Assembly: GCA_964016885.1 (NCBI GenBank)
Contig: OZ024743.1
Span: 216,194,001 to 216,258,000, forward strand
Direction of reading: 5' to 3'
Origin: Eledone cirrhosa
Taxonomy: Eukaryota
DNA length: 64,000 nt
The position numbers and the translations under genes are program-made. Within the stretch, counting starts at the first letter, position 1. Each line of letters starts with the position of its first letter. Below are positions 1 to 64,000 of the stretch, piece by piece. The notes beneath the pieces are model-generated. The model searched no databases, was not told where the DNA came from, and worked only from the letters and a program-made list of their open reading frames with translations.

Positions 1-1142
1 ACTGCAACAATTGGATTATCTACATATCTAAGGGAATCACATGATTGGATGATCAAACTCGTTTTGAAACACGAAAGCATCAAAAGATCATATTCCATTA
101 CAAAAGATGCACAAAGATACAGTAATGGACTACAAATTTCGGAAGTCCCATTTACTGCTGAAATGGAAAACACAGAATAAGCAAAGCAGGTAAAAGTAAC
201 TGCAAAGAAAGAACTGCTACAGAAACTGGCTAAGAAATGGCAAGAAAAGCCTCTGTATGGAAAATACCCAGAGCGAGCTAACAATCCTGATGTTGACAAA
301 ACTTTAACCCATCAGTGGTTGGCATCCTCTGGACTGAAATCGGAGACTGAAGGACTGATTATATCGGCACAAGATCAGTGCCTGCCAACAAAAAATTACC
401 AAGCCAACAAAAAAATGGGTGCAGCCCATTATGCCGTGTATGCAAAAAACAACCAGAGACCATTGACCATATAATTTCAATGTGCAGTCCTATAGCTCCA
501 ACCAAATACCTAAACAGGCATGACAGAGCTGCACAATACATACATTGGATAATGTGTAAGCATTTTGACCTGCCCCATCAAAAGAATTGGTGGGAGCATC
601 AACCACCTCCCATACTTGAAAAAGATCACATCTCAATCTTGTGGAACTTTAGCATCCAAACAGACCGAAAAATAGATGCAAACAGACCTGATATAATATT
701 GAAAGACTTTCAAAAGAGGGTATGCCTGCTAATTGATATGTCCATTCCAATAGACAAGAATGTATCTATAAAAACATTTGAAAAATTGAGCAAGTATAAG
801 GACCTGAAGATATAAATTTGAAAAATGTGGAAATTGAGAACTAAAACAATACCAGTGGTTGTAGGCGCTCTGGGAATGATACCTAAGGGGTCTAATGATT
901 ACATATCGCAAATCCCAGGAAACCCGCGTATAGGAGAAATACAAAAGATAGTACTAATGGGAACTGCCCATATACTGAGGAAGATTCTGTCAATATAATT
1001 ACATCACAAGTCTAAACACTAAAGATGCATGTGTGAATATGTATGTTCCTTCTTGAACATGGCGGACCTTGTTGTCTCTTGAGGTCACTGGTTGTGACTT
1101 GGTGATAACTCGTATGAACATAAAGCAAGATAAATGCAACTG
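1..1142 (+). mobile_element. R4/Dong-clade non-LTR retrotransposon, family A, 3' portion (runs off window start)
   Basis: ORF 378-815 has the CCHC knuckle CRVCKKQPETIDHIISMC, RHDRAAQYIHW and the RLE motif RPDIILKD..LIDMSIP. Ends GCAAGATAAATGCAACTG followed by (TAA)n. Confidence 0.9.
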
Positions 1143-1174
1143 TAATAATAATAATAATAATAATAATAAGTAAT

Positions 1175-1260
1175 GAATATCTGAGGCTGCAGGTAGTGGC
1201 TTGATATTCATTTCAACAAACTTTCCAGTTAACTAACATCAATGACTGAGACTCAAAGAG
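1175..1260 (+). mobile_element. R4/Dong family B, 3'-terminal ~85 bp fragment
   Basis: Matches the 3' ends at 25435-25519 and 40656-40740; flanked by (AAT)n. Confidence 0.85.
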
Positions 1261-1296
1261 TAATAACAATAATAATAATATTTATAATAATAATAA

Positions 1297-4200
1297 GATG
1301 GACGAGAAGAAGACGCACGTGGTGGATAGAAGGTCATGAAATCGGTCCCGTAAGTTTTTGATTTTTAACATATTCAAAACAATTGTGATATTACAATTCT
1401 TAGTACAAATGATACATAAAGTACCAGACTCCACTCTCAGAAAATTCGGATCCATAATATCCTGTTATATCGCTCAAATATTCAATTTTGTATTATAAAT
1501 TTTATATTAAAAAAAAGAAAATGGTTATAAATTGAAGAAAAAAACCCCTCTGTCTACACTATATAGAACAGCCAAATGACAGCATTTTCACCAACATCAC
1601 AAATTAGATACACCACCTATCCCATCACCCCTCTGTGTATACAAGAGGGGTGATGGGATATATACACTAAATACAACAGCCAGATAACGGCAATTTCACC
1701 ACCACCACCACCAATCCCAGCATAATAATAATAATTACTATTATTATTGTCGCAAGTTTTCACAAAATGTTTAATTCCAATATTAAGAAAATATGTCAAC
1801 ACATATATTAAACATACGCGACAAACCGCAATGATACACAGATCAAACAAACTACAGTCAATTCAACAAAACTTAGTAACGACAGCGCCATCGCTATAGT
1901 CACCGCCGCGACCACTCCATCCATCATTGCTACCACTATCCCATCACCGCCCCCACCACTCCTTCATTGCAACCACCACTATTCCCCCATTACCTTCTGT
2001 TAACTTAAGAAAGGGGAAGGTGGTGGTATCACTAGACAAGGGAGAGGCTAGCAAAAGATATAAACGACTATGGCACTGCTGGCTCCCCCCTTCCCCACCA
2101 GCAATAGAAAAAGCCCCAGCACCACCACCGACATAGCCAATTACAATAACAGGCAACCTCAGCAAGAAGTATATTATATTATTAATAATTTCATTCTTAA
2201 GCCACGCTATACTCACATTAAGGAACCACTCATGATAATAACAATTTAAAAAAACAACAAAAAATAAAACCGCGTGACCAAGAAATACCGGGATGGCAGC
2301 CGCGGGGAATAGCCGTGTCTCTAGGGGAAGACCACCCCTCTAGTCTTGGTTGACACTCGTCCTAGAAGTGGTAACACGAAATGATTACGCTTTGGCGGTT
2401 AAGGTTAAAACGCGACAAAATAAAGTAATTGTCAAATGATAAAATCTCATACAGGATCGGCCGTCACCCGGGTCAAAAAGGGCCGCGTCCCTCAGAGAGG
2501 AACCAGACTGGGGTCGAAAAATCAGCTAATGATTCAAACCTTCCCACCACTTCGGAGCTGGAGACCTCCCATAACCGGAATACTCCTACTGTTGGCCCTC
2601 CATGCTCACCACCAAGAAATCCAAAGAAAAAAAGAGAAAAATGGTCAAGGGAAGATAATAAAGAAGTCCTTGAGGCTTTCTACACTGCCATGTACGACCC
2701 ATCAAATATATCGAATACAGAACAGACATATATCAACTGGAAAAAGAAACATCCCGAAAACAGAGGCTATATTGACAGTCACAAACTAGCCAATATACGA
2801 AGAAATATTGTAAAAAAAAAGTTACTAACTGATATAGAAATTAATCAGATAAAGTTATTAGCACAAAGTCAGCGAGGGAAAATGAAACATGTGTCAGTGA
2901 AAACGAGGTAAATTGTAACACTTCGAATCCCAGGGTTGGGGCGGAATCACTGTCAACAGAACAAATTAAAGAAAGGATCGAAAAAGAGGGAGTGCATGCT
3001 CAAGATGAAACTCAAAATGAAAATAATGAGATCGTAAATGATAAAGAAATGAATGAGAATGTACTTGCCAACTTGAAGGATGAAATTATGATCGAATGGA
3101 TGAAAATGAAAGAATATGACATGGGGGAACGAGACACCCTCCCTAAGATCCAGAACTCCAAACAGAACCAAAAGATAATACACAAGACTAACATGATTCT
3201 CAAAAACAGTATCATCACAAACAAACTAAACATTACTGATTTAAATCATCTCTATTATGCATCGGCTAAAGTCACCACTCTCTTATGTGGAGTGAAAATG
3301 AAAAAAACAAAGGAATTCCCACAAGAAATCTACTTGGCAAGAGAACATCAATCGCCAAATAAAACTTCTCGGATCTGACATAGAAATTTTAACAAACTAT
3401 AAAGTAGGTGAACATGTTATACAAACTAAGCTTAGAAAATGGAAAAGAAAGTACAGTATAAAATCAACAAGTGACATAGACATGCTGATTGAAATAATCA
3501 AGCAAAAAGTGTCGGCCAAAGCTGCTCGTATAAGGCGCTTTGAAAAACGATCTAGATTCTATAAGGACAATAATATGTTCAAAAACAACCAAAGAAACTT
3601 CTACAGAAAAATTGGTAAGCCAACAATAACTGCTAAATCAATACCACCCAAGGAGGAAGTGCAAGAATTCTTGGAAAAGATCTGGGCCGAAGAAAAAGTT
3701 CATAATATACATGCCCCATGGATAGACAGACAAATGAAAGATACAGCTCACCTTGAGGAACAAATATGGGAAAATATAACAGTTGAACAGTTGCGTTTGG
3801 CTCTTAGAAAAACCAGCAAATGGAAATCCCCAGGAAAATACAAAATACAGCATTTTTTGATAATTGCCTTCACATAGTCTCATGAGCTGTTAGCCCAACT
3901 TTACAATGAAATAGTTAAGAGGCCAGAAAAAATACCATCATGGCTAGTTAACGGCATTACATTCCTGCTTCCGAAGAATGATGAGACAAACAATCCCAAA
4001 AATTACAGACCGATAACTTGCTTGACCACAACGTATAACATTTTAACATCAGTCCTAACTGAAAATACATATGACCACCTGATAAAAAAATGACCTATTT
4101 CCCATTGAGCAGAAAGGGTGTAAACAAGGCTCATATGGCTGTAAGGATCAGCTTTTGGTTACTAAAATGATACAGGAAGATTGTCATAATAGACACAAAA

Positions 4201-5518
4201 ATCTCTCAATTGATTGGATAGATTATAAAAAAGCATTCAATAGTTTGCCACACAGTTGGATTGAAAAATGTTTAGAGATTTTCAAAATATCTCCCGTGTC
4301 AGGAGGTTTTTATCATTCAGTATGAAAACATGGAAAACGACACTGCTTTTGAATAGTGAAACAAAATCACTGGAAGCTGGAGAAGTTAATATTAATTGTG
4401 GAATTTTTCAGGGTGAGTCTTTATCACCGCTTTTATTCTGCATCGCACTTATACCATTAAGTAAAATGCTCAATGAAACAAAACATGGATATAAAGTCTA
4501 TGACAAAACCATTAATCACTTGTTCTACATGGATGACCTGAAACTATTTCCAAAAAATGATGAACAATTGCAAGGACTATTATCCACTGTGAAGCAGTTC
4601 AGTGATGACATTAAAATGGAGTTTGGAGTAGATAAATGCGCAAAGCAACGTTCATCAGAGGAAAGCTGCTGAAAAGTTCAGACATTAATCTTGATCGAGG
4701 GAATGTGATAAGAGAACTTGATCAAGAGGAAACTTACAAATATCTACGTGTTTGTGAAGGAGACGGAATCAAGCACTCGACAATGAGGGAAAGGATAAGG
4801 AAGGAATGTTACCGCAGAGTAAGAGCAATCTTAAGAACGGAATTGAATGCAAGGAATAGGATCGATGCCATAAACACGCTTGCCATACCAGTAGTAACCT
4901 ACAGTTATAATGTCATCAACTGGTCAAGCACAGAGATCCGTAGGCCCGATACAAAAATTCGAAAATTCTTAACCATGCACAGAATGCATCATCCTAAGGA
5001 AGATACAGATAGAATATATCTCCTTAGGAAAGAAGGAGGACGTGGGTCAATCCAGTTAGACATTGCGTTGAAAACTGCAAACAATTGGATTATCTACATA
5101 TCTAAGGGAACCACATGAGTGGATGATCAAATTCGTTTTGAAACACGAAAGCATCAAAAGATCATACTCCATTACAAAAGATGCACAAAGATACAGTAAT
5201 GGACTACAAATTTCAGAAGTCCCATTTACTGCTGAAATGGAAAACACAGTAAAAGCAAAGCAGGTAAAAGTAACTGCAAAGAAAGAACTGCTACAGAAAC
5301 TGGCTAAGAAATGGAAGAAAAGATAGTACTAATCGGAACTGCCCATATACTAAGGAAGATTCTGTCAATATAAGTACATTAGAAGTCAAAACACCTAAAG
5401 ATGCATGTGTGAGTATGTATGTTCTTTCTGGACCATGGCGGACCTTGTTGTCTCTTGTGGTCACTGGTTGTGACTTGGTGATAACTCGTATGAACATAAA
5501 GCAAGATAAATGCAGCTG
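1297..5518 (+). mobile_element. R4/Dong family A, near full length, with ~700 bp internal deletion of the knuckle/RLE region
   Basis: ~1.1 kb leader, then a disrupted ORF (REKWSREDNKEVLEAFY N-terminus; RT GIFQGESLSPLLF, YMDDLKL). At ~5320 the sequence jumps to the 3' end across an AAAAG microhomology. AAT tracts on both sides. Confidence 0.88.
2429..5326 (+). pseudogene. Frameshifted R4/Dong RT polyprotein (family A)
   Basis: ORF pieces 2429-2911, 2992-3378, 3482-3877, 4268-4672, 4636-5118 and 5123-5326; from ~3290 onward they are collinear with the less disrupted copy at 29264-31928. Confidence 0.88.
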
Positions 5519-5573
5519 TAATAATAATAATAATAAAAGGTCAAGGTGTTAAATATTCACTACATTTATAGAG

Positions 5574-5652
5574 TTGTGACGCGCGTTTCACGATTGATCA
5601 CCTCGGGGTTCGATCTGTATCGATCAGGCCCCACTCAGGATTCGTCAGACTT
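5574..5652 (-). ncRNA. Degenerate type I hammerhead ribozyme (Penelope-like pLTR remnant)
   Basis: Minus strand reads CTGACGA ... GAAAC GCGC GTC with palindromic stem III (ACGCGCGT). Stem I and the base of stem II pair poorly. Confidence 0.5.
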
Positions 5653-5821
5653 TTGTTATATATATATATAAACAATTCCTTTAGGCAGTGGCGAGAAAGG
5701 ATACTCAATTAAATATTAGATTTTAATGCTGTCTTTTTTATAGCCAAAAACTGTGTATATTGTGGAAGAATAAATATATATATAGAAATAGATAATATGT
5801 ATCATATACACACATATATAT

Positions 5822-5825
<4 letters not shown>

Positions 5826-5899
<74 letters not shown>
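5826..5899. repeat. (TA)n microsatellite
   Basis: Direct read. Confidence 0.95.
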
Positions 5900-5902
<3 letters not shown>

Positions 5903-6080
5903 GTTTACATATATATATATATATATACATACATACATATACGTAGCAAAAAGCCACCAGCCGTAAGCAACTACCACACTCCTTCCAACCTGACCGCTGC
6001 TACGTCACGATTCTTAGCCATTTTTGAATGTATTCTTGGCGCGATCACTTTCGAAAATTTATTGTCTAGATTAGAGCAAT

Positions 6081-6153
6081 CTCCTGAAGAGTCCGATGCT
6101 CGAGTTTCCAAAGTTATTGGAAATCTCAAAATGCGGACGAAACCATGGTAGAG
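6081..6153 (+). ncRNA. Type I hammerhead ribozyme, Penelope-like minimal type
   Basis: CTC-CTGAAGA-GTCCG..(GAGTTTCCAA/TTGGAAATCTC hairpin)..CGGAC-GAAA-CCATGG-TA-GAG: intact core, 3-bp stem I, palindromic stem III, GUA cleavage triplet. Confidence 0.8.
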
Positions 6154-6422
6154 GCAAATGAATGCATTCTCTTTTCTCCTAGTTTATTTTACACCTAATT
6201 CTGTTTAATTAACTGTATATCTGGGCTATTACGCTGTCGAAATATTCGATAAATATTCCGTCGCAGCCGATACGAAGGGCTAGTTTCGGTTATTTGTTGG
6301 AGATTTCTTCATAGAAGCCTTATTCTTATAGCCTGGTCTATTCGATTTTTTATATTGTTTATTATGCTAATTGGGAGAGGAAATGGTATTTATTTTATCT
6401 GGTGATTCTATAGACGTGTTTA

Positions 6423-6457
<35 letters not shown>

Positions 6458-8344
6458 GTGTGTGTGTCTGTACATTTCTCTGGCTAGGTATGATTTCATT
6501 CTAGCATTCTAGAAGAGCAGCTATCGTCCATGGTCGCAATCCTCTCTTTACTAACCTTATTAACATCCTATGTGTTCTAATTTGTCTTGCGACAAATCAG
6601 AATACATAGGACGGAAAGAGTTACCCAAGTCATTTTAAATGTATCAGTCAAATAATTATGCGAAATATTCGCATAGTAGTGATGCCTTAATCTACATATT
6701 TCATCACAAGCATTGCTATTAATCTACGAAATTGTCGCTTCTCTTTCAAATATCTATATTCATTGAATTGTAAATATTAACTTCCTTGATATATACGTAT
6801 ATTCCAGAAATAGTTCGTTAGCTTGTAAATCTTAGTTATACCTTTTCCAGGCGTTCTGAAAGTGAAAGAATGTTGAGAAGTTATGCTCAGATGAGATACT
6901 TGCTCCAACCCATGAAATAGAGCATCAAGAAACATTCCTGTTTAAGTATGATCTCACCTTTTTTCCCGGCCGCCCAAATATTTGAAAGCGGATTCTTGAC
7001 TCTGGAAACTTCGTTTAAAATCGCATTTAAGCACGTTGTTATAAATCTGTTTTAAAGGGTTGATAATCAAAACATTATTTGAACACCAGTTATTTTTCCA
7101 GTTATATTATGATTTTTGTTTGATGTTTAATACTTGAAAATTATTATTAAGCTTTGGATCATCGCTTGGAGAACATATGTTCAAAGGTAGTTCGATAGTC
7201 AGAATGGTAAAAGATAAAAAGTTTAGATTTTGCTGGCAAATAATTTAAACACATCAATACACCACTCTGAAAATAGTTCCTCTTTAAATCTGAATGATTT
7301 CTAGAAGTAGCTTAATGTTTTATTATTTTTTACAAGTAATACACCAGCACTAGAATTTTTGAAATATTGTCAACAATGTTGGTAGCTTTTAATTCTAGTG
7401 AAGATTTGTCGAAATGACTTTAATAATCCTTGAAAGCATACCCTTTTAATACCCCTGCGCCGCATTTACATTAAGAATAAGGACTGTGTGATATGCATCA
7501 ATCTGCATGATGACTAGAAATACTTTACGCAATGCTTAACTGGTACGATTTTTGCCGCACCAATTATCTTACCTTTTAAACATATATAATGTACAAGCCC
7601 AAAGACACACACACAACACCACCACCACCAAAAAGTCACAAAAACAAATAAGCAAAATTATATATATATTGAGATACTGGGGAATAATCAAAATTGAAAA
7701 GGGGGAGGACATTTTGGTCTGTGTGCAATGCACAAATCGAGGAAAAATCACATTTGCTTTTCTTTTTCTTAATGTCGATGAATAAGGTATCAATCATGGC
7801 TAGAGAATTATTGGAATCCATAGAGTTTGGGTTACATTTTCTGCTTCTTTGTAGTGTGATGTTGGCCCAAGTGCCAATGGTCAGGAGAAGTAAATTAACC
7901 ACAAGAAATTAACATGCAGCCACCATTGGACAACGAAGAGAGGTACACTTTCAGCCCTTATAGATACGCTGGTAACAGCAACCATATATTTCATCCATCA
8001 GTTTATGGGAATTATACACATGAGTGCATGCTCATGTGATTGTGAAATATACATGTATGTGTGGGTAGGTAGGTGGTGGTGTAGGTGTCAGTAAACTGCT
8101 TCTATATCATTTTTTCAAATAATTGCTTCAACCACAACATGAATAGTGAACAACATATTCAAATAATAAATTCACACTTGTTTAATTACATCATCTGACA
8201 GGATTCAATTAGAAGGGTGGGTCCTTAACTGATGCCATGGTGTAAACTCATTTCCCTGTTGTTGGGGCATTTTAAACATGGCGGAGTAGAATTCATCCCG
8301 GATTTAAATAAAACTGATACATCACTGAGATGTGGGGAAGTGAT

Positions 8345-8480
8345 AGATCTAGAAGATAAATTGATCGCTGTACTACTCTGGTAGTTTATTTGCTAACCCC
8401 TAAATTATGAAAGACAATGTTGACCTCGACGGCATTCGAACTCACTGCATCGAGGGTCGCAAAAATAATGGAGCATTTAA
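8345..8480 (-). mobile_element. Highly decayed tRNA-derived SINE
   Basis: ATGAAAGACAATGTTGACCTCGACGGCATTCGAACTCA resembles the core of the 46370 SINE; B-box on the minus strand. Confidence 0.5.
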
Positions 8481-9580
8481 TTTAATATCGTAACACTATT
8501 TTGGCAGGTTGAATCACCGCCTGTCCAATGAAGAGAAGACATCCATAAAAGTTCTACCGTTTATTGGCGAATATAACCCGAATAATGCGTAAGAAAATAT
8601 CGATGGTAGAAGGGGTAGACTTATATTCGGTGTCCATATTTTGACTATTTTCACCAACATCGATAACAAGTTTGGATTGTTGCCTATTTCACAGACATAG
8701 AATAGTGGAGTCAACTTATATTTGAGTATATAATGTAACTTGTAATGTAGTAGTCTCTTATAGAATTTTAGAGATTTCCTAAATATGTTGAAAATAATGG
8801 ATTTAGGTTCTAACATTTTCAAACACAGGGTATATAAACTAGTTTCCTTCTATCGAGATAAACTAAAAATTTAAGATTATTGGTTCAGATTAACAAAGAG
8901 AAGAACCATTATTTTATTTGAAAGAATTAATGAGTATTTCACGAGAAATAGAATGACGCATAGCACTCTGTGATATGCGTTGGACATTATTTAGGCTGTA
9001 AAGAGATAGGTTATTTATTTCAATGCAGAATTAATTTTTCTGAGGTAAAATAGTATTAGACGTAGCGGAATAGTTCTTCGTAGCAGCTTAATAATCATAC
9101 TTATGACGATACGGTTGGGACTTTATAGAGTAGATTATTATCATTAAAATATTGCACTTTCAGGAAAAGTGCCCTGATGTCGGAGAGCAATTGGCGGAGA
9201 ATATAGAAGACTTGCATGTGGTCGATACGCTTCTTGGAGACAAAACATGGTATTCAATAAATTAGATAGGAGAAGAGCGATGTGTTGTCACTATATTATT
9301 CAATAAAGGCATTAGATATAATAGATAGGAAGCAGTTAATAGGGAAAGAGTGAGAATAGGAAAGATAATGGACAATCCAGTTGCAACGTATGGGAGTGAT
9401 AAATCAACGATCGATTTAGAAATATAAGGTCGCATTAACCCAATTGAAAGACAAATAGGATGCTTATCGAAGCACATATGATTTACATACATTACATTAT
9501 CTACACACACAAACAATCACTATCTACTTACTTGTATATATAAATGTATACATGTGTGTGTGTGTATATTATATATATTT

Positions 9581-9612
<32 letters not shown>

Positions 9613-9934
9613 GTACGTAAATATATTTGTGTGTGTGTGTATGTATGAATATACATCTACAGTACTGCTAAAGTCGTTAAGGTGCATTATTTTCATTTAT
9701 TTGAAGACAATTAGAACATGGAAACATAAAATGCTATCGAAGAATAACACATCAGGAACAATAAACTCTTATTCAAAGGCAAACTTGCACAGATTCATGT
9801 GTGCTAATGCAATTTCCGATCCTTCTAAGGATCGCGGGAGTTTTAGAGATGAATAGAATAACTAAAATATTGTATGACGTTTTATGTCCAGTGAGGTTTT
9901 CTCTTCTTTTACATAAATTTCATAAGGGGTCCTG

Positions 9935-10112
9935 ATTCAGGTACAAGGCCAGCAATATAGAGCGAAGGAGAAGTCGATTAAATCGACCCCAGTGTCAGGA
10001 TTACTGGCAAATCTACCATCGGCGGGATTGGAACGCAGAATATTTAGGGCCGTAACTGTATGGCGTGAAGCAGGGGGTCTGAAGCTCTACCGATATTGAC
10101 AATTAACCGCCC
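9935..10112 (-). mobile_element. tRNA-derived SINE (decayed copy)
   Basis: ACAAGGCCAGCAAT...CGGCGGGATTGGAAC...CTCTACCGATATTG...ACCGCCC matches the copies at 12677 and 46370. Confidence 0.75.
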
Positions 10113-10884
10113 TTACATAAATTTGATAAGGTTATAAAGTCAGCATCTTCAATATCAACCATAGATATGGTCATGGATCTTGAGTAATAGCTGAATTAGT
10201 AAGACCGCGAATATAAGCAGCTGAAATAGGGTTCGTCTGAAGGTTCTTTGGAGTTAGGTTACTCGATTGTTTGGTTCATATATTAGTGAATCATTCGTAT
10301 TAGTGGCACTATTTTACCGATTCGAGAGATCATATTTCCGTTACTACAGACATGGAGTTAAATTATTCCAGATTAGACCGTCTGCATATATTTGATGGAC
10401 AAACCCAAGTGGTCGGAGACGCAGAAATAGTCCACGAGCAAGATGTTTGAATAACATTCAGAAATTCGTTTATTCTGGCTAATAGGACCCTCTTCAATGT
10501 GTCTCTGGCCTCTCCGTACACACGAGCCTCTCAGGTTTGAGTAGGTGAATAATAATGATTCTTTTTGAAGGTTTTCTATTGTAAGCATTTGCTAGGTGAA
10601 TCATTGATTGTTCTCAGATTAGTCCATTACTTCAGAGGTACAACATTTCGCGCTGTATTCTGGTATTGCTAATGGTGGTATAAATTCGAGCACTGTTCAA
10701 GGCGGGGGTGTCTCAAGGCTTTTTATAAAAGACGTAAGTATGTATGTATGCATGTATGTATATATGAATGTATGTAGGTGTGTCTGTGTGTGCATGTATG
10801 GGTGGTATTATATGTGCGGATTTGTATGTTTGCTCTTATATCTGTACACGTTCATATGTTTCTCTCTATATATGTGTATATGAA

Positions 10885-11270
10885 ATTATTACATGTAGAA
10901 TTTCAGAAAGGTTTAACATATTTTTACACTTCCAATAAAGGAGTGTATTTGCAGCTCCCTCACTAGCCGTTCCCTTTCCGGTTCCGTGATGCCCGGGATC
11001 TCAAGATGTGAGCTGATGCAGATAGTAACGTATCCAAGATCCTCAATAATCACACGTATTAATATAAAGTGGAGTATTTGCAGATTTCTTATTGGGTCAT
11101 AATAAATATTCTAATTTCCACAGATCACTGTCATTTACTAGACAGCAGACTTCCACTATTGTGTGTGCTTAGTTTTCTCTGCCTCATATCACTGTGACTG
11201 GTTTGTTGTGTTTGAATTTTTAAGAGATTTTCAGTTCAATATTCTACAAGTATATATTCATATTTCTTGA
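10885..11270 (-). mobile_element. Decayed 3' end of an RLE-type non-LTR retrotransposon (family distinct from A/B)
   Basis: Minus-strand translation remnants KFKHNKPVTVI*GREN..TIVEVCC, IIEDLGYVT and LQIHSFIGSVKIC*TFLKFYM* resemble an RLE C-terminus. Confidence 0.55.
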
Positions 11271-11401
11271 GCAAAACATATAAGGAGTTTAATGACAGCA
11301 TAAATAATAAGAAACATATGTTATATCCTTGAAATATATACCCCTGACTTGTTTTAATTCATAAGTGAAAAAGTATGTATATGTTTGTGCATTTATATAT
11401 G

Positions 11402-11608
11402 TAAGCACGCATAATAGTGGAAGTCTTCTGTCTAAAAAATGGAAATGATCAGTGAAATGTAGAATATTTATTTTGACCCAATGATAAATCTGCAAATACG
11501 CCACTCTGACTATAACTTTAGATTTATACCTATAATCATCGAGGCTCTTGGGTATGTTACTATATGCCTCAGCACACATCTTGAGATGCTGTCATACAGA
11601 ACCGGATG
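11402..11608 (+). mobile_element. Second, inverted copy of the same decayed RLE fragment
   Basis: ATAGTGGAAGTC, AATCTGCAAATAC, GTTACTAT and CACATCTTGAGAT match the reverse complement of 10975-11172. Confidence 0.6.
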
Positions 11609-12676
11609 GTCCCTGGGCTTAAACGCAACGGCTTTTTTTAATTTGGTCTGATTTCTTCTCGGTTACTTACTTGCATGTGTCATTGTTCTGTGTTTTCCCC
11701 TTCTTTTTTTCTTTTATTTCTTTCATTATCTCTCTCTGCTATCACTTTTTCCCCTCGTGGCTTTTTGATAGTTAAATGCTATGGGCGCGCTGCGGATAGA
11801 TGTATTGTCTATAATGCGCTGAAATATCTGTGATCGTAGTAGACAAATGACGTAGGGAAATTGTCCATCTCTTTTTAGTGTCGCCTTACTTTCTAACAAT
11901 CGCCATCATAACCACACAGCCTCGTTTCCCTCAATCCACACACACACACACACCACACACACACTCACACACATGCATGTATATAAATATATATATATAC
12001 ATGCACATATATGTGTATGTGCATGAGTATTTAGTGGGTGCAGAATGCATTTAGTAAGCTGATGTAAGATAATAATTAATTACAAATTGTTTCTCGAGAA
12101 TACGACTCGTATGAAATTGATTGATAACATATATTTATAGTTATTTTGACGAATTTTGCTTCACTTGTAAGAAATGAAGTCTGGCATAGCTAAAGAACGT
12201 AAGATAAATTAGACGAGAGAAAATGAACAGGAAAGTAATCTTGAATAATATAATAAATTGTATTCTAGATGATCATAGGAATTGTATATTTTGAAGGTTC
12301 AGCTGATAACACATAGATTTCGCGCCTTGTGCCGTACAAGAGAGATGTCCCAATCCAATTCTACCAATTGTTAGACACCATTGAAAGATAATTAATGCTT
12401 CATAGACAAATGTAGAGACAGGAAGTTGTATTATTCTATTGTAACAGATTTTGGCTTGTTACCAAACATTTTTCTAATCTCAAAATTCCCTGTTCAATCT
12501 TATTCTCACTTAACCACTATTTTTCTTTTTTCCTATGTGATCATGTAGAACGCTTTCAATTAATACATTTTCGAGCATTATCGCTGAAGGAAAGTACAAT
12601 GATTGCTTTGATATAAAATCATTGGCATTAATACTAATGTTATAACTCACTATAACCACAACAATATAATAATAAT

Positions 12677-12862
12677 CGTTTCTACATTTGGCACAAGGCC
12701 AGCAATTACCCAGTGCCTTACACGTACTTTATTTTATCCACCCCGTAAGGATGACAGGCAAAATTAACCTTGGCGGGATTTGAACTCAGTATGGAAAGGG
12801 CCGTAACTCTTTGCGTCAAAGCAAGGCGTCCGACCCTCTACCGATATTGCCAATCCACCGAC
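12677..12862 (-). mobile_element. tRNA-derived SINE with (ATT)n tail
   Basis: Minus strand: A-box-like TGGCAATATCGG, B-box GAGTTCAAATCC, central GCCTGTCATCCTTACGGGG domain, 3' CCTTGTGCCAAATGTAGAAAC then (ATT)n. Confidence 0.85.

Positions 12863-12863
<1 letters not shown>

Positions 12864-12916
<53 letters not shown>
12864..12916. repeat. (AAT)n tract; first of the array spacers (others at ~18614, 24618, 25520, 32158, 32419, 38346, 38780, 40517, 40741, 46343, 46556)
   Basis: Direct read. Confidence 0.95.
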
Positions 12917-12917
<1 letters not shown>

Positions 12918-13179
12918 CTTTATTTATTAACCACAAGGTTGACACAAAGTAGACATTAAGGACTGTAAAGGACAACACAGGACAATACAGGACAATACAG
13001 GACGGTACAAATGAGCATTTCTGCGTGTAAAATAAACAAAAAAAACAGAGGATGTAAAAAAATGAAACAATGAAAATTCCCCAATAGGGGGGAGACTTCC
13101 GAGGGACATTCTTGGAGAAAGCCCATTAAAAAAAGCCATGTTGAGCACTTCCCTCATTACCCTGATTTTCCTTTTTAAA

Positions 13180-16100
13180 TGAAATTTCTAAAAGTTAATC
13201 AGTGAATCACCGAAGAGGTAATCTCGTCTTCAGCTCTTTAATCGCGTCCAACATACTATCTCTTTCGCCATGGCCACCAGGCAGATACACATTGCCTGCC
13301 CTCCCGGCTAAAGGAAGAGGGCGGGGAAATCCTTACGATGGACTCAGCTGATAGCTGGATCCGTCCTACACGCGACAGCAGGTGTTCGACATAAACCCAC
13401 AAGTCAGCAATGTTCGGACACTGGACGTGTCCGTGCAGGACGGTTTCGTCGCCCTGCGCGCATCTCGGACAAGCCCGGCTGACGGCACCTCCATGCCTGT
13501 AGAGTTTATACCGAGCAGGCAAAGCTCTTCGGTAGCATTGCGTGGCCAGGGATTTCTGGAAGTTGTCCATAGGCCCCGGCCCAAAAGTTCTTCCGAAGAG
13601 ATTGGCTAGTTGATTTTCGTCGACGACTAGAGTTTCCCCAAGTACGTCGTCGCTCTTCCCCTCCACTAATCCTCTATAGAACGCCAAGTTGGAGTTTCAA
13701 CCGATCACATTGCCCGATTGGTCGAGGGCTGTGAGCGCCTGAAGACATTCCAGTCGCCATGCGCTCACTCTCGGTCTTCGCTTGACCCAGGACTGCAGCT
13801 CTGTCAAGGAGACAAGCTGAGGAAAGCGCGTCTAGCAAAAGGTGACCATACCTAATCACCGTCGAGGAAGACGTGGAGATGTCGTAGCCTGAGCTCGTGT
13901 CTGCGCATCATCAGTCACAGCATTCCCAGCTCTCCACGTAGCGGGTGTTGACAGCAGATGGACCGCCTGACCATCGAGCGCGTCCCTTCCACAAAAAGCG
14001 AAATATCAAACGCTCCAGTGCAGTCAGGCGGGGCTTAGGACAAGGCACGACGGTCAGGTGGTAGTAGATGACGGACGCGATGTACGCGTTAGCCAAATCC
14101 GCTCGACCTTTCAGGGATAGATTCCTCTTCGCCCATTGGTTGAGAGAAGCCAATCTGCTCGTCACCTCGACACAGTTTTTGTCTGTCTGGAGATCCGGAC
14201 TTAACCAGACCACTAGTAATTTAAGCCGTCCGTCCATCCAGTGCCCGACGACGCTTTTGGACGGCATGGACCTGCCGCTCCAGGTGCCGAACTGCAGACC
14301 CACCGACTTTTCCTTGTTGAACATTTCTCCTGTCACCGCTTCGTAATCTCTTAGTGTAGTGCCGATCGCCTCGATGTGTTTTGCGTTCGACACCAGTAAG
14401 GTGACATCGTCCGCATATGCTGACACGGATCTTCCGCAGCCAAGTTCGCGGGGCACCCCCCTGAATGTCTCCAGTTTGTGCAGTAATGGCTCGAGAGTCA
14501 ATACGTACAAGAAGGACGCGAAGGGACATCCTTGGCGGACCGAGCACATGTTGTTGAACGGTTCCGAAAGGTGACCGTTCACTCTCACCACAGAGCAGAT
14601 ATCGCTGTGCATCACAGCCATCCAGGCTCTGAAGACGAGCCCAAAGCCACCCGCCCTCAAGACTTCCGCCAGATAACGATGGTCGACCCTATCGAAAGCT
14701 TTCGACTGATCTAAATTGATCAAGGACCCCCCCCCCCCGTGCCAGGTTCCTTAGCTACCCTCTCCACGATGTATCGCATGAGGTTGAGTATGTCGTCGAT
14801 GGATCTGTCGGGAATGGCGCATGTCTGCGCCTAGTCCAGCAGACCACCAACGACAAACGCCAACTTCTTTGATAGCACCTTGGCCCAAATCTTGAACTCT
14901 GTGTTTAACAGCGTTATGGCCCTGAAATTATCTATGTTATCCTCTCTGTTCGGATCCTTTCCCAGCAGCGTCACCGATCCTCGCATCACAGAGCTAGGAA
15001 TTCTCCCGTTCCATTGCCAGTTGCAGCAGACGTCGGCCAAGAGGCCTCCGAACAAGTCTGGTATTTGTAGTAAAGTTCATAGGGCAGACCATCCAAACCA
15101 GGCGAAACCCCTTCTGCAGCCAGTCATTGCCTCCCGTACCTCAGCTGCTGTTATCGGTTTTTTGCAACACTCCGCCTCAATGGCCAAGAGCCGTGGCAGT
15201 CCGTCGAGGTAGACACTAAAGTCCATCTCCCGACACGGCTCGCCGCTGCCCCCGAACAGCTGAGCGAAGGAGTCGCTGAAAACCATCACACATTTGCTCG
15301 GGATCGAGTAGCATGCGCGCGTCGTGATCCACCAAAGACCGGATCGTGGCGTTGTTGCGAGGACGCGCCTCCGCCACTCGAGCCCATTGAACGGCTCTGA
15401 GAGCACGCACCCTAGCTCTGACAACGCTGCCGTCTTGCTTTCAATTGAATAATTGGTCAAGGGCCAATTTCGCCGCAAGTATGTCGGTCGTGATGCCTCT
15501 GCTATGCGCCTTGTCTAATTTTCTGACTAGTTCTCCTTCTGCGCTATTTTTCTCCATTGCTAAAGCCTTACTAAACCTAATGGACTCGATTTTAATCGCA
15601 CATTTCAGAGCAAACCACCACTTGTCGTTGACGATGGCCTCCGTCAACGCCCGCTTAACTAGTTCGCTAATCCCGTCTCTGTAGGCTTTGCGCGCTGGTA
15701 ATGACGCGTTTAGCTTCCAGTAGCCGGGTCCTTGTCTATGAAGCTTATCTATATCAACCACACACATCACTAATTTGTGGTCCGTGTAGCTGACTATCTT
15801 AAATTGTTGACAGCCTATGCTAGACCTATCTATTTCCCTACAAAATATTCTATCTAGATATGATCTGGATAGCCCAATGCGGTTTGTCCAAGACCACATT
15901 GGCGCGTTCGGGAAATCCAATCGGTACCTGTCAGACAGTTCAAAACACCTCAGCACGTTGGTGAGGCTCTTGCAGCCTCCTCCCTTATCCGCTAATCCTA
16001 CACAGTCCCAGCGTGCAGCTAAGAACCCGTTCCAGTCGCCCACTAACACTAAAGAGCGGTACGTTCCAAGAAAGGTCTCCAGACGCGGGAAGAAATCAGA

Positions 16101-16439
16101 CCGCCCTGCTCCTGTCGGGGCATAGACGGTCACTAGCCTGAAAGCTTGCCCGTCTCCGCTGGTCACGTCCAGCACCACCAACTTACCTTCTGGGTCCAGG
16201 AAGATGGCCCGTATGGCGAGATCCAAACCTCTCCGAAAAGGCACAGCAACTCCTCCCCCCGATCCAAGACGGCTGGGAGATGCGTACACAAGATCGGTGC
16301 GAAGGCCCGTGCTTCGGAGATTCTGGTCTCGCTGATGGCCACCTATGTTTAGTGACCTGATGTCGTTGAGCATGTGGCCCTGCTTCCATAACGAGCCCAA
16401 GCCACGCGCATTTATGCTGCCTATTCTGAGTGAGGTCAT
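13180..16439 (-). pseudogene. Tx1 ORF2 (APE-RT), frameshifted
   Basis: ORF pieces 15441-16439, 13911-14723 and 13256-13687. Confidence 0.9.
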
Positions 16440-16473
16440 GTTGAAAAGGAGTGGAAAAGATGGGAAAGACCAC

Positions 16474-18423
16474 TTACCTTATTTCTCGTAGAGGAAGGAA
16501 GGTTTCTCCATCCTTATCACTGCTTGTGGCCTCCTCCGGAAGGATGTTCTTTTAAATCCGCCTGGAGAGTGATTGTCGGAAGTCTCCGATGTCCTTGGGG
16601 AATTTTTGTTTTAGTGTCGTGTACGTTTTCTGTGTGATGCAAGTGATTTGTATGTGTGAAGTGGTGTGAATTTTTGGGGTGTTGTGTAGTCTTTTTATGT
16701 GATGCTGGTGTTGTGTTGGATGTAGTGTAATAATTGGTTGTTGATCAAATTTAATGCTGTGTAGTGTGTATCGTTCTGGTTGTTTTGTTTTGTTTGCGTT
16801 CGTTGTGGGTTTGTTTCTATTTCGCTTTTTGGTGACTTTTGTGGTGTTGGTGATGGTGGTGTTGGTGTTAATGATGGTGATGGTGTTGGTGTTTGTGGTG
16901 ATCGGGTCGGAGATGCTGGTGTTTATGGTGGTATTGGTGTCCTAACTTTTTTGTTTGTTAGTTTATTTGTTTACCCCTGTATTTTGTTTTTGAAGGTGGA
17001 AGGAAGAGGATTTTTTTCTTTTTGGGCTTCTTTTTCGTTTTTTCTTTTTTCCTGATACAGTTTCTCATTCCTCGTCGTCACAAACTGTCTCCAGTTGCGA
17101 TAGATCGGGGAGTGAAAAATCCTCCACATGCGTTGGTTTTGGTTGTGGCGTGGTGGATGGTGGAGGCACTGGTGGTAGTTCTGGCGCGGTGGGTGGTGGT
17201 GGTGTTGGTTTTGCTGCTGTTGCTGGTGTTGTTGCTGCTACAGTTGTTGCTGCCATTTCTGCTGCTGGTGGTGTTGATGGTTGAGTCACTGGTGTGGGTA
17301 AGAGAGGTAGCCTCAACATTTTAGTCTGCGGACAGAAAGCATTTAGGTGGGTTCCTTCACCACAAACGACACACCTAGGCCTTCTACCCTCAACGATTAC
17401 GGTGAGGTGGCTGCCGTCAGTGAGGTCTATCACCTCTGGGATTTCCTCAATGCTTTTTTGGTCCGCTTGGATCAGGACCTACATCCCAGATCCGGACCAG
17501 TTCTCCTGCTTTTCTTTTGTTATTTCAATTATTTTCGTGTTGGCCTCGATGCCGACGAGGACGGCAGCCATTAGCCAAGGAATTCCGATGGCCGGTGGAA
17601 CTTGGGTCACCCTGATCTTCACGAGTCACTGGCCACAATAGCTTGGGACGAGTGTGAATTCGTCGCTTCTTAATGGAGCCATGGAGTGCTCTCTGGCTTC
17701 CTGTGGTGTTCCAAAGAACACGTCGTTGGTTCCATATATTTTCCAACGTCTGATGTGGGGTTCTTTTGCCCACACATGTCCCAAAGCTTTTTGTATTTGG
17801 GACTCGTTCCACTCGGCGTGATTTTATGTTTCTCGTCCGATAAGACACGGTGCACAGGCGCCGATGCTCCATTTTATTATTGGGGGGCTAACCCTGTACC
17901 CATCATTTTTTACCATTCTCTTGGCTTCATTTAATTCATCCTGGCTTACCTCGATTGTTCGCTTTTCTTGGCTGCTTTGGCAAACGACACATTTTTTTTC
18001 GGTGATGTTGATGTCGTTATTCTCATTGTTGTTGTTGCTGTTGTTGTTATTGTTATTTTTAGTTTCAGTTGTGGTGGTGTCAGTGGTGTTCGGCGTGGAA
18101 GAGTCGATTCTGGGTGAATCCATTTCGATGTCACGAAAAAATAATTTATTTTGTGGGGTACCTCTTGTCGCTGTGGTGGTGGTGGTGGCATCAGGGGTGT
18201 TCGTTGTTCTTTTTGACATTGTGGTGTTTCGGGTGGCGGTTTTAACACCTACAGTTATTGGTAATGGCGGGAAATTCATGTCTTTATGCGGCAAATTTAA
18301 ATAATTCAGACTGCTTGTAATTATATTTTCAGTGTTGGCATCCGTGGCAAGGCTTACAATGGTGTTCGTGGTGGTGGGGGAGGAGGGTGTTGGTCTGGTA
18401 AAAACAGTAAATTTGTCGTCCAT
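16474..18423 (-). pseudogene. Tx1 ORF1 (nucleic-acid binding, CCHC knuckle), frameshifted
   Basis: VIVEGRRPRCVVCGEGTHLNAFCP and Pro/Thr-rich linker; homologous to 36827-37594. Confidence 0.8.
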
Positions 18424-18640
18424 GTTCTTTTTCCAAAGAAATATTTTGTTTGATGAATAACAAGTTTAAGTTTTGGGTTAAAGGCTCCAATATATGTTTG
18501 TGTCCTTTTCAGAAAGCAATATATGTGAACTTCCATAACAGGTAATTTGAAACAACTGAAAACAACAAACATTTACGGAGCTCACGATAATACGATTTGC
18601 TACGTAGGTCTCCAATAATAATAATAATAATAATAATAAT

Positions 18641-21600
18641 GATTTCTTTATTGGTCACAAGGGCTGACATCAAGAAAAACATCACAGGCGGAAGAGGACG
18701 GTACGATGTGGGTTTTGTGCGTGTAAATATGTTTATTATTTATATAAGAAAAGAAAGAAAAGACATAAACCATATATATATATATAAACAATAAAATGAA
18801 AATTGAAACAATGAAAAATTCCAAAATAGGAGGAAAACCTTCGAGGGTTGCTCGTGGCGAAAACCACACAAAAAACCACGGCCACCCTGACTACCAGGGC
18901 AAGCGCCCTCTCTCAATTTTTCCATCTCTCAAACTACAGGCGTATATTCAGAGTGGTCCCGTTCACTCGGACCATTCTCGCTACATTCACCTACCTTTCA
19001 ACAAACTTGCTAGAAAGCAGCACTTGCCTCTCCACCCTGATTTCCTCTTCAAGCGAAACTTGAAAAAGTCAATTAGGGATTCGCCGAAGAGGAAAGTGTT
19101 TGTCTTTAATCCTTTTAAGCTTGTCCACCACACAATCTCTTTCGCCATGGCCACCAGGCAGATGAAAACCGCCTGCCCTTCCTCTTCGAAGGAAGACGGC
19201 GAGACCATCTGCACAATGGACTTAGTCGACAACCGGATCAGTCCCACACGCGACATCAAATGTTCGACATAGCTCCACAAGTCAGCAATGCTCGGGCACT
19301 GAACGAGTGCGTGCACAACGGTTTCGTCTCTATGCACGCATCTCGGAAGGCTCGGCTGACGGCACTTCCGTGCCTGTAGAGCTTATCTCGAACCGGCAGC
19401 GCTCTCCGGTAGCACTGCCAGGTCAGGGATTTTTGGAAGTTATCCATAGGCCCCGGGCTGAAAGTTCTCCGGAAGAGAGCAAACAGCTGATCTTCTTCGA
19501 CGCCCAGAATCTCTCCGAGAATGTCATCGCTCTTCCCCTCCACTAGTCCTCTATAGAACGCCGATGTGGATGTTCCACCCATACTGGTGCCCAACTGGGA
19601 GAGGGCAGTGAGCGCTTGGAGACATTCCAGTTTCCAAGCACTATCCCTCGGTCTTTTTCTGACCCAGGACGGCAGCTCCGTCAAGGAGACGAGCTGTGGG
19701 AAAATGTGCCTGGCGAACGGCGACCACACCCGTTCACCATCAAGGAGCACCAGATATGTCGCAGCTTCAGCGCATGTTTGCGTATCATCAGCCATGCAAC
19801 GCCCAGTCCGCCACGCAACGGGTGTTGACAGCAGATGGATCGTCTGACCATAGGAGCGCGTCCCTCCACAAATAGCGGAAGAGGAGGCGCTCCATTTTGG
19901 TGAGAGTTGGGCTGGAGCAAAGCACGACGGTGAGGCGGTAGCAGATGACGGATGTGATGTATGCATTTGCCACTTCCGCCCGACCTTTCAGGGACAGCTT
20001 CCTCTCAGCCCATTTCTGGGTGAGGGAAGCCACCCTGCTCGTCACCTCGTTCCAGTTTTTCTCCATCTGGAGGTCCGGTCCGAACCAGACCCCGAGGAAT
20101 TTAACCGGTCTGTCCGTCCAACGCCCCACGACGCTGTCGGACGGCATGGACTTGCCTCTCCAGGTGCCTAGCTGCAAGCCCACCGTCTTTTCCTGGTTTA
20201 TCTTTGCTCATGTCACCGCTTCGTATTCCTTGAGAGCGGTGCCGAGCATCTGGACGTGCCTGGTGCTCGACACCACCACGGTGACGTCATCAGCGTAAGC
20301 CGACTCGGATTTCCCGCATCCTAGTTCGCGTGGGACGCCCCTCATCGCGTCCAGTTTGTGCAGTAACGGCTCGAGAGCCAATACGTACAAGAGGGACGAG
20401 AGGGGACAACCCTGGCGGACTAAGCGCATGATGCTGAACGGCTGCGACAGGTAACCGTTCACCCTCACAACTGAGCAGATGTCGCTGTACATTGCTGCGA
20501 TCCAACGCCTGAAAACGGGCCCGAAACCGGCTGCCTCGAGGACCGCCACCAGGTACCGATGGTCGAGCCTCTCGAATGCTTTGGAGTGATCCAAGTTGAT
20601 CAGGGCCCCACCCTTGCCAGGTTCCTTAAACACCCTCTCTATGATGTATCGCATGAGGTGGAGGTTGTCGTGTATGGATCTGTCCGAGATGGCGCATGTC
20701 TGCGCCTCTCCCACCAGACCCTTGACGACAAGCGCCAACCTCGTTGCTAACACTTGGTCAAAATCTTGAACTCTGCGTTTAGCAGAATTATGGGCCTGAA
20801 ATTATCAATAAAATCCACCTTGTTCGGATCTTATCTCAGCAGCGCCACTGCTCCCCGGATCACAAACCTGGGAATGCTCCCGTTCTGCTGCCAGTTTCAG
20901 TAGACGTCTGCCAAGAGGTCACCGAACAAGTCTGGCATAAATGCATAAAGCTCGTAGGGCAGACCATCTAAACCTGGCGATTTACCTCTTGTGCAGTTAG
21001 CCATCGCTTCCCGTATTTCACCGGCTGTTATTGGCTTTTCGCAACACTGTGCTGCGGTCGTCGAGAGCCGAGGCAGTCCGTCGAGATATGCACTGAAGTG
21101 CATGTCCCGATCCGGGCCGCCGACACTCCCGAACAGTTCAGCAAAGTGCTGCTGAAAAGCTTCACACATACGCTCGGGTTTGAGCATCACTCACCCGTTT
21201 GGGTCAGACAAAGACCGAATTGTGGCTTTATTGCCACGTCGCGCCTCTGCCACCCGGGCCCATTGGACGGCTTTTGTTCCCTCGTGTTTCAGAGCACGCG
21301 CTCTAGCTCTGACAACGCAGCCTTCGTGTTTTGCGTTGAAGAATTGGTCGAGGGCCAATCTCGCTGCAAGCACGTCGGTTGTGATGCCTGTCCTAAACGC
21401 CTCTTCTAGCTTTCTGACTAGCTCTCCCTCTACTCTATTTTCCTCTATCACTACTCCTTTGCTAAACCTAATCGACTCTACTTTAATTGCCCTTTTCAGG
21501 GCGAACCACCACCTGTTGTTGACGACCGCTCCCGTCAACGCCCGCTTAACTAATACGCTAATCCGGTCTCTGTAGGCCTTGCGCGCCAGGAAAGACGCGT

Positions 21601-24600
21601 TCAGCTTCCAGTAACCAGGCCCTTGTCTATGAAGTCTGTCTATGTCGATGTCACAGATCACAAATTTGCGATCTGTGTGGTCGACTATTTTAAATTGTAG
21701 ACAATTTATACTAGCCTTATCTAGTTCCCTGCAGAATACCCTATCTAGATACGATATGGATGACCCGATGCGGTTTGTCCATGTCCACATTGGCACATTC
21801 GGGTCATCCAGTCGATACCTGTCAGACAGTTCAAAACGTATGAGCAGGTTGGTGAGGCTCTTGCACCCTCTTCCCTTATCATCTAGCCCACACGATCGCA
21901 GCGTGCATCCAATATACCGTTCCAGTCGACCACTAACACTAAAGAGCGGGACGTTCCAAGAAAGGTCTCTAGACGTCTGAAGAAATCTGGCCGTCCTTCC
22001 TCTGTTGGGGCGTAGACGGCTACTAGCCTGAAAGCATTGCCTTCGCTGCCGGTCACGTCCAACACCACCGACTCAACTTCTGGGTCCAGGAAGATGGCCC
22101 GTATCGCGAGATCCAAGCCTCTCCGAAAAAGGACGACAACCCCTCCCACCCGATCCTGGACGGCTGGGAGATGCGTATACATCGTAGCCGCCGAAGATCG
22201 GTGCGAACGCCCGTGCCTCGGATATTCTGGTTTCACTGATGGCGACCACATCTATGTTTAGTGACCTGATGTCATTGAGCAGGTAACCCTGCTTCCAAGA
22301 TGACCCCAGGCCACGTCCATTTATACTTCCTATTCTGAGTACAGCCATGTTGGATGAGAAACGGGACAAATGATAAAGGGTCACATACCTTGTTCGTGTG
22401 GTGAAGGGACAGTAGAACCGTCCCTTTCGCTGGTCATGGGTGTTTCCAAGAGGATGTCAGTGTATATCCTCTTGGTAACCGTCCCTCTGAAGTCTCCAAC
22501 TGCGTTGGGGAATTTTTGTTTTAAAGGTTTGTATTGTTCTAATGAGATTTCGCTGATGCTTATGTTTGTCGGGAGAGTTCTTGGTGTTGGTGGGGTGTAG
22601 TAATTTTTTTCCGTGATGCCTGTGTGCTGCTTTATATATTTTATTAGTTCTTTTCTTGCTATGTTTATGGCTGTGTACCTTTTGCGTTGAGGGGTGATTT
22701 TGTGGCCGTTTTCTTCTTGTTACTGTTTGGTGTGTGTGTCTTGTTGTGTTTGCGTTGTTGGTGCTTGTGGTGGTGTTGCTGCAAGTTTCCTTGCTGACTT
22801 TACCCGTCTTTGTATGCCTTTTCTTTTGGAGGGTGAATCTAAGGTCTTTTTTTGCTTTTTGTGGCAGACTGTTTGCCACGTCACTCCCGCCTCAAAGTCC
22901 ATGTCGGATTCTGTGGCGTCTGGGAGGGTATGTGCTCCACGGCTGTTGGTGGTGGTAGTGGAGCCCCCTTCGGCAATGTTGTTGCTGGTGTAGCTATTTT
23001 AAATGTAGCTATTGGTGTTGCCGCTACTGATGCTGCTGCTTTAGTTATCCGTGGCCTTGGTATGGGTACTACGGACGTTGCCCTCCTACTCACCGTGGAA
23101 GGGGATTCTTCGTTTGTTGCCTGTCCTGCTCTTGGTAGCAGCGGACCAGGTATTGGAAGGAGAGGGGCCCTCTTCGGTGTCTTCTGTGGGCAAAAGGCCC
23201 TGAGGTGACCTTTCGACCCACAGAGATAACATTTTGGCCGTCTTCCTTCTACACTTATAGGGAGTTGGAGTCCTTCCTCAAAGTCTATGATATCGGGGAT
23301 AGCCTCGATACATTCCTGGTCAGTTTGTATAAGCATTTGCATGCCTATACCTGACCAGATCTTTCTCCCTATTTTTCTACTTGCAGCATGGTCGTCCTGT
23401 TCTCAATTCCAGCAAGGACAGACGCGGCCAGCCAAGGTATGAGCACGTCGGGTGGGACCCGGGTCACTTTGACCCTCACAATTTTCTGCCCGCAGTAGGA
23501 GGGCACCAAGACTAACTCCTCACTCTTTAGGGTTTCCAAAGAGTGAAACTTTACTTCCTGGGGTGTGGCGAAAGAACGTCTACTGTGGCGTACTTTCTGC
23601 CTCGGGTGATGTGGGTTTTGCGTGCCCAGACGCACCCCAAGGCCTTTTGGATTTGAGCCTCCGTGGCTCTCTCGACTCGATGTGAGATTTTGCTTACGGT
23701 GCGGTAAGTCACCGTTCGTAGCTGCTGGTCCTTGAAAAAATCGGGTGGAGGTTTCAGGGAGACTCTATTTGCGCTTCTTGTCACCATGGCCCTTGCGACT
23801 GCCATCTCCTCCTCTGTGACTAACACTGTCTCGATATTTCGGGCGACACCTGCAAAAGAAGTGGTCCCTTTTTCAGCAGCACCACTATTGCTGCCGTTAC
23901 TGGTCTTACTGGTGGTGCTGAGGTCGCTATTACAGGTATTGGTGTCATTGTTGTTCTTTTCGCTGGTACAGTTGTTGGTGTTGTTTTCGTTGATACTGTT
24001 GCTGCTGTTACTGTTATTGTGGTTGTTGTTATTATTGTTATTTTTGTTGATACTGTTCCTACTATTATTGTTGTTGTGGCTGTTGTTATTGTCATTGTTA
24101 TTGTCGTTCTCTACCTTACCGCTGTTATTTTTGTTATTGTCGTTCTCGACCTTACCGCTGTTATTTTTGTTATTGTCGTTCTCGACTTTACCGCTGTTAT
24201 TTTTGGTGTTGTTGTTGGTGTTATAGTTGGTGTTGTTTGTGTTAGAACTATTTGTTGATTTTAAATCTGTAACAATCTTTTTTTCCTTTGTAATATTTTC
24301 GTTTATATTTACCTCCGCTGGAACGCTGTCTTGTTGACATGCTGATAAAGTATCCCCTTCTCTGTGTTGTCTGACAGCGCTCTCTCTCTTTTTTGTGTTA
24401 TCCATGTTGAAATTTTTCAAAAAATATTTTTACCCAAATACGAATACGACACCCCGTAAAGGGGTGACGTATTATTTACTAATGAACCCCTGTATTAGGT
24501 GGGTCACTTCTAAACTTTTATCAAATTTAAAACTTGAATAAAAGATTTAGAACGGTTGAAAAAGAGGTAAAACGTTAAAAAAGACTGCAGGCGATCAGAA

Positions 24601-24617
24601 GCGTGGCTTCAGCAACC
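18641..24617 (-). mobile_element. Tx1-clade element, family Y, full length, disrupted
   Basis: ORF2 from 22348 (MAVLRIGSINGRGL) to 18934 with APE/RT motifs. ORF1 24420-22381 with VEGRRPKCYLCGSKGHLRAFCP. Distinct 5' end; AAT tracts on both sides. Confidence 0.92.
24099..24206 (-). repeat. 3 x 36-bp coding tandem repeat (SGKVENDNNKNN) in family Y ORF1
   Basis: Seen in the translation of ORF 23551-24420 and in the DNA. Confidence 0.85.
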
Positions 24618-24650
<33 letters not shown>

Positions 24651-24653
<3 letters not shown>

Positions 24654-25519
24654 GAGGAAATAACATCAAGGAGGAAGAGCAGCCTTAATGGAAAATCCCT
24701 TCATAGTACCTTCTTTGAGAAAACTGAATTTAGAGATCCACAGACATGGAACTGGTTGAGAAGAGGAGACCTCAAAAAGGCTTCAGAAGGAATGCTAATG
24801 GCTGCGCAGGAGCAGGCCCTCAAAACGAAGTGGTTGAAGCACCATATTTACAAGGAGGAGGCTAGCCCACTGTGCAGGATCTGTGGAGAGAGAGAGGTGA
24901 CTGTAGCTCACATTGTGTCCGAGTGTAAACACCTAGCCCAGACCCACTATAAGGGCTGGAGACACGATGTGATGGGCAGGGTGATCCACTGGCACCTGTG
25001 CAAAGTAAACAATTTACCACATTCTGAGAAATGGTATGAGCATAGGCAAGAGGCGGTGATGGAGAACAATCAGGTGAAGGTGCTGTGGGATTTTAGGATA
25101 CAGACGGACAAAAAACTGGAACACAATAGACCTGACCTGGTGGTTGTGGACAAAGAAAAAGATCGTGTCTGATTGTGGATGTGGCCTGCCCTTTCGACAC
25201 GAGAGGGCAAGAGAAGGAGAGGGAGAAAATTAACCGATACCAGGACCTAAAGTGGGAGGTGAAAAGGATTTGGAACTGCCATGAAGTCTAAGTGATCCCG
25301 ATTGTCATAGGCGCACTGGGGACTATCTACAAAAGCTTCCAGGGATGGTTAAAGAAAATCGGCCCCTTCACGCTTTTTGGAACGCTTCAAAAGGCATGCT
25401 TGCTGGGAACAGCAAGAACCCTCCGATACGTCCTGAATATCTGAGGCTGCAGGTGTTGGCTTGATATTCATTCCAACGGACTTTCCAGTTAACCAACATC
25501 AATGACTGAGATTCAAGGA
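24651..25519 (+). mobile_element. R4/Dong family B, 5'-truncated copy
   Basis: CRICGEREVTVAHIVSEC, RHDVMGRVIHW, NRPDLVVVD; 3' end followed by (AAT)n. Confidence 0.9.
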
Positions 25520-25552
25520 ATAACAATAATAATAATAATAATAATAATAATA

Positions 25553-28500
25553 TAGGGAAGAAAACGCACATGGAATCGCTCCCGTAAGTTTTTAATTTTT
25601 ACCTACTTAAAAGAACTGTGATAGAATAATTATTATTACAAATGAAATATAAGATTACAGTTTTGACCCTCAGCAGGCAACAACGCATCACATTACGGCA
25701 TAGGGCCCCAATATTTAATATTTAATTTTGGATCAGAAATGTTATAGTCGAAAAAGAGAAAATGGCTTAGTGGACAGACAGGCAAATAATTTCACCACCC
25801 ACACCACCACTACCACGCCAAAAACACTAGTCAAGTTATCTCAACTTCTATTTCTACTTCAACTTCAACACCATCACTACAGTACTACGATCACATCACC
25901 ACCACCACTGCCTCATTATCGCTACCGCCGCTATTCTCTCCCACTACCTCCTGCTAAGTACTACTAGCACATCACCATCACCACCACTGCCTCATTATCG
26001 CTACCGCCGCTATTCTCTCCCGCTACCTCCTGCTAATACAGGCATCATGGTACTCCCACTAAAAGAGGAAGACATCAAAAGATTTAAGTAGACTGATTTG
26101 ATCACCCGGTCAACAAATCAAAAAATCAAAAATCAAATTCAAAACAGCACAGCAGCAACGAAAAACGTAAAGTAAAGAAAAAAGAAAAGAAAAACAAACA
26201 GACAGACAAGCAAAAAATCTAAGTCAGACATTCAAACATTACATTACAATGAAACTTATGCTTATTTTGGGTGGTTTTTACCTATTTGTTTGTTTGTTTA
26301 TGTTCGTCTACAGCGTGATAGTGCCACGCTAAAATCACCGGTGGTTATGTAACCATACATTCACCAATCCTCGATAAGAGTGTTTCAATGTCGAACCTAA
26401 ACATTTCGAATAACGGTGAAGTGGAGACTGGAATGTCATGTGACAGACTCTCACCCAGCAGGTGCGCCCTGACTCAGCAGCAGGGACCTGGCTGTCAACC
26501 AAATACTGCTGGTGTCGGAGGAAGAAGAAGGAAAGGGACCAGAACCAACTGGACGAAAGAATTGAATAGAACTGTTATGCAATGTTACCTGAAGAGTAAC
26601 CCCAAGGAAAAAGGCTATAGGAAACGGATGCATAACATCTGGAACGAGATAGGTCTATTTAAATTAGATGAACAAAAATTGGCCGGGCAGGCTCGGGTAA
26701 TAAGAACTAATGAGTGGATAAGCGAGCTGGAATTGGAGGAACTGAGCAGAAATGGAGAGTGGAGTATGCCAGGCAAATGAGCCAGTGGGAAATGAAGGTG
26801 AAGAGGTTGAGAGAACGGAGGAACCATCCGAAGCAGACAATGATCTGAATGCTGAAATAAATAATACCTGGAACAAAGATACGGCCATTGAGGAGATGAA
26901 TGCTGACGGGCTAGGACAACATTTGGTAGATATCCTAAACTTAGTGGTAGATGAATTGAAGAATGATAGTGTGAAACCTATGAACCTAAGATTTGTAGAC
27001 AGGAAAAAGTTAAAAGAAACAACAGCTAACGTAAACAAAGTCATCCCATACCTTGAGGCGAGGAGCCTTCACCAGTGCAACAATATCCTCAAAGCAACAA
27101 CAAATGCGTTGAGGAAATTACTTGGCATAAAAGCGAGAGGAAACAACAAACAAGAAAGATCAGAACCTTGGTGGAAGAAACGACTGAATGGTCAAATCAG
27201 GGACATGAGAAATGACATTGGAAAGCTTGAGTTGCTACTGAATGGGACACTAAAAAATATAGACACTAAAAATAGACTGGAAATAAAGTACAAAACTAGG
27301 AGGAAAAGGCTAAATATTATCATAGAGGAACTGAAGCAACGCATTGTATTGTAGCAAAGAGTGCAAAAATTAGGCGATACGAGAGCAGAGTCAGTCAGTA
27401 TAGACAGAACCGCATGTTTGACAACAACCAGAAGATGTTGTTTGGACAGCTTGAAGGGAAAGAAAGAGGCAACGACTTGATCCTTGAGGCGGAACAAACT
27501 AAGACATTTTGGAGAGGAATATGGGAGCAGGATGTTAAACATAATGACCAGGCAGTGTGGATTGAGGCAGTAGAAAAGGAGATTAGTGAACAGGCACACC
27601 AACAAACTGATTTGAGTATCACAGTTGAAACTCTCAAGAGGCAGACGAACAAACTAACCAACTGGAAATCACCAGGCGCAGATGGTGTGCAGGGGTATTG
27701 GATTAAAAATGTAACATCCCTCCACCCGAAATTGACAACATGTTCAACGGCTGCTTGATGTCAGGTGAGGTACCAGAGTGGTTGACAAAAGGTACCACAG
27801 TTCTGGTAATGAAATACCGAATCAAGGGTAATGATGTTACCAACTATAGACCTATCACATGTCTGTCCGTAATGTGGAAACTGTTGACAAGCATTGTGTC
27901 TGAGGGAATCTACCATCACCTCCACACAAACAACTTGTTACCGGACGAACAGAAAGGATGCCGAAAGAAGTCCCGTGGTACAAAGGACCAGTTACTTATT
28001 GAAAAGATGGTAATGAGGAATTGCAAGAGGAGACACACTGGTCTTGCCATGGGATGGATAGGCTACACAAAGGCATTTGACATGGTGCCTCATTCTTGGA
28101 TCACCAAAAGCCTAGAGATCTTCAAGGTAGCAGATAACATCAGACAGTTGTTGAGCAAAAGTATGAAGTCCTGGTAAACAGAGTTAACATCGGCTCGAGA
28201 ATCCTTTGAAGGCGTGAACATCAAGAGAGGTATCTTCCAGGGAGATAGTCTGTCGCCTCTGTTGTTTGTCCTTGCCCTGATGCCCCTGCCCATTATACTG
28301 CGAAAAGTGAGAGCAGGATACACGTTGGGAAAGGGAGAGCTTACCATCAATCACTTCATGGACCATCTGAAACTCTTTGGGACGAGTGAGAAGGAGTTGG
28401 ACGTGCTTGTTGACACTGTCCGTATTTTCAGCAATGATATATGTATGCAATTTGGTATTAGTAAGTGTGGAGTCCTTGTGATGGAGAGGGGTAAATTGAG

Positions 28501-29263
28501 CAGAAACAACGGAATCCAGGTACCAAGAGGTGAGATGATAAAGGAAATTGACACTGAAGAAGGATACAAGTATTTGGGTATTCTGGAGGCTGATAACATC
28601 AAGAACAAAAAAATGAAGGAATTGATAAGATCTGAATACATTCGGAGAGTAAGGAGCGTATTAAAGTCACATCTGAACAGTAGGAATGCCATAAGTGCAG
28701 TAAATTCCCGAACTGTGTCTATTATTAGGTACAGTGCGGGAATTCTGAGATGGAATGTTGTTGAACAAAAAGAAATGGATAGGAAGACTAGGAAGCTATT
28801 GACTATTTACAACATGTTCCACAAGAAGAGTGATGTCGATAGACTCTACTTAAGAACATCTGAAGGTGGAAGAGGTCTTATCAGCATAGAGGACTGTGTT
28901 CATATTGCGAAAAATAACCTACACAAATACGTGACCGATAGTAAGGAGCCAATGCACAGAATTGTACTGAAGGAGAGGACAATAGACCAGGGGATGTCCA
29001 AGGAGGAAATAACAACGAGGAGAAAGAGCAACCTTCATGAAAAATCTCTTCATAGTAACTTCTTTGAGAAAACGGAATTCAGAGTTCCACAGACATAGAA
29101 CTGGTTGAGAAGAGGAGACCTTAAAAGGCTACAGAAGGAATGCTAATGGCTGTGCAAGAGCACTGGCACCTATGTAAAGTAAGCAATTTCCCACATTCTG
29201 AGAAGTGGCATGAGCATAAGCCAGAGTCGGTGATAGAAAAAGATCAGGTGAAGGTGCTATGGG
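25553..29263 (+). mobile_element. R4/Dong family B, 5'-intact copy lacking its 3' end (fused to a family A copy)
   Basis: Leader, then ORF from 26388 (RTNWTKELNRTVMQCY..GYRKRMHNIW) and RT GIFQGDSLSPLLF. ~175 bp deletion at ~29160 removes the knuckle. Confidence 0.88.
25892..26036 (+). repeat. Direct duplication (~66-69 bp x2) in the family B leader
   Basis: CACATCACC..GCCTCATTATCGCTACCGCCGCTATTCTCTCCC..CTCCTGCTAA at 25892 and 25968. Confidence 0.9.
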
Positions 29264-30934
29264 TTGAAGATGAAAAAACAAAGGAATTCCCACAAGAAAT
29301 CTACCTGGCAAGAGAACATCAATCGCCAAATAAACCTTCTCCGATCTGACATAGACATTTTAACAAACTATAAAGTAGGTGAACGTGTTAAACAAACTAA
29401 AGTTAGAAAATTGAAAAAAAAGTACAGTGTAAAATCAACATGTGACATAGACATGCTGATAGAAATAATCAAGCAAAAAGTGTCGGCCAAAGCTGCTCGT
29501 ATAAGGCGCTTTGAAAAACGATCTAGATTCTATAAGGACAATAATATGTTCAAAAACAACCAAAGAAACTTCTACAGAAAAATTGGTAAGTCAACAATAA
29601 CTGCTAAATCAATACCATCCAAGGAGGAAGTGCAAGAATTCTGGGAAAAGATCTGGGCCGAAGAAAGAGTTCATAACATACATGCCCCATGGATAGACAG
29701 ACAAATGAAAGATACAGCTCACCTTGAGGAACAGACATGGGAAAATATAACAGTTGAACAGTTGCGCTTGGCTCTAAGAAAAACCAGCAAATGGAAATCC
29801 CCAGGAAAAGACAAAATACAAAACTTTTGGATAAATGCCTTCACAGAGTCTCATGTGCTGTTAGCCCAACTTTACAATGAAATAGTTAAGGAGCCAGAAA
29901 AGATACCATCATGGCTAGTTAACGGCATTACATTCCTGCTTCCGAAGAATGATGAGACAAACAATCCCAAAAATTACAGACCGATAACTTGCTTGACCAC
30001 AATGTATAAAATTTTAACATCAGTCCTAACTGAATACACATATGACCACCTGATAACAAATGACCTATTTCCCATTGAGCAGAAAGGGTGTAAACGAGGC
30101 TCATATGGCTGTAAGGATCAGCTTCTGGTTAACAAAATGATACTGGAAGATTGTCATAATAGACACAAAAATCTATCGATTGCTTGGATAGATTATAAAA
30201 AAGCATTCGTTAGTTTGCCACACAGTTGGATTGAAAAATGTTTAGAGATTTTCAAAGTATCCCCCGTTGTCAGGAGGTTTTTGTCATTCAGTATGAAGAC
30301 ATGGAAAACGACACTCCTTTTGAATAGTGAAACAAAATCACTGGAAGCTGGAGAAGTTAATATTAAGTGTGGAATTTTTCAGGGTGACTCTTTATCACCG
30401 CTTTTATTCTGCATCGCACTTATACCATTAAGTAAAATGCTCAATGAAACAAAACATGAATATAAAGTCTATGACAAAACCATTAATCAACTGTTCTACA
30501 TGGATGACCTGAAACTATTTGCAAAAAATGATGGACAATTGCAAGGGCTATTATCCACTGTGAAGCAGTTCAGTGATGACATTAAAATGGAGTTTGGACT
30601 AGATAAATGCGCCAAAGCAACGTTCACCAGAGGAAAGCTGCTGAAGAGTTCAGACATTAATCTTGATCGGGGGAACGTGATAAGAGAACTTGATCAAGAA
30701 AAAACTTACAAATATCTAGGTGTTTGTGAAGGAGACGGAATCAAGCACTCGACAATGAGGGAAAGGATAAGGAAGGAATGTTACCGCAGAGTAAGAGCAA
30801 TCCTAAGAACGGAATTGAATGCAAGGAATAGGATCGATGCCATAAACACGCTTGCCATACCAGTAGTAACCTACAGTTACAATGTCATCAACTGGTCAAG
30901 CACAGAGATCCGTAGGCTCGATACAAAAATTTGA
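29264..30934 (+). pseudogene. R4/Dong reverse transcriptase domain (556 aa open segment)
   Basis: KSPGKDKI, NYRPITCL, WIDYKKAF, GIFQGDSLSPLLF, YMDDLKLF, YKYLG; premature TGA at the end. Confidence 0.9.
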
Positions 30935-31085
30935 AAATTCTTAACCATGCACAGAATGCATCACCCTAAAGCAGATATAGATAGAATATATCTCCCTAGG
31001 AAAGAAGGAGGACGTGGTTTAATCCAGTTAGACGTTGCGTTGAAACCTGCAACAATTAGATTATCTAAGGGAATCACATGATTGG

Positions 31086-31928
31086 ATGATCAAACTCGTT
31101 TTGAAACACGAAAGCATCAAAAGATCATATTCCATTACAAAAGATGCACAAAGATACAGTAATGGACTACAAATTTCAGAAGTCCCATTTACTGCTGAAA
31201 TGGAAAACACAGAAAAAGCAAAGCAGGTAAAAGTAACTGCAAAGAAAGAACTGCTACAGAAACTGGCTAAGAAATGGCAAGAAAAGCCTCTGTATGGAAA
31301 ATACCCAGAGCGAGCTAACAATCCTGATGTTGACAAAACTTTAACCCATCAGTGGTTGGCATCCTCTGAACTGAAATCGGAGACTGAAGGACTGATTATA
31401 TCGGCACAAGATCAGTGTCTGCCAATAAAAAATTACCAAGCCAACATAATAAAAAATGGGTGCAGCCCATTATGCCGTGTATGCAAAAAACAACCAGAGA
31501 CCATTGACCATATAATTTCAATGTGCAGTCCTATAGCTCCAACCGAATACGTAAACAGGCAAGACAGAGCTGCACAATACATACATTGGATAATGTGTAA
31601 GCAAAAGAATTGGTGGGAGCATCAACCACCTCCCATACTTGAAAAAGATCACATCTCAATCTTGTGGAACTTTAGCATCCAAACAGACCGAAAAATAGAT
31701 GCAAACAGACCTGATATAATATTGAAAGACTTTCAAAAGAGGGTATGCCTGCTAATTGATATGTCTGTTCCAATAGACAAGAATGTGTCTATAAAAACAT
31801 TTGAAAAATTGGGCAAGTATAAGGACCTGGAGATAGAAATTGGAAAAATGTGGAAATTGAGAACTAAAACAATACCAGTGGCTGTAGGCGCTCTGGGAAT
31901 GATACCTAAGGGGTCTAATGATTACTGA
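31086..31928 (+). pseudogene. R4/Dong CCHC knuckle plus restriction-like endonuclease segment
   Basis: CRVCKKQPETIDHIISMC, RPDIILKD, KLGKYKDL, PVAVGALG. Confidence 0.9.
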
Positions 31929-32185
31929 TGACAAATCCCAGGAAACCTTCGTATAGGAGAAATACAAAAAATAGTACTAATGCCCATATAGTAAGGAAGA
32001 TTCTGTCAATATAAGTACAACACAAGTCTAAACACTAAAATGCATGTGTGAGTATATATGTTCTTTCTTGAACATGGCGGACCTTGTTGTCTCTTGAGGT
32101 CACTGGTTGTGACTTGGTGATAACTCGTATGAACATAAAGCAAGATAAATGCAACTGTAATAATAATAATATTTATAATAATAAT

Positions 32186-32418
32186 GGGAGGTCTAATGAT
32201 TACTTATCGCAAATCCCAGGAAACCCGCGTATAGGAGAAATACAAGATATTACTAATGGGAACTGCCCATATACTAAGGAAGATTCTGTCAATATAAGTA
32301 CATCACAAGTCTAAACACTAAGGATGCATGTGTGAGTATGTATGTTCTTTCTTGAACATGGCGGACCTTGTTGTCTCTTGAGGTCACTGGTTGTGACTTG
32401 GTGATAACTCGTATGAAC
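32186..32418 (+). mobile_element. R4/Dong family A short 3' fragment (terminal ~23 nt missing)
   Basis: Matches 888-1119; AAT tracts on both sides. Confidence 0.85.
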
Positions 32419-32433
32419 AATAATAATAATAAT

Positions 32434-32475
<42 letters not shown>

Positions 32476-32476
<1 letters not shown>

Positions 32477-35400
32477 TTTTCTTTATTAACCACAAGGCTT
32501 TACATAAAGTAGACATTAAGGACAGTACAGGACAATACAGGACGGTACAAATGGGCATTTCTGCGTGTAAAAAAAACAGAGGTTGAAATAAAATAACAAA
32601 GAAAAATTCCCCAATAGGGGGGAGACTTCCGAGGGACATTTGTGGAGAAAGCCCATTAAAAGACCACAGTGGCCCTGACCACCAGGGCAAGTGCCCTCTC
32701 CCAGTTTTCCACCTTTAATTTACAGACACATCCTCAGAGAAGGCCCATTCATTCGGGCCATACTTGCTTCTCTCACCCATCTTTCAACAAAATGCTGGGA
32801 AGAGAGCACTTCCCTCTCTACCCTGATTTTCCTATTCAAATGAAATTTGAAAAATTAATCAGGGCATCACCGAAGAGGTAAGTGCTCGTCTTCAGCCCTT
32901 TCAAACGTGTCCACCATACTATCTCTTTCGCCATGGCCACCAGACAGATAAAAACTGCCTGCCCTTCCCGGCTAAAGGAAGGGGGCGGGGCAATCCTCAC
33001 GATGGACTCAGCTGATAGCTGGATCCGTCCTACACGTGACAGCAGGTGTTCGACATAAACCCACAAGTCAGCAAAGCTCGGACACTGGACGAGTGCGTGC
33101 AGGACGGTTTCGTCGCCCTGCGCGCATCTCGGACATGCCCGGCTGACGGCACCTCCATGCCTGTAGAGTTTATCCCGAACTGGCAAAGCTCCTCGGTAGC
33201 ACTGCCAGGCCAGGGATTTCTGGAAGTTGTCCATAGGCCCCGGCCCGAAAGTCCTTCCGAAGAGATTGGCTAGTTGATTTTCGTCGACGCCTAGAGTTTC
33301 TCCAAGTACGTCGTCGCTCTTCCCCTCCACTAATCCCCTATAGAACGCCAAGGTGGAGTTTCCACCGATCACATTGCCCGATTGGTCGAGGGCTGTGAGC
33401 GCCTGAAGACATTCCAGTCTCCAAGCGCTCCCTCAAGGTCTTCGCTTGACCCAGGACTGCAGCTCCGTCAAGGAGACGAGCTAGGGAAAAACGTGTCTTG
33501 CAAACGGCGACCACACCTGATCACCGTCGAGGAAGAGGTGGAGATGTCGTAGCCTGAGCGCGTGTCTGCGCATCATCAGCCACGGCATGCCCAGCCCTCC
33601 ACGTAGCGGGTGTTGACAGCAGATGGACCGCCTGACCATCGGAGCGCGTCCCTTCCACAAGAAGCCAAACAGCAAACGCTCCAGCGCAGTCAGGCGGGGC
33701 TTAGGACAAGGTACGACGGTCAGGCGGTAGTAGATGACGGATGAGATGTACACATTCGCCACCTCCGCTCGACCTTTCAGGGATAGCTTCCTCTCGGCCC
33801 ATTTCTGGGTGAGAGAAGCCACCCTGCTCGTCACCTCGTCCCAGGTTTGTCCGTCTGGAGGTCTGGACCGAACCAGACCCCTAGCAATTTAACCGGTTCA
33901 TCCGTCCAGCACACGACGACGCTGTTGGACGGCATGGACCTGCCTCTTCAGGTGCCGAGCTGCAGGCCCACTGACTTTTCCTGGTTGATCATTGCTCCTG
34001 TCACCGCTTCGTATTCTCTTAGTGTAGTGCCGATCGCCTCGATGTGTTTTGTGTTCGACACCACTACGGTGACATCGTCGGCATATGCTGACACGGATCT
34101 TCCGCATCCTAGTTCGCGCGGGACCCCCCTCAACGTCTCCAGTTTGTGCAGTAATGGCTCGAGAGGCAATACGTACAATAGGGACGAGAGGGGACATCCT
34201 TGGCGGACCGAGCGCATGATGTTCAACGGTTCCGAAAGGTGACCGTTCACTCTCACTACAGATCAGATGTCGCTGTGCATGGCAGCGATCCAGCCTCTGA
34301 AGACGGGCCCAAAGCCAGCCGCCCTCAGGACTGCCGCTAGGTAACGATGGTCGACCCTATCGAAGGCTTTCGACTGATCTAAATTGATCAAAGACCCACC
34401 CTTGCCAGGTTCCCTAGCTACCCTCTCTACGATGTATCGCATGAGGTGGAGGTTGTCGTGGATGGATCTGTCGGGAATGTCGCATGTCTGTGCCTCTCCC
34501 ACCAGACCACCAACGACAAGCGCCAACCTCTTTGCTAGCACCTTGGCCAAAATCTTGAACTCTGTGTTTAGCAGAGTTATGGGCCTAAAATTATCTATGT
34601 TATCCCCCTTGTTCGGAACCTTTCTCAGCAGCGCCACCGCTCTTTCGGCTCACAGAGCTGGGAATTCTCCCGTTCTGTTGCCAGTTGCAGTAGGCGTCCG
34701 CCAAGAGGCCTCCGAAAAAGTTTGGCATTTGTACGTAAAGTTCATAGGGCAGACCATCCAAACCAGGCGATTTACCCCTTGTGCAACTAGTCATTGCATC
34801 CCGTACCTCAGCGGTCGTTATCGGCTTTTCGCAACACTCCGCCTCAGTGGCCGAAAGCCGCGGCAGTTCGTCGAGGTAGACACTAAAGTCCATCCCACGA
34901 TCCGGCCCGCCACTGCCCCCGACAGTTGAGCGAAGTGTCGCTGAAAAGCTTCACACATTTGCCCGGGATCGAGTAGCATGCGCCCGTCGTGGTCCACCAA
35001 AGACCGGATCGTGGCTTTGTTGCCACGACGCGCCTCCGCCACTCGGGCCCATTGAACGGCTTTCGTCCCCTCGTGTCTGAGAGCACGCACCCTAGCTCTG
35101 ACAACGCAGCCTTCGTGCTTTGCATTGAAGAATTGGTCAAGGGCCAATTTCGCCGCAAGTACGTCGGTCGCGATGCCTTTGCTAAGCGCCTCATCTAATT
35201 TTCTAACTAGTTCTCCCTCTGCTCTATTTTTCTCTATTGTTAAAGTCTTACTAAACCTAATGGACTCTATTCTAATTGCTCTTTTCAGAGCAAACCACCA
35301 CTTGTTGTTTACGATGGCCCCTGTCAACGCCCGCTTAACTAGTTCGCTAATCCGGTCTCTGTAGGCCTTGCGCGCTGGTAAGGACGCGTTTAGCTTCCAG

Positions 35401-38345
35401 TAGCCGGGTCCTCGCCTATGAAGCCTATCTAAGTCAAGCACACAGATCACGAATTTGTGCTCCGTGTAGCTGACTATCTTGAATTGTGGACAGCCTATGC
35501 TAGACCTATCTATTTCCCTACAACATACTCTATCTAGATATGATCTGGATGACCCTATGCGATTTGTCCAAGTCCACATTGGTACATTCGGGAAATCCAT
35601 TCGGTACCTGTCAGACAGTTCAAAACGTCTGAGCAGGTTGGTGAGACTCTTTCACCCTCCTTCCCTATCCACTGATCCCACACAATCCCAGCGTGCATCT
35701 AAGATCCCGTTCCAGTCGCCCACTAACACTAAAGAGCGGGACGTTCCAAGAAAGGTCTCCAGACGCCGGAAGAAATCAGGCCGCCCTGCTCCTGTCGGGG
35801 CATAGACGGCCACTAACCTGAGAGCTTGGCCGTCTCCGCTGGTCACGTCCAGCACCACCAACTCACCTTCTGTGTCCAGGAAGATGGCCCGTATGGCAAG
35901 ATCCAAACCTCTCCAAAAAAGCACAGCAACTACCCCCCCCCCGATCCCGGACGATTGGGAGATGCGTACACATCGTAGCCGCCGAAGATCGGTGCGAAAG
36001 CCTGTGCTTCGGAGATTCTGGTCTCGCTGATGGCCACTACATCTATGTTTAGTGACCTGAGGTCGTTGAGCATGTGGCCCTGCTTCCATAACGAGCCCAA
36101 GCCACGCGCATTTATGCTGCCTATTCTGAGTGAGGTCATGTTGAAAAGGAGTTGAAAAGATGGGAAAGACCACTTACCTTACTTCTCGTAGGGGAAGGAC
36201 GGTTTTTCCATCCTTTTCACTGCTTGTGGCCTCCTCAGGAAGGATGTCCTTATAAATCCTCCTGGAGAGTGCTTGTCGGAAGTCTCCGATGTCTTTGGGG
36301 AATTTTTGTTTTAGTGTCATGTACGTTTTCTGTGTGATGCGAGTGATTTGTATGTGTGGAGGTGGTGTGAATTTTGGGGTTGTTGTGTAGTCTTTTTCTG
36401 TGATGCTGGTGTTGTGTTGGATGTAGTGTAATACTTGCTTGTTGTTCAAATGTAATGCTGTGTAGTGTGTATCGTTTTGGTTGTTTTGTTTTGTTTGCGT
36501 TTGTTGTGGGTTTGTTTCTGTTTCGCATTTTGGTGACTTTTGTGGTGTAGGTGATGGTGGTGTTGGAGTTAATGATGGTGATGGTGTTGGTGTTTGGGTT
36601 GATGGGGTTGGTGATGCTGGTGTGGATGGTGGCATATCTGTCCTAACTTTTTTGTTTCTTAGTTTATTTGTTTCCCTCTGTATTTTGTTTTTGCAGGGGG
36701 AAGGAAGAGAATTTTTTCTTTTTTGGTTTCATTTTTTTTTCCGGATATCGTTTCCCACTCCTCGTCGTCACAATCTGTCTACAGTTGTGATAGGCCGGGG
36801 AGTGGAAAATCCTCCACAGCCGTTAGTTATGGTTGTGGTGTGGTGGATGGTGTAGGCGCTGGTGCTAGTTCTGAAGTGTTGGGCGTTGGTGGTGTTGGTT
36901 TTGCTACTGTTGCTGGGGTTGTTGCTGTTATAGTTGCTTCTGTTGTTGCTGCTACAGTTGTTGCGGCCATCTCTGCTACTGGAGGTGTTGATGGTTGTGT
37001 CACTGGGGTGGGTAGGAGAGGTGGCCTCAACCTTTTAGCCTGAGGGCAGAAAGCCCTTAGGTGGGTTCCTTCACCACAAACGACCCACCTAGGTCTTCTG
37101 CCCTCGACAATTACCGTGAGGTGGCTGCCGTCAGTGAGGTCTATTACCTCTGGGATCTCCTCAATGCTTTTTTGGTCCGCTTGGATTAGGAGCTCCATCC
37201 CAGATCCGGACCAGTTTTCCTGCTTTTCTTTTGCTATTGCTATTATTTTCGTGTTGGCTTCGATGCCGGCGAGGACAGCCGCTATTAGCCAGGGAATTTC
37301 GATGGCCGGTGGAACGTGGGTCACCCTGATCTTTACGAGTCTCTGGCCACAATAGCTTGGGACGAGTGTGAAGCCGTCACTTTTTAATGGGGCCATGGAT
37401 TGTTCTCTAGCCTCCTCTGGTGTTTCAAAGAACACATCCACGGTTCCATACTTTAGCCCACGTCTGATGTGGGTTTTTCTTGCCCACACATGTCCCAAAG
37501 CTTTTTGGATTTGGGACTCGGATGCCCGTTCCACTCGGCGCGATTTTACATTTATTGTTCTATACGACACGGTGCATAGGCGCCGGTGCTCCATTTTATT
37601 AGGTGGGGGGTGAGGCTGACCCTGTACCCATCTTTCTTTACCATTTGTTTGGCATTTTCTAAATCCTCTTGAGTTACCGTGAATGCTTCGAATTGTTTTG
37701 CCACTATGGCGAAACTGAGGGTTGGTTTTATAATGACATTGTTGTTGTTGTTGCTATCCTTATTTGTGTTAATGTTAATTTTAGTTTCAGTTGTGGTAGT
37801 GGTGACGTCAGTCGTCTTTGGTGCGGAAGAGTCCATTTTGCTTAATTTCATTTCTACATCACGAGTTAATTTATTTGTTTTTATTTTGTTTCTGTTGTCG
37901 CGGTGGTGGTGGGGGTGGTGGTTGTCGCGGTGGGGGTGGGGGTGGAGGCTATAACACCTGCAGTCATTGCTAATGGCGGGAAATGAATGTCTGCCTAAGA
38001 CAAATTAAAAATATTGCTACTGCTTATATTTTTTTTTGTGTTGGCAAACGTAGTAACATTTACAATGGTGGTGTCGGTGTGATGTGTTATTTTGTGAGGA
38101 AGGCTTTCAGCTGCTTCGTGCAGAGGGGAATTAGCCATTTTTTTCAAAGAAATTTTTGGATAATAATAAAAGTTAAAATTTTGGGCACAAGGCCCTAATC
38201 TTTTTGGGTGTCCTTTTCGGAAAACAATGTATGTGTGCTTATAAACAGTTAACAATAACATTTTCCATAAATGGCAATTTTTAACAAACGGAAATAACAA
38301 ACCTTTGCGGAGCTAACGATGATACGATTTACTACGTAGGTCGCC
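32476..38345 (-). mobile_element. Tx1 family X copy 2, full length, best preserved
   Basis: ORF2 36139 to 32720 in frameshifted pieces; ORF1 pieces 36827-37594 and 36174-36635; 5' end GGCGACCTACGTAG abuts the microsatellite. Confidence 0.93.
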
Positions 38346-38388
<43 letters not shown>

Positions 38389-38389
<1 letters not shown>

Positions 38390-38778
38390 GGCAAGAATGT
38401 ATCTATAAAAACATTTGAAAAATTGAGCAAGTATAAGGACCTGGAAATAGAAATTGGAAAAATGTGGAAATTGAGAACTAAAACAATACCAGTGGTTGTA
38501 GGCGCTCTGGGAATGATACCTAAGGGGTCTAATGATTACTTATCGCAAATCCCAGGAAACCCGCGTATAGGAGAAATACAAAAGATAGTACTAATGGGAA
38601 CTGCCCATATACTAAGGAAGATTCTGTCAATATATGTACATCACAAATCTAAACACTAAAGATGCATGTGTGAATATGTATGTTCTTTCTTGAACATGGC
38701 GTACCTTGTTGTCTCTTGAGGTCACTGGTTGTGACTTGGTGATAACTCGTATGAACATAAAGCAAGATAAATGCAACT

Positions 38779-38779
<1 letters not shown>
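38389..38779 (+). mobile_element. R4/Dong family A 3' fragment
   Basis: KYKDLEIEIGKMWKL..PVVVGALG..ILRKILSI plus 3'UTR. Confidence 0.88.
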
Positions 38780-38827
<48 letters not shown>

Positions 38828-38861
38828 TAATAATAATAATAATAATGATAATAATATAATA

Positions 38862-40516
38862 ACTATTTCCAAAAGATGATGAACAATTGCACGGACTATT
38901 ATCCACTGTGGAGCAGTTAAGTGATGACATTAAAATGGAGTTTGGAGTAGATAAATGCGCAAAGCAACGTTCATCAGAGGAAAGCTGCTGAAAAGTTCAG
39001 ACATTAATCTTGATCGAGGGAATGTGATAAGAGAACTTGATCGAGAGGAAACTTACAAATATCTACGTGTTTGTGAAGGAGACGGAATCAAGCACTCGAC
39101 AATGAGGGAAAGGATAAGGAAGGAATGTTACCGCAGAGTAGGAGCAATCTTAAGAACGGAATTGAATGCAAGGAATAGGATCGATGCCATAAACACGCTT
39201 GCCATACCAGTAGTAACCTACAGTTACAATGTCATCAACTGGTCAAGCACAGAGATCCGTAGGCTCGATAAAAAATTCGAACATTCTTAACCATGCACAG
39301 AATGCATCACCCTAAGGCAGATACAGATAGAATATATCTCCCTAGGAAAGAAGGAGGACGTGGGTTAATCCAGTTAGACATTGCGTTGAAACCTGCAACA
39401 ATTAGATTATCTAAGGGAATCACATGATTGGATGATCAAACTCGTTTTGAAACACGAAAATATCAAAAGATCATACTCCATTACAAAAGATGCACAAATA
39501 TACAGTAATGGACTACAAATTTCAGAAGTCCCATTTTCTGCTGAAATGGAAAACACAGAAAAAGCAAAGCAGGTAAAAGTAACTGCAAAGAAAGAACTGC
39601 TACAGAAACTGGCTAAGAAATGGCAAGAAAAGCCTCTGTATGGAAAATAACCAGAACCAGCTTACAACCACTGATGTTGACAAAACTTTAACCCATCAGT
39701 GGTTGGCATCCGCTGGACTGAAATCAGAGACTGAAGGTCTGATTATATCAGCACAAGATCAGTGTCTGCCAACAAAATATTACCAAGCCAACATAATAAA
39801 AAATGGATGCAGCCCATTATGCCGTGTATGTAAAAAACAACGAGAGACCATTGACCATATAATTTCAATGTGCAGTCCTATAGCTCCAATCGAATGACAG
39901 AGCTGCACAATACATATATTGGATAATGTGTAAACATTTTGACCTGCCCCATCAAAAGAATTGGTGGCAGCATCAACCACCTCCCATACTTGAAAAATAT
40001 CACATTTCAATCTTGTGGAACTTTAGCATCCAAACAGACCGAAAAATAGATGCAAATAGACCTGATATAATATTGAAGGACTTTAAAATGAGGGTATGCC
40101 TGCTAATTGATATGGCCGTTCCAATAGACAAGAATCTATCTGTAAAAACATTTGAAAAATTGGGCAAGTATAAGGACCTGGAGATAGAAATTAGAAAATG
40201 TGGAAATTGAGAACTAAAACAATACCAGTGGTTGTAGGCGCTTTGGGAATGATACCTAAGGGGTCTAATGATTACTTATCGCAAATCCCAGGAAACCCGC
40301 ATATAGGAGAAATACAAAAGATAGTACTAATGGGAACTGCCCATATATTAAGGAAGATTCTGTCAATATAAGTACATCACAAGTCAAAACACCTAAAGAT
40401 GCATGTGTGATTATGTATGTTCTTTCTGGACCATGGCGGACCTTGTTGTCTCTTGAGGTCACTGGTTGTGACTTGGTGATAACTCGTATGAACATAAAGC
40501 AAGATAAATGCAGCTG
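38862..40516 (+). mobile_element. R4/Dong family A 5'-truncated copy
   Basis: Starts just after the RT YMDD motif; contains knuckle and RLE; ends GCAGCTG-(TAA)n. Confidence 0.9.
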
Positions 40517-40529
40517 TAATAATAATAAC

Positions 40530-40740
40530 AGGCGCACTAGGTACTCTCCCAAAAAGTTTCCAGGGATGGTTAAAGAAAATTGGCCCCGCCCTGCTTTTTG
40601 GGACACTTCGAAAGGCATTCTTGCTGGGAACAGCAAGAACCCTCCGATACGTCCTGAATATATGAGACTGCAGGTAGTGGCTTGATATTCATTTCAACAA
40701 ACTTTCCAGTTAACTAACATCAATGACTGAGACTCAAAGA
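40530..40740 (+). mobile_element. R4/Dong family B 3' fragment
   Basis: Matches 25308-25519. Confidence 0.88.
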
Positions 40741-40760
40741 ATAATAATAATAATAATAAT

Positions 40761-43700
40761 GGTTTCTTTATTAACCACAAGGGTTTACATAAAGTAGACA
40801 TTAAGGAAAGTGCAGGACAATACAGGACGGTACAAATGGGCATTTCTACGTGTAAAAAACAAAAACAGAGGATGTAACTAAAAAATAACAATGAAAGATT
40901 CCCCAATAGTGGGGAGACTTCCGAGGGACATTTGTGGAGAAAGACCATTAAAAAGCCACAGTGACCCTGCCCTCTCCCAGTTTTCCACCTTTAACTTACA
41001 GACACATACTGAGAGTAGGCCCATTCACTCGGGACATTCTTGCCTCTGTCACCCATCTTTCAACAAAATGCTTGGGAGAGAGCACTTCCCTTTCTACCCT
41101 GATTTTCCTTTTCAAATGAAATTTGAAAAAGGTAATCAGGGCATCACCGAAGAGGTAAGTGCTTCGCTTCAGCCCTTTCAAACGTTTGCACTATACTATC
41201 TATTTCGCCATGGCCACCAGACAGATAAACACTTCCTGCCCTTCCCGGCTAAAGGAAGAGGGCGTGGCCATCCTCACGATGGAGTCAGCTGATAGCTGGA
41301 TCCGTCCTACACGCGACAGCAGGTGTTCGACATAAACCCACAAATCAGCAATGCTCGGACACTGGACGAGTGCGTGCAGGAAGGTTTCGTCGCCCTGCGC
41401 GCATCTCGGACATGCCCGGCTGACGGCACCTCCATGCCTGTAGAGTTTATCCCGAACTGGCAAAGCCCTTCGGTAGCACTGCCAGGCCAGGGATTATTGA
41501 ATGTTGTCCATAGGCCCCGGCCCGAAAGTTCTTCCGAAGAGATTGGCTAGTTGATTTTCGTCGACGTCTAGAGTTTCCCCAAGTACGTCGTCGCTCTTCC
41601 CCTTCACTGATTCTCTATAGAACGCCAAGTTGGAGTATCCACCGATCACATTGCCCGATTGGTCGATTTCTGTGAGCGCCTGAAGAAATTCCAGTCTTCA
41701 AGCGATCCCTCTCGGTCTTCGCTTGACCCAGGACTGCAGCTCCTTCAAGGAGACGAGCTGGGGAAATACGTGTCTAGCAAACGGCGACAACAACTGATCA
41801 CCGTCAAGGAAGAGGTGGAGATGTCGTAGCCTGAGCTCGTGTCTGCGCATCATCAGCCACAGCATTCCCAGCCCTCCACGTAGCGGGTGTTGACAGCAGA
41901 TTAACCGCCTGACCATCTGAGCGCGTCCCTTCCACGAAAAGCGAAAGAGCAAACGCTCCAGCGCAGTCAGGCAGGGCTTAGGACAAGGTACGACGGTCAG
42001 GCGGTAGTAGATGACGGACGCGATATACGCGTTAGCCATCTTCGCTCGACTTTTCAGGGGTAGCTTCCTCTCCGCCCATTTCTGGGTGAGAGAAGCCACC
42101 CTGCTCGTCACCTCGTCCCAGCTTTTGTCCGTCTGGAGGTCCGGACCGAACCAGACCCCGAGCAATTTAACCGCTCCGTCCGTCCAGCGCCCGACGACGC
42201 TGTTTGACGGCATAGACCTGCCTCTCTAGGTGCCGAGCTGCAGGCCCACTAACTTTACCTGGTTGATCATTGCTCCTCTCACCGCTTCGTATTCTCTTAG
42301 TGTAGTGCCGATCGCCTCGATGTGTTTTGCGTTCGACACCAGTACGGTGGCGTCGTCCGCATATGCTGACACGGATCTTTCGCATCCTAGTTCGCACGGG
42401 ACCCCCCTCAACGTCTCCAGTTTGTGCAGTAATGGCTCGAGAGTCAATACGTACAAGAGGGACGAGAGTGACATCCTGGGCGGAACGAGAGCATGATGTT
42501 GAACGGTTCCGAAAGGTGATCGTTCACTCTCACCACAGAGCAGATGTCGCTGTGCATGGCAGAGATCCAGCTCTGGAGACGGGCCCAAAGCCAGCCGCCC
42601 TTAGGACTGCCGCTATGTAGCGATGGTCGATCCTATCGAAAGCTTTCGAATGATCTAAATTGATCAAGGACCCACCCGTGCCAGGTTCCTTAGCTACCGT
42701 CTCTACCATGTATCGCATGAGGTGGAGGTTGTCGTGGATGTATCTGTCGAGAATGGCGCATGCCTGCGCCTCTTCCACCAGACCACCAACGACAAGAGCC
42801 AACCTCTTTGCTAGCACCTTGGCCAAAATCTTGAACTCTGTGTTTAGCAGAGTTATGGGCCTAAAATTATCTATGTTATCCCCCTTGTTCGGATCCTTTC
42901 TCAGCAGCGCCACAGCTCCACGGCTCACAGAGCTGGGAATTCTCCCGTTCTGTTTCCAGTTGCAGTAGACGTCCGCCAAGAGGCCTCCGAACAAGTCTGG
43001 CATATGTACGTAAAGTTAATAGGGCAGACCATCCAATCCGGGCGATTTACCCCTTGTGCAGCCAGTCATTGCCTCCCGTACTTCAGCGGCTGTTATCGGC
43101 TTTTCGCAACACTCCGGCTCAGTGGCCGAGTGCGGCGGCAGTCCGTCGAGGTAGACACTAAAATCCATCCCTCGATCCGGCCCGCCGCTGCCCCCTAACA
43201 GCTGTAAGAAGTGTCGCTGAAAAGCTTCACACATTTGTCCGGGATCGAGTAGCATGCACCCGTCGTGGTCCACCAAAGACCGGATCGTGGATTTGTTGCA
43301 ACGACGCGTGTCCGCCACTCGGGCTCATTGAACGGCTTTCGTCCCCTCGTGTCTGAGAGCACGCACCCTAGCTCTGACAACGCCGCCTTCGTGCTTTCAA
43401 TTGAAGAATTGTTCATGGGCCAATTTCGCCGCAAGTATGTCGGTAGCGATGCCTTTGCTGAGCGCCTCGTCTAATTTTCTAACTAATTCTCCCTCTGCTC
43501 TATTTTTCTCTATTGCTAAAGCCTTACTAAACCTAATGGACTCTATTATAATTGCTCTTTTCAGAGCAAACCACCACTTGCTATTGACGATGTCCCCCGT
43601 CAACGCCCGCTTAACTAGTTCGCTAACCCGGTCTCTGTAGGCCTTGCATGCTGGTAAGGACGCGTTTCGCTTCCAGTAGTCGGTCGTCTCATATGAAGCC

Positions 43701-46342
43701 TATCTAAGTCAAGCACACAGATCACGAATTTGTGGTCCGTGTAGCTGACTATCTTTAATTGTGGACAGCCTATCTATTTCCCTACAAAATACTCTATCTA
43801 GATATGATCTGGATGACCCTACGATATTAGTCCAAGTCCACATTGGCACATTCGGGAAATCCAATCGGTACCTGTCAGACAGTTCAAAACATCTGAGCAG
43901 GTTGGTGAGGCTCTTTCACGTTCCTCCCCTATCCGCTAATCCCACACAGTCCCAGCGTGCATCTAAGATCCCGTTCCAGTCGCCTACTAACACTAAAGAG
44001 CGGGACCTTGCAAGAAAGGTCTCCAGACGCCGGAAGAAATCAGGCCGCCCTGCTCCTGTCGGGGCATAGACGGCCACTAGCCTGAAAGCTTGCCCGTCTC
44101 TGCTGGTCACGTCTAGCACCACCAACTTACCTTCTGAGTCCAGGAAGATGGCCCGTATGGTGAGTCCAAACCTCTCCGAAAAAGCACAGCAACTCCACCC
44201 CCGATCACGGACGGCTGGGAGATGCGTAAACATCGTAGCCGCCGAGGATCGGTGCGAAAGCACGCGATTCGGAGATTCTGGTCTCGCTGATGGTCACTAC
44301 ATCTATGTTTAGTTACCTGAGGTCGTTGAGCAGGTGGCCCTGCTTCCATGACAACCGCAAGCCACGAGCATTTATGCTGCTTATTCTGAGTGAGGTCATG
44401 TTGAAATTGAGTGGAAAAGATGGGAAAGACCACTTATCTTACTTCTCGTAGAGGAAGTATGGTTTGTTGTTCAAATTTAATGCTGTGTAGTGTGTATCAT
44501 TTTGGTTGTTTTGTTGTTTTGTTTGCGTTTGTTGTGGGTTTGTTTCTGTTTCGCTTTTTGGTGAATTTTGTGGTGTTGGTGACGGTGGCGTTGGGGTTAA
44601 TGATGGTGATGGTGTTTGTGTTTGTGGTATTGGGGTTGGTAATGCTGGTGTGGATGGTGGCATATCTGTCCTAACTTTTTGTTTGATGGTTTATTTGTTT
44701 CCCGCTGTATTTTGTTTTTGGAAGGGGAAGGAAGAGAATTTTTCTCTTTTTTGGTTTCTACTTTTTCTTTTTTCCTGATACCGCTTCCCACTCCTCGTCG
44801 TCACAATCTGTCTCCAGTTGCGATAAGCAGGGGAGTGGAAAATCCTCCACAGGCGTTGGTTTTGGTTGTGGCGTGCTGGATGGTGTAGGCGCTGGTGCTA
44901 GTTCTGGCGCGCTGGGCGGTGGTGGTGTTGGTTTTGCTACTGTTGCTGCGGTTGTTGCTGTTACAGTTGCTTCTGTTGTTGCTGCTACAGTTGTTGCTGC
45001 CATATCTACTGCTGGTGGTGTTGATGGTTGAGTCACTGTGGTGGGTAAGAGAGGTGGCCTCAACCTTTTAGCCTGAGGGCAGAAAGCCCTTAGGTTGGTT
45101 CCTTCACCACAAACGACACACCTATGCCTTCTGCCCTCGACGATTACGGTGAGGTGGCTACAGTCAGTGAGGTCTATTACCTCTGGGATCTCCTCAATGC
45201 ATTTATGGTCCGCTTGGATCAGATCCGGAACAGTTCTCCTGCTTTTCTTTTGTTATTTCGATTATTTTTGTGTTGGCCTCGATGTCGGCGAGGACGGCAG
45301 CCATTAGCCAGGGAATTTCGATGGCCGGTTAAACGTGGGTCACCCTAATCTTCACGAGTCTCTGGCCACAATAGTTTGGGACGAGTGTGAAGTCGTCACT
45401 TCTTAATGGGGCCATGGAGTGTTCTCTGGCCTCCTGTGGTGTTTCAAAGAACACGTCCACGGTTCCATATTTCTGCCTACGTCGGATGTGGTTTGTTTGC
45501 CCACACATGTCCCAAAGCTTTTTGGATTTGGGACTCGGATGCCCGTTCCACTCGGCGCGATTTTATGTTAATTGTCCGATAAGACACGGTGCATAGGCGA
45601 CGATGCTCCATTTTATTAGGTGTGTGTGTGGGGGGGGGATGAAACTGTACCCATCTTTCTTTGCCATTCTGTTGGCTTCTTCTAATTCTTCCTGAGTTAC
45701 CTGGATCGCCCGCACGTTTTTGCTACTCTGGCAAAACTCAGGGTGGTTTTCTTAATTGCATTGTTGCTGTTGTTGTTATCGTTATTTTTGTTATTATTAA
45801 TTTTAGTTTCAGTTGTGGTGGTGGTGGCCTCAGTGGTGTTCGGTGTGGAAGAGTTTATTTTGGTTGAATTCATTTCGTTATTTACGAGTTAATTTATTTT
45901 TTCTTTTGTTTCTGTTGTCGCTGTGGTGGTGGTGGGGGTAGCGGCTATAACACCTGCGTCATTGGTAATGTCGGGAAATGTATGTCTGCCTGAGACAAAT
46001 TAAAAAAATTGCTACTGCTTATATTTTTTAGTGTTGTCAAACGTAGTAATATTTACAATGGTGGTGTCGGTGTGAGGGGTTAGTTTGTGAGGAAGGCTCT
46101 CAGCTGCTTGGTGCAGCTGTGAGTCGGCCATGATTTTTTCAAAGAAATGTTTTGAAAATTATAACATTTTAAATGTTGGGCACAAGGCCCCAATCCTTTT
46201 GACTGTCCTTTTAAGAAAACAATGTATGTGCACTTATATACAGTTAACAATAAAACACTTTTCATAAATGGCAATTTTAAACAACTGAAAATAACAAATC
46301 TTTGCGGAGTTCACGATAATACGATTTACTACGTAGGTCGCC
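40761..46342 (-). mobile_element. Tx1 family X copy 3, both termini present, internal deletion at the ORF1 end
   Basis: ORF2 44399 to 40996 in pieces; ~240 bp deletion at ~44460 relative to copies 1 and 2; same 5' end as copy 2. Confidence 0.92.
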
Positions 46343-46369
46343 AATAATAATAATAATAGTAATAATAAT

Positions 46370-46554
46370 TGTTTCTACTTTTAGCACAAGGCCAGCAATT
46401 ACCCAGTGCCTTACTGGTACTTTATTTTATCGACCCCGTAAGGATGAAAGGCAAAGTCAACCTCGGCGGGATTTGAACTCAGATCGTAAAGGGACGTAAC
46501 TATGCTGGAAAGCATGGTGTCCGAGCCTCTACCGATACTACCAATCCACCGCCC
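46370..46554 (-). mobile_element. tRNA-derived SINE embedded in (AAT)n
   Basis: Minus strand: TGGTAGTATCGG, GAGTTCAAATCC and GACTTTGCCTTTCATCCTTACGGGGTCGATAAAATAAAGTACC (resembles the Nin/Deu-type SINE core from memory; unverified). Confidence 0.87.
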
Positions 46555-46574
46555 TCAATAATAGTAATAATAAT

Positions 46575-48828
46575 GATTTCATTTATTGGCCACAAGGGCC
46601 GACATATAGGGGACAATACAAAAGACTGGGACAGTGGGGTTTTACAGAAAAATCGAGTAAACAATATGAATATCAATAACAAAGTAACAATGACAAAGTA
46701 ACAATAAAGTAACAAGAAAATTACGAGAAAAAATTCCCCAATAGGGGGGATGACCACCTAGGGTTCGCTCAGGTACCCTACCAGTCCTGAACGACACGAC
46801 GCTTCGAGAGCACCCTGGAAGGGCACCCCTCTCCTCTTCAAATGTACCGACTTACATCCGCATGACCAGAGTAGGCCCACTCACACGGGCCATTCTCGCC
46901 ACATTCGCCCACCTTTCAGCAAATGTACTGGGGGCAGCACTTCTCTCTGCACCCTCACCCTCCTTACCAAGTGAAACTTGAAAAAGTTGATGAGAGATTG
47001 GCCGAAGAGAAAAGTGTCTGTCTTCAGTCCTTTCAACCTCGTCCACCATACAACCTCTTTCGCTACTGCCACCAGACAGAGGAAAATTGCCTGCCCTTCC
47101 TGGTTAAAAGAAAGCGACAGTTCGATCTTCACTATGGACTCGGTCGATAGCCGGATCTGTTCTACACGCGACAACAGCTGTTCAACATAACTCCACAAGT
47201 CAGTAATGCACGGACACTGGACGAGTGGGTGCAGAACGGTTTCGTCGCTCTGCGCGCATCTCGGTCAGGTCCGTCTGACAGCACTTCCGTGCCTGTAGAG
47301 TTTATCTCGAACCGGCAGTGCCCCCGGTAGCACTGCCAAGCGAGTGACTTTTGGAAATTATCCATCGTCCCCGGCTCGAAACTCTTCCGGTACAGACTGG
47401 TTAGTTCGACTTCGTTGACTCCCAGAGCCTCTCCGAGTGCATCGTCGCACTTGACCACCACTAATCCTCTATAGAACTCGAGAGTGGAAGTTCCACTGAC
47501 CACATTGCCCGCCTGGTAGAGGGCAGTGAGTGCCTGGCAACGTTCCAGATGCCAGTCACCCAGTCTCGGTCTCTTCGTGACCCAGGACTGCAACTCAGTC
47601 AAAGAAACGAGCTGCGGAAAGGCCCGTCTGACAAATGGCGACCACACCTGTTCATCGTTTAGGCAGAATATCTGGAGATGCTGCAGCCTCAGCGCGTGCC
47701 TGCGCATCATTAATCACGGCATGCCCAGCCCTCCACGTAGAGGGTGCTGGCAGCAGATGGACTGCCACACCAGCGGAACCTGACCCCTCCACAAGAATTT
47801 GAAGAGGAGCCGCTCCAAGATTGCGAGGCGTGAACGGGGGCAAGAGACGACAATCAGACGGTAGTAGATGACGGACGCGATGTACCCGTTCGCTATCTCC
47901 GCCCGACCTTTCAGTGATAGCTCCATCCCAGCCCATTTCTGGGTGAGACTGACTACCCTGCCAGTCACCTTGTCCCAATTCTTATCCACCTGGAGGTCTG
48001 GCCTGAACTAAACCCCTAGCAACTTTACCGGTCCGTCCGTCCAGTGCCTATAGGCGCTGTTGGACGGCATGGACTTGCCTCTCCAGGTGCTGAGTTGCAA
48101 GCCCACTGACTTTTCCGGGTTAAGTTTGGCTCCCGTCAACCTTTCATATTCCTCCAATAAGTTGTCGACCACCTCGATTTCTGAGGTGTCCGACACCATC
48201 ACGGTGATGTCGTCCGCATAAGCCGACACAGCTTTTCCGCGTCCCGGTTCGAGCGGGATTACCTGCAACAGCTCCAGCTTCCGCAGTAAAGGCTCAAGAG
48301 TCAATACGTACAGAAGGGAGGAGAGAGGGCACTCTTGACTGACCGATCGGGAGACCCGAAACGGTTCTGAGAGGTGGCCATTAATTTAGACCATCGAGCA
48401 GGTGCCGCTGTGCAGTGGAGCGATCCAGCTTCTGAAGATGGAGCCGAAGCCAGCCGCCTTGAGGACAGCCTCCAGGTTCCGATGGTCGACCCTATCGAAT
48501 GCTTTCGATTGATCTAAATTGTTCAGAGCCCCACCGAAGCCAGGTTTTCATCCTACCCTCTCTATGATGTATCGCATTAGGTGGAGATTAACGTGTATGG
48601 ACCTGGTTGGGATTGCGCAAGTTTGCGTCTCCCCAACCAAATCCCCGACGACAAGCGCCAAACTCTTCGCTAACACCCTGGCCAAATTCTTAAACTCTGT
48701 GTTGATCAGAATTATGGCCCTGAAATTGTCTAATGTGTCCCTCTTGTTCACGTCTTTCCTTATCAGCCTCATAACGCCCCAGCTCACAGAACTTGGAATA
48801 CTCCCGTTTTGCTGCCAGTTGCAAACTT
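46575..48828 (-). mobile_element. Tx1-clade family Z, 5'-truncated
   Basis: RT (NFRAIILINTEFK, SAYADD) through C-terminus; distinct 3'UTR; truncated at ~48828 before the APE. Confidence 0.9.
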
Positions 48829-49043
48829 GACTGTCACCACATATTATGAACGTGAAGATTGCGAAAGCATGAAAGTACTTGTTCAATTAACACTTAGAAT
48901 TTAATATTCTATCATACTATTTCATTATAATAGCATTATAAATTTTAAAGGATTGTAATTAAAACGAGTAAATCAGACAAAGTTGGAATTCCTCTTATTA
49001 ATATAATCTTCTATACACAATCATACACACCCGTGTATTATAT

Positions 49044-49204
<161 letters not shown>

Positions 49205-49337
49205 ACACCGGCCAGTGTTACCTCCCTTGACATGCTGCAACATCAAAACAGGCTAATTTTGCGAGCAATGAAGCTTGACGTGGATTTAACCTCAAATTCT
49301 CTTTCCGAGCAATGTAAGGAACACTTTTGATTATTTA

Positions 49338-49378
49338 TGCCCTTGAGAAGCCCAACTGGGCAAAACGTACGAAGGTGC
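49338..49378 (+). ncRNA. Degenerate hammerhead-like motif in a short island between (TA)n tracts
   Basis: CTTGAGAA-GCCCA AC TGGGC-AAAA-CGTACG-AAGG: stem II and palindromic stem III present, core and cleavage site non-canonical. Confidence 0.35.
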
Positions 49379-49432
49379 TGTTTTAAATAAAGATGTTTTA
49401 ACGGTCTATTCTCCGATTTCTTACATTCCCAC

Positions 49433-49523
<91 letters not shown>

Positions 49524-49613
49524 TATGTATATATATATGTATATATATATATGTGTGTGTGTATGTATATATATATATATATATATAAATATATATATAT
49601 GTATATATATTTA

Positions 49614-49664
<51 letters not shown>
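49433..49664. repeat. (TA)n-rich microsatellite
   Basis: Direct read. Confidence 0.95.
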
Positions 49665-49798
49665 GTAGATAAATCTACCAAGAGTTTACGGTAGTGTCCA
49701 ATCCGTATGAAGAACTCAATGTATTCCGGATATCATGGAAAGAAGAGATGTAATGAAAAATCACTTTCGGTGAAAGATAAACGGTATACAGAGTCAAG

Positions 49799-50648
49799 AT
49801 AAAATATTAAACAAATAATGAATAAACAATGAGACAGTTCCTTATATTAAACAAAAAAAGTTCATTATTTAACGATCGTTTCTAGGATATATATGTGTTA
49901 GAATTGGCATGCATATTCAACAGATCTATGTACAAAATTATACAAAATTATACAAACTATCAAGATTAAATATACATACCAACACGTATATACGCCGTCT
50001 TCAGAAATAATGAAGTATATTTATTGATAATAACAACAATTCAAAATTTCAGGTCCGTTTGGGAACAAAATTGACCAATGAAAACACAAAAGGTTAAATG
50101 CAGTTCGGTGTGTGTATATACATGTAAAACCCTTACACATATTTTACAAAAATGTATGTATAATTTGTATACGCATACTAAAAGGATGGATGCAAATACA
50201 ACATTTCAAGGTTAATGTCTCTGTAAGTTTATAATGCACAGATAAGATGCGTATAGACACACAAATATGAAATTAAGTATATAAATATATTTTTTCATAC
50301 TCACACATATCCGTACAATCACACATACACGCGCGTATATGCATAAATATACACATAACCACGAACATACAAACACACACACACCCCCACTCACATTTAT
50401 ATATGTGGATATAAAATCATAAGCACATGGATATTAATTCACTCACATAAACACTGGCACACACATTTAGATCAAGATACAGAAATTAGGTGGGAGGGGG
50501 GGGGGGAGAGGTCAGTATTCAACGGTCTGGGCAGACTGCTTAATATAGATGTATCTATAAACTAAGAAAATAAAAAATAATAAATAATAAATAAACATTA
50601 AAGAGGAAAGAATAGAAAGAAAAAAGAAAAAAGAAATATATCAAGAAA

Positions 50649-50729
<81 letters not shown>

Positions 50730-50877
50730 CACACACACACACACATACATATATATACACACATATACAAACACATACATACATATACACACATCCACAC
50801 TAAGAACATACATACACACACATATATAAACATATACATATACACACATACATACATATACACATATACATATAGAT

Positions 50878-50920
<43 letters not shown>

Positions 50921-51262
50921 TATGTATATACACATACATACACACATACATATACATATAATCACACATACTATATAGACACACATATATATAACCACAC
51001 ACATACACGCACATATACAACACTTACATACTTATATACATACAGATATACACATACATAGCTATATATACACACAAATATATACAGACTTACATACATA
51101 CATACAGACAAATACTTACGCATCTATATATCGGTATATACATACAAACACCACTACACTATCACACAACTTAGACATACAAAGAGAAAGGTATATACCT
51201 ATACACACATACATATACAAATAGAAAAACATATAGATATATATATATATATATACACACAC

Positions 51263-51295
<33 letters not shown>

Positions 51296-51514
51296 CATAC
51301 ATATACACATACACACACATACACATACATACACATACATACATGTACACACACATAGAAATATATACGCATACACACATACACACATACATATAAAGTC
51401 ATATACACACATACACCTACACGAACATACACATACACATATATAAAGATATATATACACACACACACACACACATACATACACACACATATATATAAAA
51501 AATAAATAATAAAG

Positions 51515-51583
<69 letters not shown>

Positions 51584-51685
51584 CACACACATACATACAC
51601 ACATTCATAGACATACATGTACATACATACACATACATAGATATACATACATATATATATACACACATAGACATATACATACATA
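49799..51685 (-). repeat. Left arm of ~1.9 kb inverted repeat
   Basis: Reverse complement of 55370-57263, including the unique segments (e.g. mirrored ORFs 50212-50394 and 56668-56850 translate identically). Confidence 0.95.
49861..50014 (-). ncRNA. Type I hammerhead ribozyme (left-arm copy)
   Basis: Reverse complement of 57048-57201. Confidence 0.78.
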
Positions 51686-51687
51686 AC

Positions 51688-53082
51688 TGTCTTCTTCTTT
51701 CTAACAACCTTAGCCTTTCAGAAATTGAAAAAAACAAAAAACATATTAGAACTTTCCTTAAAGACTATTATAATCTTAATATTACTTTTGAAAAAACAAG
51801 TAAAGTAGTAAATTTCCTAGATATAACTTTAGATTTAGCTACGGGTATCTACCAACCTTACCATAAACCTAACCAAAACTTACATTACATACACTCACAA
51901 TCTAATCACCCTAAATCTATCCTTAAAAACCTTGCATATAATATATCACTTAGAATTTCTAACCTTTCTTCTAACCAAGATGTATTTGATAAAAATGCGA
52001 CCTTCTATAACGAAGCTCTAGATAGAAGTGGCCACAAAAATAGATTAGAATATATACCTTCTACTAAAAATACTGAAAGCATACAACCTAATATTACCAA
52101 CAAACACCAAATGAAAAGTACACACCTAAATGCCACCCACACTATACCCCAAAATACCAAATCTTCTAATATAAAGTATAGTAACTCTCAAAAAACTACT
52201 CATCATACAACTCTAATAAATATTAATAATAAAACTCCTAATAAAAAGGATAAAACACCTAAATCTACAAATATAACTAAAAATGGTTGTGGTGAGATCA
52301 TTAACATTAATCCTCCTAGTAAAAATCACGATACAACCTATAAAAATAATAAAAATAATAAACAACATAGAAACCGTAATAGACGGGTTACTTGGTATAA
52401 TGCTCCATTTAATTTACAAGTTAAGGATAATATTGCTAAAAAATTTTTTTATATCCTTGAGAAAAACTTCCCGCCAAACCACAAATACCATCAAATATTA
52501 AATAGGTCTACAGTTAAATTCTCATACTCTACAACAAATAACATAAAACAAAATATAAGTGCCTATAATGCATATAAATGTAAGAAAACCATAAGTATAC
52601 CACCAGTACATCAAATTAACCATAATATCTCCTCAAATACAGAATTAACGAAAGGATGTAACTGTAGAAACAAAGCAAACTGCCCATTAAAAGGGAATTG
52701 TCTTGTTAACAACATAGTCTATAAATGTAATGTTAAAACTAAAGATTCTATTTGCTCATATATAGGAGCTACCTCTAACAATTTTAAGACAAGGTTTAAT
52801 ACCCACAAGCATAGTTTTAAAAATGCCGCACTGGCTAATACAACATCTCTAGCAGAAAAAATCAATAGTTATAAAAATAAGAATATAGAATATGATTTGA
52901 CCTGGAGTGTGCTCAAAAGAGCCACCCCTTATCAAAATAATAGAAATGAATGTAGATTATGTTCCCAAGAACTATTTGAAATAATGAAATCTAAGGATAT
53001 CTTATTAAATAAACGACAGGAATTAATTATATCGTGTAATCATAAACTAAAAAAAACATTTAAATATTATAAACCTAATTAA
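51688..53082 (+). CDS. Penelope-like (Naiad-like) RT C-terminus plus GIY-YIG endonuclease, 5'-truncated
   Basis: The frame of ORF 52111-53082 stays open upstream to 51688: [46 protein letters not shown]. Then [48 protein letters not shown] and CRLC..E..LLNKRQE. Confidence 0.88.
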
Positions 53083-54416
53083 TAACATTATTTTAGAAAT
53101 TAATTTAATTTAAATGTTAGTTAACCTATAAATTTAATTTAAGTAAAATTTTATTACAGATGAGAATATAAAATATTATGTAATCATAAATTGTGAAAAA
53201 CCTTTAAATATTACTAATATATACTTAGTAATTTAATTTATAGATTAATTTTAATTTATTTAAACCTTTTTTTATTATAATTCTTTTACAGATAAAATAT
53301 AACAAAATAATATCGTGTATCCAATGACAGAGAAATAATTTTTAGTATTATAGACCTAATTAATATACATTTTAGAAATATATTTATAATTTGGTTTTAA
53401 TTTTAATCAACCTAAAAATTTAATTTAATTTGCTTAAAATTAGTATCCTTATACAGACGAATTGCAGAATGTCATGTAATCATAGAATGGGATGTGTTTT
53501 GGATATATACCTAGTTAATATATTCTATGCAATTTTTTGAAAAAAATATGTATATGTATATGTGTATGTGTATGTGTGTGTGTATGTATATGTGTATATA
53601 TGTATATATATATGTGTATATATATGTATATATGTATGTGTATGTATATGTATATGTATATGTATTAATTTTGATTTCTATTTGCATATAATTATATTCT
53701 GCTATTGATAAAATACAATATCTGTTTTATTTATTATATACCTAATTAACTTATACTATAGAAATAAATATATAATTTTTAATTTAGTTAACCTATAATT
53801 TATATTCTACTACCGATGTAATACTTTATTTGTTTTTTCCCTATTACTAAATTCATTTCCTAATATTGATACCATAACGTTTTAACTTTAATTTAGTTAT
53901 ACTATAATTAATACTCTACTACTATTTAACTTCAAAATTCTGCTTCAAATATTATAAACCTAACTAATTTACACCTTGGAAATCAATATGTTAACTATCT
54001 TTAGTTTAGTTAACATATAATTAATGGTATACTTGTTTATTTTGAAATGCATAGATTTTGCCTTATTTCTTGTTTATTGTATTTCCTAACACTGAAACTA
54101 TGTAAAAACATACATTGGATCAAGATACGGATAATATTCTATGTTTCTTGAAACATATATTTACTATAATCCCCTTCTCCAAACCCCCCCTTTCCCCCAT
54201 ACTATTATCATCTGTATTTGTAAGCGTGTATGTATGAATATATATGTAGGTAGGTGTGTATATATGTTTGGGTATTTATATCTGAATATAAAAATACATA
54301 TATGCGCATGCAAATATGAATGTAAGATTGTGTGTGTATATATGTGTGTGTGTATGTATGTATATATGTGTATATATGCATGTGTATATGTGTGTGTATG
54401 TGAATGTGTGTATGTG

Positions 54417-54495
<79 letters not shown>

Positions 54496-54702
54496 GTGTG
54501 TGTATGTATGTGTGTGTATGTGTGGTTGTATATATATGTATGTCTCTCTATTTATATGTCTATCTTCGTATCTATGTGGATATATGTGTGTGTGTGTATG
54601 TATACACATATATGTGTTTATGTGTATATGTGTCTATGTGTATATATGTGTGTGTGCACACACATATATATGTGAGTGTGTATATGTGTCTGTGTATATA
54701 TA

Positions 54703-54742
<40 letters not shown>

Positions 54743-54782
54743 TGTCTATGTGTGTATATATGTCTATATTCGTATGTGTGTA

Positions 54783-54835
<53 letters not shown>

Positions 54836-55081
54836 ATATATATATATATATATTATTTATTATTATAATATAACTTATGTGTATGTGTGTATATGTGAGG
54901 GTGTGTATATGTATATAATATGTGTATATATAAGTGTAAAAAAATATATATATGTGCATGTCTGTTTTTTATGTGTGTGTATATATATATATATATATGT
55001 GTGTATATATATGTATATGTGGGTGTTTGTATGTGTATTTATGGTGGTATGTGTGTGTGGGTATGTATACATATATATGAA

Positions 55082-55144
<63 letters not shown>

Positions 55145-55369
55145 CTCTATTAATGCGTGTATATATGTATTTGCATATGCCTTTTTATTTTTATTTGTAT
55201 GTCTGAGTTGGGTGAGGTTGTAGTGGTGTTTCTATGTATATACGCATATATGGATGCGTATGTATTTGTATATATGAGTATATGTATGTGCATATGTATG
55301 TATGATTATATATCTAATTCTATGTATGAATATATATGTATATATATGTGTGTATGTAAGTTGTGTGTG

Positions 55370-55471
55370 TATGTATGTATATGTCTATGTGTGTATATAT
55401 ATATGTATGTATATCTATGTATGTGTATGTATGTACATGTATGTCTATGTATGTGTGTATGTATGTGTGTG

Positions 55472-55554
<83 letters not shown>

Positions 55555-55773
55555 CTTTATTATTTATTTTTTATATATATGTGTGTGTATGTATGTGTGT
55601 GTGTGTGTGTGTATATATATCTTTATATATGTGTATGTGTATGTTCGTGTAGGTGTATGTGTGTATATGACTTTATATGTATGTGTGTATGTGTGTATGC
55701 GTATATATTTCTATGTGTGTGTACATGTATGTATGTGTATGTATGTGTATGTGTGTGTATGTGTATATGTATG

Positions 55774-55807
<34 letters not shown>

Positions 55808-56148
55808 TGTGTGTATATATATATATATATATCTATATGTTTTTCTATTTGTATATGTATGTGTGTATAGGTATATACCTTTCTCTTTGTATGTCTAAGT
55901 TGTGTGATAGTGTAGTGGTGTTTGTATGTATATACCGATATATAGATGCGTAAGTATTTGTCTGTATGTATGTATGTAAGTCTGTATATATTTGTGTGTA
56001 TATATAGCTATGTATGTGTATATCTGTATGTATATAAGTATGTAAGTGTTGTATATGTGCGTGTATGTGTGTGGTTATATATATGTGTGTCTATATAGTA
56101 TGTGTGATTATATGTATATGTATGTGTGTATGTATGTGTATATACATA

Positions 56149-56189
<41 letters not shown>

Positions 56190-56337
56190 ATCTATATGTA
56201 TATGTGTATATGTATGTATGTGTGTATATGTATATGTTTATATATGTGTGTGTATGTATGTTCTTAGTGTGGATGTGTGTATATGTATGTATGTGTTTGT
56301 ATATGTGTGTATATATATGTATGTGTGTGTGTGTGTG

Positions 56338-56414
<77 letters not shown>

Positions 56415-57260
56415 TTTCTTGATATATTTCTTTTTTCTTTTTTCTTTCTATTCTTTCCTCTTTAATGTTTATTTATTATTTATTATTTTTTATTTTCTTA
56501 GTTTATAGATACATCTATATTAAGCAGTCTGCCCAGACCGTTGAATACTGACCTCTCCCCCCCCCCTCCCACCTAATTTCTGTATCTTGATCTAAATGTG
56601 TGTGCCAGTGTTTATGTGAGTGAATTAATATCCATGTGCTTATGATTTTATATCCACATATATAAATGTGAGTGGGGGTGTGTGTGTGTTTGTATGTTCG
56701 TGGTTATGTGTATATTTATGCATATACGCGCGTGTATGTGTGATTGTACGGATATGTGTGAGTATGAAAAAATATATTTATATACTTAATTTCATATTTG
56801 TGTGTCTATACGCATCTTATCTGTGCATTATAAACTTACAGAGACATTAACCTTGAAATGTTGTATTTGCATCCATCCTTTTAGTATGCGTATACAAATT
56901 ATACATACATTTTTGTAAAATATGTGTAAGGGTTTTACATGTATATACACACACCGAACTGCATTTAACCTTTTGTGTTTTCATTGGTCAATTTTGTTCC
57001 CAAACGGACCTGAAATTTTGAATTGTTGTTATTATCAATAAATATACTTCATTATTTCTGAAGACGGCGTATATACGTGTTGGTATGTATATTTAATCTT
57101 GATAGTTTGTATAATTTTGTATAATTTTGTACATAGATCTGTTGAATATGCATGCCAATTCTAACACATATATATCCTAGAAACGATCGTTAAATAATGA
57201 ACTTTTTTTGTTTAATATAAGGAACTGTCTCATTGTTTATTCATTATTTGTTTAATATTT

Positions 57261-57263
<3 letters not shown>
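55370..57263 (+). repeat. Right arm of ~1.9 kb inverted repeat (3' end / pLTR region of the PLE)
   Basis: Reverse complement of 49799-51685. Confidence 0.95.
57048..57201 (+). ncRNA. Type I hammerhead ribozyme with very long stem II
   Basis: TTCATTATTT-CTGAAGA-[115 nt]-GAAA-C GATC G-TT-AAATAATGAA: perfect 10-bp stem I, palindromic stem III, GUU triplet at 57189-57191. Confidence 0.8.
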
Positions 57264-57292
<29 letters not shown>

Positions 57293-57347
57293 CATATATA
57301 TATAAGTAGCGATTCTTTGCTTAAACTTTAATCTGTTATTTTAATAA

Positions 57348-57382
<35 letters not shown>

Positions 57383-57926
57383 TATAGTGAGAGAGAGAGG
57401 GGGGATGGCTTCTCCAGGATTAGAACTGTTTCATTCGAAGGAAATCAACAGGAAAGCCGACGGTAAATGTGACATGGTGTTACGGATCTAGCTGTCGAAA
57501 CGGCCGGAGCTCAGCCGTTGGGGGCCTGACTCTTTTCCTATTACCCACTCTACTAACCCAAGTATCGAGTAATCTTGTACGTTATGGTCCACCTGGATTC
57601 TTACCACATTTTCTTTGCTATATATATAAATATATATGTGGTTAAACACCAAGTATTCTATGTTACAAAGAGCTGCGCATAGAATTTGAACTCTAGATAT
57701 TCTACTGCTTTCAAATTTGATTACTGGTAAACAACAGGATGTTTTAGATATCGATTCTAATTCATAGCATCTTCAATTGGAGGTTTCAGATTTGGAAGAC
57801 CGTCACTGGTGCGCATGAAAACAGTTTATATGCGTAAATAAAAACATACAGACATTCTCATATATGAATATAGATTATATATATATATATACCCACATAT
57901 GTATATAAATATATATATATGTGTGC

Positions 57927-57928
<2 letters not shown>

Positions 57929-57979
<51 letters not shown>

Positions 57980-57987
57980 ATAGAGAG

Positions 57988-58020
<33 letters not shown>
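57929..58020. repeat. (AG)n microsatellite
   Basis: Direct read. Confidence 0.95.
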
Positions 58021-58232
58021 ACGAGAGTGAGAAAGGGAATATACTTTTTCCCGGTTCGTTATCCTCCTTTAAATCGAACATTATCTTTAGTTTTATCGGT
58101 ATTACATGACAATTGTTGTTGGTTGTTGTTTATTTCATTTCTCTTCATTATGCATTCTCATTCAAGCAATAGATTAAAGAACACATATTGTTCTTTTCTA
58201 TTTTGTTATATGCTTATCATCATCATTATCAT

Positions 58233-58285
<53 letters not shown>

Positions 58286-58286
58286 A

Positions 58287-58350
<64 letters not shown>
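58233..58350. repeat. (AGT)n microsatellite
   Basis: Direct read. Confidence 0.95.
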
Positions 58351-58351
<1 letters not shown>

Positions 58352-59098
58352 TTTTTAAATTTTGTTGGCCTAGTTGATGCTGTAGTTGACAAGTGCAATG
58401 ATGGTAATTCCTCATTATTAATGAGAGTAAAACTTTTGTTTATTGATGTCCTTTGCAAAGGCCCTATTTTTAAGAAGAGAATCGGCATTTTGTTTCATGT
58501 ATGATAGTTGAATAAGACGAAAAAACAAGGTTCGGCTACTTGATTTATTTTTATGCCTATCGATTAATTGAACCTACGCAATATAAAGGGTATTTCACGT
58601 TATACATTTTGCTTCAGTGGTTTCGTTCTCAGAATGAACATTTTGCATTTCTTGTTTTTAGTTGCTCTTATTTTATTCTGTTTACTATTATCTTTTAAAG
58701 AATCCTGTTCCACAACAAATACAAATTGGTAAATGTTGGAAATAGCATTTGGAGATAAGAAAAAATGCAAATCAAAAGATAGCATAACACTTCAGCGTTG
58801 ACATGGTTTTCACTCAAATCTGTATTTCTGCGGCTTTACGTTTATTGCTGGTTAAATTAATCTTCCCACGCCACGCTGTATTTCGTAAGCTAGATACTTA
58901 TATTAAATTCCTTTGGCAGTAAGCAGATAGGAGACAAATCTCTATCTTATCCTAAACAGGACTCTAATCCATCACCAATTAACTCAACTAAGAAAGAAAT
59001 ATAACGAGGAAGTAAGGAAGAAAAAGAGAGAGATAGATAGAGAGATAGAGAGATATGTAGACAGAGAAAGAGAATTAGAGACGGACGGGGGAGTGAGT

Positions 59099-59237
<139 letters not shown>

Positions 59238-60231
59238 GCGTTAGATTAGTAATAGAAAGTGAGGGAAGGGTGCTGAGCGTCTGAATAGGAATTGCAAGAG
59301 ATCTAGATTCAAAATGGGAAATAAAGAAACAGACCAGCAATTTCCCAACTACATAATCCGAGGAGAAAATGAGAATAACGTTAAGCGTCTTAACAAAAGG
59401 CAGCATGCAACATCTGCTTTGAATATAAAGTCGTGTCCTGTTGTGACAATCCTAGCTAGATTAGGAGGGAGAGTAGGCAGGTAGAAATATAGCTCGGTGA
59501 CATAACGGGACGGAAATGCTGGTGGATATGGAATGAAACATATAAATGATTATGATAAACGAAATGGGAAAGAAAGACTAAAACTTGACGGAGAGGGAGA
59601 AAGAGAGAGGAATAAATGATGAGACAGAGAGAGAGAGATAGAGAGAGAGAGAGTGACCACAAGACAGGGTTACATGCACTTTTCTTTTTAATATGATCAC
59701 ACAACCCTACTGGTTAGTATCACGTGTAACAGTGAAATGTTCTTTGACGCCATTTAAATGCATGCCGAAAATTACATTTATCAAACATGGATGAATTTAG
59801 AACAAAATCAATTCTTATATGATTCAAATACTGAAACACAAGCAACTTGGGGATTTAAGGCAAGTGTGAATACATAGTCGTAATATTTCGGTGTTAAACA
59901 TATATCATAATATAATCAAAAACAACTAATGGACAAATAGAGTAAGATTCTCGTTTCTGTAGACCGAAAATATTGTAGTGCTTTAATAAAAGATCTACTT
60001 TCAATATTCTTAATACGCATTTTCCGGTGTATTCTTCTTGCTTGTTCGTTTCATACACGGCAAGCACAGAAGCACGGATCGAGAAGATATACGATACGAG
60101 CCATTACTCTCATGACTATCTCGTATAGAATGATCATAGTATCAACATAGTTTTTTTCTATGAACGTAAGGCATTGTTTTCTTCCTTACAGATTCACGTC
60201 TACCGAAAAGGGAATGAACTTTTTTCTTCCT

Positions 60232-60235
<4 letters not shown>

Positions 60236-60288
<53 letters not shown>
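60236..60288. repeat. (TA)n microsatellite
   Basis: Direct read. Confidence 0.95.
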
Positions 60289-60291
<3 letters not shown>

Positions 60292-61660
60292 CATACCTAC
60301 ATGTATATATATATATGTATATATTTATATATATATTAAAAAGTTTGACTAGTTTAGATTACACCAACCATGACAAGGAACCACCATAAAGTGACTTTTG
60401 TCGTTCATATGGACCGAGTACTTACTTTACCATGTCTGATATTTTTTTTAGTATCGATAATTCACATAATTCAAAGCCGAGACAGAAAAATACAACACCG
60501 TAAATCGAGCCACAACTCACGAATAAAGAGATATATGTCAATGCGCGTAAATGACCGTCTTCAGCAGTTGTCTACAAAACTTCATTCACAAGACATTGCT
60601 GCATTTGATGTTATTAGAAATTGCTGCACTTGATGTTATTAGAATATACTCGCCTAAATATGTTTGCGTTTTTGATCATTTAATTTTTACTTTACACTTA
60701 TTTAGGAATCGTGAAACCTGCCACAAATGGATAAAATAAATACGTTAAAGTATTCCAGTGTTATACTGGTGTCGCAGCAAACTATACCACATCTCAAATC
60801 TCTTCTTTTGAACCTGCGCCAAAAGCAATCAACTTTGTTTTAAATATTCCTATAACATGTAGTTATTTGTGGTATTTTCAAAAGCATGCCAAATTAATTC
60901 TAATTTTCTTGCCAAAATCTATTTTTCAATCTGCTCCTATTTTCCTTCGTTCTTTGTATTAATCATCTTCCAAATACGTAGTTTTGTTATGTTGTTTATT
61001 TTTTCTCTCATGTTATTCTTAATTATTTTTTGTCATTTCATTGCGGACTAGGTTTTGTTTTTGGATTATTAATTGCGTACCTTTTTTCTTTTGTCTTTAA
61101 CTGAATTCGCAATTTTTTATTTTTTATTTTCCAAATATATGAAACTGTTATGTATTTTTTTCTTGCCAGGAAGTTATCGGCGGTATATACATTGAGTGCC
61201 AGAAAATTTCTACTTTGGTATTTCAAACATAATACATAGCTATGCTTGATGAAAATATTAAGATAACAAGTATATATTCACCTGGCAAGAGCACAGACAT
61301 GTTGTGGACAAGGGTATATCACCATATATGCAATCTATATATATATATGATCATATATTATAGAAGAGGTAATTATATTATTGTTCCCACATAGATTTCT
61401 ATCAAGAATTTAGAATGATATTTTCTTATGACAAGGTTCCATTCAATTGTTATTAATTAGATTTCAGCATATTTATGCGAATATATGTCTTATTCCTATG
61501 GACAATTCAATAGTGCTTAAGGTATTTCTATTTTCATTTTTGAATATAAATTTGTTTGTATTCAAAATCACTTTTGCTTTGTTTTAGGATTTGCTTCTGG
61601 TGTTATTCCAATGTTGCAACTGCTGTGAAAAAATGTGCAAAAACAGTTGTACTATTATTT

Positions 61661-61810
61661 GGGCGGTGGGTAGGCAGTATCTGATAGAGCATCGGACAAT
61701 ATGCATCGGAGCTTAGAGTTGCGGCCTTATACGTTCTCAGTTCAAATGCCGACGACGTTCGCTTTACCTTTTCTCTTTCGAGTCGATATAATAAAGTACC
61801 AGTAATGCAC
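61661..61810 (+). mobile_element. tRNA-derived SINE, 5' part (3' part resumes at ~62832-62900)
   Basis: GGGCGGTGG..AGTTCAAATGCC..GTCGATATAATAAAGTACCAGT; same family as 46370. Confidence 0.75.
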
Positions 61811-62824
61811 AATTAACAAAAAATACATCAACTTACTGAGAGTAACTTACACCACCTCAACAGCATATATCAAAACAGATTTGGGAACTACACGGTGTAT
61901 AGACATCTTGAAGGGAGTTAAGTCGGGGATGTACTATCAGCACATCTTTTCTGTATTGTTATAGCTGCACTTATCTACCGAACTGAAGATGAATGCTCTT
62001 CCGGCTATCAAATAGGAGGTAACGTCCTATCAAATCTTAGCCACGCAGACGATCTGGCCATCATGAGTTATTGAAGAACTGATCTGCAAAACTTTCTGAA
62101 TGTACTGGCCAAGGATTCACTAGAAACTGTCTTACACATCAGCATCTCCAAAACAAAGTGTATGACAACTGATAAAACAATGCCTATCTACAATTCACAA
62201 TCTACCACCAACAAATTGCTCATGTAATGGAGTTTGTATATCTCGGTCACAAGCTATCATTAAACAACAATGGAATGGTTGCTGCGCAGTATCGCATCGC
62301 TCTAAGTTGGGCAGCTTTCAATTGGAATAAGGAAGTACTAATATCAAAACGAGTTTCCTATCATTTCAAGGCTAAGAACCTCGATACTTACATCTTACCA
62401 GTTGTGTTATATGGTCTTGTGTTATTTGGACGACACAGTTACTTCAGAATGTCTCTACATTCCAAAACCACATCACGAGATTTATGATTGGCAAGCGTCT
62501 CAGCGACCATATCTGTATCAGTGGGTTGCTCAACATCACCAGGCTTAGACCAATCACATCGGTTGTCTGGCCAAGAGTGCTTAAACTGTATGGTTATATC
62601 AAAATATCAACTCGTGGTGTGAGTAAGTTATGCCTAGAAGGAAAGTTGGCTAGTAAAAGAAGCAGAGGCCGGTAGCCAAAACGATGGCTTGATAATATCA
62701 ACTTATGGACTGGATTTAACCTTTGATCTTTAAACTCTGCTATGGGGGATAGAAATTTGGGGAGAAAAATATCTCATGATGATGTGCCGTGTGCACCTGG
62801 GGAAGTTAGCATTTAGAAGGAATG
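61811..62824 (+). mobile_element. 5'-truncated, decayed RTE-like LINE inserted in the SINE
   Basis: KGVKSG/DVLSAHLF, NLSHADDLA, EFVYLG, RIALSWAAF, YILPVVLYG, EGKLASKRSRGR; short GAAT tail; TSD AATGCAC at 61804-61810 and 62825-62831. Confidence 0.8.
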
Positions 62825-63341
62825 AATGCACTTAGGTTGATTTAATGGACTTTCCCCTTCCCTTCAAATTGCTGAACTTTTGTCTAAATTAGAAAAAAAT
62901 TATCATTTGTTTGTAGAGTGTTTGCCTTTTGTACGGATTTTATGAGTTATGTTTTAATAATGTGAATTGGTTAAGTAAAAATAATCATCGTATTATTTTG
63001 TTGTATGCTGTGTTTGGTTTACCCAACCTAGACCCTATCTACCTCGTCATTGCAGATGGTTTCAGAAAATGACAGGAGTTGATTTATGTTAGTACACTTA
63101 AAATTTTGGAAACATAATCGTGTACGAAACCGGTTTACATCCATTACATAAATAAAAATGTATCTAAACATATATGCAAATAAAATCGGTCAGAGCTTTG
63201 TGAATGCTTGAAAATGTCATGACACAATGACAATGTCAAAATGCTTCATAAGCTGTGGGTTCGAATCTTGCAAATGGTACTTATATAGATGTTAATATAA
63301 AATATACATAAGTACATACATGAATGGTACGTACGTATATG

Positions 63342-63350
<9 letters not shown>

Positions 63351-63390
<40 letters not shown>

Positions 63391-63464
63391 TCATACATGC
63401 AGACGTACATACACGCATAAGTACATGCCTACGTGCCTACCTACATACATACATTCTCACACAC

Positions 63465-63496
<32 letters not shown>

Positions 63497-63518
63497 GCGC
63501 TCGCGCACACACACACAC
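63351..63518. repeat. Compound (TA)n/(CA)n microsatellite
   Basis: Direct read. Confidence 0.85.
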
Positions 63519-64000
63519 CTATACATGCGTATGTACAATATACACGTGTGTTTCTATGTTCGTACATGTGTGTATTAATATATGATGGTGCGGATGATTA
63601 TACACGTGTTAATTTATGCGTAAGTACATACATACATTTACCTACACTCAGTACATCACTCTCAGAAACGAAGCTTTTGTATCTGTGGTAAAATGTTTTT
63701 ATATATCTTTGCGTATAGCAATACATCTGTATAGACGTGTTTACAATGAAGAAATTGTACTTTTTGTGTGTCCATAATATACGTGGTCGCTTATTCAAAT
63801 TCTCAATAGAGAATTTAGTTACGTAATTTTACTAAATGCTAAATATTAACCAAATAACGTATGTATTCTTACAGAATGGAGATGGGCTATTAGCCTTACA
63901 TTATATGAATGCATTCCATTAGGAAATGAGATCCTCACCTAACATTCGCAAAATAACGAACATTTCTGACTGCGGTATTCTGGCAAGCGTTTTAACGAAG

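What the first reader, a model, noticed from the sequence alone, without database searches (positions are those of the whole stretch)
12677..48828. 36-kb polarized retroelement community built in one (AAT)n microsatellite
Seen: 14 units in a row (SINE, X, Y, B, B, A, A, X, A, A, B, X, SINE, Z). Every internal junction but one is an (AAT)n tract. All R4/Dong copies are on + (TAA tail); all Tx1 copies and both SINEs are on - (ATT tail). The array at 1-5535 follows the same rule for its three Dong units. Established: Dong elements target TAA repeats, Tx1-clade families such as Kibi/Koshi target other microsatellites, and TRAS/SART insert in opposite orientations in insect (TTAGG)n. Inference: two unrelated endonuclease types (RLE and APE) converged on one repeat but nick opposite strands. 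Each insertion regenerates target, so the array feeds itself. Opposed units could also give dual-strand transcripts.
Basis: partly seen in the sequence, partly recalled or inferred. Interest (0 to 1): 0.75.

Follow-up and report, generated by a model that had tools for sequence, protein, structure and literature searches.

The report
Two LINE classes share AAT repeats
This 36-kb stretch is a stack of 14 jumping-gene copies joined by AAT repeats; across this probably octopus genome, two unrelated retrotransposon types sit in such repeats facing opposite ways, likely because each starts copying from its own strand of the repeat and each insertion leaves fresh repeat for the next.

Summary
In detail: 14 units, AAT at 12 of 13 internal junctions, R4/Dong-like A and B on +, APE-type Tx1-like X, Y, Z and both SINEs on -. 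The rule is genome-wide. Full-length 5' ends abut the tract in 29/29 X, 28/29 Y, 25/28 A and 24/29 B copies, against 0.15% of random points. Truncated copies with a tract always have it on their class's strand (16 Tx1-like, 53 R4-like). All 9 in-array copies tested have a closer relative outside the array, so it grew by separate insertions: a sink, not a source or a collapse. Two corrections. The SINE is not tract-specific: 23/29 copies have 9-22 nt target duplications, mostly in unique DNA and ending ATAAT, which places the likely Tx1 nick at ATAAT^R. And such arrays are common: 13 of 20 sampled reach 10 kb. Dong/TAA and TRAS/SART polarity are known; an ATT-strand Tx1-like family sharing Dong's target was not found in my searches. 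This scan has already noted the same thing in at least 8 other windows of this genome. Clade names rest on architecture, not on a tree with named references.

The parts
12668..12676 (+). (AAT)3 at the left outer boundary
12677..12865 (-). SINE copy 1; 3' end shares CCTTGTG..AA..A.GAAA plus ATT tail with X/Y/Z
12866..12916 (+). (AAT)17 junction
12917..18613 (-). X copy 1, Tx1-like LINE (APE, RT), near full length, broken; its 5' 300 nt is only about 72% like other X copies
18614..18640 (+). (AAT)9 junction
18641..24617 (-). Y, Tx1-like LINE, full length, broken; weak zinc-knuckle hit in the first ORF region
24618..24650 (+). (AAT)11 junction
24651..25524 (+). B, 5'-truncated R4/Dong-like copy (CCHC knuckle and PD..D endonuclease region)
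25525..25551 (+). (AAT)9 junction
25552..29263 (+). B, long copy with natural 5' end, 3' part deleted; joins A without AAT
29265..32158 (+). A, R4/Dong-like copy lacking its 5' part; RT and C-terminal endonuclease region
32159..32185 (+). interrupted AAT junction
32186..32418 (+). A, short 5'-truncated copy
32419..32475 (+). (AAT)5+13 junction
32476..38345 (-). X copy 2, full length, broken
38346..38387 (+). (AAT)14 junction
38388..38780 (+). A, 5'-truncated copy, 99% to copies elsewhere
38781..38860 (+). interrupted AAT junction
38861..40517 (+). A, 5'-truncated copy
40518..40526 (+). (AAT)3 junction
40527..40739 (+). B, short 5'-truncated copy
40740..40760 (+). (AAT)7 junction
40761..46342 (-). 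X copy 3, near full length, broken
46343..46369 (+). interrupted AAT junction
46370..46556 (-). SINE copy 2
46557..46574 (+). short interrupted AAT junction
46575..48828 (-). Z, Tx1-like LINE, 3' 2.25 kb only; no AAT at its 5' break
1..5535 (+). Right end of a separate array of about 18.5 kb (A, B fragment, A); includes a 5074-bp tandem duplication at 98.6% and, upstream of the window, an X on -

Best explanation
The stretch is a stack of 14 separate retrotransposon insertions joined by AAT repeats, one of many in this genome, and it likely formed because R4/Dong-like elements and Tx1-like elements both target (AAT)n but would prime reverse transcription from opposite strands. Shown: A and B always read the AAT strand, X, Y and Z the ATT strand, at both ends. 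Inferred from target-primed reverse transcription: A/B (restriction-like endonuclease) prime from the ATT strand, and X/Y/Z (APE) from the AAT strand, at ATAAT^R. Each insertion duplicates about 9-22 nt of target (shown for the SINE, seen in 3 LINE copies) and adds a repeat tail, so a tract remains on both sides and the stack can grow. The SINE likely borrows X/Y/Z proteins through a shared 3' end, but needs only the 5-nt motif, so most SINE copies lie in unique DNA. The array is a sink: its copies are broken and their closest relatives lie elsewhere. Deletions, and in other arrays tandem duplication, modify the stacks afterwards.
For: 5' flanks of full-length copies, with no AAT in the queries and own-window hits left out: X 29/29, Y 28/29, A 25/28 (5 of the 28 are one tandem cluster), B 24/29; background 29/20,000. 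Truncated or internally broken copies: Tx1-like 16 ATT, 0 AAT, 6 none, 4 other element, 16 set aside as still inside the element (42 in all); R4-like 53 AAT, 0 ATT, 2 none, 4 other element, 36 set aside (95 in all). Protein-level scan of 40 regions: of Tx1-like pieces, 26 have an ATT tract on the 3' side, 0 AAT, 19 none; of R4-like pieces, 19 AAT, 1 ATT (a 5'-inverted B), 8 none. SINE: duplications of 9-22 nt in 23 of 29, 19 ending ATAAT, next base a purine in 20 of 23; shared 3' end with X/Y/Z. Duplicated tract interruptions in L275 (X), L177 (Y) and L234 (A) among 72 copies examined. 9 of 9 in-array X/A/B copies have a closer relative outside the array. No unique-sequence duplication was seen outside the tracts in the 9 X/Y copies with both ends found among 12 fetched (by eye). 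Dong targets (TAA)n in insects, molluscs and cnidarians (PMC7998251 passages; PMC3812793 passages).
Against: No cleavage assay; the strand of the nick is inferred. The searches return the 40 best-matching copies, so young copies are favoured. Five B and three A full-length 5' ends lack an adjacent tract: two are 5' inversions whose outer end abuts AAT and one is a deletion junction, while L122, L129, L105, L110 and L112 are only partly explained. Two B copies have a short ATT run between tract and head. The SINE's loose targeting shows that the endonuclease alone may not explain why LINEs need a long tract. Tx1-like fragments at 71-74% identity in the arbitrary sample mostly lack AAT tracts. 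Clade names were not tested with named references.
Confidence: 0.8

Rival explanations
1. Same outcome, different selector: the endonucleases recognise only a short motif or nick either strand, and pairing of the RNA's repeat tail with the primer strand picks both the orientation and the long tract.
For: The SINE, which likely uses the same proteins, needs only about 5 nt (ATAAT) and has a short tail, whereas X/Y 5' flanks carry runs of 3-31 units. Both strands of the repeat contain TpA steps (seen in the sequence).
Against: A purine follows the SINE duplication in 20 of 23 cases; that base lies beyond any RNA-primer pairing and points to enzyme recognition. PMC4494074 (passages) says target choice is mainly set by the endonuclease.
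Confidence: 0.3
2. The 5' tract is carried in the RNA (read-through from an upstream tract), so the elements bring their own microsatellite and need no target.
For: Full-length copies have a tract in fixed phase at the 5' end; head-to-tail stacks allow read-through.
Against: 5'-truncated copies also abut tracts (16 Tx1-like, 53 R4-like). No duplication outside the tracts was seen in 9 copies with both ends. Bombyx Dong self-cleaves at its 5' junction (PMC3774820 passages).
Confidence: 0.06
3. Insertion is random and copies survive or accumulate passively in AAT-rich, gene-poor DNA.
For: Passive accumulation is proposed for Drosophila Waldo (PMC3812793 passages).
Against: Base-precise junctions in one phase and no truncated copy on the wrong strand among 69 with a tract.
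Confidence: 0.03
4. The array comes from tandem duplication or from a mis-assembly of repeats.
For: Such duplications exist: 5074 bp at 98.6% at the window start and at least seven A copies with a 4.9-kb period, one pair 99.3% alike, on C2. No long reads were available.
Against: Inside 12677-48828, X copies are 85-93% alike and A 3' ends 91-96% alike, and each has a closer relative elsewhere.
Confidence: 0.03

Closest known systems
Dong (R4 clade; Bombyx Dong, DongAg, DongBg, Darwinula Dong1/2)
   Same: RT plus C-terminal CCHC and restriction-like endonuclease, (TAA)n target (PMC7998251, PMC3812793 passages). The 5' junction TAA|G matches the Bombyx Dong junction primer (PMC3774820 passages). 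Dong-R4 is listed as recently active in Octopus vulgaris (PMC13282606).
   Different: Here at least two families share the target with an APE-type class and build mixed stacks. No 5' ribozyme was detected by Rfam.
Microsatellite-specific Tx1 families: Kibi (TC)n, Koshi (TTC)n, crocodilian (TTCC)n/(TTTC)n families
   Same: APE-RT LINEs inserted in a microsatellite; a Tx1 group shares target preference with its SINEs, some of them loosely (PMC4494074 passages and section 15).
   Different: The target is (ATT)n, which was not named in the passages read. The figure that lists all targets could not be seen.
TRAS and SART in Bombyx (TTAGG)n
   Same: Two families in one repeat in opposite orientation, forming arrays (PMC10088271 passages).
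   Different: Both are R1-clade APE elements at telomeres; here the two classes have unrelated endonucleases and the arrays are spread along the chromosomes.
R1 and R2 in 28S rDNA (recalled, no call)
   Same: An APE element and a restriction-like element share one repeated locus.
   Different: They use separate sites in a gene and the same orientation; they do not regenerate each other's target.

Membership tests
R4/Dong clade (A, B) | RT followed by a CCHC knuckle and a PD-(D/E)xK restriction-like endonuclease, no APE | tested here: met
   Pfam RVT_1; CxxC..H....C and RPD..D motifs in A and B translations; the closest homologue P0001 matches only R2 proteins in PDB
R4/Dong clade (A, B) | Insertion in (TAA)n on the sense strand | tested here: met
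R4/Dong clade (A, B) | RT tree groups with named Dong/R4 | not testable with these tools
   No named reference sequence could be fetched; named hits are generic. One hit is from Pediculus, a species in the R4/Dong alignment of PMC7998251, which is only a hint
R4/Dong clade (A, B) | Divergent N-terminal Myb/SANT domain without zinc fingers | not tested
   Described in PMC7998251; no profile search was run for it
R4/Dong clade (A, B) | HDV-like ribozyme at the 5' end | tested here: inconclusive
   No Rfam ribozyme hit at E<=0.5; the head shared by A and B is conserved in 37 copies but gives only a weak consensus fold
Tx1 clade (X, Y, Z) | Second ORF with APE, RT and C-terminal zinc motif | tested here: met
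   Pfam Exo_endo_phos (below cut-off), RVT_1 and zf-RVT; tblastn map; homologue P0126 best matches L1 ORF2p in PDB. Z holds only the RT-onward part
Tx1 clade (X, Y, Z) | First ORF with a zinc knuckle | tested here: inconclusive
   Weak zf-CCHC hit in Y, 18.9 bits against a cut-off of 20.8; that this marks Tx1 is recalled
Tx1 clade (X, Y, Z) | RT tree groups with Tx1 rather than L1 | not testable with these tools
   No named Tx1 reference was available; L1 group is shown, Tx1 clade is likely
Tx1 clade (X, Y, Z) | Target sequence preference | tested here: met
Microsatellite-specific SINE | Most copies flanked by the tract at the 5' side | tested here: not met
   4 of 29
SINE partnered with X/Y/Z | Shared 3' tail and shared insertion strand and phase | tested here: met
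   mobilisation itself not tested

The most novel reading that the evidence does not exclude
An unreported (ATT)n-specific Tx1 lineage and Dong co-evolved on one microsatellite in octopods and, with a Tx1-driven SINE that seeds new tracts at ATAAT sites, form a three-member system that builds polarised 10-40 kb stacks holding several percent of the genome, each class manufacturing landing sites for the other.
Probability: 0.45. Interest if true: 0.6.

Novelty: new variant of a known kind. Interest (0 to 1): 0.45.

Why it matters
It adds a target to the Tx1 list and gives a case where an APE and a restriction-like endonuclease use one three-base repeat from opposite strands, a direct test of whether the enzyme or the RNA tail sets strand choice. 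The SINE's duplications in unique DNA expose the likely cut site, which pure tracts hide. It may explain part of the TE hotspots and AAT microsatellites of octopus genomes: library matches covered about 20 kb of 200 kb sampled, sister families included. Each ingredient has a precedent, so a specialist would be interested but not startled.

Tried and rejected
1) The 874-bp B copy seemed to have a fixed 5' end in many loci; alignment showed those copies simply continue upstream, so there is no separate short family. 2) Read support: no long reads and no RNA holder listed; contigs and RAD reads bridge the left flank but cannot span the repeats, so assembly and transcription are untested. 3) Clade naming by cluster names and ESM Atlas gave nothing; the X1 APE region alone found no PDB match. 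4) Rfam gave only low-complexity miRNA-type matches below cut-off; ARAGORN found no tRNA, so the SINE head is unclassified. 5) The consensus fold of the A/B head was weak. 6) Literature: searches for Tx1 with ATT repeats (0 papers), Tx1/AAT/Dong, Tx1/Dong/microsatellite, Kibi/Koshi, octopus with Tx1 or Dong-R4, octopus SINE partner (0 papers) and twin priming with Dong (listing only) showed no report of this arrangement. Repbase and Kojima and Fujiwara 2004 were not searchable, and PMC309301 is not held. No supplements were read; those of PMC4494074 and PMC13282606 may list such targets.
Full report
Setting. The window lies on contig C4 of a 3.0-Gb assembly. Close named homologues are from octopods, so the animal is probably an octopod.

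Observation. Tract mapping and self-alignment give 14 units in the stated order. 12 of 13 internal junctions are AAT tracts. The thirteenth (29263/29265) joins a B that lacks its 3' end to an A that lacks its 5' part, most simply a deletion. The right boundary, the 5' break of Z, has no AAT. A and B carry RT, a CCHC knuckle and a restriction-like endonuclease region on +; X and Y carry APE and RT on -, and Z the RT-onward part. Homologues of A match only R2 proteins in PDB; a homologue of X matches L1 ORF2p best. All copies are broken.

Is AAT a target or just a tail? A 3' repeat can be copied from RNA, so the 5' junction is the test. I searched the genome with 5' ends that held no AAT and read the flanks of the 30 loci returned for each, out of 40-41 matches. 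Leaving out own-window hits, a tract abuts 29/29 X, 28/29 Y (the other looks interrupted), 25/28 A and 24/29 B. Random points do so in 29 of 20,000. Truncated copies agree: Tx1-like 16 ATT, 0 AAT, 10 without a tract, 16 set aside as still inside the element; R4-like 53 AAT, 0 ATT, 6 without, 36 set aside. A protein-level scan of 40 regions gave 26 of 26 Tx1-like pieces with ATT and 19 of 20 R4-like pieces with AAT among those with a 3' tract; 19 and 8 pieces had none. The one exception is a 5'-inverted B. Two of the five B exceptions are also 5' inversions whose outer end abuts AAT. In 9 X/Y copies with both ends found, no unique sequence was duplicated outside the tracts, which argues against a tract carried in the RNA.

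The SINE. It shares its last 25 or so bases with X, Y and Z, but it is not tract-specific: only 4 of 29 copies have a head-side tract. 23 of 29 show duplications of 9-22 nt; 19 end in ATAAT and 20 are followed by a purine. Under the TPRT model this places the first nick on the AAT strand at ATAAT^R, the same phase as the X/Y junctions, with the second nick some 9-22 nt upstream. That APE domains of L1 and TRAS1 also cut at T^A is recalled, not checked here. In LINE copies, duplicated tract interruptions of 12-15 nt were seen in 3 of 72. Target regeneration is therefore well supported for the SINE and modestly for the LINEs.

How the array grew. Each of 9 X, A and B copies tested has a closer relative outside the array than inside; one A is closest to a copy in the neighbouring upstream array. 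This fits separate insertions over a long period and excludes tandem amplification or collapse for this array. The upstream array and one on C2 do contain tandem duplications; at 98.6-99.3% an assembly cause is not excluded for them. Arrays are common. After the 5' tract, 23 of 29 X and 19 of 29 Y are followed directly by another member. In 20 regions of 20 kb centred on full-length X or Y, 13 chains reach 10 kb and 7 reach 15 kb, 11 run off the edge and 11 mix both classes, with a 1200-bp gap allowed; with 600 bp the figures are 10, 3, 5 and 11. This sample is biased towards long elements.

Against the reading. No enzyme assay; best-match sampling favours young copies; five full-length 5' ends are only partly explained; more distant Tx1-like fragments in the arbitrary sample mostly lack AAT, two ending in ATCT-like tails. 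The SINE's loose targeting leaves open that RNA-tail pairing, not the enzyme, demands the long tract. No long reads or RNA runs were available.

Literature seen. PMC3812793, PMC7998251, PMC3774820, PMC4640811, PMC10088271 and PMC8967140: passages. PMC4494074: passages and section 15; its figure of targets was not visible. PMC13282606: first third of the text and passages; it lists Dong-R4 and L1-Tx1 as recently active in O. vulgaris and the word 'target' does not occur. Dong on TAA, Tx1 on other microsatellites and opposite-facing TRAS/SART are all in print. Searches found no ATT-targeting Tx1 and no Dong/Tx1 co-arrays, but Repbase and the 2004 survey were not searchable.

Earlier scan notes. 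Eight notes from other windows of this genome describe the same pattern. They are not independent support; my reading was set down before I saw them, and they gave me the Darwinula lead.

Verdict. Real, genome-wide and mechanistically coherent; a new variant of known site-specific retrotransposon behaviour. This window is one long example among many. Interest 0.45.

Noticed in passing
L364:4508-6111; L365:4449-7572; L346-L347 (C1:250.531-250.537 Mb): Three B insertions have their 5' part inverted, with the outer end on the AAT tract and the inverted piece running to the element's 5' end, the layout expected from twin priming. A search listing showed this mainly for L1.
   Followed up: partly
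L368, L369, L370; also L093-L111: Full-length A and B heads are often preceded by (AAG)n runs of up to 59 units between the AAT tract and the element, possibly slippage on the element's AAG-rich start.
   Followed up: partly
window 1297-1420 and 25552-25652: A and B differ too much to align at DNA level except for a shared head of about 120 nt, conserved in 37 copies of three variants; function unknown.
   Followed up: partly
L307:6350-6540; L309:3000-3130: Sister Tx1-like families (72-74% to X/Z) have the same kind of 3' end but ATCT-like tails, hinting at target switching within this lineage.
   Followed up: partly
G000:C2:353.61-353.64 Mb (L116-L120, L371-L372): At least seven head-to-tail full-length A copies with a 4.9-kb period; the pair compared is 99.3% alike.
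   Followed up: partly
window 49799-51685 and 55370-57263: A 1.9-kb inverted repeat at 98.8% identity around a TA-rich low-complexity core; could be a foldback-type element.
   Followed up: no
window 9982-10113 and 61650-61810: Older SINE relatives outside the array; the first appears to have a duplication in unique DNA and no tract.
   Followed up: partly
window 10977-11171 and 11402-11606: A 200-bp inverted repeat at 77% identity.
   Followed up: no
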